A DNA stretch of 64,000 bases. Origin: Ostrea edulis (Eukaryota). Where the stretch lies: positions 20,150,001 through 20,214,000 of the forward strand of contig NC_079167.1 of NCBI RefSeq assembly GCF_947568905.1. The letters are read 5' to 3'. A model generated the notes under the pieces. The model saw only the letters and a list, made by a program, of their open reading frames with translations. It did not search any database and was not told the DNA's origin. The position numbers and the translations under genes were made by a program. This document shows, piece after piece, positions 1-64,000 of this stretch (positions within the stretch are counted from its first letter, which is position 1; each line of letters begins with the position of its first letter).

Positions 1-233
1 TAGTGACGTTGATGAAATCTAAAAGTTGATTGATTGATTGTATATTGTTTAACGTCCCTCTCGAGAATTTAATTGGCATGAGATAAAAAGAACATCCAAT
101 AGCAAATATATACACCATCTCAGCTCGTTGGATAAAGCAAATATTACAGCATACTATATAGACATGCTCTATTTAAATCTAATTGGACTGATGTCTATGG
201 TTTGACATATATATGCTCACTTTAAACTTACAG

Positions 234-1419
234 TTAAGAGTTATGGCAGCGGTGGTTACGGAGGTAGCGGACACGGAGGGGCACTCGGTGGGGGAGGCTT
301 CGGTGGTTTAGGAGGAGGTGCCCTGGGTGGAGGCCTCGGAAGCGGTGGCGGACTTGGAGGAGGACTAAGCTCCGGCGGACTAGGAGGAATTAGCTATGGT
401 GGGCTAGGAGGACCAGGCTCCGGCGGATTAGGACTAGGCTCTGGCGGACTAGGACTAGGCTCCGGTGGACTAGGAGGAATTAGCTATGGCGGACTAGGAG
501 GACCAGGCTCCGGCGGATTTGGATTAGGTTCTGGTGGTCTAGGAGGATTAAGAGGTCTAGGAGGAGGGTTAAGAGGAGGTTCAGGCCCGGGAGGATTTGG
601 AGGCTACTACCCAGGAGGTGGAAGCCGCAGTTATTACTATTATATTCAATACATCATCTACTTGTTGAGAATATTGGGACCCTTCTATGGAGGTCCTATT
701 GGCGGCGGCGGCGGTTTTCCATATGGTGGAACTGGTGGCATTTCCTACGGAGGGGGATTCCCAAGGGGCGGATTAGGTGGAATTGGAGGCGGATTAGGTG
801 GAATTGGAGGCGGATTAGGTGGAATCGGAGGCGGATTAGGTGGAATGGGCGGCGGATTAGGTGGAATCGGAGGCGGATTAGGTGGAATTGGAGGCGGATT
901 AGGTGGAATCGGAGGCGGATTAGGTGGAATGGGAGGCGGATTAGGTGGAATCGGAGGCGGATTAGGTGGAACTGGTGGTATTTCTTATGGAGGTGGATTA
1001 GGTGGTATCGGCGGTGGCAGTCTCGGTGGATTCGGTGGCATCGGTGGTGGTAGCCTCGGTGGTACTGGAGGCGGTTTCAGTGGTTTAGGTGGTCTCGGCG
1101 GGAGTGGTGGATTTGGTGGACTAGGAGGGGGACTTGGCGGTGGACTAGGAGGAGGACTTGGCGGTGGACTAGGGGGAGGACTTGGCGGTGGACTAGGAGG
1201 TATTGGAAGTGGAGGAGGTTTTGGCCACGGAGGAGGTCACGGGGGATATCCACGTACGGTTCCTTCATACTTTATAAAGTAGTGAAAACAATAAAGCGCA
1301 AAGAAATTTACATTGTAAAATTTTAACGGTACACAAACGAGTACTTCTTACAGATAATATATTCATTTTTCGTATATACATTTCAATGGTTTTATTTTTC
1401 AGGAAAGAAGTACTATTGA
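234..1419 (+). CDS. G1: shematrin-like Gly-rich secreted structural protein, 5'-partial (signal exon upstream of window)
   Basis: Acceptor ttacag| at 233; frame open from 236 (KSYGSGGYGG...), so well upstream of the track's TTG at 662. Internal Tyr block SRSYYYYIQYIIYLLRILGP, then (GGLGGIG)n. Donor c|gtacgg after 1253, acceptor ttttcag| at 1402, micro-exon 1403-1419 gives ...GGYPRKKYY*. AATAAA at 1487. Family label rests on Gly repeats plus a basic/Tyr C-terminus, as in pearl-oyster shematrins (RKKKY-type). Confidence 0.85.
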
Positions 1420-1989
1420 TTGCAATGAACGCCCAGTAACGACGCCCATCATCAAATCATCGTAGAAAGGTGTATGTGTTTGTAGTAATAAATATCTGCA
1501 AGTTTCTATTGTAGTAGTTTTCATGTTCATTTCTTCAAACTGATGAATAATTGACGACAATATCGATGAAAAAGCAGTAAAATGTGTTTAAAAAAAGAAA
1601 GAAAGAAAGAAAAAAACCCACAACGACAAGCTCCTTATTGTGACCAATTCAATATTGGTGCTCCTTGTCCTAAAATCCTGACCATCATCTGTTAAACATT
1701 CTCTAGCTTACAGAATTCAAAAGTGAAAAGCATGCTTATACAAACAGACCAAATCAATGCATTCTCCGATTTTCGAATTCAATGCTAAATAATTGATAGC
1801 GTAGATATGTAAAAATGATTCTCGTGAGTCCACATATTACGTCAGTATTCGAGTCAAAGGAAAAGGTTTTATTGAATTCTCCTAAATTGTCAGATGGTAA
1901 AACAAATTGTCAGAGACTTGGAAAACACGGTCAATATATGTCTCTTCTTCAAAAAACCTGTTGTGGTCATAAACATTTATTCAAATGTA

Positions 1990-3367
1990 TGGTGGCTGAT
2001 TTGTGCCACTTTACAATTTGTCGTTTTGTCGAGGTTTTTTCGAGGTGAAAAGACGACAAAACGATAATAAGCGACTTTTCGCCTCGAAATAACGAAAAGT
2101 CTACAAGACGATAAAATACAGATTTCCCCGTTATTTTGCTATCTGATTTTCTAGGAATTCAATATGAAATTTGCTGTGTTTTCGATAATTATTAATTACA
2201 TTTACAAAAAGGAAACAGCTGAAATTAAATTCTAGTTCTTATGTACTTGTATTCTACTGAAGAAATCTGTTTTCTTTTTTTTTTTAAAGTTATACCAGGC
2301 ATGTTGAATTGGAAGTTGGGATGGGAAGGCACCCTGGTCTCTCCCCTTTTTACAATTAATTATAATTTTCCCTTTATTTTTTACATACAAATTTCATATT
2401 TTCTACATGCAAATTTCGATTGATTTGCCCCCCCCCTCCCCTCTTTTCATTTTTAAAGTAGTAGTTAAAGGTAGTAGATGTTTGAAGTGCTGAATTGAAG
2501 AATACGTACAATGAACTACCCTCCCCCCTCCTACGATGTATAGGATATTGAGATTTGGGCAGAAGTACCCTAAATCCATTTTTTCTTACTTGTCAAGAAT
2601 TTCATTGCAAGTGTGAAATGAATTCCGGCTTCCCCCTCCCCTACTGCGTAGAAGGGGGGGGGGGGGTAGTTAATTGCACGTATTCTTCAATTCAGCACTT
2701 CAAACTCAACTACCTTTCAGTACTACTTTGAAAATGAAAAGAGGGGAGGGGGGGGGGCAATCAATCAAACTTTGCATGTAGAAAATATGAGATTTGTATG
2801 TAAAAATAACGAGAAAAGTAAATTGTAAAAAGGGGAGAGGCCAGGGCCCCTTTCCACTCCAACTTCCAATTCAATATGCCTGGTATAAAATTTACCAAAA
2901 AAAACACAACAACAACAACAACAAAGATTTCTTCAAGTACATAAGATCTATAATTTGATTTTAGCTGTTTCCTTTTTGTAAATTAATTAATAGAGGGTCT
3001 CGAAAAAAAAAAAAGGCGAAAAGACGACAAAATTATGTCGCTAATTTGCGGATTTTGATTGTCGTCTTTTCGCCTGTAATTTGTAGTCTTTTCGTTTTGT
3101 CGTCTTGTAGACTTTTCGTTATTTCGAGGCGAAAAGTCGCTAATTATCGATTTGTCATCTTTTCACCTCGACAAGACGCCAAGCGAAAAGACGACAAATT
3201 AGATCGCTAATTTGCGGGTTTTATTTGTAGTCTTTTCGCCTACAATTTGTCGTCTTTTCGTTCTGTCATCTTTTCGTTATTTCGGGGCTAAAAGTCGCCA
3301 ATTATCGTTTTGTCGTCTTTTCACCTCGAAAAAACGACAAATTGTAAAGTGGCACAATCAGCCACCA
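1990..3367. mobile_element. ~1.4 kb foldback-type non-autonomous DNA transposon, TA-flanked
   Basis: Termini TGGTGGCTGAT...ATCAGCCACCA flanked by TA (1988-89, 3368-69). Outer arms ~1990-2115 vs ~3093-3367 carry CGAAAAGACGACAAA-type repeats. Inner arms ~2190-2535 vs ~2647-2990. No ORF. Confidence 0.8.
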
Positions 3368-3903
3368 TACATATGCCTGCAAGAAGAAATTTCGTTTTCC
3401 CAGTTAAAGAAAATTTCGTAGAACACAAATGTAATACATAAGTTCACAGCAAACTCCCCGTCGAGGCCTCATTACGTCACCTACGAATAGACCTCTCCTA
3501 TGTGACGCACCACAATATACAGATTTGTATATTGTGAGTCCGCGATTATCACGCAGGCAAATAACACTAAAGAAGTAGTTCGCACTTAAAAGTTTGAAGA
3601 TATTGATATTAAGAGCATAAATATAAAAGTATGGATTTTATTTTAAACATGAAATGATCAAAAGATCATTAAAAAGTACGGAGACTCTGTTCAAATTATT
3701 GTGTAAAGTAATGAACTTGATGTTTACGTACTTGTTTTGAAAGTTGTTTACGTTTGACGTTATGTTTTTTCGTCATTCTACAATGACGTCACAGTATACG
3801 CGGCCTAAGAAATCGCTATCCCATAATGCCTAAGTGGAAGAGTTTGGTTTGTGAGCAAACGAACTCTGGTGGAAGTTTGAAGTTCACAGTTCTATGATCA
3901 AAT

Positions 3904-4086
3904 ATGCTTGTCACGGGGCCTTTGATGACGTAGACTGCGTCATGGTGCCATGTTTGTCACGGGGTCTTTAATGATGTAGAGAGCGTTATGGTACCATGCT
4001 TGTCACGGGACCTTTGATGACGTAGCTGCGTTATGGTGTCGTGCTTGTCACGGGCCTTTGATGACGTAGATTGCGTTATGGTGTCC
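3904..4086. repeat. Minisatellite, 4 x ~46 bp
   Basis: Unit atgcttgtcacggggcctttgatgacgtagactgcgtcatggtgcc, with copies near 3904, 3950, 3996 and 4041. Confidence 0.9.
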
Positions 4087-5559
4087 TTGTAGTATTTTAT
4101 AGCAACTTATCAGTCTTCAATATTTAATGAATGGTTTTATAGAATATTTATTATACATATGTATATCATTTTTCTTCGTGTTGTGCGTTTTACTGGCGAT
4201 GTTATCAAACTACTTGATTGATGCCATGGCCTGACCCCCTGTGTCTCCCAACAAACAAACCGTTTAATTTCTACATGATAATGCAACCGCAGCATTTGAA
4301 GTTTTTTCTTCTTTAACCTCGTTTCCAAAATCAGTTTTACATAGTGAACAATTGCCCCTGAAGTTCAGTTACCTAAATTAATATTTCTGTCAGCATTAAC
4401 CTTTTTTGGACCATTGACCTTTTTAAGGCCACTGTGTACCAGTCAGGATAAGATGTTTCTAATGTGACATTCAAAACTAGCTAGATGTACACCAACATAT
4501 TGTTCAGCTCGCGACGCAAAGCGGAATGTATGATAAGATTGATAATCTGTCATATCCAATGATTTTAAACCAAAGGTCACTGTTTCTTTTATAAATTGAC
4601 TTGAAAAGCAAGACAAAAAACAAAATTTACAACAATTTTCATTTTTCTAAAGCTAATTTCACAGGTGCATTTCTGACATATATTACAGAAAAATGCTGTC
4701 TATCTAAAACTGACATGATTATAAATTTATGTAAGACTTTTCCCGGTTAAACGACTTTAGAAAGTCAAGTTAATCTCTGTAAAGTTTTTTGTACCTTATT
4801 ACAAAGTTTTATACCTATACATATAAAACAAGTTTTTGTACCTATATAACAAGTTTTTGAATATTCATCACAGAATTTTACACACTTATCTAATCACAAG
4901 TTTTTAACACATAAAACCCATTGCATAGTTTTATACGTTATAAATATTACTGGTATATTTATACCATCGATATCAGTATGTAGGGCAGAAAACCCCCGTC
5001 TTTAGATGTATATGCCCTTGTCGTGCAGGGCAGAAGTTCTCTGTCATTGTATTTATGCCCAGACTTAAACAGCAGATGTCCTCCGTGATTCTGTAAAATG
5101 CCCCACACTAATTATATCACCCGCAAATTTGTCTTTGCACTCGTCTCTCTTCATTAGCAAAATTTGTTCAGACCAGGTAATGCAAGGACATTAAAAGCTT
5201 ACATTTGGCACAAAGGTTGCTTCTGACCAGACAAAGTGCCTGCACAGAAGTCATTGTTAAAAGTCTGCATTTTGATTCAGGCAATTTTTTGTATTGGAGA
5301 GACATTGGGTTGATTGGCTGTCTGGAGTTTTACGTTTCTTCGAGGATTTTTCACCGACTTTAATAGCTTTAGATGAAGGGCCACGATTTTTAGACCCATG
5401 GAAAGCGTTCAGGGTCATTTAGCAATGAATGCGCTTTTTAGGAACCCATTTCTGATATATATACTTTTTGTTTATAACCAGGCGGTGTGCCATGATTCCA
5501 ACCTAAAGTAATTTCCTAAGGTCGAGGTCAGTTGTGTGGTTGACGTAGAATCGGATCTT

Positions 5560-6000
5560 TCTGTTGCGCTATGATCTCGGCTATGTCATATTGGGTCTTA
5601 AGTATCGATTCTTCTTTTGCATTCAGATGCCTTTTTTATGTTGTCTAGGCGTATGTCCTTACGATGAGCATGAGCTAGCCACTTCCAATGATTTAATGGC
5701 TTGGTTTGAACATATTTTATTGTAATGAAGATACAAAAGGTTTGAACACTTCTGAAAAATTACTAAGTTTTCAACTTGATTTAATGGTTTATCTGAGCTG
5801 AAGGTTCAGTGTTGTCTAGACTATAACCCAATGTATAATTATGACGAAGAGTGGAGGTGACATGAACTATCCTTGTCTGACTCCAGTGCCTTATTATAAA
5901 AATTAAACATCTGATTCAAACTGGTTTAAAGTTAGCCAGATCAAGTGTTCATTCTTTAAGGATCCACCTACATCAAACTTACATGATAGTTCTTCTGGAC
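5560..6000 (-). pseudogene. Highly decayed RTE-like LINE reverse transcriptase remnant
   Basis: Minus-strand translation gives GTGVRQG*FMSPPLF (RT motif) and, further on, WKWLAHAHRKD (like the RTE C-terminal WxWxGHxxR). Many stops; boundaries approximate. Confidence 0.5.
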
Positions 6001-6534
6001 CAATTTTCACCTGAAATTATTTAGCCCATCTGCTATACTTTATGAAAATATTCTGTTTCCTAACAAAGAATACAAATACACTCACTATATCATTCTGAAA
6101 ATTTGATTCCGGAGCAACGTTTCTTTCTAGATGCTCTCAGAGGGAAATAATGCTTGAAAATGTTTTATTGCAAATCAATAGAGGGCCAAACGTGACTTTT
6201 ATATGAAGCAACAATTGAGCCGATCTAAGTTAAAATGTAAAGTGAAAGCAGCTATTTCTAATTTCACTTTCAAATATTACCACATTCTGCTGCAGTAAAC
6301 ATATATGTTTCCCCAAAACAACATTTCTGAAATGTCCTACATTAATGTTTAAGAAAATATTTTAAGCATAACCTGTAGTCCTAAAGCATTTAGAAATATA
6401 TTTCCATTTCCTGGAAATTTGGGAATTGTTTTGATATATCGTCTAAGATATGATCGCTGTATTATAGGCTAGGGAATTGACAGATTTTTTCCCCTTCTGT
6501 TTATGAAAAAAGACGAACATATTTATGTAAAACA

Positions 6535-6742
6535 TGAAAAGGTGAAAACAAGGAACAGTGATCAATCTCATAACTTATATAAGGAATACAAAATTAAGAG
6601 TTGGGCAAACAGGGACCCCTGGATATACCAGAGGTGGGACCAGGTGCCTCGGAGGAGTAGGCGTCCCCTGTCGACTGGTCACACACGTCGTGAGCCCTAG
6701 ATCTTGATCAAGTAAACGGAGTAATCCGTAGTCGGAATCAGT
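6535..6742 (-). mobile_element. 3' end fragment of the Naiad-type Penelope-like element
   Basis: Reverse complement of 40860-41071 (aggtgaa...aacagtgatcaatctcataac...ttgggcaaac..ggacccctgg...gtagtc). Confidence 0.85.
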
Positions 6743-7262
6743 TCATGGAACACAAACACGTTGTATAAGATTGGAAACTGAGCTGAAACACATAGAAGAA
6801 ATCAAGCCAGTTTGACTTAAGGTTTACAAGGATTACGTGCGTTGTTTATAGCCAACCTTTCTAATACATTTGTGTAATTAGATAACAATACCCTATATTA
6901 CAAATAAAAGTAAGAATGCTAGCATCTCGCACAATAGATAAAAGAAACCACTGATCAAAGGTGAGTACTTTTTCAGTCGATGCCAAATATGAAAATTTAA
7001 AAGCCCACACCGTAAGTTTAAAATCTATCAGTCCCCACCAAGGGTTAGCAATTAATTTACTACCATCCCATGTCAAAGGCGAACAATGTTTGATATCAGC
7101 AATCTATTATTCCATTCCAAAGATGAGTGATTTAACATCAGAGGTGACGAACTTAGCATTCCATTCTAAAGGTGAGCAGTCTATCAGCTCAGATCCAGTA
7201 CATCCAAATATCTGCAATTTTTCCAGTCTCGAGATATATCATATGTATATTCTTATACAAAA

Positions 7263-7401
7263 NNNNNNNNNNNNNNNNNNNNNNNNNNNNNNNNNNNNNN
7301 NNNNNNNNNNNNNNNNNNNNNNNNNNNNNNNNNNNNNNNNNNNNNNNNNNNNNNNNNNNNNNNNNNNNNNNNNNNNNNNNNNNNNNNNNNNNNNNNNNNN
7401 N
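7263..7401. other. Assembly gap (139 N)
   Basis: Run of N; indicates a scaffolded assembly. Confidence 1.
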
Positions 7402-7908
7402 GAAACCCTGCTAACAAACTGGCAGTCAAACGATCAAATCGAACAGGAATTGCAATCTTATTGGTCGAGACAAGAATCGTCCCTTCTTAGGCTTAGGTAC
7501 ATCAATAAGAATTGTAGTTTTGAAAAAAAAAAATTGGAAACTATTACATGTATTTTTAAGACTAACTTACCTTTTATACCAAATGTTGAATTGTTCATTG
7601 GGCGTAAAACAAACTGTCTAAAATGTTCGAACCAAAACGTTAATATAAATCAGATGTCTTGTTCAACCTGTAGTACTGTGGAATATTGCCTTTGTATTCG
7701 ATAGATTTACAGGAACTTTTCAGGTACAATTTTTATCAATGATGTATGACATCTAATGTTCTTTGTTACGCTCCATGAAGGAAGAAAAATAAGCTGTTCA
7801 TCCTTACTATACAAACCGGACGTTCAATTCTGAAAATGTAAAACAAAAAGTAAAAGGAAAACATTCTGAAATACTTGTAATTTCATTACATAAATGAACC
7901 ATTTAATA

Positions 7909-8123
7909 AAAAGGTGAAGATAACGAACATTGTTCATTCTAATAACTCCTATAAGGAATATAAAATCAAGAATTGGGCAAACACGGACCCCTGGACATAC
8001 CAGAGATGGGATCAGGTGCCCAGAAGGAGCAAGCATCCCCTGTCGACCGGTCACACCCGCCATCTTGATTAGGTAAACTGAGTAATCCGTAGTCAAAATC
8101 GGTGTACAAAAAACGGCTTAACA
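7909..8123 (-). mobile_element. 3' end fragment of the Naiad-type Penelope-like element
   Basis: Same ~200-bp sequence as 6535-6742 and the reverse complement of 40860-41071. Confidence 0.85.
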
Positions 8124-8588
8124 TTAAATATGAATACTAATATATCATATATCATGATAATACATGTATATCACAATATAGCAGTGACGACTCCTCGCCA
8201 AACATTCAGATTTCGAAGTGAAAGTTGTAGATCTTTCGGATAAGGTCGTAATTGTCAGGCGTTGACACAATAAAGAACCATCAAGAACCCTTAGCACCAT
8301 GCGTAGGTCTATAGCACTTCACTTCCTATATCAATTCTTTCGATTATTTCATATTTGGCAAGATTTTCGTTACAAAAGACTATGAATGACACCAGTCTTT
8401 CTGGGCCCCTACATCTTTTTCGTATCCAGCCTAACCAGCAGAATAAACCTATTTCATGAACAGTACTATATATTTGTTTATTTTTAACAATTGTGTATTG
8501 TGTTTAATACTTTTGATGCAGATAAATATTTGTATAGAAATGTTAATGTTTAATGACAGGAATCTAGATACCAGTATAGAATTTAAAA

Positions 8589-8996
8589 AGAAATGTTTGA
8601 ATTCTTGAGATTTGTGAAGCGTTCATTAATTGTGAGAAATGTTTGAATTCTTGAGATTTGTGAAGCGTTCATCGACTGCGAGAAATATTTGAATTCTTGA
8701 GATTTGTGAAGCGTTCATCGACTGCGAGAAATATTTGAATTCTTGAGATTTGTGAAGCGTTCATCGACTGCGAGAAATGTTTGAATTCTTGAGATTTGTG
8801 AAGCGTTCATCGACTGCGAGAAATGTTTGAATTCTTGACATTTGTGAAGCGTTCATGAACTGAGAGAAATGTTTGAATTCTTGAGATATGTGAAGCGTTC
8901 ATGAACTGAGAGAAATGTATGACTTCTTGAGATTTGTGAAGCGTTCATGAACTGAGAGAAATATTTGAATTCTTGAGGTTTGTGAAGCGTTCATTC
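8589..8996. repeat. Minisatellite, 9 x 46 bp
   Basis: Unit agaaatgtttgaattcttgagatttgtgaagcgttcatcgactgcg at a 46-bp period (8589, 8635, 8681 ... 8957). Confidence 0.95.
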
Positions 8997-9809
8997 ACTG
9001 TCCCCGTCGTTTTCTTGCTGACAGGTAAGTTTTCCACATGAAAGCCGCGGGATGAGGACACGGAGATGGACATGACCTGACGTGTAAACAGACGGCATGG
9101 GGTCTGCCCTGACAGGCGGACAGGTGGAATCGTGTATTACAAAACCAGGTCAGATCGAGCTCGTGTCGCCCAGGTAACAGCTATCATCAGAACAGGTGTT
9201 CTCACACTATAAAACAATAAAACATTTATATATACAAATACAGGGTTAACTCCTATGTGTTTCAAAATACTAGTAACTAAACTTAATTGATATGTTACTT
9301 TCTTTGTAGGATACTAGTAGATATTTTTTTTCTATTTTCATAGATGTATATCACAAGCGAAAGTGCATTTTGAAAGAGAAAAAGTGAATAAGATATTGAA
9401 TTTCTGGTGGTATGTGAAACGTACATTTTCCCATTATTTGAAAAAAAAAATAGACATATGCATCTGACCACAATTTGATCACACGGTTTATCATTTATTT
9501 CATGCCAGTGTCTTTCATAAACATTATATAGTTTACAGTTCTTTACAAGAAAAAAAGAAAAGAAAGAATATTTCGCTTTCAAAAACTTATCGATAAAACC
9601 TTTGCAGCCTGTATTATTTAAGGCTTTGATTATTTCTTATGTTTACTTAACTTTTAATTTCCAAAAAAATATGTCATAAAAATTCCAGAATTCAAACCTC
9701 AGCTATGCCCCCCCCCCCCTCCCCCAATAGAATAGAGTGATTTTGAAAATAGCAAAATAATGAAACCAACAATCATTCATGATTTGATATGAGATAGTAA
9801 CTCTGAACA

Positions 9810-10510
9810 CATCGTCGGAAACCCACAGTCGGTCGCACTCCGTCGGTAAATGGAGTGTGACCGACCCATTCTCTCACCAGAGGGCGTGTTACACAAACTT
9901 CAGTAGTGCCAACCTCTACCCAGAGTTATCGTTCCTTACACTCACTTGCACCTCTGTCAACGTCTCAAGGGGTTTACAAGATTTTTGTAATGGCACGTAT
10001 GCTCAAATAAAGTATGGTTTTGACTTCAGTTACAAAAATATACGTAAATAAATAAATATTGAGCAGATGTCAAGTCTTTTTGTGACACAAGAAGCATTGA
10101 TTTGGGTTGAAACGTGGATATTGGGTAGTTCTATTGCACCAGGCCTATACATAGGTACATGAAGAATATATAGTAATGGGGAAAAATCTACAAATAGTTG
10201 CTTGTCCTACGTTTTCCCGATATTTTATAAAATAGTTCTTAGTTTTATTAGCCGTAAAAAAGAAAAGAAAAAAAGAGGGGGATTTACATGTGGAATAACA
10301 TTGTTTATTTTGAGACATTAACAGAGGTGCAAGTGAGAGCAAGGAACGACAACTCTGGGTAGAGACTGCAGTAGTGCGAGTCATTCTTTACCCAGAGTTC
10401 CGTGCGCTCCTCTCACTTGCGTAACGCGCCCTCTGGTGAGAGAATGTAGTGCGAGTAGCGTACGGAACTCTGGGTAGAGAATGGCGACCGACCGTGGGTT
10501 TCCGACGATG
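9810..10510. mobile_element. MITE with long TIRs and 9-bp TSD (Mutator-like)
   Basis: CATCGTCGGAAACCC...GGGTTTCCGACGATG termini. Arms ~9810-9968 vs ~10311-10510 contain repeated CTCTACCCAGAGTT. Flanks ctctgaaca (9801-9809) and cgctgaaca (10511-10519), one mismatch. Confidence 0.7.
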
Positions 10511-12729
10511 CGCTGAACACAATATAAATTGCATCTTTTTTTTAAATTTGCTCACAATTAGATTAACAAATTCATATAGCAAAAGGATTATGCATACATG
10601 TATATGACTTTGGCCTGGTTCAGACCTTCAAAACCCAGATATTTGAGTGAAGTTTCAAATTTTAGTTCCAAAGTGATAAACATTGAACAACCACCAATTT
10701 TACGCCATTTGTTGCATCCAGTTGTTAGAAATGAATAAATTTACCGTATTTTTATTTTTCCGCTTGTTTATTCATCATTATCATTATCTTAAATATCTTT
10801 CTTTTTATGGAAAACGTAAGTTTTAGTGAGATTTTAAGGATATTTTCTTGAATTACTTATCAAGGAAATACGCGATGTTTCTGACATTTTCTCTAAAATA
10901 ATTTTTTTCATCTCCTCAATATGAAGAGTTTTTGTATGCTTTCCGAAATAGATTTAAATTCTATACGGTAGTAATATTACCATACTTTGTATAAAGGTGA
11001 GCGTAGCTCAGTGGTTAGATTACCTCAATAGTAATATAAAGGTTTCGGATTCGATATCCAATTGTGCCAAAGATTGTTCTCCATTTTTTGCTGCAATATT
11101 GTCCATGTTTACAATTTTCTGGCATACATAAGAGCGAATTACACAAGAGCTGACTTTACATTTATACTTAAAAACAACCAGGGACTATCAAAATATGCTA
11201 GCTCTAAACCAGACATGGTAATATACCCCAAGTTGTTTCTTTTTAGAAACGAGATATAATGGAAGTGAATTGTACGTGAAATTTCACGAAAAATTATATA
11301 TTATTGAGAACCGTTGCGTATGTCCTTAAAATTCAAAACCAGACATCAATGAACATGACCCACGAACCATGAAGAATAATAACATTTCTACTTTCCATTG
11401 AACAATGCTTCTGCAGTAACAATATGGATTCTGTTCAGGAATTCGCTCCACATTTCGGAAAGTAAATCATTCGAAAGTGTGCATGATTTCATCAAATATG
11501 AAAACGTCCGGCTTATATTTCTGTCACGCACGCAGTTACCAGCAATTTTCTTTTTAAAAATACCAACGTAATAGTTATACATACACACTTCATGAAAATA
11601 AAGTAAGATTTCTTTCAAAAATTGAAAATCAGTTAAAAAAAAAAGAAGATTTTACTCAAATTTTAACCGCTCAAATTAAAGTTTGAGATTTTTTCGAGAA
11701 ATCCAGCTGTATGATATAGAGTTTCGATTCAAGAGAAACAAACGCTTTGTAACTAAACGATCAGGTTTTTCTTATTTTGAGTCGCGTCAAAATATTTCAC
11801 TTACAATATTAATAAACAGATAATTATTTGATATTGTATTATGGTTCTCGGCGTTCGCGATACTTTCTATAAATAGAAATGGCGTTCGAGAACAAGGATT
11901 CCGAACACTCTCAGCCTGTCTCTACTTTTGTAGTAAAGTCTCATGTTTGTGTATAAGTTAATGAAAACTGTGAAGGATGTTTCACTTTGAACTGTATCAT
12001 GGGTAATTTCATTCCAGAAATCACTGGATCTTGAACCAATTTCTGTTTTCATAACATCCTAAACATCCGCGATTGGATTCAAATCAGGTGAATTACTTTG
12101 TCACCACCATAACAAGATTCTATTACCATGTATTAGGCTAAAAGTATGAAAAAGAGGATTTTTTTTTCAAAATATGGGTAGGTTATTATTTTCGAAACCA
12201 AGCTGTATAGTCCTCTAAAGCGTCTGGTTCTACTTCTATAAATCATACTTGGTTTTCAAAATCATTATATAAATTATACTTATCTTTTTAAGTCACTAAT
12301 CACAAGATGTTTTATTTACTAACATAGATTCTACTTATCTTTTTTAAATGATTGATTGCAAGTTGTATGATCCTGAATGCTTCTGTGTCCCAATTCCCAC
12401 AGCACACTGAAAACAATCTAAATTGAAATGTGATTTACCAAATTTTTAATAGAATGTGGGTTTTTTTTAAATAAAAAAATCCTCTTAAAATGTTGACATT
12501 TAACCATGTATGTCTGTATGAGTTGTCTATGTTGCAAAATTTCAAAGCAAAGGTCAACGTGACTCAATGTCTCGACCATTCCATGTTGACATGTTCGCTC
12601 TAAACTTTAAAACACGGGCTATGAATGGTTGTACATCTAACATAATTAAAGAACATCGCAATTTGAACACAGCGATATAGATAATTATGTCATTGGAATA
12701 ACTTACATCTGTTAAACATTCAATATTGT

Positions 12730-12893
12730 GATGTTAAAAAAATGTCTTCCTGATCAGAATTCGATTTGCACTTATAATCGAAAATCGATCATTGTACTAC
12801 AATCGTTGTCGTTGTGTAATGAAATAAGTGTATATAAGGCTCTTCCAAACAGTCCATCGCAGTACAGTGGTTCTCCGGAAGATAAACTGACAG
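12730..12893 (+). promoter_or_regulatory. G2 promoter and non-coding exon 1
   Basis: TATATAAG at 12831; CAGT initiator-like site ~30 bp downstream; donor cag|gtatc after 12893; matching acceptor ttttcag| at 13118, just before the ATG exon. Shares GATGTTAAA..CTTCC..TCAGAATT..AATCGAT with the G4-G6 promoters. Confidence 0.65.
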
Positions 12894-13124
12894 GTATCAA
12901 CTATTATGTAAACCAATTCAATATCTGTATGGTTTGATTTTTGGCTTTATCATGTATTGTCGATAATTACGGATTATCTCCCTTGGAAAACTCAAAAGCC
13001 CGATTCATTTGGAACTTTAGATTTTGTCTTTGAAATAGCTTTAAAAAGTCCAACATGTAAAAGAGATTTCCGCGCCGTCACTCTATACACTAGTTTATCT
13101 TGAGAATATATTTTTCAGAAAACC

Positions 13125-15007
13125 ATGCTGAAGGAATTCTGCCTGCTGCTTTTGGTCACATATGTGGCGGCTACCTATAACATAGGTAAGATTCCATATT
13201 TTCACCTAATCTCTGACCTATTATATAGGTAAGATTCTATATTTTCACTTAATCTCTGACCTATAACATAGGTAAGATTCCATATTTTCACTTAATCTTT
13301 GATAAAGTCCAATATTCAATGATACATTTTTAAACGATTATCATGCTTCTTTACTTTCACAGGTTACCCCTCCACACCAAGCTATCCAACCCCGACCTAC
13401 CCCAACAGTGGATATCGTTATGTCGTCTACGTCCAATACCTCTACTATTTGTACGCTGTGTATGGACCCAACTCCGTACAATATCTCCAGTATTACTACT
13501 ATTTAGTCAGACTGCACATCATCCCATACGGATTCAACTTTGGTGGCGGTGGATATCCTCGGTTTAGTGGTAGCAGAATCATCCCATTAGGAGGTAGAAG
13601 TGGAATTATCCCTATTGGTGGAGGTTCAACAGGTGGATTTCCAATTGGCGGTGGATTAGGAGGTCTTCCACTTGGTGGATCTGGCTCTCCATTAGGAGGT
13701 GGTCTAGGCGGTTTACCTTTGGGAGGCGGAGGTCTTGGAGGAGGATTCCCACTCGGAGGTTCCGGATTCCCAAGTGGTGGTTCAGGTTTCCCTCTTGGAG
13801 GAGGTAGTCTAGGTGGTGGTTTCCCTCTTGGTGGATCTGGCTCTCCATTAGGAGGTGGTCTCGGCGGTTCACCTTTGGGAGGCGGAGGTCTTGGAGGAGG
13901 ATTCCCACTCGGAGGTTCCGGATTCCCAAGCGGTGGTTCAGGTTTCCCTCTTGGAGGAGGTAGTCTAGGTGGTGGTTTCCCTCTTGGTGGATCTGGCTCT
14001 CCATTAGGAGGTGGTCTCGGCGGTTCACCTTTGGGAGGCGGAGGTCTTGGAGGAGGATTCCCTCTCGGAGGTTCCGGATTCCCAAGCGGTGGTTCAGGTT
14101 TCCCTCTTGGAGGAGGTAGTCTAGGTGGTGGTTTCCCTCTTGGTGGATCTGGCTCTCCATTAGGAGGTGGTTTCGGCGGTTCACCTTTGGGAGGCGGAGG
14201 TCTTGGAGGATTCCCACTCGGAGGTTCCGGATTCCCAAGTGGTGGTTCAGGTTTCCCTCTTGGAGGAGGTAGTCTAGGTGGTGGTTTCCCTCTTGGTGGA
14301 TCTGGCTCTCCATTAGGAGGTGGTCTCGGCGGTTCACCTTTGGGAGGCGGAGGTCTTGGAGGAGGATTCCCACTCGGAGGTTCCGGATTCCCAAGCGGTG
14401 GTTCAGGTTTCCCTCTTGGAGGAGGTAGTCTAGGTGGTGGTTTCCCTCTTGGTGGATCTGGCTCTCCATTAGGAGGTGGTCTCGGTGGTTCACCTTTGGG
14501 AGGCGGAGGTCTTGGAGGATTCCCACTCGGAGGTTCCGGATTCCCAAGTGGTGGTTCAGGTTTCCCTCTTGGAGGAGGTAGTCTAGGTGGTGGTTTCCCT
14601 CTTGGTGGATCTGGCTCTCCATTAGGAGGTGGTCTCGGTGGCGGAATTGGTGGTGGCTTTCCTCTTGGAGGATCTGGTTTTCCAAGTGGTGGAAGTGGAT
14701 TTCCATCTGGCGATAGCTCCATAAGTTTCACCAGCAGTGGTTCTTCCTTCTCATCTGGCAGTTCTGGATTCCCAAGTGGGGGATTCCCAGGAAGTGGGGG
14801 ATTCCCAGGAAGTGGGGGATTCCCAGGAAGTGGGGGATTTCCAGGTGGATTTAACGGCGGATATTCAGGAGGCCATGGTGGATATAAACCCAAGAAAGGG
14901 TAATTCAAATCATCCTTATGTCATACGAAATTGCATATCATAAAGTATGCATTATCAATTGTCCATTATCATACACTTAAGAATTCTGATTTTTTTTTTG
15001 TAGGTAG
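13125..15007 (+). CDS. G2: shematrin-like Gly/Pro/Leu/Phe-rich secreted protein, 533 aa
   Basis: Exon 13125-13185 (MLKEFCLLLLVTYVAATYNIG, signal peptide), exon 13363-14899 (YP-rich stretch, Tyr domain, six 51-52 aa repeats, Ser linker, GGFPGS repeats, YKPKK), terminal exon from 15004 (G then TAG). All junctions are GT-AG. AATAAA at 15112. Confidence 0.9.
13173..13301 (+). repeat. Triplicated 43-bp unit containing the G2 exon-2 splice donor
   Basis: acctataacataggtaagattccatattttcacctaatctctg x3 (13173, 13216, 13259). Confidence 0.9.
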
Positions 15008-15416
15008 GACTACTGAACTTCAGCTTTAAAAACTGGATCCCAAACCCGTATTTTATGACTGGAACCGTCCCCGACTTCGACGTCTAATTGTAAATATATG
15101 CATGGTTATGGAATAAATTGAAGACACCCAAATATTTCTTCGTGCTCATATTTAAGGAAGTTAGGTCACGAACTTCAGTTAGAATTTAGTTGGCTGTATA
15201 GCTGGTATACTCGCGGTACTGGTCAGCCACAGCATACACGCTTTCTTACTCATATCTAATTGTGTTTTCTCAAAAACATCAGTACTGTGTTTGGCACCTA
15301 CCGTATAAAAATGTATCGATTTTAAAATGAATGTCACGGTTCTTATCTCCGTGTTGAGGTTAGTTCAAGTCTACAAATTGAGAAACGTGTTAAAAAGGCA
15401 AAGTTAAACATTTATA

Positions 15417-15720
15417 CCGGTGGCGGCAGCCTAGTGCTTAGCGATCCCGCTTTGTAACCGGTAAGTTCGATCCTCCCGGTGCCAAGTCAAACTTAAGACG
15501 GTTAACAGCATCCGGTACTAGAAGTGAAAGTCACGTGTCTTTCAGATATGACCATAAAGTTGAAGGTCCCGTGTCTCGGTATATCTAAATAACCACACTA
15601 CATCAGCCCTAAGAGCTATGTATAGGTCAACATTTGTTGCGCATCATTTAAATCTGGTGACTCTCTACATGAGTGAAAAAAAACCCAAACAATATTCCAA
15701 TAAAACAACTATACAATTCA
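15417..15720 (+). mobile_element. Degenerate tRNA-derived SINE
   Basis: Decayed tRNA-like head (gttcgatcc B-box-like), body ggtcccgtgtc, and 3' region matching the SINEs at 56421 and 62556. Confidence 0.6.
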
Positions 15721-16602
15721 ATATAAACATGCGTTCATAAAGAAGAGGATTGCATTCTCAATATTTACATTAGGTTATTCAATTATTTCGCAATCGTAGG
15801 ATTTTATAACACCTACAGATTTTTAATCACTATTTAAGCAAAAGAAACATGTTAACCGAAATACTTAATCCTTATCTTTTTGCAATGTATAACTTGAGCT
15901 ATATCTTATAGTTTGTTCTGTTGGCCAGAATTTCGATTTAACATTATATCAAACTCTGTTCTCATTACTGTATGATTTTAAATTTTAAAAAATTATGCTA
16001 CATAAAATATTCTTAAGTAACTATATTTTGTGGCGGGTTTTTTTCATGTCACAACGAATACAAAAAGAAATTATATGAATATTTCTGTTGCTAGGTTTGT
16101 AAAATTAGATTATTTAACTTTATTTCATAGTATATCTGTTATAGATATTTAATCATGCGAATCACAGAAAGCGCAATTTTGAAATGTCGAGGGCTAAGTG
16201 CAAAAATCAAATTCAATGCCATCTGTCTCCAACTTTGCAATAAATCATATTATATATTGATCATAAAATCTATTTTGCAATATTTCCTGATGACTGTCAT
16301 GCCGAAGAACAAACATCCTCATGAAATTCAACATAAAACAGACCGATGCCCAACACTTAAGAGTGTGCTGATAGTGGTCATCAGCACCAAGATCATTTAA
16401 GCAATATACTTAGCAATATGCTATGCAACATTCCAATCTATTGTATATATGTTCAAATACTCCAGAAGTTTTACGTCCAGAATTGGATCTTGTAGATTCT
16501 CACTGTTGGCATTTCCGCCGTTTGGATTTTGTTCGTTTTTTGCTTTGTTTGCTCCATGCATCTGTATGAAAGAATTAAGAAAATGATAAATTTATTCCTT
16601 AA

Positions 16603-17720
16603 CCCTTCAAGGGCCAAATCTTTTCCTATTGATAGAAAATAATCTTTGTGGTTCCATGATCTTGTAAAGAGAACCCAATATGTAATGATTATAAAGCATT
16701 CTGTAAGTATTTAGTCTGGATCATCCCGACGTTTATGTACCCCACATCTTCTGGAAAGTCGACGTATATACAAACGCCGGGATGATCCAGACTAGTAAAT
16801 ACGTGTATTATGTTCCTACACTGGTACCCTGTTGACCTCGCTTCTCTCATGTACAACAGGTCAGCGCTAATTTTAGAGAGCCAGGATTTGAGCTGTAGCG
16901 TTATCTCACGCGAATAAGGAGAGTTCATTTCAAAACAACAACGACGCTAGCTATGACACCACAGTCAACTACACTACGTTGCGAATGTATACGGTGAATC
17001 AATTTACCAATGAAATCGGTTCATTTCGGCCGCTGACCCGGTGTTTGTGTGTAGCACCAATCAGCGGGGAACCAGTTTATTATGTTCCCTCCCAGCTCCA
17101 AATTAAGTCGTTCACGTAATATTCTGAGTGAGTAATCTTACGTCAACAGTTTATGTATAGTCATAACAAAGGATTACTGAGGAAAATAAAATTCGTTTCA
17201 CATTTATATGGAACTCACACAGTTCAGTCAACCATAAGATGTTTTGTCTCTTTCAATTTGCGGACCTACGAGGCCTTTAGGGCTTTAATCTTCGATTCAG
17301 CATCTGTTATATCTAACCCTTCATCTTTAACATTTTTGGCACACTGATTCTGACTACGGATAACTCCGTTTACCTGATCCGGATATAGGGCTCACGGCGG
17401 GTGTGACCGGTCGACAGGGGATCCTTACTCCTCCTAGGCACCTGATCCCACCTCTGGTGTGTCCAGGGGTCCGTTTTTGCCCAACTATCTAGTTTGTATT
17501 GCTTGTAGGAGTTATGAGATTGATCACTGTTCGTTATCTTCACCTTTCTTCCAATCATGGTATTCCGTTTTATCCTATCAGTTTTGTTCCATATGAAATT
17601 AAATATTTGCGTTTTTCTCAATTTTCTGAATATGTGGGGAAAAAAAATCTTTTAGACAAGCTATATCATCTTTTTATGTGAAGGCGTTGGTTGAAATTCG
17701 TAACGTGGCGCATTAAGGGG
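16603..17720. mobile_element. Putative piggyBac-like non-autonomous element with nested Penelope fragment
   Basis: TTAA|CCCTT at 16599-16607 and AAGGGG|TTAA at 17715-17724. TIR similarity is short and imperfect. Confidence 0.45.
17341..17548 (+). mobile_element. 3' end fragment of the Naiad-type Penelope-like element
   Basis: Matches 40863-41071 through ...ttatcttcacctttc. A shorter piece of the same end lies at 18745-18844. Confidence 0.9.
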
Positions 17721-18880
17721 TTAATCAACAAATAACCAATAGATATTTTTAGCTGGGATTATGAGATTTTTATAGACAACTTAGGAATGAACAATAGCAC
17801 ATGGAGTGTCAAATCAATTCCAACTGGCATCTCCCACCTCCCGGAAAAAACTTATTCAGAAAGGCGGTGCATTATGATAGACAAATTGGGAATGAACAAC
17901 ACACTTGCGGTATGCTGATGAAGATTGAAAGGATCTTGCTGCAATTTTAAGGAAGTTTTGCTTTAAATCTTACATTCCGACAATGTAAATGTCGAATTTC
18001 ATCATGGTGAATTGAAGATTTTGGGCAAAATGGGGTTTATGTTATGTTACATAAATTTTACGTAAAATGGTCATTGGTTTGTGGCCGTTGTATTTTCCTG
18101 CCACCTTTTGTTTTTAATTTTAGTGTGTTACAGTTATTTTTGTATGCACGTATGTTTGAAGGAAATTCACACGTCCTTATCATTGTGAAGCATTGTGAAA
18201 AGTGTAAAATACTTGAGATCTCTGTATCTTTATATGAATGTGTGTCCTTTGTTAATAATTCCTCACGTTTTACTTGATGGATGGTGAGAAAATGTAGTCG
18301 AATTCTTGAAGGAATGAATATTTCAAATATGTTTACCAATAGCTTATTTTTGTTTGAACACATTTATTTCAGTTCGTACTTTCAAGCATGGCGTGTTTCA
18401 GATGTCTTTTAGATGTTTTGGTAGGGGATGGATAAGTTAAAGTTTACTCGTCAGGAAGAGGTCGTAAGGCTGGTGGGATTTTTTTTGTTCACGAAAGGAA
18501 AAAAATTTGCCATAAAATTTTAATTAAATGCAACAGTTCAAAATAACATAATTATGAAATCCTGTCAATACAAATGACGAAGATGACAGTATTGTGTCTG
18601 TTGAATGGAAAGCCATATGAAAATCTCTTAAATTTTATATCTTTTTCCAGATTAACATTTACCCTTTTCATAGCAAAACAAAACGCATGAATGTGTGAAT
18701 TTATTCCCAATTTATGTATAAGCTGCGTATGAATTTATGATCTGCCTCTGGTGTGAACAGGAATCCATGTTTCCGCTCCTCTTATATTGTTTTCTTTATA
18801 GGATTTATGAGATTGATCACTGTTCGTTATCTTCACCTTTTCATCTATTTATTTACTATCAAACCTGTATAGTATTATAG

Positions 18881-18977
18881 GGTTATTGAACTTCTATTGG
18901 TGAATATTGACACGACTTGGCTGTCAAAATGCACAAGCTTGCGAGTGCCAATATTCACCAAAATAAGTTCAATAACC
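18881..18977. repeat. Inverted repeat or hairpin, 33-bp arms with a 31-nt loop
   Basis: ggttattgaacttctattggtgaatattgacac vs gtgccaatattcaccaaaataagttcaataacc (3 mismatches). Confidence 0.85.
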
Positions 18978-19295
18978 TTTTTATTATATAACTAAAGTAT
19001 TTAGTTGTTAAATTATATCCCTTTTCGTGCAAAATACTCCAAAATCGACGATAATTCATCAACATTGGCATCTATGGTGAAAGTGTGCAATATCAGCAAA
19101 CTGAGCATGCATTTCTTAATTGTTCAATATCAAACTCGTCATTGATGCATGAAGCAAACTGATTTTGTGAATGGGGACATTTTGTTCTAGTAAATAAAAT
19201 GAATATTTGTTTTTAGTGCAATAGATACTCAAATACCGGCTCTATCAGATTCGGAGGACTGTCGTCTGCCATTAATTTGGCTGTTTACGTCGTTA

Positions 19296-19946
19296 TGGTG
19301 GCAGGGGACAGTTTCTTTGGTTTTGAAACATGTGGATAGGGGGTATACACCAAAGTCAGATTATGACAGACTAATGAAAAATCATATTTCCCTTTTATGT
19401 CAATACTTGTATTTCATATTAGTGTAGTTAATAAATTATGACCCTAAATTACATGTAATCTATAAATACTGGTGCTGGTGCACAAAACATGCTCTGAGCA
19501 GGTTCCCCTTTTTTGCTTTGATTTTCCCTCATTTGGGCTAATCCGCACCACCCCCACACCATCACAGTACCAAACATGGGGATTTAGACACTGTGCACAA
19601 TCAAGAACCCTATCTGCCCTTCTCAAAAATCTACCTCTCATATGGGGCCATCCACCTTCCCTCACAGCTACAGACCTTTTGCTAGACCCTGCATGTTTTC
19701 ACCGGAATTTCTTCAGCAACTGACCACGTGTCTTAGTTTCGTATTTGCACCCATCTATATGCTAGGAATCATGGTGACACCTACATGTTGTATATCAACA
19801 TTTTTACTAAGCACTCAGCTACATTTGACATGCATCCTAAAATTATTGTATACATTTTTACACATGTAATATCACTTCAAATACAGGGTAATTCCATTTT
19901 TTGAAAAAGTTGACGGGCCTATAGTGCGAAACTGTCCCCTGCTACC
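19296..19946. mobile_element. MITE, TA-flanked
   Basis: ta|tggtggcaggggacagtttc ... gaaactgtcccctgctacc|ta. The terminus resembles that of the 1990-3367 element. Confidence 0.55.
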
Positions 19947-20204
19947 TATGGTAAGGTCAATATTGAACGCTCATACTCGGAATGTTTCGGGCACACACAA
20001 TTTACCCAATGCAAAGTTAGCGTTCAATAAATTCTCAGGATATTGAACGCTAACATTCTCTAAATTTTACGCAGATTTTATAATAGACTATTTATTAGCT
20101 ATATAATAAAGTAAAATATTGAGGAGATAGAAACTTCATTTATTAGAGTTCATATAAAATCACTTAATGACAGGATTCTACATAATCTCAGCATCAAAAT
20201 ATAC

Positions 20205-21028
20205 AGCTATAGAACTGTACCTCTCATCCGTAGCTATAGAACTGTACCTCTAATCCGTAGTTATAGAAATGTAGCTCTAATAAGTAGCTATAGAACTGTA
20301 GCTCTAATACGTAGCTATAGAACTGTAGCTCTAATATGTAGCTATAGAACTGTAGCTCTAATATGTAGCTATATGTAGAACTGTAGCTCTAATACATAGC
20401 TATAGAACTGTAGCTCTAATATGTAGCTATAGAACTGTAGCTCTAATATGTAGCTATATGTAGAACTGTAGCTCTAATACATAGCTATAGAACTGTAGCT
20501 CTAATATGTAGCTATAGAACTGTAGATCTAATACGTAGCTATATGTAGAACTGTAGCTCTAATACGTAGCTATAGAACTGTAGCTCTAATACGTAGCTAT
20601 ATAACTGTAGCTCTAATATGTAGCTATAGAACTGTAGCTCTAATATGTAGCTATAGAACTGTAGCTCTAATATGTAGCTATATGTAGAACTGTAGCTCTA
20701 ATACATAGCTATAGAACTGTAGCTCTAATATGTAGCTATAGAACTGTAGCTCTAATACGTAGCTATAGAACTGTAGCTCTGATAAGTAGCTATAGAACTG
20801 TAGCTCTAATATGTAGCTATAGAACTGTAGCTCTAATATGTAGCTATAGAACTGTAGCTCTAATATGTAGCTATAGAACTGTAGCTCTAATATGTAGCTA
20901 TAGAACTGTAGCTCTAATACATAGCTATAGAACTGTAGCTCTAATATGTAGCTATATGTAGAACTGTAGCTCTAATACGTAGCTATACATGTAGAACTGT
21001 AGCTCTGATACGTAGCTATAACTGTAGA
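20205..21028. repeat. Satellite, ~30 x 27 bp (some 31 bp)
   Basis: Unit tagctatagaactgtagctctaatatg; some copies carry a 4-bp tatg insertion. Confidence 0.95.
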
Positions 21029-23704
21029 ATTTGTAAAAATTTCAAACATATTTTTCCCTACACCTGTTTTCAAACACAGGTTCAAGCATTTATTAAAACG
21101 TCACCCTAACTTCAAAACCCAGCTTCAACATGTACAATGTTTTTACGTCGATGGTTATCTTTGAAATGATGGTAAAAGATAGACACATGAGATTAAGGAT
21201 GCCACCTTTAAAGAAATCATTCATTCGCTTATAGATTAATAAAATACACAACATTTGCATTGCACTACATTAATTGTCAACATGAAGAAAACAATGTGAA
21301 CAAATTACTTTTTCAATTTGTTTTATAAACAGTGACATTTTTTCTAGAATGGCCACGTTTGCTGATGACAATTCAAAGTACTCATGTATGTGCAATATCG
21401 ATACATAACCCTTTCGTCCTGTCACGTAGTGTCAAGCATCACCAGTAATTCTGTTTCTTGAACAAAGTGAACCTGCCATCTAAATTTTTTGACTTTCTGT
21501 TTAGATATGACAGCATCATTATAAATTACATCTGTAATTTTTTTCATTGTGAAACAGTATGGAGATGTTTTGGTTGAAATGTAGGAAGTGTAGACATAAA
21601 TGCCATTTTGTCTAGGGCTATTTGGTGTGGTTTTTCCTTTCTAAATAGCAATCTCACAAGTTTTGTCATCACATCCACATGGTCACTGTAAATGAAGACG
21701 GTTACTTCCGTGGCCAGTTAGTAATTCATTATGTAATTTAATAATTTACAATTTTGCACATGCATAGATATTGTCCAGCAAAAATAAATAAATAAAATAA
21801 TGAAATAAACAGAAACAACAAGAAAAAGACTCATATTAAAGTAACAAAACAAAATCAAAGAAAAAACTACCAGTAAATATAACTACATCAACAGCACCGA
21901 GAAAATAAACAGGCAACCCCGCTCCAACATCGAAAACAGCAACAAGAATAAAACACCCCCTTAATCTGAATATCGAAACTACCTACACTACACAACAGCC
22001 TATTCCAGCCATCTTGAGGTTTATCGACGACGATACTGGTATCATGTATATCTGTATTTTATATTTTTATTGCCATTTATTTTCATCTCATTTCGTATAT
22101 TCATCTTTATTACCGCAGAACCTCTAGCATCCATTCTCATCACTGAAACCACTTCCCTGGGAATATCTTGCTTAACGAAACGTCAGATGTATTCCACTTC
22201 CATTTGAGGTTCACAAAGTCATGTTTCATCCTTGTCTAACTTTATATAACCCAAATAAAATGTGTGACATAAATCACAGCACTCGATCATCAATATTTCA
22301 AAAACGAAATCCAATATACAAGGTGAAGGCGATTGAGTTAACAATTCAGAATGAAATATAAAAAAGTAACAAAACGAAAATTGAGCCCATGCAACAGAGG
22401 CAAGGAAACTTTCGGGAAAGTAGGAATAATAATTAAAAGATGTGTACGAATTTCTTATAAGCATGATAAAAGATAAAAGAATGTTTGGTTTTCAAAAAAG
22501 ACATGTTTTTGAAAAACTATGTCATATTGAACTTTTCAACCTTTTCTGAAAAATCGTTCCAAAAAAAACCAAAAAAAAAAAAAAAAAAACCCAACTGAAT
22601 TGACGTCAACTCATAACAAATCCTATGCACCGATTCGAATGGGATTAAATATATGCAGTTTTGATATATCCAACCGATTTTAGGAATTAGCTGATTAGAC
22701 CACAACTATTCAATGACAATACAGGATTTTAGTACCTATAGATTGATGTACTTGTGTAGCTTTTACTTAGAAATCCTTTCTACCAATATCAGTCGGAACG
22801 AGCTCGTTAAAAATGGCGTTCGGATGCAAGAGTCCGAGGTATATAGGGAGCTTGGTAACGTTAACCAAGGCTCTTACTTGTAGGAGTATTCAACAACTCA
22901 TAAATTCTCAATGAAAATCTTTATTATTCAGCCATTACTGTTTCACCTAACAAAGGAACACAATTTATCAAAGGAATAAAAAATGAAAGTGAAAATACCC
23001 CCATATAATGTTGATTCTGGTGAAAATACCCCCATATAATGTTGATTCTGACTTGCCTTTTGTTCAATGAAGCTAAAACACAGTTAAAACGTTCGTACTG
23101 TTTCAACATAGATGAAACTGTTCGTGGCAAACAGACGTGCCACGTGTGAAACAGCCACCAAAACACACAAAACCCTCCATGTCGAATTAAATGTAAAAGG
23201 CAAGATCCATCGAATTTTACTTGAACTCTCTTAAGAACTGATTTCAACATGAGTCGGGTATATTCATGTTTTTTTCTATGATGTCTTTTGCCCTCAATCT
23301 TTGATTTTCCTAACCAAAAATTTGATTCCAGCACAAAGAGATTTACATCATGCGGCAGTAGAAACGTTTTTAGTGTAGAACTGTTCGCACAATCCAAACC
23401 TAAGGTCTGCCTCAATGAATGAAACATAAGACCCGTTTTATTGAGAGACGAGGACGTGGCAAAACTGAATGATCTAACTTTGTTTAAAAAAGCCATCCCT
23501 ACAAATTTATAAGTAGTTATTTCCTCGTCAAATTCAAGAAATCAATGATGAAATTGAATATTATTGCGAAATTCTCTAAACTTGTAACTGTATGAAGTAA
23601 AGATTTTTATGTCCGTTACATAATAACGATATAATTGATGTTTATTTGTACATGTCCGTTCATTTAAACAATTGTTTGGACATGCATTTCTTTGATATTT
23701 AAGT

Positions 23705-23862
23705 TTTGACTTCCGTGTTCGGAATAGTACGAGTCATCAGAATCAATCAAAGCTTTTTGTACCGAACTGATGCCAGGTCGTTGATCGGTGTGTATATAAA
23801 GGGACCGCTCTCCTGAACCATCACAGTTTGAATCAACATCCCAGAGAAGGACCAACAAACAG
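23705..23862 (+). promoter_or_regulatory. G3 promoter and non-coding exon 1
   Basis: ACTTCCGTGTTC (23709), TCATCAGAATCAATC, TATATAAAGGGACCGCTCTCC (23793), donor cag|gtaaaa after 23862, acceptor ttgtag| at 24276. Confidence 0.75.
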
Positions 23863-24282
23863 GTAAAATGCTTTTCTTATCAGTTCACATTAAATTAAAT
23901 CAATATTATTTCAAATAATTTTGTGATCTTTAACGTTCTTACTATATATTCACACTAACTAATAGTTACCTTATCAAAAATGAAAACGAGATTCTTATTG
24001 GAACGTCCAGTAAAGCTGCCTATTAAAAATATGTAGGTACCACAGTTCATAAACTGGTTCCACGCTGATTGGTGCTGCACACGAGATCGTGATGGTCTCT
24101 TAATTGAATATGATTTGTTGTAGTTTTATACAAATTGGCATTGCTAAATTACATGTGTGTAGTTTCTTTCATCGGATAAATAATTGCAAATCAATCTTAT
24201 ATTTAAATTTTCGAACGCAAATCTTTCTCTAACACAAAGACAAACAATATCTAATTAATGGTTATTTATTTTGTAGATCACC

Positions 24283-25400
24283 ATGTTGAAGGAAGTTTGT
24301 TTTCTGTTAATGGCCACATACGTGGCGGCAACCTATGGCACAGGTATAACTGCAGAATTTCTCTGAATCCTTGATAAGTTCCGTGTTCAATAGAACATTT
24401 TTGTATTACATGCCCGTTTCTTTACTTTCACAGGTTACCCCTCACAACCAAGCTATCCAGCCCCGACCTACCCCAACAGTGGATATCGTTATGTCATCTA
24501 CGTCCAATACCTCTACTACTTGTACGCTGTGTACGGTCCCAACTCTGTACAATACATTCAGTATTACCAATACTTGATCAGATTGCACATCATTCCTCAA
24601 GGATTCTCATTTGGATCTGGCGGATTCCCAGGCGGTATTGGCGGAAGTAGAATTATAGGGGGCGGTAGCGGCATAACCCCAATCGGAGGAGGATATATCC
24701 CAGGTGGTGGTTTCCCAGGAAGCAGCAGAGGATTTCCCGGTGGTAGAGGAGGAAGCTCTCTGAGTTTCTCAAGTGGATCTGGATTTTTCTCTGGATCCGG
24801 AGGCGGTTTCCCAAGTGGCGGATTTCCTAGCGGTGGATTCCCCGGCGGACTCTCCTCCGGCGGATTCCCCGGTTCCGGAAGCGGTTTCCCAAGTGGCGGA
24901 TTTCCTAGCGGTGGATTCCCAGGCGGACTTTCCTCCGGCGGATTCCCCGGTGGATCTTTCCCCGGATCTGGAAGTGGTGGGTTCCCAGGCGGACTCTCAT
25001 CTAGCAGTTTTTCTAGCGGTAGTTCCTTCCTGAGCAGCGGCAGTTTAGGTGGTGGTCCTGGCGGTATCGGAGGTGGTCCTGGAGGAATCGGTGGAGGAAT
25101 AGGAGGAATTGGAGGAGGAATAGGAGGAGGAATTGGAGGAGGAATAGGAGGAGGAATTGGAGGAGGAATAGGAGGAATTGGAGGAGGAATTGGAGGAGGA
25201 ATAGGAGGAATTGGAGGAGGAATAGGAGGAGGAATTGGAGGAGGAATAGGAGGAAGAATTGGAGGCAGAAAGAAACTTGGTAACCTTATTTTTTTTTTTG
25301 ATAATTGCTCAAAGGTTATGATAGTTTTTTTCTAAAAATTCCAAAGCAAGATTTTGAAAAAGAAAAGTTTTACTATATTTTTATTTTAGGTTTTTACTAA
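24283..25400 (+). CDS. G3: shematrin-like GGFP-repeat secreted protein, 305 aa
   Basis: Exons 24283-24343 (MLKEVCFLLMATYVAATYGTG), 24434-25279 and 25390-25400; ends ...RKKLGFY*. Phase-1 GT-AG introns. AATAAA at 25479. Confidence 0.92.
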
Positions 25401-25714
25401 ACTGTTCCCGGATTGACTGAGATGGATTTGGCCTTGAACTTGCATTTCATGTGATTTGCTTTTTTGTTAGGTTGTGGAATAAACAAATGATGCCCAAATT
25501 GTCTTGTATTAATTTTGCTTAAGGTGGTTCCAGTATTGTTAAAACTGGACTATTGATCGAATTTTGTATAACAGAATGTTTCACAAGAAACACATTGACG
25601 CAAGCTTCAAAGAAAGGCCGCAAATAATTTGTTTTATTTAACCGATCGTATAAAATGTTAATTTTGCAAGAGAACAAGTATCAATGATGCAGATTACTTT
25701 CATCATATTATATT

Positions 25715-26090
25715 GTTAAAATTTGATCCCCTATTGTCGTCTCGTCTTTACAGGGCTATGATTTGAATAAATTGGAATCTACACTACCTAATGATGCTTG
25801 CATATATCGATACAACTTATCATGACCCTGCTGGCACTGAGAAAACGATTTCCCCATATATTGCATGTGATAGTTGGATCTCCTATTGAAGTCCCATTGT
25901 AGGCTCTGTGGCCATAATTTGAACAAACTTAAATCTGTAATACCTGTAGATGCTTGCATATTAATACGTCTAATCATGACAATGTTTCCCTTGCATATTC
26001 AAATATAAAACTTTGTTCCTCATTTGTGAACCCACCATACCCCCGGGACTATCATTTGAACAACTTGAATCTAGATTTTTCAGGGTCAAT
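25715..26090. repeat. Degenerate Cg170-like satellite monomers (paralog at ~37770-38160)
   Basis: tttgatcccctattg...atgatttgaacaaacttgaatctacactacct motifs, also seen in the array at 52190-53000. Confidence 0.65.
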
Positions 26091-26148
26091 CATAGTTTAT
26101 CTAAAGGTGTGACGCGTTCCCTTTATTATTATGAAGGCACAGTAGGGA

Positions 26149-26936
26149 CTAGCTGCAATAATGTAGGTATATTTTATCCGATTTTTTTATTCTGACGTTT
26201 TGGGGATAGGGATAGGGCTACAATTCCATAGGATCTCCGTAATGGTGCAAAATAATTTCATGAATAACCGATAATAAGCTCCGTGTATTTGTCCCAAATG
26301 TTGTTTACACAAAAAGGAGTACCAACTTTGTGCTTGGGCATGTATAATAAAGGTGTTTTTCATAAAAAATCATGTACAGCATGCAAAATTCTTCGTCTGC
26401 TCCGCCAAGCTTGTTATCGCAAGATCTCTGTAAAACTTAAACATTAACAATCTGCGCGAAAATGTAGTTACTCGAGCCACTCCGACAAAGATAGGAAAAT
26501 CATTTGGTTGCAGAAAGAATTTACACTCTGCTGTTCGTTTTTAACTTGATATCAAATCTAAACCTTTTTTATACAGACGAAATAGCTTTCTCCTCCGTAC
26601 TTGTCCATTGATGTAAATACCGCCTTACATGTATATGGCATATGCAAATAACTTGATAATCGGAAGTTCAAACTTCAGTACATCAACCATGGCGCACAAA
26701 TTGGAATATATCGAAATTGTTGAAAACGGTAGAATAGAGCCTCACAAATCGTAAATTGCAGGTTGTAAATTTATATATTGACTAAGAAACATAGAATATC
26801 ATTTTATTTACGTAAAGAAATTCAGCAAATGTTTAGAATGATCGAAAATGTTGCGAGGGTGAATCACTCCCGCATTTGCACCATTACGGAGATCCTAAGG
26901 AGTTGTAGCCCCCTCACCCCCACATTATTGCAGCTA
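26149..26936. mobile_element. MITE with two layers of inverted repeats (paralog at ~38216-39002)
   Basis: Outer (c)tagctgcaataatgt / acattattgcagcta. Inner ~38-bp IR gggctacaattccataggatctccgtaatggtgcaaa (26215) / ttgcaccattacggagatcctaaggagttgtagcccc (to 26912). Confidence 0.65.
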
Positions 26937-27243
26937 ATGAAGACGTAGTATATCCCTTGGCGTAATGTGTAAAACGCGACTTCTGCATGTTTGCTGAAAG
27001 CCCTACCTTGTACTGTTCTATGTCTGAGAAACTGAATTAAACACGATTTTTGTTGAACGTTTATCTAAGACAGGGTAAACATACATAATTTCATGAAAAT
27101 TCTAAATATATGTCTCTTTGAAAATACAGAGAGTATTTAGGGATTTATTTGAATCCATCCGTGTTTTAGATGATGCCGAACACCGTAGATACAATGATAT
27201 CCCGAACGAACATGGAAACGACTCTATTTGATCAGGATTGGAT

Positions 27244-28841
27244 TGGATTCTTGAAAAGATTGTTGCGAAACGTTTGGATCATCACATAGAGTTGAATCAT
27301 TTACACAACAATGTACAGTCAGCATACCGTGCCTGCCATTCAACGGAGACAGCTCTACTTCGTGTCCACCACGACATTGTAGCAGCATTAGATTGTGGTT
27401 TCAGCGTTGCATTAATCATGTTAGATCTTTCGGCGACCTTTAATGTCATCGATCATCCTATTCTGATAAGACGTCTTGAGTTTGCTTTTGGTATTTCTGG
27501 CTCGGTCCTTAATTGGATTAAGTCATATTTCTCAGAGAGGACCCAAAAAGTGGCCATAGGATCTACCTTCTCCGATGATTTCCGTCTCAATTGCGGCGTA
27601 CCACAAGGATCTGTCCTAGGACCTCGGCTCTATGCCATTTTCTCCAAACCTATTGGTGGAATATGTCGTAAAAACAATGTTCTACATCACTGTTACGCAG
27701 ATGACACACAAGCCCATCTAGTCTTCAAACCTAAACATGACTGGCAAAATACCGCTAGCCACTTTGAGGCTTGTATGGATGAAATAAAGATGTGGATGTC
27801 CGCTAACATGCTACATGTAAAATTAAATCAGGACAAAACAGAGCTCATTGTTTTTTCACCGAAAACCATAGTCACTGACTCACCATCGTACCATCTGAAC
27901 TTTGCCGAAACTATCATCAGTGAAATACCGTTTGTGAAGAATCTAGATGTATGGTTTGATAAGACACTTTGCATGCAAAAGCAAATCTCATCTGTGTCTC
28001 GTGCTTGCTATCATCAACTACGTAACATCGGACGAATACGGTCGCTCATCACAGAAGATGCGTGCAAGACTCTAGTATGTGCCCTCGTGGCATCTCGGCT
28101 CGACTACGCCAATGATCTTCTTTTCGGAATTAACACAACCAACTTGGCAAAACTGCAGTGGATACAGAATATGGTAGCTCGAATCATCTCTCGTACCAAG
28201 AGAAGTGATCACATTACTACAGTGCTGATTTCTTTACATTGGCTTCCTATTGACAGGTGCAGCCCAATACAAAATCTCTACGTATATAAGGTGATCCATA
28301 AGATGGCACCAAAATACTTGGAGGAGGTGATCACTGTTTACCAACCAAATCGTTCCCTAAGATTTAAAAATTCACTGACATTAGTTAGATCTAGATGTCG
28401 AACCTCCACATGTGGAAACAGGCGCTTGGATGTGGCAGCAGCTACACTCTGGAACTCTCTGCCTTGTCAGAATTTGAACATTTTTAAAAAAAACACATCT
28501 TTTTAGACTTGCATATTACTAGTATTATAGGTGGTTAAATCTTTATGGTTTCTTTACCATCATTTTAACTTGACCTTTTCAATTGTATAATTGTATATTT
28601 ATTTCAACTATTGTATTTTATATCAGTTGATTGTACGGCGTGGAACTTTTTTCATACACATCATGTTTTAGATTTTAGTAATTTTACTTCACATTATGGA
28701 TGTTTTTCTAGCACTGTTTTGATATTACAATTTCCTTTTACTACTTTTATAACATGCTGTATCATTTTTATTGTGTACAGCACTTTAGAGTGGTTATTCA
28801 TAGTCATATAGGGCGCTATATAAATAAGTATTATTATTATC
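27244..28841 (+). mobile_element. 5'-truncated L2/CR1-group LINE with an RT ORF
   Basis: ORF 27238-28506 has QSAYR..HSTETALL, LDLSATF, GVPQGSVLGP, YADDTQ and HIT.VL.SLHWLP motifs. (TAT)n tail at ~28829-28840. Absent at the paralogous site 41281-41300. Confidence 0.9.
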
Positions 28842-30639
28842 AATAATGCCTTGAACCTTGTTTCCATTGTCAGAAACAAACAAAACACATTTTTGTTAAG
28901 AATCATTAATACTATTAAAAATACGTATTGTTTCTTCTTCTTCTTTTTTTTTTTTTTTTAGATATACATATGATAACATAGTATTAACTATACTTCATTT
29001 TAACACAAACAACATAACATTAATATACATTGCATGACAGCCAGTCGTGATTGCTGGACGCCCGTAATTTCTTGTATTTTAAATACACATTACAGAATTC
29101 GCAGAAAAAGAAGTCGTTATTTCCCCATATACAAAAATTAAGATAACCTTCCAACTCCATATACAGAATATGAACAATACATAAATAACAATCACTTTTG
29201 AATATACCTCATAATCCCCTCTATATTGCATCAGGACCGGCCAGGAAAAAAAACCCCTTGAAATTAAACGATGAAAATCGCAAAAAACTCTAGAAAACCT
29301 GAGTCCGTTGCCAAGTGCCGCTGGATGCAGGGAGTTGTGAACGGACCTCACAACTTATGTGTTAATTTTTTCCTTTGCATGGCATGAATGAAAACATAAG
29401 ATTTAATTGTGCATTAAGTTTCGTCTATCTCGTGACGAGCGGCGGCTAGAAGTGAATACCTGAATTGCAGCTCGAAAACCTGTTTTTCTAACTCACATTC
29501 TATTGGATAATAATGGATCATTCCATTCTACCTGTACAATATACTGTACCGTCAACACCATAGAAAACAAATTACAAAATAAAAGTAGAACATTATTGAT
29601 TAGAAAACTAAATTATCACCTAAAGCAAAATGAGAAAATCAGAAAAATTAGATTGTTGAAAAGAAAACTTCTAGTATATCATTCATAAACTACAATGATG
29701 TCCATTACACATGTAGAATTAGTAAGAGATGGGTGATACAACATAATCAGTCTCGCCAAATCTAAGACGTCAACATAGGTAGTGAATGCTCTTTCGCCAA
29801 ACACTCGGCTTCCAGAAGTGAGAATCACGGGTTTTTTGGATATCCCATGTCGAAAAAGTCACTGCTATGGCCCTCGGCGCAAAGCATACAATGTAGGTGT
29901 AGTTTGGTATTTCATCTACAGCTGGTGAGTGAAACATCAAACAACCTGTAGATGACTCTGTTTTTATTAACTGTATATTTTATTGCTTCATCTTTATCAA
30001 CTGAACATCACAATGTTATACATGTATTTGTTATATAATACAGGATTTCTGCATCCCTGATATGAACACAGACACGCGCCCTTTATCACTCACCCTGTAT
30101 CAGCACCCTTTATTTTACCCTTTATTTCACCCCTTATCGTACGTTTCTAGAACGCCTCTGTAATTTTTAATCGGAGTACCGGTACTTCGATTTTTTTCTG
30201 CTTCAAAGCAGACGATATAATATATTGTAAACAAATGGAGAAACAAACAGGAAGACAGATAGAAATGGAAAAGAGAACGTTGGAATCGTTAGCGAGGAGA
30301 ATTGGAGAACTTGAGGAATTGATCAAAATGTAACGATAATTTTTAGTAATAGTAAAAATCATAATGAATGGAAACAATTTATCTAAATTGTTACCTTATG
30401 TCATATACCAGTACATGTAGCTTCTTATTCATTAAATATTTTAAATCATTCAAAAACAGTAATCGTTGTTTTTAACTTTTATCCGTTAATAAGCCTTTAA
30501 AATTTTACTATCTTCGAATCTATAATAAAAACAACAAAACATGGCAAAATTTGTAGCACTCCATATCAACCCTCGACCAATATCAGTCTTTGGGCCTACA
30601 ACCCTTGGGCTGATATTGGAGGTACACTATTTTTTTTAC

Positions 30640-30997
30640 CAGGGGCGGATCAAGGAATTGAAGTTAGGGGCGCAATTTCATGAAGCAGGGGGTCTGGAGG
30701 CCGCCATAGGGTGGTGGGGGCCCGGAAGCTCCTGGATTTTATAGGGCTTGTAATACGTCCCATATAGAGTCATTTTTACTACATGTATTTTCTGTAATTT
30801 TTAATGAGATGAAATTAATAAAATGATATAAATCTTAAGGGGTTTTTATGGGAATGAAATATGAGTTCTCACAAGAAAAGTAAGAATAAATCAAAAGATC
30901 TTGTCATTTATTTCTGAGAGTAACCTTCTTTTTATTTTCTTCACAAAAGACCAATTTGATATTTTAGGCCCCCCTTCCTTTATGAAATCCGCCACTC
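30640..30997. mobile_element. MITE with CAGGGGCGGAT/ATCCGCCACT(G) termini (paralog 42903-43266)
   Basis: Short TIR seen in both duplicate copies; no TSD found. Confidence 0.55.
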
Positions 30998-31384
30998 TGA
31001 CTGTATTTCATAATGTCCTACATTTTTGCAGTTACTCCCCTTACACCGGAAGTTGCACTTGCAATTGCAGTCCTAAACTTCACATAAATAGTATTAACAA
31101 ATAGTGTATGGTAAAGTTTACGTTACCAAATTCTTCATTATGTCGAGTTTTAACGGTTTGTAATATACCTATGACAAAATGAAAGTTTAATTTCTTCGAT
31201 TTTATGTAGAAAACTTTTTAAAATATGCACTTCGTTAAATTGTAGAGTTGGGGAAGGGATGTTAATCTAGGCGTATTTGACGTTTATTTCTGTCCAAGTT
31301 ATAATGCAATTAATACCGAGAATTTCAATAGTAATCTATATAAAAAATACAACAGACACCTAGAATTTTAAAAGCACAATGAAA

Positions 31385-32270
31385 GCATGTGATATAATTA
31401 GGCGAGAAGTGAGGAAGTGGTTCGAGATCGAATTGTCATTGGTGTGAAATCACATAAAATACGTGAGAAACTCATAATGTTGGATTTGATTTGACTCTAC
31501 AGAAGTCACTTGACATTGCATGACTTCTTCACCTTTCATGAACAATCCACAACTCAAGCTAGACAAATGTTTGGTGAGGATACATGAGTTCATGCCATTC
31601 GAAACAAACTACAGTCTAAAGGTAAGTTTAGGCAATCCACCAAACCAATCACGGTTGTTCTCCAAAACAACAATTAAACAACAAATCTAATTCGCATCAT
31701 ATTAAGCCACAGCAAATAGATGATTGTTCACGTTGTGGATACACACACAGTACTTCATCATGTTCAACCAAAGGGAATTAGTGCCACAAATGCTGTCGAC
31801 TTGGTCACTTTGCAAAAAAGTGTCATTCAAGTGGAAAGTGCGTGAACACTGTAGATAACTCTGATACCGAAGAACTATTTCTAGGATACATTGATACGGA
31901 CATCAACATGCTGGATATAGAGTGGACCGAGTACATAAAAATTAACAAGCCAGTAGGCTTCAGTTGGACACTGGTAATAAGTGTAATGTGCTACCATTGA
32001 AAACTTTCAATGAACTAGGCTTAAAACATCACTAACTTGCTTCATCCAAAGCAAACATGAGATCTAAAGTGGAACCTGTTAGAAACATTATACTCCAATG
32101 TAAATATGAAGACCGCGTGACTGAAATCTCTTTTGAGGATGTTGACCTACCTTCAGAACCTACTCTAGGATCTGCCTCTTGCTCAGCTCCGGGACTTGTT
32201 AGGCGAGCTTACAAACTTGACTATTCAGAAACAACAAACATTCCTACAGACATTCAATCTGAATATTAGG

Positions 32271-32305
<35 letters not shown>

Positions 32306-34275
32306 ATTCATACCATTCGATTCGATGCACCGATTACAAATTCCGGATTTCGGTTCGGTTCGGTTTAGATTTTACTTACACCAAAACAACAAATATGTCG
32401 TCCGAGTGATGTTGAAAACATGTGGTTTTTTATGCAACGGAGATTTAAATCACTACTGTGTTAAGAGTTAGCATTTTCACCACTCAGATACCAACAGAAT
32501 ATGGTCCGTAAGATCATTGCAGTTTATCTTTACATGACATATAGCATTTCTGTCAGTGGTGGAGTGAAATCAACATCGTAGGTAATGACACAGATTTGAC
32601 AGTTAACATGAAAGAAGTAAATCAATAAAGGAGAGATTTTCAAAGACTCTCAATTGATAGAATTTTTGCATATCAATGAAAACGATATCATATAGATTTT
32701 TAGATTCACTATAGATTTGTTTAATAATCCAAAACTTATGCAGCACATTAATATAACAAATTTTGATAGACTGTCAGTGTTTTCTTTTTTCTATCAAAGT
32801 TATAAAATGCCATTATGAATAGATATGATGTTTACAAATGACAACATATAGTTATATAACTTGAATTAAATCAAATCAAATATGCTACTCATTAAAATTG
32901 TTAATTTTTGTGGTGTCATTAGATAAATTGGACCTAACATGAAGCGAATCGAAAATAACCGAACCGTGCTGTTCTGAATCGAAACCGAACCGAATCGAGC
33001 TAACCCTGAATCGTCCCAGCCCTACTGAATATGGTGATGTTTTTGGACTCTTACCTGTTAAACAAGAAATCAAGATTGATCCATTGGTCCCCCCGTTGAT
33101 ACATTGACCTCGTCGTGTGCCGTTTACATTCCGTGACAAAATCAAGGACGAACTTGATCACATGGAACAAACTGGTGTTATCATTCAACAAAACGAACCC
33201 ACAGCATGGGTTAATTCCATGGTGACTGTGTTTAAACCAAATGGAAAATTCCGTATTTGTACAGATCCTAAGAATCGTAACAAAGCCATTCACAGAGAAC
33301 ATTTCCCGCTCAAGACCAATGAGGACGTCATACAGCGGATCACTGATCCAAGCAATTTTCTAAATTAGACGATACATCGGGCTTTTGGCAAATTGGGCTT
33401 ACAGAAGAAAGTTCGAAATTCTGCACCTTCAATACTCCATATGAGCGCTATAGGTTTACTATGCTACCATTTGGCATAAACTCTGCTTCTGAAATTTATC
33501 AACGCACAATTTCAGATATGGTGAGGGATCTAGAAGGATATGAAGCAATAATTGATGACATACTGATATGGGGAAAAGACATCAAAGAACAATATAGCAG
33601 ACTAAAAGGTCATGAATCGCATCCATGACTACAATCTGAAACCGAGTCCAGAAAAGTGTAAGTTTCGTAAGAGCCACGTCGCATTTGTAGGTCATGTACT
33701 TACTCTTAAAGGGACCCAACCCAATCCTGAGAAAATTCGTGCTGTTAAAGACATGCCTACTCCACAGAATATTTCGGAACTTCAAACATTTCTTGGTTTT
33801 ATACAATACCTTGGAAAGTTCTTACCAAACTTATCTGAAGTGAGTTCACCACTCAGAACACTCCCAAAAAAGGATTTCTGCTTCCACTTTGACAAAACAC
33901 AAGAAGAAAGCTTTCAAACGTTAAAGTGTCTCGTCAGTAACACACCTGTCCTGCGTTATCACGAAAAAGCCACTAACCTTGGCTGTAGATGCCAACTCAG
34001 AGGGCCTTGGTGCTGCTCTTGTTCAGGAAGGTCAGCCTGTTGCATGTGGGTCACGTGCTTAAACTAAAAGTCAGCAAAACTATGCCCAGATTGAAAAGGA
34101 GGCCTTAGCTACAACTTTATATGGTATGAATGTACAAAATTTCATCAGTTTGATCGCCACATATTGGTGGGGAGTGATCACAAACCACTGTAGACAATTT
34201 TTCGGAAATCCCTTTATCAAGCGCCTTCTCGACTATAGTTACCACTGCTCATCTTACAGCATTATGACATTGAGA
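31385..34275 (+). mobile_element. Decayed Ty3/Gypsy gag-pol remnant, copy 1
   Basis: EEVVRDRIVIG (gag), two CCHC-like knuckles, LDTG protease motif, RT (PRRVP, WVNSMV, FWQI, LPFG, IDDILIWG) and RNase H (GLGAAL, YAQIEKEAL), broken by stops, frameshifts and deletions. No LTRs recognised. Confidence 0.9.
32267..33024. mobile_element. hAT-type MITE, 758 bp, perfect 8-bp TSD
   Basis: TAGGGCTG...CAGCCCTA termini. CTGAATAT duplicated at 32259-32266 and 33025-33032. The paralogous site near 44528 is empty (tctgaatatggtgatg). Confidence 0.95.
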
Positions 34276-35964
34276 TTGTGATGAAGTTAATTTTCATTTA
34301 GTTAGTTTTTGTGGTGTTGCCCAGTAAATAGTTGTTTATGCTTGTAAGGTGTTTCCGTAGTGTGAGTGTTGGTCGATAAGGCTATTTTTAGTATATCGGT
34401 TTGGTCAGTCAGAGTAGCGGCTGTTTGTCAAGCGTGCGGCCATGTTTTCATGCTGTCCAGCAGGGGTCTTTTCTTGGCGAATTCCAGAAGTTAGTCTGGG
34501 TAATGGGTAGCCAGAGAGACAAACATTTTACTGTGTGGGCATTCGTTTCCTCCAGCCGGTAAGCTATTTTTGTGTGTGAAATATTTGCGAGGTTTCGGGT
34601 TAGTTTTCACGTGTATTGTGTTTTCAATTTTCTTGTTAACCAAGTCGCTTTGTGTATAGGTTTTAGGTTAAGTAATTGCTATTTCAGTGCAGAGGGGATT
34701 TAAGAAGCTATATGGGCCATATCAGGCAGTATTATAAGCGTTTCAGTAGGTGCTCGGCGTGGGAATCAGAACACGTGAGGCAGCGCTGTACAGCTGTACT
34801 TGGGTGTTCCACGTGGTGGACTCGACAATTATTTTGTGGGCCTAGTGTTGGCATTGTTTTGAAGTCGGCGTTACCCAGTATCGTTGTTCAGTGAGAGACC
34901 TGTGAGTCCGGGAATGGAAGCGGAGGGGCTGTTCGCGCTGTATGGAGGCCTGGTTGTGCCAAGTGTGACGTGGCGTTCAATTGAATTGTGCTGAGTAGCC
35001 AAACTTTCATATTGAGTTTCAGTAAATTAACATTTTAAGAAAAGGAATTCTTTGAAATTTTGTATTTACAAAACGTAATTTACTACTGTTTAACCTTTTC
35101 TGTAGTTAGCGGAATTTGCTATTATTTGAACCATTTTGTAATACATTTATTACCAGTTATATTTTTAGCCTGGAATGACATATTTGTTGTATTAACTATT
35201 GAATTGTCTTGACAGTTATACGTTATATTGATTGTCAATATTGCCAGGTTTGTTATACCAATTTATATTTTCTTTCTCGGTGAGAAGAAAAGGCATTCTA
35301 TATATATTTATCCAAAGCTTTTAGAATGATTTACTACTGTACGATATGTTTATTATAATTTTGAGCACTGCGTGGTGTTCCAAAACGTGATTTCATTTCT
35401 TCTTGATGCCCTATAAATTAGTATCGGAGATGTACGTGTTACATGTCGAAGCTACCCGCACAGGTAAATTGAAGACACTGATGTGAAGTGAAGCGTAGCA
35501 GAACTCTTCCCCTTGTATACCATGCGAACCCTGATACATATAACAATAGAATATTCAGCTAATATGGCAGATTAGCAGAGACATATGGCGGACGTATAGA
35601 ATTATACTATATTTATTAATTCATGTCAGCTTTAAACAGTATTAAACGAATCGTACTAAGGATAACGATTTACAGAAAATGAATAATTTTTCATTAAACA
35701 TATGAATGATAGCAACAGTACTTGTCATAAAACGTAAAGAAAAAAGATAGAAAAAAATCTTCCAAACACGATGAAAATGAATTAAGAAATATTTCCGAAA
35801 AAAGGGAATCCATGTATGAAACCACTCGTAAGAATGACGTAATTTTGTTTAATTTAACAACATTCTGCAAAAGTCAGCAAATAAGAAGCATCAAGAACTT
35901 CAAATCTAATGCAAAAAAAATCTTGGTTTTCTTAACAGTCGACATGCATAATCAAGCCTTTGAG

Positions 35965-36127
35965 GTTAAACACTTCCGTGTTCAGAATTGCATAACTCAT
36001 CAGAATCAATCGATGTATTTGTGTTCTGATCCGCTGGCGAACATATAAAAGGACCGCTCTCCCTAGTTCTTGTAGTTTGGGCTGCCATTCAAAAGAAGAA
36101 ACAACCAAGAACAGAAACAACCAAAAG
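35965..36127 (+). promoter_or_regulatory. G4 promoter and non-coding exon 1
   Basis: ACTTCCGTGTTC (35972), TCATCAGAATCAATCGAT, TATAAAAGGACCG (36044), donor aag|gtacc after 36127. About 650 bp upstream shared with G5 and G6. Confidence 0.75.
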
Positions 36128-36282
36128 GTACCTTCAGCTTTTCTTTTCAATTTGTTCCTATTTTGCCAGACTTAATTATTGGATGGCTATTCGTCTTATC
36201 ATTTCATATTTTAGTTCTAAGAACTGCCTTTGGTTTAAATCAAACGATCTCTAACTGATGGTTATTTATTTTGTAGATCACC

Positions 36283-37471
36283 ATGCTGAAGGAAGTTTGT
36301 TTTCTGTTAATGGCCACATACGTGGCGACAACCTATGGCACAGGTATAACTGCAGAATTTCTCTGAATCCTTGATAAGTTCCGTGTTCAATAGAACATTT
36401 TGATATTGCATGCCCGTTTCTTTACTTTCACAGGTTACCCCTCACAACCAAGCTATCCAGCCCCGACCTACCCCAACAGTGGATATCGTTATGTCGTCTA
36501 CGTCCAATACCTCTACTACTTGTACGCTGTGTACGGTCCCAACTCTGTACAATACATTCAGTATTACCAATACTTGATCAGATTGCACATCATTCCTCAA
36601 GGATTCTCTTTTGGATCTGGCGGATTCCCAGGTGGATTCCCAGGTGGTATTGGTGGAAGTAGAATTATAGGGGGCGGTAGCGGCATAACCCCAATCGGAG
36701 GAGGATATATCCCGGGTGGTGGTTTCCCAGGAAGCAGCGGAGGATTTCCCGGCGGTAGAGGAGGAAGCTCTCTGAGTTTCTCAAGTGGATCTGGATTTTT
36801 CTCTGGATCCGGAGGCGGTTTCCCAAGTGGCGGATTTCCTAGCGGTGGATTCCCCGGCGGACTCTCCTCCGGCGGATTCCCCGGTTCCGGAAGCGGTTTC
36901 CCAAGTGGCGGATTTCCTAGCGGTGGATTCCCAGGCGGACTCTCCTCCGGTGGATTCCCCGGTTCCGGAGGCGGTTTCCCAAGTGGCGGATTTCCTAGCG
37001 GTGGATTCCCAGGCGGACTCTCCTCCGGCGGATTCCCCGGTTCTGGAAGCGGTTTCCCAAGTGGCGGACTTCCTAGCGGTGGGTTCCCAAGTGGACTCTC
37101 TTCCGGCGGATTCCCCAGCGGATCTTTCCCCGGATCTGGAAGTGGTTTTCCAAGTGGTGGATTCCCAGGCGGACTCTCCTCTAGCAGTTTTTCTAGCGGT
37201 AGTTCCTTCCTGAGCAGCGGCAGTTTAGGTGGTGGTCCTGGTGGTATTGGAGGTGGTCCTGGAGGAATCGGTGGAGGAATTGGAGGAGGAATAGGAGGAG
37301 GAATTGGAGGAGGAATAGGAGGAGGAATAGGAGGCAGAAAGAAACTTGGTAATCTTATTGTTTGTTTGTTTTATAATTGGTTAAAGGTTATCATAGTTTT
37401 TTCTAACAATTGCAAAGCAAGATTTTGAAAAAGAATAATTTTACTATATTTTTATTTTAGGTTTTTACTAA
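36283..37471 (+). CDS. G4: shematrin-like GGFP-repeat secreted protein, 328 aa
   Basis: Exons 36283-36343, 36434-37348 and 37461-37471; ends RKKLGFY*. AATAAA at 37549. Confidence 0.92.
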
Positions 37472-39065
37472 ACTGTTCCCGGATTGACTGAGATGGATTT
37501 GGCCTTGAACCTGCATTTCATGTGATTTGCTTTTTTGTTAGGTTGTGGAATAAACAAATGACGCCCAAATTGTCTTGTATTAATTTTGCTTAAGGAGGTT
37601 CCAGTATTGTTAAAACTGGACTATTGATGGAATTTTGTTTAACAGAATGTTTCACAAGAAACACATTCACACAAGCTTCAAAGAAAGGCCGCAAATAATT
37701 TGTTTTATTTCACCGATCGTATAAAATGTCAATTTTGCAAGAGAACAAGTATCAATTCATCATATATTGTTAAACTTTGATCCCCTATTGTCACCTCGTC
37801 TTTACAGGGCTATGATTTGAATAAATTGGAATCTACACTACCTAAAGATGCTTGCATATATCGATACAACTTATCATGGCCTTGCTGGCACTGATAAAAC
37901 GATTTCCCCATATATTGCATGTGATAGTTGGATCTCCTATTGAAGTCCCATTGTAGGCTCTGTGGCCATAATTTGAACAAACTTAAATCTGTAACACCTG
38001 TAGATGCTTGCACATTTTATACGTCTAATCGTGGCAATGTTGCTGTAAAAACAATTTCCCTTACATATTCAAATATAAAACTTTGTTCCTCGTTTGTGAA
38101 CCCACCATACCCCCGGGACTATCATTTGAACAACTTGAATCTAGATTTTTCAGGGTCAATCATAGTTTATCTGTGTGGCGCGTTCCCTTCATTATCATGG
38201 AGGCACAGTAGGGACTAGCTGCAATAATGTAGCCCTATCCGACTTTTTTTATTTTGACGTTTTGGGGATAGGGCTACAATTCTATAGGATCTCCGTAATG
38301 GTGCAAAATAATTTTATCAATAACCGATAATAAGCTCCGTGTATTTTTCCCAAATGTTTACACCAAAAGGAGTACCAACTTTGTGCTTGGGTATGTCTAA
38401 TAAAGGTGCTTTTCATTAAACATCATGTACAGCATGCAAAATTCCTCGTCTGTCCCGCCATGCTTGCTACCTCGAAATTTCGTAGGCGGATCTATTGTAA
38501 AACCTAAACATTGACAATCTGCGCGAAAATGTAGTTACTCGAGCCACTCCGACAAAGAAAGAAAAATCATATGGTTGCAGAAAGAATTTACACTCTGCTG
38601 TTCGTATTTTAACTTGATATTAAATCTAAACCTTTTTAATACAGACGAAATGGCTTTCTCCTCCGTACTTGTCCATTGATGTAAATACCGCCTTATATGG
38701 CATATTCAAATAACTTGATAATCGGAAGTTCAAACTTCAGTACATCAAACATGGCGCACAAATTGGAATACATGTATTTAGAATATGTTGAAAACGGAAG
38801 AATAGAGCCTCACAAATTGTAAGTTGCAGGTTGTAATTTCATATATTGACTAAGAAACATAGAATATTACTTTATTTACGTAAAGAAATTCAGCAAATGT
38901 TTAGAATGATCGAAAATATTGCGGGAGTGAATCACTCCCGCATTTGCACCATTACGGAGATCCCCCCCCCCCCAATCGGAGAGGGCTACATTATTGCAGC
39001 TAGTGATATCACTTGCCGTAATGTGGTAAACGCGACTTCTGCATGTTTGCTGAAAGCCCTATCTT

Positions 39066-41071
39066 AACTATACCAAGCCCTATTATAAACAATCATTACA
39101 GTGCCTAGATATAGACCATCCACCAACGTGTTCTTGTTATTCATCTTCTTTCAACTATAGTCCAGCTGGACATGTCATTACTGGGGATGTTGATATAGTT
39201 GAAAATGAGGACCTCGAATTACTTATTCTAAAGGTCCTAAATACAGAGAACCTCGGTCTTTTAATTGGCAACAGAACTTCATCTCTATTATGAATTCTGT
39301 CGAAGATTATGCCAGACATGGGCTAAATATGAAAAAGAACTTGATACATTGTCAGAATGGTTTAAAAGCATAAGAGGAATATTAAAATCCCGCATTAGAT
39401 ATCTTAAAACAAAAATACGTACCATCTATCCTTCTGTGTTTAGTAAACCAGAAGTGATAAAAGAATTAGATAGGTTACATGAGGGATATGTTTTGGTTCC
39501 AGCTGACAAAGCTTGTAACAACATTGTCTTTGTTTGTAAGGCTCATTATTACAACTGTATTTTAAACGAACCTGGCATTAATTCAACTTTTGGTAATCGT
39601 ACTTATACTCCAACAGTCCTTCCAAAAGATGAAATTCTTCAAAACCATGCTTCAGTTTTAGACACATTTAATATCCCAGTCAATGTGTCGAATGAATATG
39701 AGTTACCATACCTATACTGGATTCCTAAACTACATAAAACCCCTTACAAAGATACATTGCTGGAACCATTAAGTGCTCTACCAAGCCCCTATCTTTGCTC
39801 CTCACGAAAATATTAACAGCTGTGAAGGAGAAGCTTCAAACGTACTGTGCAACTACATATGCCAGAAGTGGTGTTAATCAAATGTGGATTCTAAAAAATT
39901 CTATAGAACTCTTAGTAAACTTGAAATCGCAAAACTTAAAAAAAACAAAACAACTTTTCTCAAATCAATAACAACAAAACCTATGACTTTTCAACACTAT
40001 ACACGACCATTCCTAACGATAAATTAAAGACTAGACTTTTTGACATCATAGAAAGTTGCTTCTTCAACAAAAATGGAAAAAGGAAATTTTCATATCTAGT
40101 GATCAGTCATCCAAAAACTTACTTTGTTAAACAACACTCTAATTCCACGCACAAGTACTATGAACTTGAAATTAAAAATATGCTAGAGTTTCTCATTGAC
40201 AATATCTTCATGGTCTTTGGTGATCAGGTTTTCCAACAGTCTGTTGGAATTCCCATGGGCACGAATTGTGCTCCTTTGTTTGATGACCTGTTTCTATATT
40301 CATATGAAGCAGAATTTATTCAAAAACTTCTACGTGAGAAGAAAAAATCTCTTGCTGTGGCCTTCAATTCGACATTTAGATATATCGACGACGTTTTGTC
40401 TATTGACAATAATAACTTTCGTTCATATGTCGATTCGATATATCCCTGAGAGCTCGAAATAAAAGACACCACAGAGTCGTCCACTTCTGCTTCATACTTA
40501 GATATTTTATTGAAAGTAGACATTAACGGCAAACTGACAACTCAACTATGTAACAAACCGGATGATTTCAGCTTCTCCATCGTCAGCTTCCCATATCTAT
40601 GTAGAAATATTCCATTATCACCTGCATATGATGTTTATATTTCTCAACTGATTCGATACGCAAGAGCTTGTTCTGCGTATAGTCAGTTATTAAATCTAGG
40701 CAAGCTACTGACATTGTTGATGGTACAGGGATTTCAACAGTCTCGATTGAAGTCATTTCGCAAATTCTATGGTCGTTATAACGATCTAGTTCGTCAATAC
40801 AACCTATAATTGGGTCAAATTCTGTCTGACGTGTTTCATACCGATTGTTAGGCCGTTCTTGGTACACTGATTTTGACTACGAATAACTCCATTTACCTTA
40901 TCAGGATATAGTGCTCACGGCGGTTGTGACCTATCGACAGGAGATGCTTACTCCTCCTAGGCACCTAATCCCACCTCTGGTGTGTCCAGGGGTCCATGTT
41001 CGCCCAACTATCTATATTGTATTGCTTATAGGAGTTATGAGATTGATCACTGTTCGTTATCTTCACCTTTC
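39066..41071 (+). mobile_element. 5'-truncated Penelope-like retroelement, probably Naiad clade
   Basis: Frameshifted ORF with a CSC motif (39129-39137), GHVITGD, KGPKYREP, LYWIPKLHK, DFSTLYT, GIPMGTNCAP and FRYIDD. RT runs to the end of the ORF with no downstream GIY-YIG, the Naiad/Chlamys arrangement. atctt is duplicated at 39061-65 and 41072-76; the paralogous site near 27003 is empty. Confidence 0.85.
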
Positions 41072-42132
41072 ATCTTGGACTGTCCTATATCTAAAAACCT
41101 GAATTAAATACGATTTTTGTTAAGACAGGGTAAACATACATAATTTCATGAAAATTCTAAATATATATATCTTTGAAAACACAGAGTATATAGGGATTTA
41201 TTTGAATCCATCCGTGTTTAGATGATGCCGAACACCTTAGATGCAATGATATCCCGAACGAACATTGAAACGACTGTTTGATCAGGATTGGATGAAATAA
41301 TGCTTTGAACCTTGTTTCTATTGTCAAAAATAAACAAAATACATTTTTGTTTAGAATCATTAATACTATTAAAAATACGTATTGTTTCTTCTTCTCTTTT
41401 TAAAATATACATATGATAACATATTGACCCACACAAACGCATAGCCTTTCTACGGAAGCTCATAAGATCTGAAAACAAATTACAAAATAAAAGTAGAAAA
41501 TTATTGATTAGAAAACTACATATGTAAATTATCACCTAAAGGAAAATTAGAAAATCAGAAAAATTGGATTGTTGAAAGGAAAACTATATCATTCATAAAC
41601 TACAATGATGTCCATTACACGTGTAGAATTGGTAAGAGAAGGGTGATACAACATAATCAGTCTCGTCAAAACTAAGACGTCAACATAGGTAGTGAATTCT
41701 CTTTCGCCAAACACTCGGCTTCCAGAAGTGAGAATCACGGGTCTTTTGGATATCCCATGTCGCGGCAGACGTTGGCACGTTAAAGAAAGTCACTACTATG
41801 GCCCTCGGCGCAAAGCATACAATGTGGTGAGTGAAACATCAAACAACCTGTAGATGATTGTTTTTATTAACTGTATATTTTATTGCTTTATCTTTATCAA
41901 CTGAACATCACACTGTTTTATCATATATTTGTTATATAATACCGGATTTCTGCATCCCTGATATGAACACAGACATGCACAATTCATCACACACCCTGTA
42001 CATGTATCAACACCCTTTATTTTAACCTTTATTTCACCCCTTATCGTACCTTTCTGAAACGCCTCTGTAGTTTTTAATCGGAGTACTTCGGATTTTTTCT
42101 GCTTGAAAGCAGACGATATAATATATTGTAAA

Positions 42133-42489
42133 GTTTTACATTATGATCCCTGGGTCGAGGCCTCTGTTGGTGGACTGTTAGTCCCCGAGGGTCTCTACAG
42201 CCCAGTAGCTAAGTACTTCGTTACTAGCTTGAAAATACGGATATATATTTAATTGCTGTTATAAAATTTAGAAATTCATTTCAAAATTAAGGATTATCTC
42301 CCTCACGCATAGCTCTTATCCTTAGAGGAATTTAACTCCACTCTTTTGACACACTGTTTTTCCCTATAATAACTCTAAAACTTCATTGTTATTTCGGATT
42401 TCAAACATTTCGGTTGAGCATCACTGAAGAGACATTATTTGTCGAAATGCGCATCTGGTGCATCAAATTTGGTATCGAATAAGTTTTAC
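42133..42489 (+). mobile_element. Solo Penelope pseudo-LTR-like insertion carrying a hammerhead-ribozyme core
   Basis: attgtaaa duplicated at 42125-32 and 42490-97; absent in copy 1 (~30227); begins and ends with gttttac; contains CTGAAGA-GACA-ttatt-TGTC-GAAA. Confidence 0.75.
42424..42464 (+). ncRNA. Hammerhead ribozyme-like motif (type I, weak stem I)
   Basis: CUGAAGA, stem II GACA/UGUC, GAAA, stem III UGCGC/GUGCA, then UC. Stem I pairing is not convincing in the monomer. Confidence 0.6.
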
Positions 42490-43629
42490 ATTGTAAACAA
42501 ATGGAGAAACAAACAGGAAGACAAATATAAATGGAAAAGAGAACGTTGGAATCGTTAGCGAGGAGAATTGGAGAACTTTAGGAATTGATCAAAATGTAAC
42601 GATAATTTTTAGTAAATGGTAAACATTATAAAGAATGGAAACAATTTATCTAAATTGTTACCTTATGTCATATACCAGTACATGTAGCTTCTTATTCATT
42701 AAATGTCTTAAATCATTCAAAAACAGTAGTCGTTGTTTTGAACTTTTATCCGTTAATAAGCCTTTAAAATTTACTATCTTCAAATCTATGATAAAAACAA
42801 CAAAACATGGTAAAATCTGTAGCTCTCCATATCAACCCTCGACCAATATCAGTCTTTGGACCTACGACCCTCGGGCTAATATTGGAGATACACTATTTTT
42901 ACCAGGGGCGGATCAAGGAATTGAAGTTAGGGGTGCAACTTCATGAAGCAGGGGGTCTGGAGGCCGCCATAGGATGGTGGGGGCCCGGAAGATCCTGGAT
43001 TTTATAGGGCTTGTAATACGTCCCATATAGAGTCATTTTTACTACATGTATTTTCTGTAATTTTTAATGAGATAAAATTAATAAAATTATATAAATCTTA
43101 AAGGGTTTCTTGGGAATGAAATATGAGTTCTCACAAGAAAAGTAAGAATAAATCAAAAGATCTTGACATTTATTTCTCTGAGAGTAACCTCTATCTTTTT
43201 TTTCTACACAGCAGACCAATTTAATATTTTTGCCCCACCCCCCTTCCTTTATGAAATCCGCCACTGTGACTGTATTTCATAATGTCCTACATTTTTACAG
43301 TTACTCCTCTTACACCGGAAGTTGAAGGGGGCACTTTCGATTGTAGTCCCAAGCTTCACATAAATAGTATTAACAAATAGTGTATGGTAAAGCTTACGTT
43401 ACCAGATTTTTTATTATGCTGAGTTTTTACGGTTTGTAATATACCTATGACAAAATGAAAGTTTAATTTCTTCGATTTTATGTAGAAAACTTTTTAAAAT
43501 ATGCACTTCGTTAAATTGTAGAGTTGGGGAAGGGATGTTAATCTAGGCGTATTTGACGTTTATTTCTGTCCAAGTTATAATGCAATTAATACCGAGAATT
43601 TCAATAGTAATCTATATAAAAAATACAAC

Positions 43630-45837
43630 AGACACCTAGAATTTTAAAAGCACAATGAAAGCATGTGATATGATTAGGCGAGAAGTGAGGAAGTGGTTCG
43701 AGATCGAATTGTCATTGGTGTGAAATCACATAAAATACGTGAGAAACTCATAATGCTGGGTTTGATTTGACTCTACAGAAGTCATTAGACATTGCATGAC
43801 TTCTTCACCTTTCATGAACAATCCACAACTCAAGCTAGACAAATGTTTGGTGAGGATACATGAGTTCATGCCATTCGAAACAAACTGCAGTCTAAAGGTA
43901 AGTTTAGGTAATCCACCAAACCAATCACGGCTGTTCTCCAAAACAACAATAAACAACAACAGAAATCTAATTCGCATCATATTAAGCTACAGCAAATAGA
44001 TGATTGTTCACGTTGTGGATACACACACAGTACTTCATCATGTTCAGCCAAAGGGAACAAGTGCCACAAATGTTGTCGACTTGGTCACTTTGCGAAAAAG
44101 TGTCGTTAAAGTGGACACTGTAGATAACTCTGATACCGAATAACTATTTCTAGGTTACATTGATACGGACATCAATATGCTGGATACAGAGCGGACCGAG
44201 TCCATAGAAATTAACAAGCCAGCATGCTTCAGTTGGACACTGGTAATAAGTGTAATGTGCTACCATTGAAAACTTTCAATGAACTAGGCTTAAAACATCA
44301 CTAACTTGCTTCATCCAAAGCAAACATGAGATCTAAAGTGGAACCTGTTGGAAACAGTATACTCCAATGTAAATATGAAGACCGCGTGACTGAAATCTCT
44401 TTTGAGGATGTTGACCTACCTTCAGAACCTACTCTAGGATCTGCCTCTTGCTCAGTGCTGGGACTTGTTAGGTGAGCTTACAAACTTGACTATTCAGAAA
44501 CAACAAACATTCCTAAAGACATTCAATCTGAATATGGTGATGTTTTTTATGACTCTTACCTGTTAAACAAGAAATCAAGATTGATCCATTGGTCCCCCAG
44601 TGATACACCCACCTCGTCGTGTGCCGTTACCATCCCGTGACAAAATTAAGGACGAACTTGATCACTTTCACATGGAACAAACTGGTGTTATCGTTCAACA
44701 AAACAAATCCACAGCATGGGTTAATTCCATGGTGACTGTGCTTAAACCAAATGGAAAATTCCATATTTGTACAGATCCTAAGAATCTTAACAAAGCCATT
44801 CACAGAGAACATTTCCCGCTCAAGACCAATGAGGACGTCATACAGCGGATCACTGATCCAAGGAATTTTCTAAATTAGACGATACATCGGGCTTTTGGCA
44901 AATTGGGCTTACAGAAGAAAGTTCGAAATTCTGCACCTTCAATACTCCATATGGGCGCTATAGGTTTACTATGCTACCATTTGGCATAAACTTTGCTTCT
45001 GAAATGTATCAACGCACAATTTCAGATATGGTGAGGGATCTAGAAGGATATGAAGCATTAATTGATGACATACTGATATGGGGAAAACACATCAAGGAAC
45101 AAGATAACAGACTAAAAGGTGTCATGAATCGCATCTGTGAGTACAATCTGAAACCGAGTCCTGAAAAGTGTAAGTTTCGTAAGAGCCACGTCGCATATGT
45201 AGGTCATTTACTTACTCCTGAAGGGATCCAGCCCAATCCTGAGAAAATTCGTGCTGTTAAAGACATGCCTGCTCCACAGAATATTTCGGAACTTCAAACA
45301 TTTCTTGGTTTTATACAATACCTTGGAAAGTTCTTACCAAACTTATCTGAAGTGAGTTCACCACTCAGAACACTCCTGAAAAAGGATTTCTGCTTCCACT
45401 TTGACAAAACACAAGAAGAAAGCTTTCAAACGTTAAAGTGTCTCGTCACTAACACACCTGTCCTGCGTTATTATGACCCGAAAAGCCACTAACCTTGACT
45501 GTAGATGCTAGCTCAGAGGGCCTTGGTGCTGCTCTTGTTCAGGAAGGTCAGTCTGTTGCATGTGGGTCACGTGCTTTAACTAAAAGTCAGGAAAACTGTT
45601 GAAAAGGAGGCCTTAGCTACAAATGTATATGGTATGAATGTAACAAAATTCAACAGTATGTATTTGGTAGCCGCATATTGGTGGAGAGTGTTCACAAACC
45701 ACTCTAGACAATTTTGCTTTGGTCACTTCTCAAAGTGGCCTGAATTTGCTAAACTTCAAAACCAAACCAGTGGGAACAATGTGTTACATTTGAAAAGTAT
45801 CCTTTTACGTTATGGGATATCGGACAATGGTCCCTAA
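43630..45837 (+). mobile_element. Decayed Ty3/Gypsy gag-pol remnant, copy 2, with an integrase fragment
   Basis: Paralogous to 31385-34275 without the hAT MITE. Ends with FSKWPE...LLRYGI.SDNGP (integrase core). Confidence 0.9.
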
Positions 45838-45852
45838 TTATTTAGTAACTAA

Positions 45853-47676
45853 AAGTCATTCACAGCATTACAATAGTATGTCTACTGAATACCGACCAAG
45901 TCATTCACAGCATTACAACAGTCTGAATAACAACCAAGTCATTCACAGCATTATAACAGTCTGAATACCAACCAAGTCATTCACAGCACTATAACAGTCT
46001 GAATACCAACCAAGTCATTCACAGCACTATAACAGTCTGAATAACAACCAAGTCATTCACAGTATTACAACAGTCTGAATAACAACCAAGTCATTCACAG
46101 AATTACAACAGTCTGAATACCAACCAAGTCATTCACAGCATTATAACAGTCTGAATAACAACCAAGTCATTCACAGCATTACAACAGTTTGAATACCAAC
46201 CACGTCATTCACAGCATTACAACAGTCTGAATACCAACCAAGTCATTCACAGCATTATAACAGTCTGAATAACAACCAAGCCATTCACAGCATTATAACA
46301 GTCTGAATACCGACCAAGTCATTCACAGCATTACAACAGTCTGAATACCAACCACGTCATTCACAGCATTACAACAGTCTGAATAACAACCAAGTCATTC
46401 ACAGCATTATAACAGTCTGAATAACAACCAAGTCATTCACAGCATTATAACAGTCTGAATAACAACCAAGTCATTCACAGCATTATAACAGTCTGAATAA
46501 CAACCAAGTCATTCACAGCATTACAACAGTCTGAATAACAACCAAGTCATTCACAGCATTACAACAGTCTGAATAACAACCAAGTCATTCACAGCATTAC
46601 AACAGTTTGAATACCAACCAAGTCATTCACAGCACTATAACAGTCTGAATACCAACCAAGTCATTCACAGCACTATAACAGTCTGAATAACAACCAAGTT
46701 ATTCACAGCATTACAACAGTCTGAATACCAACCAAGTTATTCACAGCACTATAACAGTCTGAATACCAACCAAGTCATTCACAGCACTATAACAGTCTGA
46801 ATAACAACCAAGTTATTCACAGCATTATAACAGTCTGAATACCAACCAAGTTATTCACAGCATTATAACAGTCTGAATACCAACCAAGTCATTCACAGCA
46901 TTATAACAGTCTGAATACCAACCAAGTTATTCACAACATTATAACAGTCTGAATACCAACCAAGTCATTCACAGCATTACAACAGTATGAATACCAACCA
47001 AGTTATTCACAGCATTATAACAGTCTGAATACCAACCAAGTCATTCACAGCACTATAACAGTCTGAATACCAACCAAGTTATTCACAGCATTATAACAGT
47101 CTGAATAACAACCAAGTCATTCACAGCATTATAACAGTCTGAATAACAACCAAGTCATTCACAGCATTATAACAGTCTGAATACCAACCAAGTTATTCAC
47201 AACATTATAACAGTCTGAATACCAACCAAGTCATTCACAGCATTATAACAGTCTGAATACCAACCAAGTTATTCACAGCATTATAACAGTCTGAATACCA
47301 ACCAAGTCATTCACAGCACTATAACAGTCTGAATACCAACCAAGTTATTCACAGCATTATAACAGTCTGAATACCAACCAAGTCATTCACAGCATTATAA
47401 CAGTCTGAATAACAACCAAGTCATTCACAGCATTATAACAGTCTGAATACCGACCAAGTCATTCACAGTATTACAACAGTCTGAATAACAACCAAGCCAT
47501 TCACAGCATTATAACAGTCTGAATACCGACCAAGTCATTCACAGCATTACAACAGTCTGAATACCAACCAAGTCATTCACAGCATTACAACAGTCTGAAT
47601 AACAACCAAGTCATTCACAGCATTACAACAGTCTGAATAACAACCAAGTTATTCACAGCATTACAACAGTCTGAAT
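45853..47676. repeat. Satellite, ~48 x 38 bp
   Basis: Unit caagtcattcacagcattacaacagtctgaataacaac, head-to-tail with no spacers. Confidence 0.97.
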
Positions 47677-49584
47677 ATTTCTATCACGGGTATGACAGCA
47701 ATATATCACGGAAATCCAATAAATTTAAACTACGTAATTAAAAACTACATATGTACATGTTCTGCATCACAAGTTTTTAAATAAGTTTCAGTGCATCACA
47801 ACTTTTAAGTCTCATCTTTCAGCATGAGAGTACTAAATTAACTTATTCAATGTATAACGAAAGGTTACGCAGTGAGGTAGGTGCCCCCGAGTAATCAGTG
47901 CACCGTACTACCCATAATTCTATAGTTTTCACACTATGGCGTCACAATATAAAAGTACGTCACTAGTTTATAGTTGTGTCGCGGGGAAAATGTCATGATA
48001 TTTTACCGTTAGTTACTACCGTTATCAAATGTTCAAGCTGTACATGTGTAAATCTGTTCGTCAGATGATTCATTTCCAGTTTTCTTTGATAATAGATGTC
48101 TCAAGTTTTTATATATAGTGTGCACTAGTTACAATAATCTTTATATTACATTGTGACTTTGAAATCGCCCCCGATGTGTATAGTCATTTAGAATAAAGAG
48201 GGTCAATCCTGTATACATATCGACTTGGTACAGGTGAAAAGTGATGATATCTTACTTCGATCAAGGTATTTTCCAAAAGGTACCTATAGTTGCAGATGGA
48301 GGATTTTGATACAGAAGGTAGGATTTTTTTGCCTCGTTTAAATAAAATTTGGCAGTGAGTGTGGGAAAACTCAACATTTCAATCGAGATTATGAAATTGC
48401 TAAATAGAAAGGATATTGTACTGCTCCAGATCACTTTCTACAGATCAAGTCTAAACTGCAAATGATTTGAGTGCATTTTTCACCTGTGTTGAGGTGATAA
48501 ACGACTGAATGTATAGCGGATAAAAATAGCTCTACATCACTTGTATGATGATGTAATAGTTACGGTAAGCGAGGGAATTCCCATGTGATACGATGTTTAT
48601 GTATTGACAAACGATTTGTAGTAAAATATGCGACGCTTGGAAGAATTTTACTTTAATTTGAATATGCAGTTATTACTTGTTAATTTACTCGGTACACCTT
48701 ATTAACCTCACTGCGTACTGAACAATTTTGAATAATTTAAATCAAAATAAATGTTTATTGTTAAAAATGATGATGTTAGCCCAAAGTAGATAAAATTCAC
48801 ATGACAGGTAAATGATTAGAAACTGACCTTTTTGCAGAGTTATCTGCCCTTTGTAAAAAATAAGAAAAATATAATTTTCTGAGAATGTTTGTAATCTTAT
48901 TTCATATTTTCATGACGTCACCATCAGAGTGAAAAATTCACAAGGAAGACGTTAAACAATATACAACTAACAACCATATTTCATAAACAGAGAGTGTATG
49001 TAACTTTTCACCAAGAGATTTGTATGTAAAATATGATTTAAAAAAGATTAATAAAACGTGCGCTTCCCATACACTTCAACGTAATATTCTAGGTGAAATA
49101 AATCTAACAGTAATCAAAATTATGAAACTTCCTCTGTTGGATTATTTTTATTTCATGAACCCTTCAAAATTATACCATGGTTACAAAAATCCCATCATCC
49201 ATTTACTAGATATGAAATATGGCCATGATACATTAAATACCTTAAACAGTATTAAACGAATCGTACTAAGGATAATGATTTACAGAAAATGAATAATTTT
49301 CCATTAAACATATGAATGATAGTAACAATTCTTGTCATAAAACGTAAAGAAAAAAGATAGAAAAAAATCTTACAAACACGATGAAAATGAATTGAGAAAT
49401 ATTTTCGAAACAAGAAGGAATCCATGTATGAAACCACTCTTAAGACTGTCGTTGTCTTTTGTTTAATTTTACAACATTCTGACGAAAGTCAGCAAATAAG
49501 AAGCATCAAGAACTTCAAATCTAATGCAAACAAAAATTTCTTGGTTTTCTTAACAGTCGACATGCATAATCAAGCCTTTGATGT

Positions 49585-49745
49585 TAAACACTTCCGTATT
49601 CAGAATTGCATAACTCATCAGAATCAATCGATGTATTTGTGTTCCGATCCGCTGGCGAACATATAAAAGGACCGTTCTCCTTAGTTCTTGCAGTTTGGGC
49701 TGCCATTCAAAAGAAGAAACAACCAAGAACAGAAACAACCAAAAG
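49585..49745 (+). promoter_or_regulatory. G5 promoter and non-coding exon 1
   Basis: CTTCCG (49591), TCATCAGAATCAATCGAT, TATAAAA (49662), donor after 49745. Confidence 0.75.
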
Positions 49746-49900
49746 GTACCTTTAACTTTTCTTTTCAATTTGTTCCTATCTTGCCAGACTTAATTATTGG
49801 ATAGCTATTCGTCTTATCATTTCATATTTTAGTTCTAAGAACTGCCTTTGGTTTAAATCAAACGATCTCTAACTGATGGTTATTTATTTTGTAGATCACC

Positions 49901-51044
49901 ATGCTGAAGGAAGTTTGTTTTCTGTTAATGGCCACATACGTGGCGGCAACCTATGGCACAGGTATAATTGCTGAATTTTTCTGAATCCTTGATAAGTTCC
50001 GTGTTCAATAGAACATTTTTGTATTACATGCCCGTTTCTTTACTTTCACAGGTTACCCCTCACAACCAAGCTATCCAGCCCCGACCTACCCCAACAGTGG
50101 ATATCGTTATGTCGTCTACGTCCAATACCTCTACTACTTGTACGCTGTGTACGGTCCCAACTCTGTCCAATACATTCAGTATTACCAATACTTGATCAGA
50201 TTGCACATCATTCCTCAAGGATTCTCTTTTGGACCTGGCAGATTCCCAGGCGGATTCCCAGGTGGTATCGGTGGAAGTAGAATTATAGGGGGTGGTAGCG
50301 GCATAACCCCGATCGGAGGGGGGTTTATCCCGGGTGGTGGTTTTCCAGGAAGCAGCGGAGGATTTCCCAGCGGTAGCAGAGGAAGCTCTCTGAGTTTCTC
50401 TAGCGGATCTGGTTTTTTCTCTGGATCCGGAAGTGGTTTCCCTAGTGGTGGATTCCCAGGCGGACTTTCCTCCGGCGGATTCCCCAGCGGATCTTTCCCT
50501 GGATCCGGAAGTGGTTTCCCAAGTGGTGGATTACCTAGTGGTGGATTCCCAGGAAGTATCTCTTCTGGTAGCATTTCCAGCGGATCTGGTTTTTTCTCCG
50601 GATCCGGAAGCGGTTCCCCAAGTGGTGGATTCCCAGGCGGACTCTCCTCTGGTGGCTTCCCCAGCGGATCTGATCTTTTCCCTGGATCTGGAAGCGGTTT
50701 CCCTAGTGGTGGATTCCCAGGAGGACTCTCCTCCGGTGGATTCCCCAGCGGATCTGGTTTTCCAAGCGGTGGATTATCCAGTGGAGGATTTCCAGGCGGA
50801 CTCTCCTCTAGCAGTTTTTCTAGCGGTAGTTCCATCCTGAGCAGCGGCAGTTTAGGTGGTGGTCCTGGTGGTATTGGAGGTCGTCCTGGTGGTATCGGAG
50901 GAGGAATTGGAGGCAGAAAGAAACTTGGTAATCTTATGGTTCTTTATCATTGCTTTAAGATTTATGATATTTCTTTCTAAAGATTCAAAGCAAGACTTTG
51001 AAAAACATAAATGTTACTATATTTGTATTTCAGGTTTTTACTAG
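49901..51044 (+). CDS. G5: shematrin-like GGFP/Ser-rich secreted protein, 315 aa
   Basis: Exons 49901-49961, 50052-50927 and 51034-51044; ends RKKLGFY*. AATAAA at 51122. Confidence 0.92.
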
Positions 51045-51370
51045 ACTGTTCCCGGATTGACTGAGATGGATTTGACCTTGAACCTGCATTTCATGTGATT
51101 TACTTATTTGTTAGGTTGTGGAATAAACAAATGACGCCCAAATTGTCTTGTATTAATTTTGCTTAAGGAGGTTTTAGTATTGTTAAAACTTGACTATTGG
51201 CGTAGTTGGAATGGAATACTTCGTATAATATATAGAATGTTTCATAAGAATTATATGGAAACTCATAAGTGCAAACCAGATAGATAATCTGGAAGAAAAA
51301 ACTAAATGAAAGTATAAAATAACTGGTTAGAAAACTAAATTAATGAATAAAACGCAAAGATGATCAAATC

Positions 51371-53383
51371 AACAAGAGGCCCATGGGTCACATCGCTCAC
51401 ATGAGTCACTTTGGCCATGCTGTTGTTCAGCTATTGTGATTTTTAAAAGATTTGCTTTTTGCAATCTTTATTACCATCAAAAAGTTTGACCTTCATATTG
51501 TGGCCCCAACCTAGTCCAATAGGGTCACGGTATAACCATGATACAACGTCACAAGATAAAAAAAAATGGTATAAAATATAAGATATTGCCATAAGGAATA
51601 TGAAAGCCCTAACTTAATAGTTCAGGAGATACTGCCTAAGTTAGGTCTCATAAAAGTAGGTAAAACCCAAAAGTCAAGGTCAAAAACGTTGATACCAAAA
51701 GAAAGGTAGTATCACAAGGTAGCCAAATATGAAAGATTGATTGAATATTGTTTAACGTCCCTTTCGAGAATCTTTTATTCATATGGAGACGTCACCATTG
51801 CCGGTGAAAGGCTGCAAAATTTAGGTCTATGCTTGGCACATACGACCTTTGAGCAGAGAGGGGTCTTTATCGTGCCACACCTGCTGTGACACTCAGTTTT
51901 TATGTTCTCATCCGAAGGACCGCCCCATTTAGTCGCCTCTTATCACAAGCAAGGGGTACGGGGGACCTATTATAACCTGGATCCCTACGGGACATATCCA
52001 CATATGAAATATGAAAGCCCTATCACTAACCATTAAAAACTTCTGAGCAAGGATCAAGTTTCAAACAGATAGGACAAAAACAATATCCCCCTTACCTTAG
52101 TCACGGAGGCACAAAATTGAATCAGCACAAAGGAATATTTACCTTTGATATGATTTAGTGTGGATCTGCCAATCTTGAAAATGTTTGGTTTTAATGTCCT
52201 GTATAATCCCATATCAGATTTTGATATCCTATTATGGCTCCATCCCTACCCCCAGAGCCCGTATACTGAAGAAACTTGAATTTGCGTGACCTGAAGATGC
52301 TTGTATATCAATATGACTTATCATGACTCCTCTGTTCTTGACAAAAAGATTTTTATAAAGACGTTTCCCTATATATTCCCAAATCAAATATTGATCCTCT
52401 ATTGTGATCCTATCCTATTCCCGGGGATTATCATTTGAACACAATTCAATCAACACTACCTGGGATTGCTTGTATATTAATATGACTAATCATAATCCTG
52501 TTGTTATTGAGAAGATTTTTCCTATATATTCACACGTAAGATTTTGATCATACTGTGGACTCATCCTTCAATCGGGGTTCCCAATTTGATGCTTGCATAT
52601 TAATAAGAGTAAATTAACCATGGCTATATTGTTCTTGAGAAGATTTTTTAAAGATTTATGCAATATATTCCAATTTGAAACATTGATCCCCTATTGTGGC
52701 CCCATCCTACCCTGGGGTTCATGATTTGATCAAACATTAATCTACACTAGGCTGCTTGAATATTAATAATAATCAGGACCTTGTTCAGGAGAAGAAGATT
52801 TTTAAAGGTTTACATCATCCTATATATTCCCATGCAAAACTTTGATCCCCTATTCTGGTCACACCCTACCCGCGGGGGCTATGATTCGAACAAACTTAAA
52901 TCTACACTATGTCAGGAAGCTTTTATGTAAGTTTCAACTTTTCTGGCACAATGGTTCTTGAAAAGAAGTTTTTAACAATAAAAAAATAAAATTATCCTAA
53001 TTTTGCATTTTCTTGATTATCTCTTCGTTGGAGAGAGAGCACGGCCCTTCATTTGAACAAACATGAATCCCCTTCACCTAAGGATGATTTGTGCCAAATT
53101 TGTTTGAAATTGGCCCAGTGCTTCTTAGTAAGGAAGATTTTTAAACGATACCACAATTCATATTACTAATTCCTTATTATCTTCTCTTCAAAAAGAGCAT
53201 GGCACTTCATTTGAACAAACTTTAATCCTTTTTACCCAAGCATGCTTTGTGGCAAGTGTGGTGGAAACAACCATACAGTTCTTGAGAAGTTGAAAATGTT
53301 ACATATTTATGTAGAAACCGATGGGCGCCGGACAAAAAGTTATATAAAAAAAGCTCACATGAGCTTTCCGCTCATATGAGCTA
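51371..53383 (-). mobile_element. Non-autonomous Helentron (HINE-type) carrying Cg170-like tandem repeats
   Basis: One end aacaagaggcccatgggtcacatcgctcacatgag; the other gctcacatgagc-tttcc-gctcatatgagcta (palindromic subterminal repeats). Several ~165-bp degenerate monomers at ~52190-53000. Architecture matches the HINE elements described in Pacific oyster. Confidence 0.8.
51735..51991 (-). mobile_element. Short retroposon nested in the HINE; non-tRNA head
   Basis: 3' body and (CAAT)n tail match the SINE at 56421. The 5' part is cccgtagggatcc...ttgcttgtgataagaggcgactaaa instead of a tRNA head. Confidence 0.7.
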
Positions 53384-53597
53384 CAATCGAGATTATTGAA
53401 AAGAAGACTAGATCATTTATATATAAATTACAATGAGTCAATACAACGATATCCATTACAAATAAAGTAGTGATTGCAGACGGATGATAAGGAAGGAATG
53501 CTATGGCAACCGTAGTACCATAATTATCAAGACGTTGTCAACCTTTTTATACTTTTTAATAGACAAACATACAAAACAAAATCCCTCTACTCACGGA

Positions 53598-54964
53598 TAC
53601 ATCATCATTATTCATTTTATCATCCAGACCTTTTATTAATCCTTTAGAAAGTGTGAGGCCTGGCTGTCCCGTCGTGATCGAAGTCTTTCTTTCCATACTT
53701 GGCGATACTGCACATTCTAGGTCACGTTTTACTAACTCATCCCGCGTCAGCTTTGGTCTGTCTGGAACTCGATATCTAGTGACATTCAGTGTACGAACCT
53801 GTGATATCCGACCTGTACTACGCTCAACATAGCCTAACCATCCCAGCCTACATGTCTGGAGAATATCGTTAATGTTTCTCATGGAAGGCGAGGATAACGA
53901 GGAGCGATCAATCTCACAACTCCCACTAGGAATACAAAATAAAGAGTCGGGCAAACACGAACTCCTGGACATACCAGAGGTGGAACCAGGTGCCCAGGAG
54001 GAGCAAGCATCCTGTTAAGCCCTGTTAAGCTAATTAATGAAATTTGAAGATAACGAACAGTTATCAAAATCATAACTCCTGTAAGCGACTCAAAAGGGGA
54101 CATTATTTCAGGATTGACAAGGCAAATTTATCCTATCTTGGCTTTGTCGTTGCGCATCAGTTTCCTTAGAGTGGAGGTTGTTAATGCCCATGTTTCAGAA
54201 CCATATAGCAACACGTCTAATGTAGATTGGATATAGACGGTCCCTGGTTGTGATTGCCAGATGTTTGCTCGTCAGGATTGGAAGAAGTTCTCTGAATTTT
54301 TTCCAAACAGACTTACACCGTGTTGTTGCTACAAGTTCACAGCCATCGCGAGAGTGTTCACAAGGTAACAGAAGTCCGCTAAAACTTCAAGTGTCACCTC
54401 ACCAATTTTTACCTCTATCAAAAGGTCGAGCGAGTCCATGACAACGCGGGCACTTGTATCTTGGATTAGATTTAAGAGGACCATTGATTCCACTACATTT
54501 CTTATGGACCCAGCGTGAGCAGCTGTTACAGAAGACGGAGTTCCTGTCTCTGGCTTTTAGACAGACTGCATATGGGTACTTTCCTTAACTTCTCATAAAT
54601 TCCATATTCAGCCTGATATCATCTTTTTGGTCTTACCCATGTTGACCTTGAATCCTTTCTCCTCCAAGCTCTTCTTCCACTTGGCCACTCTTTCAATCAG
54701 AGACAGCTGCTAGATCATTAGTATATAGGAGCTTTTAATTAAGGGCATCTTTACGAAATTGGATTGACAGCGCTTCCAGAACAACGATAAACAGCAACGG
54801 ACTCAAAACAGATCCTTGATGAACACCAATATTGACATTAAACTCATCCCTGTAGCAATCTCCTACTCGAACACGGCTTCTCGCATTAGGGTATATGATC
54901 TACACTTTATTAACTAATCCATTCTTTAACACGTAACTTAAGCATCGCCCACCAGATGGATTTA
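53598..54964 (-). mobile_element. 5'-truncated RTE (BovB-like) LINE with 20-bp TSD and a nested Naiad 3' fragment (53884-54085)
   Basis: Minus strand encodes GVHQGSVLSPLLFIVVLEALS, WKKSLEEKGFKVNMGKTK and RLGWLGYVER. (ATG)-like tail near 53600. aaaatccctctactcacgga at 53578-53597 and 54965-54984. Confidence 0.8.
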
Positions 54965-55345
54965 AAAATCCCTCTACTCACGGAAATGAATTAAAAAATC
55001 TCTCCACTCACGGGAATGAATTAAAAATATCTTCTCTCATGGGAATGGATTAAACGTATCTTCTCTCATCGGAATGGATTAAACATATCTTCTCTCTCAT
55101 TGGAATGAATTAAAATTATCTACTCATGGGAATGAATTTAAAAATCTCTCTACTCACGGGAATGAATAAAAAAAAAACCTCTACTTCACGGGAATGAATG
55201 AAAAAAATCTCTCTACTCACGGGAATGAATTAAGAATATCTCTTCTCACGGGAATGGATTAAAAAACCCTCTACTCACGGGAATGAATTAAAAATTCTCT
55301 CCTCTTATGGGAATGAATTAATAATATCTCTTCTCACGGGAATTG
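54965..55345. repeat. Minisatellite, ~13 x ~30 bp
   Basis: Unit aaaaatctctctactcacgggaatgaatt. Confidence 0.9.
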
Positions 55346-55590
55346 ATTTCAAAATAGAAAGAAGATTTTTCACCTTTACTTTACAGATGAGATGAAATCA
55401 ATTTGATCGGAAATGCATATGTACAGGTATTTCCAGAATTTCTGTTGATTTTATCTCTCTTATGATGACTACTTAATCGAAATTTCTCATGATGACCTTT
55501 TTCAGTTTAATGTTATTATCATTATCATCATCATCACCATCATCATGGAAAAGAATATTGTATTTTATTTCATACAAAAAATCACACAGG

Positions 55591-55810
55591 GAACATACAT
55601 CAAAAGATTATCCGAACATACATCACAAGATATTGAACATACATCACAAGATTATCGAACATACATCACAAGATATTGAACATACATCACAAGATTATCG
55701 AACATACATCACAAGATATTGAACATACATCACAAGATTATCGAACATACATCACAAGATATTGAACATACATCACAAGAAATTGAACATGCATCACAAG
55801 ATTATCGAAT
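55591..55810. repeat. Minisatellite of alternating 21/22-bp units
   Basis: gaacatacatcacaagatatt / gaacatacatcacaagattatc; decayed monomers at ~57030-57190 and ~58160-58270. Confidence 0.9.
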
Positions 55811-56420
55811 ATAGCAACATTTTACACGCCATATCAGCAGGGATTTTAAATATTTCTGTTTTAAAACTGCATTTCTAAAAAATAAATAAGGCAAAATCCA
55901 AAGTATTTAATTCAAAATATTATATTACATAACCACCACTTTCATCTACATCAGATTTATCTGGTATGTTTTTCCCCTTTATAGACGTGCTTTCGATGGC
56001 GATGAACTTGATTACACGACACGATCTATCTATTTAGACTGCCTTACCGCACACGACAATGTTGGAAATTACAAATAGCTTGATAAATGAGATATTGATA
56101 TTGCATTTATTTATAGATAAAAGCTTTGACAGATAAAGGTGAATCATCTGTAATTGAAGACATTTTAAATAAAACTGAAAGTATTTTGCTATATCATGAA
56201 ATGTGTGCATAACACTTTTTAAATCAAAACAAATTACATTTCGCGCTTGTAAGAAACAAATTTCATCTCTTTTTTAAAAAATGCATGAGGGTATTATGAA
56301 ACATCGCAGTTCATACCCTCAAGTATTTTAAAAAATAACAATAGCCGAGTTCAACTTCGTTGCAACTTGGCTAAAAATCATTTTTACATGTATATTTACA
56401 TTCTACTTTCATTTCTGTCG

Positions 56421-56617
56421 CGGTGATCTAGAGGTTAGAGCGTTCGCCCTGCATGCGGAAGGCCGGGGTTCGAATCCCGGCCGCGACAGACCTAATTCTT
56501 TAAAACAGGTAGTGACAATTCCATCGCCAAACGCTCGGCATCAGGTGTGAATGTCACGAGTCCTCGGAGATTACTTTAAAAACGGATGTCCCTAAATTTG
56601 AAGCCCTTCATGGGTCT

Positions 56618-56651
<34 letters not shown>

Positions 56652-56712
56652 TCGAGAGAGAGAGAGAGAGAGAGAGAGACGTAGAGACGTTAAACAAGAT
56701 ACAATCAATCAA
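56421..56712 (+). mobile_element. tRNA-derived SINE with 12-bp TSD
   Basis: B-box ggttcgaatcc, (CAAT)n tail, and tcatttctgtcg duplicated at 56409-20 and 56713-24. 3' scraps of the same family at ~25-70 and ~58445-58510. Confidence 0.9.
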
Positions 56713-58854
56713 TCATTTCTGTCGAATTCCCAGGCGATAAAATAGATAGACGTATTTAACAAGATTATATTCGTATTGTTTACAACCGCAGCGCGTTTAT
56801 GTCCATCATTACTATTTGTTAAGATATCCAAGGCAAAAGCATTGGAAATATAGATAATAGAAAATGACCTTAGATACAAGCTTTTTCAGACCTACGATTT
56901 GCATCTGATAAATTCTTCAGAATAGATGCAATAAACACCGCGGTCCTCGCTGATTTCGTCACAGAACATACATTTTGTAGGTCCTGTTTATTGCACATGT
57001 ATAAGAATTATACAATGTTCGCAAATAAATATCAAGATTATCGAATACAAATCAAAATTTTCGAATAGGAACATTAATTTTTTTTAAATACAAATCAAAA
57101 TTTTCGCATATAGATACAACTGTATCAAGGTTATCGAATATAAATCAAACTTTATGGAATAGAAATAACAAGATCATCGAATATTAATCACGGTGTACAG
57201 TCACTTAATCTTTTCTCTTATATTTCTTGTAAAATTGGCATTGCTTTCATCATAGACAATGAATGCATGTTTGTTGTTAACTAGTTCGATCCGGTTTTTA
57301 GTACCACCTGTCCATGTAATCATTACCAAATATGGAGCGTCATCAAGGTCAAGGAGTGCATTGGCTGTTCCGTTTATCGTAACGAATGGGTCATAACATC
57401 TGAGAGCTGAATGTCAATCATATTCCATGTAAGAATATAGCAAAATGTGCGGATGAAAATAAATGACATAGAAAGAATACACAAATAAAAATAATACCTT
57501 CATGTTTAAAACAATTATTATGATGAATACAAAACATACCGTATGGTACATGAGGGTGGAAAACAATGTTTTAACAGAACCAGAAAAAACATACTAAAGA
57601 GCATATAACGCAGATATACACTGTACCTATGTCAAAATACAAGTTTAACTACTTACAGTTCTATCGCAAAAATGTAACTGGACATCCTCAAAAGGCGAAA
57701 AATGCAATACTGTACATCATCAAAGTGTGACTAGCATATCATACCCCAATACTAGAAATAAATGAGTAATGTTACATACAGCTATATCACAATTATTACC
57801 CGTGATAAATGCCCCCCAATGGGAGCGCTATCTCCCCAGGAGTAAGGGTGGCCGGAGGTCTCTTTGTTTACATAAAGTGGAATGCGCATCAGTTCAAGTA
57901 ACTCGATCAGAGATTAAATTAGTCGTCTATAAAAAAAAAAGTGCAGATTGGCAGATAACAATCCATATTGGATGCAATATGAATAATTTATTGCCATAAA
58001 TTATGTTAAATATAAACAATAGAATGTCTCTCTTTGTTGTTTCATCGAGTAATGAAGGTAGCAATCATTGCACACACAAAATACATAACCCGCTTACGCG
58101 AGTAACCTTCATCACCCGATAAAACAACATTGCATATAAATCAAAGTTTTCACAGATAAATATCAAGATTATAGAATGTACATCAAAAACTTAATACGCA
58201 TATATATCAAGATTATTGAATATATATCAAAATTTTCACATATAAGTATCAAGATTATCGAATAGGAATCAATCTTGAATTTTTGCACCTATACAAATCA
58301 AGATTTTTACAATATTGTAACATTTTACACGCCATAATCACAGGTATGATAGCAGCATGTGAGGGAAATCCATGGTCAATATCTATAAAACACGTATAAT
58401 AATAAACTACCTGTATCACAACTTGTAAGTTCAGTACTATTAAATTGATTGATTAATTGTATATTGTTTAAAGTCCCTCTCGAGAACAATTCACGCATAT
58501 GGAGACGTCAGTACTATTTAATAAATCGTGCTACATGTATAGATAATTATTTACTGAAACAAGTATTTTTTCATTCAATAAATGAATCATTGATTGGAAA
58601 AGTATTCTTTATAAAACGTGAAGAAAAATAAAAATCTTACAAATAACTAGTATGACTACGTGAATTGAGAAATATTTCCGAAAAACGCAATCCATGTATT
58701 AAACCACTACTAATTCTAACGTTGTCTTTTGTTTAATTTTACAACATTTTCCAAAAGTCAGCAAACAATAAACGTCAAGAATTTCAATTTTAACACAAAA
58801 ATAATGTTTCTTGGTTTTCTTAACAGTTAACATGCATAATCAAGCCTTTGATGT

Positions 58855-59003
58855 TAAAGACTTCCGTGTTCAGAATTGCGTACTCATCAGAATCAATCGA
58901 TGTATTTGTGTTCCGAACATATAAAAGGACCGTTCTCCCTAGTTCTTGCAGTTTGGGCTGCCATTCGAAAGAAGAGACATCCAAGAACAGAAACAACCAA
59001 AAG
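58855..59003 (+). promoter_or_regulatory. G6 promoter and non-coding exon 1
   Basis: CTTCCGTGTTC (58861), CATCAGAATCAATCGAT, TATAAAA (58920), donor after 59003. About 10 bp shorter than G4/G5 just upstream of the TATA box. Confidence 0.75.
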
Positions 59004-59159
59004 GTACCTTCAGCTTTTCTTTTCAATTTGTTTGTATTTTACTAGTCTTAATTATTGGATGACTATTCGTCTTATCATCTTATATTTTAGTTCCAAGTTA
59101 TTGCTTTTAATTTAAATCAAACAATCTCTAACTGATGGCTATCTATTTTGTAGATCACC

Positions 59160-60292
59160 ATGCTGAAGGAATTTTGTTTTCTGTTAATGGCCACATACGT
59201 GGTGGCAACCTATGGCACAGGTATAATTGCTGAATTTCTCTGAATCCTTGATAAGTTCCGTGTTCAATAGAACATTTTGATATTGCATGCCCGTTTCTTT
59301 ACTTTCACAGGTTACCCCTCACAACCAAGCTATCCAGCCCCGACCTACCCCAACAGTGGATATCGTTATGTCGTCTACGTCCAATACCTCTACTACTTGT
59401 ACGCTGTGTACGGTCCCAACTCTGTCCAATACATTCAGTATTACCAATACTTGATCAGATTGCACATCATTCCTCAAGGATTCTCTTTTGGATCTGGCGG
59501 ATTCCCAGGTGGTATTGGTGGAGGTAGAATTATAGGGGGTGGTAGCGGCATAACCCCGATCGGAGGAGGATATATCCCAGGTGGTGGTTTCCCAGGAAGC
59601 AGCGGAGGATTTCCCGGCGGTAGAGGAGGAAGCTCTCTGAGTTTATCAAGTGGATCTGGATTTTTCTCTGGATCCGGAGGCGGTTTCCCAAGTGGCGGAT
59701 TTCCTAGCGGTGGATTCCCAGGCGGACTCTCCTCCGGCGGATTCCCCGGTTCCGGAAGCGGTTTCCCAAGTGGCGGATTTCCTAGCGGTGGATTCCCAGG
59801 CGGACTCTCCTCCGGCGGATTCCCCGGTTCCGGAAGCAGTTTCCCAAGTGGCGGATTTCCTAGCGGTGGATTCCCAGGCGGACTTTCCTCCGGCGGATTC
59901 CCCGGTGGATCTTTCCCCGGATCTGGAAGTGGTGGATTCCCAGGCGGACTCTCCTCTAGCAGTTTTTCTAGCGGTAGTTCCTTCCTGAGCAGCGGCAGTT
60001 TAGGTGGTGGTCCCGGCGGTATCGGAGGTGGTCCTGGAGGAATCGGTGGAGGAATTGGAGGAGGAATAGGAGGAGGAATTGGTGGAGGAATAGGAGGAGG
60101 AATTGGAGGAGGAATAGGAGGAGGAATTAGAGGCAGAAAGAAGCTTGGTAATCTTGCATTTCTTTTTCAATTTCTTACAAGATTTAAAGGTTTCTGATAC
60201 CTTATTTTTGTCAAAGGCAAATCAAAATGAATTTTATAAAGTAAGAAGATATGACATAGATGTGTATTTTTATATTTCCAGGTTATTACTGA
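59160..60292 (+). CDS. G6: shematrin-like GGFP-repeat secreted protein, 302 aa
   Basis: Exons 59160-59220 (MLKEFCFLLMATYVVATYGTG), 59311-60147 and 60282-60292; ends RKKLGYY*. AATAAA at 60372. Confidence 0.92.
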
Positions 60293-60856
60293 ACTGCTCC
60301 TATATTGACTGGGATGAATGTAAAGACACTGAATTAATATTTCATGTATAGGCTTACTTTTCAAATTGTGGAATAAAAAAGAATGACGCCCAAAGTTGTC
60401 TTGTATAGAACTACAGTTGATGTTTGAGTACTGGTTGTAAGATGTAACAAAAGTATAAGAGGCAGTTCTTGTTAACTTCACACCGAATAAAGAAAGTGTT
60501 CTTCCTCGTATGTTATCAATGGAATACAAATAACCAATCTTCAAACGTCCCAGGGTTTTAAAACGCTTTGTAAAAAACAAAGTAATTGCGAATGTTTATT
60601 GATCACCATAAATGACTAACGACACGAACAATATGGAATTGTCGTATTATCTCTGGACGACATGTCTCTTCTCCAGGACGAGAGAATATTTACACAGAAT
60701 CGAAAATCAAATTAATATAATAAAAACAAAGACAAACTATCATTAAAACTAAACTACACAGGTAAGGGAAAATCGGAACGTCCACACATTGTAAGGTCAT
60801 TCATGGAGCTATATCTGTTGTCAACGAGAATCAAGACTTTGCAGCACAATCGCGCG

Positions 60857-60857
<1 letters not shown>

Positions 60858-60897
<40 letters not shown>

Positions 60898-60941
60898 TAA
60901 AATAAGTCCCTGGTATAGGCATATGTGAAATCTTCATCTGA

Positions 60942-61002
<61 letters not shown>
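60858..61002. repeat. (TA)n and compound (TC)n(TA)n microsatellites
   Basis: Direct inspection: 60858-60894 and 60951-61002. Confidence 0.95.
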
Positions 61003-61006
<4 letters not shown>

Positions 61007-61113
61007 TGATATTCTTGTCTTTCTACCAGACACAAGTATTTGTCAATTCTATAGGATATAGGATAGACCGAATTTTACATGATGACAAAAAAATAAGGTA
61101 TAGTGTCTTTGCA

Positions 61114-61194
61114 ATCTGATTAAAATACAGATCTTTCATATAGCGCACAGCGCAGAGCTGTGCGCTATTTGAGAGATCTGTATTTTAATCAGAT
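61114..61194. repeat. Near-perfect hairpin, 38-bp stem with a 5-nt loop
   Basis: atctgattaaaatacagatctttcatatagcgcacagc-gcaga-gctgtgcgctatttgagagatctgtattttaatcagat (2 mismatches). Confidence 0.9.
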
Positions 61195-62718
61195 CGGGGT
61201 CGTGGGAGTATTTTAGAGTGAGAACATGACTTTTGTTTTTTCCCTATAAAATAGATTGAAACAGGAAGTCCTCCTGAGGGATATGCAATTTTGTCAATTA
61301 AAACTAATTTTCGTATTACTAAAAAATCATTGCTGTGATTGTGTTCTACTGGGGACAAAAAGTCTTCTTTTTTTAGATTAAGGGGATAAAGTGACACTTC
61401 AGTACGACGCTATTTCCATGGAAAATACAGTCCCCTTTAACGAAAGTTCCCAAGTTTCCATTCTAGTGTTAAAAGTTACATCTGGGTGCGAAAAGTGTGA
61501 TGTGGCTTTATGATGTACATGCATCAAGAATGACGAAGATACCTTCTTAACTGGGACAGCTTTTAGTCGCCATTGATTATAAAATTTTGTTCCTTACAAA
61601 CCGTATTTCAAACCTTCAAAGCCACGTTGGATGGTGTCATGATTATGTGAGAGACGGTTCGTTTGGATTGATGGTTTTGCTTTGTGATACACACTACTTT
61701 ACCTTTTATTCCCCAATATTTACTTTTTTATCCTTCAATAAAAAAGCATCAGAAAGTTTTAATGATATATTCTTATAACTGTAAAGACCGAACACTGAAG
61801 TCAGGCGTATGAGCATTCTCGAGCTTGGCCTACACGTGTGTAGAATGAAAACAAAGATTCGTTGCCCATTTCCATTTCAGACAACGTAAATGCCTAGGGA
61901 AGTTGATCCTACCTCTGATGTGGTTAATATTACCAACCAAATACAAGAAATTATTCCAATTGCGGGATTTTTCAACAATTCTTCACTCAGTAATTGTACT
62001 TTCAATTTATCGAAGTGACACCATGGCCGATGAGCACCAGTGATTCTATCTACGCTGTTTATGATTAGAAAATTAAAAAAAAATTATAAATGAATTGTTT
62101 AAAGGTCAGATTGTACAACTTTGTTAATAATTTGATATTTAATTGAAAATTAATTCACGAATTGGTCTCAAGACAAAACACGGAGAATATACTTTGTCAA
62201 AATTTTGTTCACTTGTATCAAGATGTACAATGTATCTAGCACTAATGTTTAAAAACTGCTTGTTTATCTAAAAACAACAACAACAACAAAAAACATTAAA
62301 TAAAAACTTGTACTGTAAATTTTTATTTGTTTATGAATATTATTTCAGAAGTTTGTTAGATTCTGATTTTAGATTTAAGCTAGTCTATTCTTAGTTTAGG
62401 GTCTCGAGGCTTGGTTTATTATTTTTTCAGCATCACGCACTCTTTTCTTTCGTATGACATCATACATGTATGCACTGTATCAGTGGCTGCTCCATTAATC
62501 GCTACTTATCCAAAATGATTTGGCTGGAATTTAAAAAAAAAAATGTACACATCAATTGATTGATTGTCTGTTTTACGTCCCGTTAAAAATGTTTCACTCA
62601 TATTGAGACATCACCAGCTGTAGGTGAAGTACCTCAAATTTAGGTCTATGCTTAGCGCTCAGGGCCGTAGCAGTGAGGATTCTTTAATGTGTCAACGCCT
62701 GTCGCGACACGGGACTTA

Positions 62719-63048
62719 GGTGGCTCACTACACCTAGAAATAGTTTCTCAAACCAGTAAGAATTGATTTAATTATAAAAGATATGATGATATACAATAAG
62801 TATGTATGCCAAAAAAAGCAAAAAATATGCAAATTCGGATAAAATCATGATTAAAAAAAAAAAATTTCAACACATATGAATAAAAGACTCTGGGGGATTT
62901 GAACTCGAAATCTACGGTTCACCAGCCCAGTGTTTTAACCACTGAGCTACGATGATAGACAAACAAATCGATCGATACAAGTAATTGCACACAACATTTG
63001 AATCGCCATCTTGTGACGTGGTGTCATACAGAGTTGTAGTGAACTACC
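62719..63048. mobile_element. TTAA-type MITE (Kolobok/piggyBac-like) containing a tRNA-like segment
   Basis: tta|ggtggctcactac ... gtagtgaactacc|ttaa; tRNA-like sequence on the minus strand at ~62890-62950. Confidence 0.6.
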
Positions 63049-63102
63049 TTAAGTTTGACACGGCCATTGCACGAGCGGGACTTGAACTCATGACCTGGTT
63101 AC

Positions 63103-63351
63103 AATTGATTGATTGATTGATGTTTTCCGCCACACTCAACAATTTTTCAGTTATCTGGTGGCGCCCAGTTTTTATTGGTGGAAGAGAGAACCCAGATACA
63201 ATGTACCTGGGAAGAGACCACCGACCTTCCGAAAGTAAACTGGGAAACTTTCTCACTTACCGGCGCGAGCGGGATTCGAACCCGCGCCGACAGAGGTGCG
63301 AGGCCATGTGATTTTGAGCGCGATGCTCTAACCACTCGGCCACGGAGGCCC
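63103..63351 (-). mobile_element. Second-family tRNA-derived SINE with 11-bp TSD
   Basis: Head gggcctccgtggccgagtggttagag...ggttcgaatcc on the minus strand; gacctggttac duplicated at 63092-102 and 63352-62. Confidence 0.9.
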
Positions 63352-63585
63352 GACCTGGTTACGAAGCGAACGCTCTACCATTGAGCTACCGTGACCGGTG
63401 CACACATCAAATGTTGATATAAGCAATGGGTTATTATTTTTTGAAACACACGTTACTCAATTTCTATGCACACACCGTTGCAATTATGCAACTACATCTT
63501 TCAAAAAGTCATAATTCATTGCGTAAATGCATCAGGGCTGATAAAATAATTAAAACGTACCTTCTTTGCATGAAATGTCACTTAT

Positions 63586-64000
63586 CAGGATAGCGAACAG
63601 TCACCAATCTCTTAACTCCTATGAGGAATAGAAAATAGAGAGTTGGGCAAAGACGGACCCCTGGATATACCAAAGGTGGGGTCAGGTGCATAGGAGGAGT
63701 AAGTATACCCTGTCGATTGGTCACACCCGCCGTGGGCCCTATATCTTGATCAGGTAAACGGGGTAATCCGTAGTCAAATCAGTGTGCAAAGAACGGCCAA
63801 ACAATCGGTATGAAACACGTCATACAACATTTGACCCAATGATATGTTGTATTGACAAACTACACTGTAGATCATTATAACGATCATAGAATTTGCGAAA
63901 TGCTGACTTTAAATGAGACTGTTGATACCCCTGTAACATCGACTTATTTGTCAGTAGCCTGCCCTGATTTAAAAACGGATCATACGCTGAACAAGCTCTT
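63586..64000 (-). mobile_element. Naiad-type Penelope 3' portion running off the window
   Basis: Reverse complement of ~40660-41070, including the RT C-terminus (..LKSAFRKFY.RYNDL..LGQML.DVFHTDC*). Confidence 0.85.

What the first reader, a model, noticed from the sequence alone, without database searches (positions are those of the whole stretch)
234..60292. Six-gene tandem array of modular secreted Gly/Tyr framework proteins hidden by a four-exon structure
Seen: six same-strand paralogs. G2-G6 share a signal peptide, a YP-rich stretch, a Tyr block, a variable Gly elastomer-like region and a basic/aromatic tail; the partial G1 shows a Tyr block, Gly repeats and the tail. The Gly region differs by gene: G1 GGLGGIG, G2 52-aa FPLGG units, G3-G6 GGFPSG then GGGI. 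Mature proteins have no Cys and essentially no Asp/Glu (one Asp each in G2 and G5). Known: pearl-oyster shematrins are Gly-repeat shell proteins ending in RKKKY-like motifs. Inference: an oyster-lineage family that varies the mechanical repeat while fixing both interaction ends; a framework or elastomer (shell, periostracum or ligament) rather than an acidic Ca-binding matrix. I cannot tell whether it has been described.
Basis: partly seen in the sequence, partly recalled or inferred. Interest (0 to 1): 0.8.

Follow-up and report, generated by a model that had tools for sequence, protein, structure and literature searches.

The report
Oyster tandem Gly/Tyr secreted protein genes
A row of seven neighbouring oyster genes (six in this window) encodes secreted, glycine-rich, acid-free proteins built like pearl-oyster shematrin shell-framework proteins, but carrying a tyrosine-packed module so far found only in true oysters; where they are expressed could not be tested.

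Summary
A seventh lies 2 kb past the window, and G1's first two exons lie just before it. All share one build, read from the DNA:
- a TATA box and a short 5'UTR exon;
- a signal-peptide exon ending in phase 1;
- one large exon;
- a tiny tail exon (unclear only in G2).

Every splice site is GT-AG, and a poly(A) signal follows each stop by 67-104 bases. Main exons are 32-59% Gly, with no Cys, no Glu and 0-2 Asp. The repeats differ by gene. Tails read PRKKYY (G1), RKKLGFY/RKKLGYY (G3-G6) and KPKKG (G2).

The Tyr block occurs only at this locus in the 895-Mb genome. Among 1.84 billion representative proteins it matches only two uncharacterised Magallana gigas models. It is under purifying selection. 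AlphaFold gives a hairpin around GPNS, helical in one run and beta in the other; the rest is disordered.

The assembly gap is intergenic.

Best reading: shematrin-like extracellular framework proteins with a new oyster-specific assembly or cross-linking module. No paper found describes the family.

The parts
234..1253 (+). G1 main exon. In-frame 236-1252, 339 aa, 59% Gly. Has 90-bp and 21-bp repeats and a half Tyr block at about 605-680. Exons 1-2 lie upstream of the window at C4:20149600-20149776.
1403..1419 (+). G1 tail exon (phase 1). Completes ..GGYP-RKKYY-stop. AATAAA at 1487.
7263..7401 (.). Assembly gap in intergenic DNA between G1 and G2, flanked by dispersed repeats. Not part of any gene model. 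Not filled in.
12831..12893 (+). G2 TATA box (12831) and short 5'UTR exon ending at the donor after 12893. Transcription start is inferred, not observed.
13119..13185 (+). G2 signal-peptide exon (ATG at 13125, MLKEFCLLLLVTYVAATYNI), ending in phase 1. A 43-bp unit is triplicated at 13173-13302 and repeats the donor site.
13363..14903 (+). G2 main exon. In-frame 13365-14900, 512 aa. YP stretch and Tyr block at 13365-13550, then six 156-bp (52-aa) repeats at 13671-14638. Ends ..GGYKPKKG with the stop at 14901-14903. A possible donor after 14899 and acceptor before 15004 would give the same protein end.
23793..23862 (+). G3 TATA box and 5'UTR exon (donor after 23862).
24277..24343 (+). G3 signal-peptide exon (ATG at 24283), ending in phase 1.
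24434..25279 (+). G3 main exon. In-frame 24436-25278, 281 aa. Tyr block at 24436-24621, 78-bp repeat x2, long GGGI run.
25390..25400 (+). G3 tail exon. Completes RKKL-GFY-stop. AATAAA at 25478.
36044..36127 (+). G4 TATA box and 5'UTR exon (donor after 36127).
36277..36343 (+). G4 signal-peptide exon (ATG at 36283), ending in phase 1.
36434..37348 (+). G4 main exon. In-frame 36436-37347, 304 aa. Tyr block at 36436-36621, 78-bp repeat x4.
37461..37471 (+). G4 tail exon. Completes RKKL-GFY-stop. AATAAA at 37549.
49662..49745 (+). G5 TATA box and 5'UTR exon.
49895..49961 (+). G5 signal-peptide exon (ATG at 49901).
50052..50927 (+). G5 main exon. In-frame 50054-50926, 291 aa. 84-bp repeat x2.6, short GGGI run, one Asp.
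51034..51044 (+). G5 tail exon. Completes RKKL-GFY-stop. AATAAA at 51122.
58920..59003 (+). G6 TATA box and 5'UTR exon.
59154..59220 (+). G6 signal-peptide exon (ATG at 59160).
59311..60147 (+). G6 main exon. In-frame 59313-60146, 278 aa. 78-bp repeat x3.
60282..60292 (+). G6 tail exon. Completes RKKL-GYY-stop. AATAAA at 60372.

Best explanation
What it is. A lineage-restricted tandem family of seven genes at a single locus in an ostreid oyster genome. They encode secreted, cationic proteins free of Cys and acidic residues, which most likely act as insoluble extracellular framework proteins of the shematrin-like (repetitive, low-complexity) kind.

Shown by sequence:
- Each gene has a TATA box, a 5'UTR exon, a signal-peptide exon, a big exon and a tail mini-exon.
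- The big exon starts with a YP-rich stretch and a 35-40-residue block made almost entirely of Tyr and aliphatic residues around a GPNS turn.
- It continues with 200-450 residues of Gly/Ser/Pro/Phe/Leu repeats, whose unit and copy number differ from gene to gene.
- The protein ends in a short basic, usually aromatic, tail.

Inferred mechanism:
- After secretion, the uncharged Tyr block self-associates as a hairpin.
- Together with the YP stretch, it offers Tyr for oxidative (tyrosinase-type DOPA/quinone or di-Tyr) cross-linking.
- The Gly/Pro-rich middle stays disordered and sets the compliance of the network. Paralogs and repeat-number changes tune it.
- The basic tail anchors the protein to acidic matrix partners or mineral.

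Which structure receives these proteins (prism sheaths, periostracum, hinge ligament or larval shell) is not known.
For: Gene reality:
- Seven intact open frames on one strand, with canonical GT-AG sites, the same intron phases, TATA boxes, and AATAAA 67-104 nt after each stop.
- Signal peptides have hydrophobic cores.
- In the N-domain, G2 differs from G3-G6 at 13-14 synonymous against 8-9 non-synonymous codons of 62, which indicates purifying selection in this frame.
- G7's first 80 residues are 70% identical to M. gigas K1RBK9.
- The M. gigas model A0A8W8MLB6 ends ..KKSGPY, matching G7's predicted tail exon QKSGPY.

Composition and repeats. Using the 2P+G rule from memory, values are about 0.54 (G5) to 0.66; G3-G6 fall just below the 0.6 line cited for elastomeric proteins, and G1, G2 and G7 lie above it.

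Structure: the Gly region has pLDDT below 50. The Tyr block has pLDDT 81-93, with a turn at GPNS.

Restriction: the Tyr block occurs only at this locus in the genome and matches only two M. gigas proteins among 1.84 billion representatives.

Likeness to shematrin:
- PRKKY-type tail and Gly repeats (PMC3896809).
- Tandem arrays (PMC4759782).
- In Pinctada, shematrins and tyrosinases are the most abundant prism-layer proteins, and shematrins are treated as framework proteins (PMC4660305).
Against:
- No detectable sequence homology to any named shell protein. Pfam finds nothing, and the word search with G1 found nothing meaningful.
- Only G1 carries a canonical shematrin tail. G7's tail is barely basic.
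- The fold of the Tyr block is ambiguous: helical hairpin with one alignment, beta hairpin with another.
- G1's kinship with G2-G7 rests on position, gene build and a 17-residue motif.
Confidence: 0.6

Rival explanations
1. These are true orthologues or co-orthologues of the Pinctada shematrin family, sharing common descent and not just a similar build. The Tyr block would then be an ostreid addition, or a loss in Pinctada.
For: - G1 ends in PRKKYY, a listed shematrin signature.
- It has Gly repeats with hydrophobic spacers.
- The genes are tandemly arranged, as in P. fucata.
- Crassostrea genes are already labelled 'shematrin-like protein 1/2' in annotations used by PMC13465682 and PMC12551290.
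Against: - No alignment to a shematrin sequence could be made here, because none was retrievable.
- The Tyr-block profile hit no Pinctada protein.
- PMC4759782 reports no shematrin homologue in C. gigas.
- Low-complexity repeats and short basic tails can converge.
Confidence: 0.3
2. They are secreted Gly-rich cationic proteins with a non-skeletal role, such as host defence (ctenidin or acanthoscurrin-like Gly-rich antimicrobial proteins), mucus, or larval or adult adhesive cement.
For: - They are cationic, Gly-rich, Cys-free and secreted.
- Oyster Gly-rich genes are annotated 'ctenidin-like' or 'glycine-rich cell wall protein-like', and they respond to stress in non-mantle tissues (PMC12040131).
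- From memory, the single PSYPAPTYP stretch recalls the mussel foot protein-1 decapeptide.
Against: - At 280-540 residues with long tandem repeats, and with a wholly hydrophobic Tyr block, they are unlike known Gly-rich antimicrobial peptides.
- The tail signature and the tandem repeat-varying paralogs fit structural matrix families better.
Confidence: 0.2
3. These are not functional genes. The open frames would be by-products of GGN-rich satellite-like DNA, or the copies would be decaying duplicates.
For: - Other frames and the opposite strand are also open across the repeats, for example a 469-aa Pro-rich frame on the minus strand at 13499-14908.
- No transcript evidence was obtained.
Against: - Only the + frame is preceded by a TATA box, a 5'UTR exon and a signal-peptide exon, and followed by a tail exon and a poly(A) signal, in all seven copies.
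- The non-repetitive N-domain shows an excess of synonymous change.
- That domain is conserved at 70% identity in another genus.
- None of the seven copies has a frameshift or an internal stop.
Confidence: 0.05

Closest known systems
Shematrins of pearl oysters (Pinctada; Yano et al. 2006, as described in PMC3896809, PMC4660305 and PMC4759782)
   Same: - Secreted, with Gly-rich repeats that have hydrophobic or aromatic spacers.
- Almost no acidic residues.
- A short basic-aromatic C-terminal signature; G1's PRKKYY contains the listed PRKKY.
- Paralogs differ by gain, loss and shuffling of repeat motifs.
- Genes are arranged in tandem.
   Different: - The conserved YP stretch and Tyr block hit no Pinctada protein in the profile search.
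- Tails of G2-G7 depart from the published signatures (RKKLGFY, KPKKG, QKSGPY).
- Homology outside low-complexity sequence is not demonstrated.
- Tissue and shell-layer location are unknown.
Magallana gigas uncharacterised proteins K1RBK9 and A0A8W8MLB6 (UniProt)
   Same: - They have the same Tyr block (70% identity to G7 over 80 residues), a homologous signal peptide, a Gly/Ser/Pro-rich body and a ..KSGPY tail.
- K1RBK9 holds two copies of signal peptide plus block. That means two neighbouring genes were fused by the gene model, so the tandem array also exists in that genus.
   Different: They are G7-type only. No G2-G6-type or G1-type relative was found. Both are unnamed and appear in no paper searched.
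KRMP (lysine-rich matrix proteins) of Pinctada
   Same: Gly/Tyr-rich region thought to cross-link, and a short basic tail ending in Tyr.
   Different: KRMPs are about 10 kDa with a Lys/Trp-rich basic head. The proteins here have no such head and are 3-5 times longer.
Elastomer-like Gly-rich structural proteins (scallop abductin, plant glycine-rich cell-wall proteins); comparison from memory
   Same: Very high Gly, few charges, Tyr available for oxidative cross-links, and a predicted disordered repeat region.
   Different: - Met is nearly absent (2 in G1, 0 in the others), unlike abductin.
- No sequence relationship was tested.
- A discrete conserved Tyr block is not a feature of those families.
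Other secreted Gly/Tyr-rich 'tail-exon' gene families noted in this genome by the scan (s1-301739, s1-279248, s1-301904; AI notes)
   Same: Small tandem families with a variable Gly/Tyr body, whose tail is added by a separate phase-1 terminal exon.
   Different: Their tail is hydrophobic with an N-x-T site and a final Gly, not basic-aromatic. They are much smaller. Kinship was not tested.

Membership tests
Shematrin | N-terminal signal peptide (secreted) | tested here: met
   G1-G7 each have a separate exon encoding about 18-24 residues with a hydrophobic core. The 10-residue Kyte-Doolittle mean is 2.3-2.7 for G2-G6. No dedicated signal-peptide predictor was available.
Shematrin | Gly-rich repetitive domains with hydrophobic or aromatic residues between Gly runs, and few acidic residues | tested here: met
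   32-59% Gly, with tandem units of 21, 78, 84 and 156 bp. Glu 0 and Asp 0-2 per main exon.
Shematrin | C-terminal signature RKKKY, RRKKY, RRRKY, IRRKK or PRKKY (PMC3896809) | tested here: inconclusive
   G1 reads PRKKYY, which meets it. G3-G6 read RKKLGFY or RKKLGYY, a variant. G2 reads KPKKG and G7 reads QKSGPY, which do not meet it. All depend on unverified splicing of the tail exon.
Shematrin | Detectable sequence homology to Pinctada shematrin orthology groups | tested here: inconclusive
   The Tyr-block profile hit only M. gigas among 1.84 billion representatives. The word search with G1's main exon gave one irrelevant hit. No shematrin sequence could be fetched for a direct alignment.
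Shematrin | Expressed in mantle (edge) and present in the prismatic layer or other shell layers | not testable with these tools
No oyster shell proteome data could be linked to these genes.
Shematrin | Tandemly arranged paralogs (PMC4759782) | tested here: met
   Seven genes on one strand within about 69 kb. G3 and G4 lie in a 12-kb segmental duplication of 90-96% identity.
Ostreid Tyr-block family (K1RBK9-like, unnamed) | Conserved block ..Y(I/V)QYLYYLY..GPNS..QYYQYL.R..(I/L)P | tested here: met
   G2-G7 score E 1e-25 to 1e-34 against the profile. K1RBK9 scores 8e-31 and A0A8W8MLB6 scores 1e-8. G1 has only the first half, matching G7 at 11 of 17 residues, reached by 0 of 5000 shuffles; BLASTP is not significant.
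KRMP | Small (about 10 kDa) protein with a Lys/Trp-rich basic domain directly after the signal peptide | tested here: not met
   Main exons have 0-3 Lys and 0 Trp, and are 278-533 residues long.
Abductin | Gly- and Met-rich decapeptide repeats | tested here: not met
   Met is 2 in G1 and 0 in G2-G7. The definition of the family is from memory.

The most novel reading that the evidence does not exclude
The Tyr block is a new, ostreid-specific self-assembly and cross-linking module: a switchable helix/beta 'tyrosine zipper' hairpin. It would nucleate a quinone-tanned, elastomer-like network. The seven paralogs would be a graded mechanical series for one specific oyster structure, such as the hinge ligament (resilium) or the periostracum or prism sheaths, whose proteins are poorly known in true oysters. 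The family would have been largely missed because gene finders break on it, and because trypsin leaves its body as one peptide of about 190 residues or more.
Probability: 0.2. Interest if true: 0.7.

Novelty: new variant of a known kind. Interest (0 to 1): 0.45.

Why it matters
Repetitive low-complexity framework proteins set the toughness and insolubility of mollusc shells. They have been characterised almost only in pearl oysters, and a published comparison states that shematrins are absent from Crassostrea.

This locus shows that true oysters hold a tandem family with the same overall build: signal peptide, tunable Gly repeats and a basic-aromatic tail on its own mini-exon. It also has a conserved Tyr-packed module that no database family describes.

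If it is expressed in shell-forming tissue, it would give:
- a defined set of candidates for the insoluble, hard-to-digest fraction of oyster shell, periostracum or ligament;
- a natural series of paralogs that differ mainly in repeat type and number;
- a short module to test for self-assembly and tyrosinase cross-linking.

If it is merely another Gly-rich secreted family, it is still a useful correction to oyster gene annotation.

Tried and rejected
1. RNA evidence. The look-up of sequencing runs was asked for window:36040-37480 and window:13040-13680. I did not try again.
2. Pfam on five main exons found nothing.
3. The word search with the Tyr domain found no candidates. With G1's main exon it gave one irrelevant bacterial hit.
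4. The ESM Atlas search on the Tyr domain and on G1 gave no usable hit.
5. The look-up of encoding contigs for K1RBK9 and A0A8W8MLB6 found nothing on record.
6. Paper searches for K1RBK9 and for the motif QYLYYLY returned no papers. McDougall et al. 2013, on shematrin and KRMP evolution, is not held, so shematrin intron positions could not be compared.
7. Foldseek of the hairpin model against the PDB gave only generic helical hairpins, E > 3.
8. An HMM built without G1 does not recover G1's block once HMMER's composition correction is applied. That test is uninformative for such biased sequence, so I used a local-shuffle identity test instead.
9. I rejected the minus-strand and off-frame ORFs inside the repeats as genes. 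They lack a promoter, a signal peptide and splice context.
All searches were made exon by exon, by reference.

Full report
**Where this is.** The window is G000:C4:20150001-20214000 (+) of an 894.8-Mb assembly in 52 contigs. Its closest database relatives are Magallana gigas proteins. Other agents of this scan call the genome the flat oyster (AI notes that I did not check beyond this). I treat it as an ostreid oyster that is not Magallana.

**Observation.**
- Six + strand Gly-rich open frames stand at about 234-1282, 13323-14900, 24394-25332, 36394-37425, 50012-50977 and 59271-60194.
- From the DNA around them, each gene has these parts in order:
  - a TATA box;
  - a short 5'UTR exon ending in AG|GT;
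  - an intron, then an exon holding ATG plus 20 codons of a hydrophobic signal peptide, ending after the first base of a codon;
  - a 90-177-bp intron, then one large exon;
  - a roughly 100-150-bp intron, then a mini-exon that supplies the last 2-5 codons and the stop, with AATAAA 67-104 nt further on.
- All sites are GT-AG with pyrimidine tracts.
- G1's TATA box, 5'UTR exon and signal exon (MMLKLAVLLVVAASTQAS) lie 230-420 bp before the window.

**The assembly gap.** The gap at 7263-7401 is intergenic. It lies 5.8 kb after G1's poly(A) signal and 5.4 kb before G2's TATA box, and both flanks are copies of a dispersed repeat. No frame or intron depends on it. Its true length is unknown and I did not fill it in. 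G1-G2 spacing (12.9 kb) is typical of the array, so nothing suggests a missing gene, though one cannot be excluded.

**Extent of the family.**
- A search of the whole genome with the 62-residue N-domain, and then with a profile, finds only this locus.
- It also finds a seventh gene, G7, 2.1 kb beyond the window's end (TATA box at about C4:20216102; main exon L009:2569-4167, 533 aa). G7 has the same four-exon build, GGSPLGG-type repeats and the tail ..SYPS-QKSGPY.
- No further Gly-rich frames occur in 60 kb upstream or 40 kb downstream. The surroundings are mostly retroelement debris.

**Anatomy of the proteins, exon by exon.** Joined proteins were not built or searched.
- Main exons are 278-533 residues and 32-59% Gly. 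They have 0 Cys, 0 Glu, 0 Trp, 0-2 Asp and 5-9 Lys plus Arg.
- G2-G6 open with YPS(Q/T)PSYP(A/T)PTYPNSGY. A block follows in which about 15 of 38 residues are Tyr and the rest are aliphatic or Gln, centred on GPNS. G7 and the M. gigas proteins share this block.
- G1 has Gly repeats on both sides of a half block, YYYYIQYIIYLLRILGP. It matches G7 at 11 of 17 positions, reached by 0 of 5000 composition-preserving shuffles. It is not significant by BLASTP or against G3. G1's kinship therefore rests mainly on position, strand and gene build.
- Repeats:
  - G1: 21 bp x9.8, plus 90 bp x2;
  - G2: 156 bp x6.2;
  - G3, G4, G6: the same 78-bp unit x2, x4, x3;
  - G5: 84 bp x2.6;
  - then GGGI runs of very different length.
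- Tails are PRKKYY (G1), RKKLGFY (G3-G5), RKKLGYY (G6), KPKKG (G2) and QKSGPY (G7). For G2, the spliced and unspliced readings give the same end.

**Are they real genes?**
- All seven are intact.
- In the non-repetitive N-domain, G2 differs from G3-G6 at 13-14 synonymous but only 8-9 non-synonymous codons of 62. That is purifying selection in this frame.
- G7's first 80 residues are 70% identical to M. gigas K1RBK9.
- K1RBK9 contains signal peptide plus block twice. It is therefore a gene-model fusion of two neighbouring genes.
- A0A8W8MLB6 ends ..KKSGPY, which independently matches the predicted tail exon.
- The long frames on the other strand and in other frames are by-products of GGN repeats. 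They lack all of these signals.
- What is missing is transcript evidence.

**Relatives and names.**
- Pfam has nothing.
- The Tyr-block profile, run against 1.84 billion representative proteins, gives only the two M. gigas entries above. Both are named 'Uncharacterized protein'.
- No paper in the library mentions K1RBK9 or the core motif.
- This genome's own annotation seems to be withheld from the searches. I cannot say whether RefSeq already models these genes.

**Structure.**
- With a nine-row alignment of the domain alone, AlphaFold gives helix 16-33, a turn, and helix 38-49, at pLDDT about 85.
- With the six full main exons, it gives a two-stranded beta hairpin, 17-33 and 38-54, at pLDDT 81-93. 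Everything after residue 60 falls below 50.
- Both runs agree on a hairpin hinged at GPNS and on a disordered body. The secondary structure is undecided.
- The block has no charged face, so a soluble monomer is unlikely and self-association is the natural inference.
- Foldseek finds nothing specific.

**How it probably works (inferred).**
- The proteins are secreted.
- The Tyr block zips molecules together. With the YP stretch, it supplies Tyr for tyrosinase-type cross-linking. From memory, PSYPAPTYP recalls the DOPA- and Hyp-bearing mussel foot protein-1 decapeptide.
- The Gly/Pro/Ser body stays disordered and compliant. By the 2P+G rule, also from memory, its values run from about 0.54 (G5) to 0.66; G3-G6 fall just below the 0.6 line cited for elastomeric proteins, and G1, G2 and G7 lie above it.
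- The basic-aromatic tail binds acidic partners or mineral.
- Paralogs differ mostly in repeat unit and number. G3 and G4 sit in a 12-kb duplication of 90-96% identity. The locus therefore evolves by duplication plus repeat slippage, as described for shematrins (PMC4897951).

**Comparison with what is known.**
- Shematrins are secreted Gly-rich framework proteins. Their C-terminal signatures include PRKKY (PMC3896809).
- They are abundant, together with tyrosinases, in Pinctada prisms (PMC4660305), and their genes are tandemly arrayed (PMC4759782).
- That last paper also states that shematrin homologues are absent from C. gigas. Yet Crassostrea annotations carry 'shematrin-like' names that are used as shell-field or mantle markers.
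- The family here works like a shematrin in build. Membership by descent is unproven, and only G1 meets the tail signature. The Tyr block is a difference.
- It is not a KRMP (no Lys/Trp head) and not abductin-like (almost no Met).

**Verdict.**
- This is a new variant of a known kind of protein.
- Interest is moderate. It would be raised substantially by tissue-specific expression or by recovery of the proteins from ligament, periostracum or shell.

Noticed in passing
outside the window: G000:C4:20216100-20218330 (L009:2100-4330): A seventh family member, G7. It has a TATA box, a 5'UTR exon, a signal exon (MMMMVKIGVLLSVMAATVFAKNL), a 533-aa main exon with GGSPLGG-type repeats, and a tail exon QKSGPY. 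It is the copy closest to the M. gigas proteins.
   Followed up: yes
window 13173-13302: A 43-bp unit holding the end of G2's signal exon and its donor site is triplicated in intron 2, giving three candidate donors. Because 43 is not a multiple of 3, use of the second or third donor would shift the frame.
   Followed up: partly
window 24241-34201 versus 36241-45715: A segmental duplication of about 12 kb, 90-96% identical, carries G3 and G4 together with their downstream retroelement fragments. G5 and G6 share only the gene and about 600 bp upstream.
   Followed up: partly
window 27238-28506 and 44971-45492 (also 33612-34067, 39265-40809): Reverse-transcriptase (RVT_1) open frames and related retroelement fragments fill the spaces between the genes.
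   Followed up: partly
window 45885-47677; 20198-20987; 8589-8994; 54956-55802: Satellite-like tandem arrays: 38 bp x47, 27/85 bp x28, 46 bp x8.8, and 29/88-bp and 21/43-bp arrays.
   Followed up: no
window 56416-56489 (+): A tRNA-Ala(TGC)-like sequence, scoring 38 bits in Rfam and also called by ARAGORN. It lies between G5 and G6 and may be a tRNA gene or a SINE head.
   Followed up: no
window 24436-24600 (Tyr block; same in G2, G4-G6): AlphaFold predicts this block confidently as two helices with one alignment and as a long beta hairpin with another. It may be a conformational switch, or this may be an artefact of shallow alignments.
   Followed up: partly
P0002 (M. gigas K1RBK9): This UniProt model fuses two neighbouring paralogs (two signal peptides and two Tyr blocks) and reads through the tail intron. 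P0003 (A0A8W8MLB6) skips the whole repeat body. Gene finders clearly mishandle this family.
   Followed up: partly
upstream of the window: C4:20141442-20142977 (+): A 512-aa open frame with Cys/His-rich, B-box-like motifs, about 6.6 kb before G1's promoter. It was not analysed.
   Followed up: no

What the first reader, a model, noticed from the sequence alone, without database searches (positions are those of the whole stretch)
24434..24598. Conserved Tyr-rich domain: 15 Tyr in 47 residues with a helix-GPNS-helix-like pattern
Seen: GYPSQPSYPAPTYPNSGYRYV(V/I)YVQYLYYLYAVYGPNSVQYIQYYQYLIRLHIIP is nearly invariant at DNA level in G3-G6 and well kept in the otherwise divergent G2. It has two VQY(L/I) pseudo-repeats around GPNS. 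G1 keeps only a second-half-like block (YYYYIQYIIYLLRILGP). Inference: the only part likely to fold; a candidate self-assembly, dityrosine/DOPA cross-linking or chitin-stacking module that I do not recognise as a named domain.
Basis: partly seen in the sequence, partly recalled or inferred. Interest (0 to 1): 0.7.

Follow-up and report, generated by a model that had tools for sequence, protein, structure and literature searches.

The report
Tyrosine-rich head of oyster glycine-rich proteins
The tyrosine-packed stretch is a real, selectively conserved N-terminal module, matching no known protein domain, in a tandem family of secreted glycine-rich structural proteins found so far only in oysters; it probably makes the rubbery chains stick together and cross-link.

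Summary
At 24434-24597 the main exon of gene G3 encodes GYPSQPSYPAPTYPNSGYRYVIYVQYLYYLYAVYGPNSVQYIQYYQYLIRLHIIP, with 15 Tyr in 47 residues. The block recurs in G2 and G4-G6, in part in G1, and in a seventh gene (G7) 2.5 kb past the window.

All seven genes share one plan: a signal-peptide exon, a long exon (Tyr block plus Gly-rich repeats), and in six of them a mini-exon giving a basic or Tyr C-terminus (RKKYY, RKKLGFY). An RNA contig with a poly(A) tail confirms the last splice of G3.

The near-identity of G3-G6 is mostly concerted evolution: intron 1 is 93-98% identical, the last intron only 56-90%. Real constraint shows elsewhere:
- G2 versus G3-G6 gives dN/dS 0.16-0.20. In the GPNS-to-HIIP half, dS is about 1.7 and dN 0.085.
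- The G7 core is 32/35 identical to two uncharacterised Magallana gigas proteins. These are the only hits among 1.84 billion representative proteins.

Pfam, PDB sequences and the literature give no match. AlphaFold2 predicts helix-GPNS-helix (pLDDT about 85-88) for both paralogue classes, while classical propensities favour strands.

Nearly all Tyr lies in this block, and all Phe lies outside its 58-residue head. My inference is a self-association and oxidative cross-linking node of shematrin- or abductin-like matrix proteins. This function is untested.

The parts
24283..24343 (+). G3 signal-peptide exon (MLKEVCFLLMATYVAATYGT plus the first base of a Gly codon), phase-1 donor
   Evidence: The exon/GT donor/phase is the same in G2-G7 and, just upstream of the window, in G1.
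24344..24433 (+). G3 intron 1 (90 nt, GT..AG)
   Evidence: It is 93-98% identical among G3-G6. This splice is inferred and not covered by an RNA contig; the annotated M. gigas relatives show the same signal-to-domain join.
24434..24468 (+). Pro/Tyr-rich lead of the module (G)YPSQPSYPAPTY
   Evidence: Weakly conserved: dN about equals dS against G2 and 13-14/36 identical between G7 and M. gigas.
24469..24597 (+). Conserved Tyr-rich core PNSGYRYVIYVQYLYYLYAVY-GPNS-VQYIQYYQYLIRLHIIP; predicted helix / GPNS turn / helix
24598..25279 (+). Gly-rich low-complexity part of G3 exon 2 (GGFPSGGFPGGLSS 78-nt units, then GGGI 12-nt units), ending GGRKKL plus the first base of a Gly codon
25280..25389 (+). 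G3 last intron (110 nt, GT..AG)
   Evidence: An RNA-library contig in run X3 joins 25278/9 to 25389/90; sequence.
25390..25498 (+). G3 terminal mini-exon: completes Gly, then Phe-Tyr-stop (25392-25400); 3'UTR with AATAAA at 25478-25483; poly(A) addition at 25498
   Evidence: (contig ends in A8 at 25498).
13363..13527 (+). G2 copy of the Tyr module (17 Tyr in its 58-residue head; protein 87% identical to G3)
36434..36598 (+). G4 copy of the Tyr module
50052..50216 (+). G5 copy of the Tyr module
59311..59475 (+). G6 copy of the Tyr module (DNA identical to G5)
629..682 (+). G1 partial module SYYYYIQYIIYLLRILGP (first-half-like), embedded between Gly-rich stretches

Best explanation
The Tyr block is the conserved N-terminal module of a tandem family of seven secreted structural proteins, so far seen only in oysters. 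The mature proteins are basic (pI 9.6-9.9) and 32-44% Gly, with no Cys and almost no acidic residues. Each gene has a signal-peptide exon, a large exon encoding the module plus fast-evolving Gly-rich X-Gn-X repeats, and, except possibly in G2, a mini-exon adding a basic or Tyr C-terminus.

The module has a loosely conserved Pro-rich lead and a core of about 35 residues, (Y/V)xQYLYYLY..x.GPNS...QYYQYL.R..I.P.G. The core probably folds as a two-element hairpin around the invariant GPNS turn. AlphaFold2 predicts two helices.

Inferred mechanism: nearly all Tyr sits in this head, with one or two more at the C-terminus, while the repeats use Phe, Ile or Leu. The head would therefore act as the chain-end node. 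It first self-associates through aromatic and aliphatic packing. Mantle tyrosinase or peroxidase then locks it covalently (DOPA-quinone or dityrosine tanning). This ties the flexible Gly-rich chains into an insoluble, elastomer-like shell-matrix, periostracal or ligament network.

Shown here: the gene structure, transcription and the 3' splice of G3, the composition, protein-level constraint, conservation in Magallana gigas, and the lack of any known domain match. Inferred: the fold, self-association, cross-linking, and the tissue and material.
For: - Gene plan and seven paralogues.
- An RNA contig with GT..AG joint and poly(A) tail confirms the last intron and the RKKLGFY end of G3.
- Aromatic partition: 15-17 Tyr and 0 Phe in the 58-residue head, against 1-3 Tyr and 21-40 Phe in the rest. 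D+E is 0-1, Cys is 0, pI is 9.6-9.9.
- Constraint: G2 versus G3-G6 gives dN/dS 0.16-0.20, and 0.06-0.09 in the core. Codons 34-54 have dS 1.7 and dN 0.085.
- Cross-genus conservation: the G7 core is 32/35 identical to M. gigas K1RBK9, but the lead only 13-14/36.
- AlphaFold2 gives a helical hairpin in two paralogue classes at pLDDT 83-89.
- No known domain matches.
- Precedents from the literature: Gly/Tyr regions of KRMPs are thought to polymerise by quinone tanning (PMC3191542, PMC3120837). Shematrins have Gly-rich repeats and an RKKKY-type C-terminus (PMC3896809). Abductin has Gly-rich repeats with Tyr at the chain extremities, which some propose form dityrosine links (PMC9999432).
Against: - There are no tissue, proteomic or biochemical data. 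The only RNA evidence is one small library labelled 'mollusc metagenome'.
- The homodimer prediction scored 0.00, which counts as no verdict.
- Chou-Fasman propensities favour beta strands (mean Pb 1.35-1.41 against Pa 0.92-0.99). The helical model also rests on alignments of only 7-8 sequences.
- Part of the conservation is gene conversion.
- G1 keeps only half the module, so the full hairpin is not essential to every family member.
Confidence: 0.55

Rival explanations
1. The block is a beta-hairpin or cross-beta (amyloid-like) nucleus, not a helical hairpin. Two Tyr/Val/Ile/Gln-rich strands around a GPNS beta-turn would stack between molecules as a steric zipper and seed fibrillar assembly of the Gly-rich chains. 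This rivals the fold, not the assembly role.
For: Mean Chou-Fasman Pb is 1.35-1.41 against Pa 0.92-0.99 for both elements, and the strand prediction is continuous on both sides of GPNS. Pro-Asn is a classical turn pair (established knowledge). AlphaFold2 cannot model intermolecular cross-beta, and its alignments here were very shallow.
Against: AlphaFold2 gives helices with pLDDT 83-89 independently for the G3 and G7 classes. In helix 2, Gln39, Gln42, Gln45 and Arg49 fall at i, i+3, i+6 and i+10, which would form a polar stripe on a helix (read from the sequence).
Confidence: 0.25
2. The conservation is non-functional. It reflects only recent duplication and gene conversion within the array, and the block is simply another low-complexity stretch.
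For: Among G3-G6, intron 1 (93-98%) and synonymous sites (dS 0-0.05) are nearly as identical as the block. The last intron of the same genes is 56-90% identical, and the flanks give discordant groupings. Between G2 and G4, codons 1-33 and the last ~17 nt of the intron have low dS (0.13-0.16), suggesting an older conversion tract.
Against: Codons 34-54 of G2 versus G4 have saturated dS (1.7) with dN 0.085. The core is 32/35 identical between G7 and a different oyster genus while the adjacent lead is 13-14/36. G7 shares 22/35 core residues with G3 although the Pro-rich lead is only 7/32 identical.
Confidence: 0.05
3. The module is a surface-binding domain that anchors the Gly-rich chain to chitin or to calcite faces through stacked Tyr rings and hydroxyls. 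It would not be a self-association or cross-link node.
For: Aromatic-rich faces are the usual carbohydrate-stacking surfaces (established knowledge). Tyr, Gln, Asn, Ser and Arg are listed as carbonate or mineral-interacting residues in PMC5519542. The protein is secreted and basic.
Against: It does not match any chitin-binding family in Pfam. It has no Cys, unlike the type-2 and peritrophin chitin-binding domains. A core this hydrophobic (Val, Ile, Leu between the Tyr) is more typical of buried packing than of a solvent-exposed binding face.
Confidence: 0.12

Closest known systems
Shematrins (Pinctada glycine-rich prismatic-layer framework proteins)
   Same: Signal peptide; long Gly-rich X-Gn-X repeats with a hydrophobic X; a basic protein; a multigene family with rapid repeat turnover; a short basic C-terminal signature ending in Tyr (RKKKY, RRKKY and similar, PMC3896809). 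Here the ends are RKKYY (G1), RKKLGFY (G3-5) and RKKLGYY (G6).
   Different: Shematrin Tyr is spread through GnY repeats. Here the repeats use Phe, Ile or Leu, and Tyr is confined to a discrete N-terminal block. Neither the word searches nor the profile search of 1.84 billion representatives retrieved any Pinctada protein. Shematrins are described as lineage-specific to pearl oysters (PMC4944945). Homology is therefore not shown; the resemblance is architectural.
Magallana (Crassostrea) gigas uncharacterised proteins K1RBK9 and A0A8W8MLB6
   Same: These are true homologues of the module: E 9e-30 and 1.5e-9, core 32/35 identical to G7, the same signal-to-module join, a Gly/Ser/Pro-rich tail, and a KKSGPY end like the predicted QKSGPY of G7.
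   Different: They are of the G7 type only; no G2-G6-type relative was found. K1RBK9 is a fused model of two tandem genes. Neither has a name, a Pfam domain or a mention in the searchable literature.
Abductin (scallop hinge-ligament elastomer)
   Same: A small secreted protein; about 58% Gly; repeats of di- and tri-Gly separated by single hydrophobic residues ([GGFGGMGGGX]; G1 has GGLGGMGGGLGGIGGG). Tyr lies at the chain extremities and is speculated to form dityrosine cross-links (PMC9999432).
   Different: [quoted passage not shown] The proteins here have no Cys, 8-11% Pro, Met only in G1, and a 15-17-Tyr structured head. No sequence match was found.
KRMPs (Pinctada lysine-rich matrix proteins)
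   Same: A Tyr-bearing region proposed to polymerise by quinone tanning, and a short basic-Tyr C-terminus (PMC3120837, PMC3191542, PMC3896809).
   Different: KRMPs are about 10 kDa, with a Lys/Trp-rich basic domain straight after the signal peptide and a Gly/Tyr low-complexity tail. Here there is no Lys-rich domain, and the Tyr region is a non-repetitive conserved block.
Terminal domains of spider silk spidroins (analogy only)
   Same: A small, conserved, foldable helical domain at the end of a long, fast-evolving Gly-rich repetitive protein, thought to control storage and assembly (general knowledge).
   Different: Spidroin terminal domains are five-helix bundles of 110-130 residues with no Tyr enrichment. 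There is no sequence or fold match; Foldseek found only generic hairpins with E above 1.

Membership tests
Shematrin family | N-terminal signal peptide | tested here: met
   A 19-20-residue hydrophobic leader on its own exon in all seven genes. Judged by eye; no signal-peptide predictor was run.
Shematrin family | Gly-rich repetitive domains of X-Gn-X type with hydrophobic X | tested here: met
   32-44% Gly; 78-nt and 12-nt tandem units encoding GGFPSGGFPGGLSS and GGGI.
Shematrin family | C-terminal RKKKY / RRKKY / RRRKY-type signature (PMC3896809) | tested here: inconclusive
   Similar but not identical. G3-5 end RKKLGFY (splice confirmed by RNA contig for G3). G1 RKKYY, G6 RKKLGYY and G7 QKSGPY are predicted splices. 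G2 ends KPKKG.
Shematrin family | Detectable sequence homology to Pinctada shematrins | tested here: not met
   No Pinctada protein was retrieved by the word searches or the profile search of the module. The low-complexity repeats cannot be tested reliably.
Shematrin family | Expression in mantle edge and presence in the prismatic shell layer | not testable with these tools
   The only transcript evidence comes from an unlabelled small RNA library.
Abductin | [quoted passage not shown] | tested here: not met
   Only G1 has GGLGGMGGG-like units. There is no Cys in the five mature proteins modelled (G2-G6), and the N-terminus is Tyr/Pro-rich.
KRMP family | Lys/Trp-rich basic domain directly after the signal peptide | tested here: not met
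   The mature N-terminus is TGYPSQPSYP...; there is no Lys or Trp in the first 58 residues.
Any Pfam-A domain or solved structure | Significant profile match | tested here: not met
   Pfam gave 0 families for G1, G2, G3, G4 and G7 and only a sub-threshold chance hit for K1RBK9. The best PDB sequence hit has E 1.4 and the best Foldseek hit E 1.8.

The most novel reading that the evidence does not exclude
The block is a previously undescribed, oyster-specific 'tyrosine-zipper' terminal domain. It would be a small helical hairpin that keeps an elastomeric Gly-rich protein soluble during secretion. It would then drive end-to-end oligomerisation and site-specific Tyr cross-linking, making it the molecular node of an oyster elastomer such as the hinge ligament, the periostracum or the cement. 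In role it would be analogous to spidroin terminal domains but unrelated to them.
Probability: 0.2. Interest if true: 0.7.

Novelty: new variant of a known kind. Interest (0 to 1): 0.45.

Why it matters
Mollusc shell-matrix and ligament proteins are mostly fast-evolving low-complexity sequences with almost no conserved, foldable parts. That makes their assembly hard to study. This is a short, conserved, non-repetitive module that can be made synthetically (about 45 residues). It holds nearly all the tyrosine of its protein, and in the G7 lineage its core has stayed almost unchanged between two oyster genera.

If it is the assembly and cross-linking node, it offers a direct experimental handle on how oysters make Gly-rich chains insoluble. 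It could also serve as a compact Tyr-rich cross-linking tag for protein materials. If it is not, the finding remains one more lineage-restricted shell-protein family, and the specialist interest is moderate rather than high.

Tried and rejected
- Word-index protein search with the module and with the whole exon 2: no hits. A third search with M. gigas K1RBK9 residues 184-250 found only K1RBK9 itself.
- ESM Atlas feature search: no usable hit.
- Foldseek against the PDB: only generic antiparallel helical hairpins, E 1.8 or worse.
- PDB sequence profile search: Mediator subunit Med31 at E 1.4-3.1, taken as chance.
- Homodimer prediction of the 60-residue module, two copies: score 0.00, 'no answer'. 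This is not evidence either way.
- The look-up of encoding contigs for the two M. gigas proteins: not on record, so the M. gigas locus could not be inspected.
- Own-genome searches with the G3 and G7 modules: only the seven clustered genes. Weak hits on contig C6 are a tandem repeat translated by chance.
- Literature: no paper holds K1RBK9 or the motifs YLYYLY (in a protein context), QYYQYL or YIQYLYY. Supplements of two oyster shell-proteome papers hold neither the accession nor the motifs. A third paper has no supplement text held. McDougall et al. 2013 on shematrin evolution is not held.
- A possible 5'UTR exon at 23800-23862 has no counterpart upstream of the other genes and was left open.
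- Runs X7 and X8 proved to be DNA, because their contigs cross intron-exon borders. Run X1 covers only the Gly-rich part.
- Earlier notes of this scan on this genome held nothing bearing on this locus.

Full report
**What is there**

The window is G000:C4:20150001-20214000 of an 895-Mb genome. One RNA run holding the locus is labelled 'mollusc metagenome'. The only homologues of the module are from the Pacific oyster Magallana gigas. The organism is therefore very probably an oyster. This is inference; the species name is withheld.

The 165-base finding is the start of the main exon of a gene I call G3. The ATG is at 24283. The signal-peptide exon ends at 24343 with a phase-1 GT donor. A 90-nt intron ends at 24433. 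Exon 2 then reads (G)YPSQPSYPAPTYPNSGYRYVIYVQYLYYLYAVYGPNSVQYIQYYQYLIRLHIIP and continues into Gly-rich repeats.

The stated end is one base too far. The only other Tyr-dense six-frame windows are the paralogues and two simple repeats.

**Gene family**

There are six + strand genes in the window and a seventh 2.5 kb beyond it (L006). They form the whole family in this genome. Scanning 80 kb on either side, and the whole genome with the G3 and G7 modules, found nothing more.

All seven have the same plan: a signal exon, a phase-1 intron and a large exon. The open frame of exon 2 runs on into junk. However, an RNA-library contig joins 25279 to 25390 across a GT..AG intron and ends in a poly(A) run at 25498, 15 nt after an AATAAA. 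The true C-terminus of G3 is therefore ...GGRKKLGFY.

The same donor and acceptor pattern predicts these ends:

| Gene | Predicted C-terminus |
|---|---|
| G1 | RKKYY |
| G4, G5 | RKKLGFY |
| G6 | RKKLGYY |
| G7 | QKSGPY |
| G2 | KPKKG |

The annotated M. gigas relative ends KKSGPY, which supports the G7 prediction.

Joined exon models were built only inside a local script, to compute composition.

**Composition**

- Mature G2-G6 are 26-45 kDa, 32-44% Gly, pI 9.6-9.9, with no Cys and 0-1 acidic residues.
- The aromatic residues are strictly partitioned. The first 58 residues hold 15-17 Tyr and no Phe. The rest holds 1-3 Tyr and 21-40 Phe.

**Is the conservation more than gene conversion?**

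Among G3-G6 it is largely not:

| Segment | Identity among G3-G6 |
|---|---|
| Exon 1 | 95-98% |
| Intron 1 | 93-98% |
| Tyr block | 98.8-100% |
| Last intron | 56-90% |
| 3' exon of G6 against the others | 75% |

Synonymous divergence in the block is dS 0-0.05. The flanks group the genes discordantly: upstream G4 pairs with G5, downstream G3 pairs with G4. This mosaic is the signature of concerted evolution of the 5' part, so the DNA-level invariance that drew attention is not in itself evidence of constraint.

Constraint appears at greater distances.

- G2 against G3-G6 gives dS about 0.5, dN 0.08-0.09 and dN/dS 0.16-0.20, falling to 0.06-0.09 over residues 12-54.
- The signal is uneven (intron). 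Codons 1-33, with the last ~17 nt of the intron, have dS 0.13-0.16, probably an older conversion tract. Codons 34-54 (GPNS to HIIP) have saturated dS of about 1.7 with dN 0.085.
- G7 shares 22/35 core residues with G3, but its Pro-rich lead is only 7/32 identical, and its repeats are of a different type.
- Most tellingly, the G7 core is 32/35 identical to M. gigas K1RBK9 while the adjacent lead is 13-14/36.

The invariant skeleton is (Y)xQYLYYLY...GPNS...QYYQYL.R..I.P.G. G1 keeps a single element, which aligns best to the first half rather than the second.

**Known domain?**

None was found.

- Pfam gives nothing for G1, G2, G3, G4, G7 or the M. gigas proteins.
- A profile of the module against 1.84 billion representative proteins returns only the two uncharacterised M. 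gigas entries. Pinctada shematrins, KRMPs and abductins were therefore not matched at E up to 0.001.
- PDB sequence search, Foldseek and the ESM Atlas give only chance-level rows.
- The motif strings do not occur in a protein context in the searchable literature.

**Fold**

AlphaFold2 on shallow alignments gives helix 16-33, a GPNS loop and helix 38-49 at block-mean pLDDT 88-89 for G3. For G7 it gives the same hairpin at 83-87. The Pro-rich lead is disordered.

Classical propensities point the other way. Mean Pb is 1.35-1.41 against Pa 0.92-0.99, and GPNS is a good beta-turn. A beta-hairpin or cross-beta reading therefore remains a live rival. A two-copy complex prediction returned no verdict.

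**Mechanism (inferred)**

The architecture matches the class of Gly-rich, repetitive, basic framework or elastomer proteins of bivalves:

- Shematrins have a signal peptide, X-Gn-X repeats and an RKKKY-type end (PMC3896809).
- KRMPs have a Gly/Tyr region thought to polymerise by quinone tanning (PMC3120837, PMC3191542).
- Abductin has [GGFGGMGGGX] repeats with Tyr at the chain extremities, speculated to form dityrosine (PMC9999432).

What differs here is that Tyr has been removed from the repeats and concentrated in a conserved, non-repetitive, probably folded head, plus the last residue or two. The simplest reading is a chain-end node. The head would first associate non-covalently through Tyr, Leu, Val and Ile packing. 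Oxidative Tyr chemistry would then fix it, linking flexible Gly/Pro/Phe chains into an insoluble network. I put this at about 0.55.

That the block is a constrained protein module of a secreted structural protein I put at about 0.85-0.9. Binding to chitin or mineral is a weaker alternative.

**Novelty and score**

The protein class is known and the family is lineage-restricted, as such families usually are. The module itself is undescribed, has no Pfam, PDB or literature counterpart, and is unusual in composition and conservation. I class it as a new variant of a known kind, interest 0.45. It is a good, cheap experimental target but not a categorical surprise.

Noticed in passing
L006:1126-3144 (G000:C4:20216250-20218300, about 2.3 to 4.3 kb past the window end): A seventh family member (G7), divergent from the others: signal MMMMVKIGVLLSVMAATVFAKNL, module SSSYYYIQYLYYLYRTQGPNSSSFQQYYQYLSRRGILPRG, about 480 residues of GGSPLGG/SGLPGLSGG repeats, and a Tyr/Ser-rich tail. 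It is the closest copy to the M. gigas proteins.
   Followed up: yes
window 13363-14903 (G2) and 234-1250 (G1): The repeat types differ completely between paralogues: G1 GGLGGIGGG/GGLGGMGGG, G2 GGSGFPLGGGSLGGGFPLGGSGSPLGGGLGG, G3-6 GGFPSGGFPGGLSS plus GGGI, G7 GGSPLGGLSGLSGG. G1 and G2 also carry a GHGG(Y) motif near the C-terminus. G1 has a Gly-rich stretch before its half-module.
   Followed up: partly
window 24619-25143: Run X1 (organism A, coded; possibly RNA) has contigs at word depth 260-390 over the Gly-rich part only, with 1-7 differences per contig and a different sequence upstream of 24619. This suggests a highly represented related gene or allele in another sample or species.
   Followed up: no
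window 20198-20987: A 27-bp satellite (28.5 copies, 89% matches; higher-order period 85), unit AATATGTAGCTATAGAACTGTAGCTCT. It mimics a Tyr-rich ORF on the minus strand.
   Followed up: partly
window 27238-28506, 33612-34067, 39265-39816, 44971-45492: Retroelement ORFs lie between the paralogues: Pfam RVT_1 at 27238-28506 (E 1e-20) and at 44971-45492 (E 5e-9). The ORFs at 33612-34067 and 44971-45492 share a long near-identical C-terminal stretch, so the same element family is inserted in two inter-gene spacers.
   Followed up: partly
window 25700-27000: Very high contig depth (hundreds to more than 1500) and many variant joints in all laid runs show a highly repeated dispersed element immediately downstream of G3.
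   Followed up: no
window 7263-7401: A run of 139 N (assembly gap or masked).
   Followed up: no
window 23800-23862: A possible 5'UTR exon of G3 ending in CAG|GTAAAA. A conserved acceptor (ttttgtag|ATCACCATG) just before the ATG of G3-G6 implies an upstream non-coding exon. This candidate has no counterpart upstream of the other genes, and G3's upstream flank is unrelated to that of G4-G6.
   Followed up: partly
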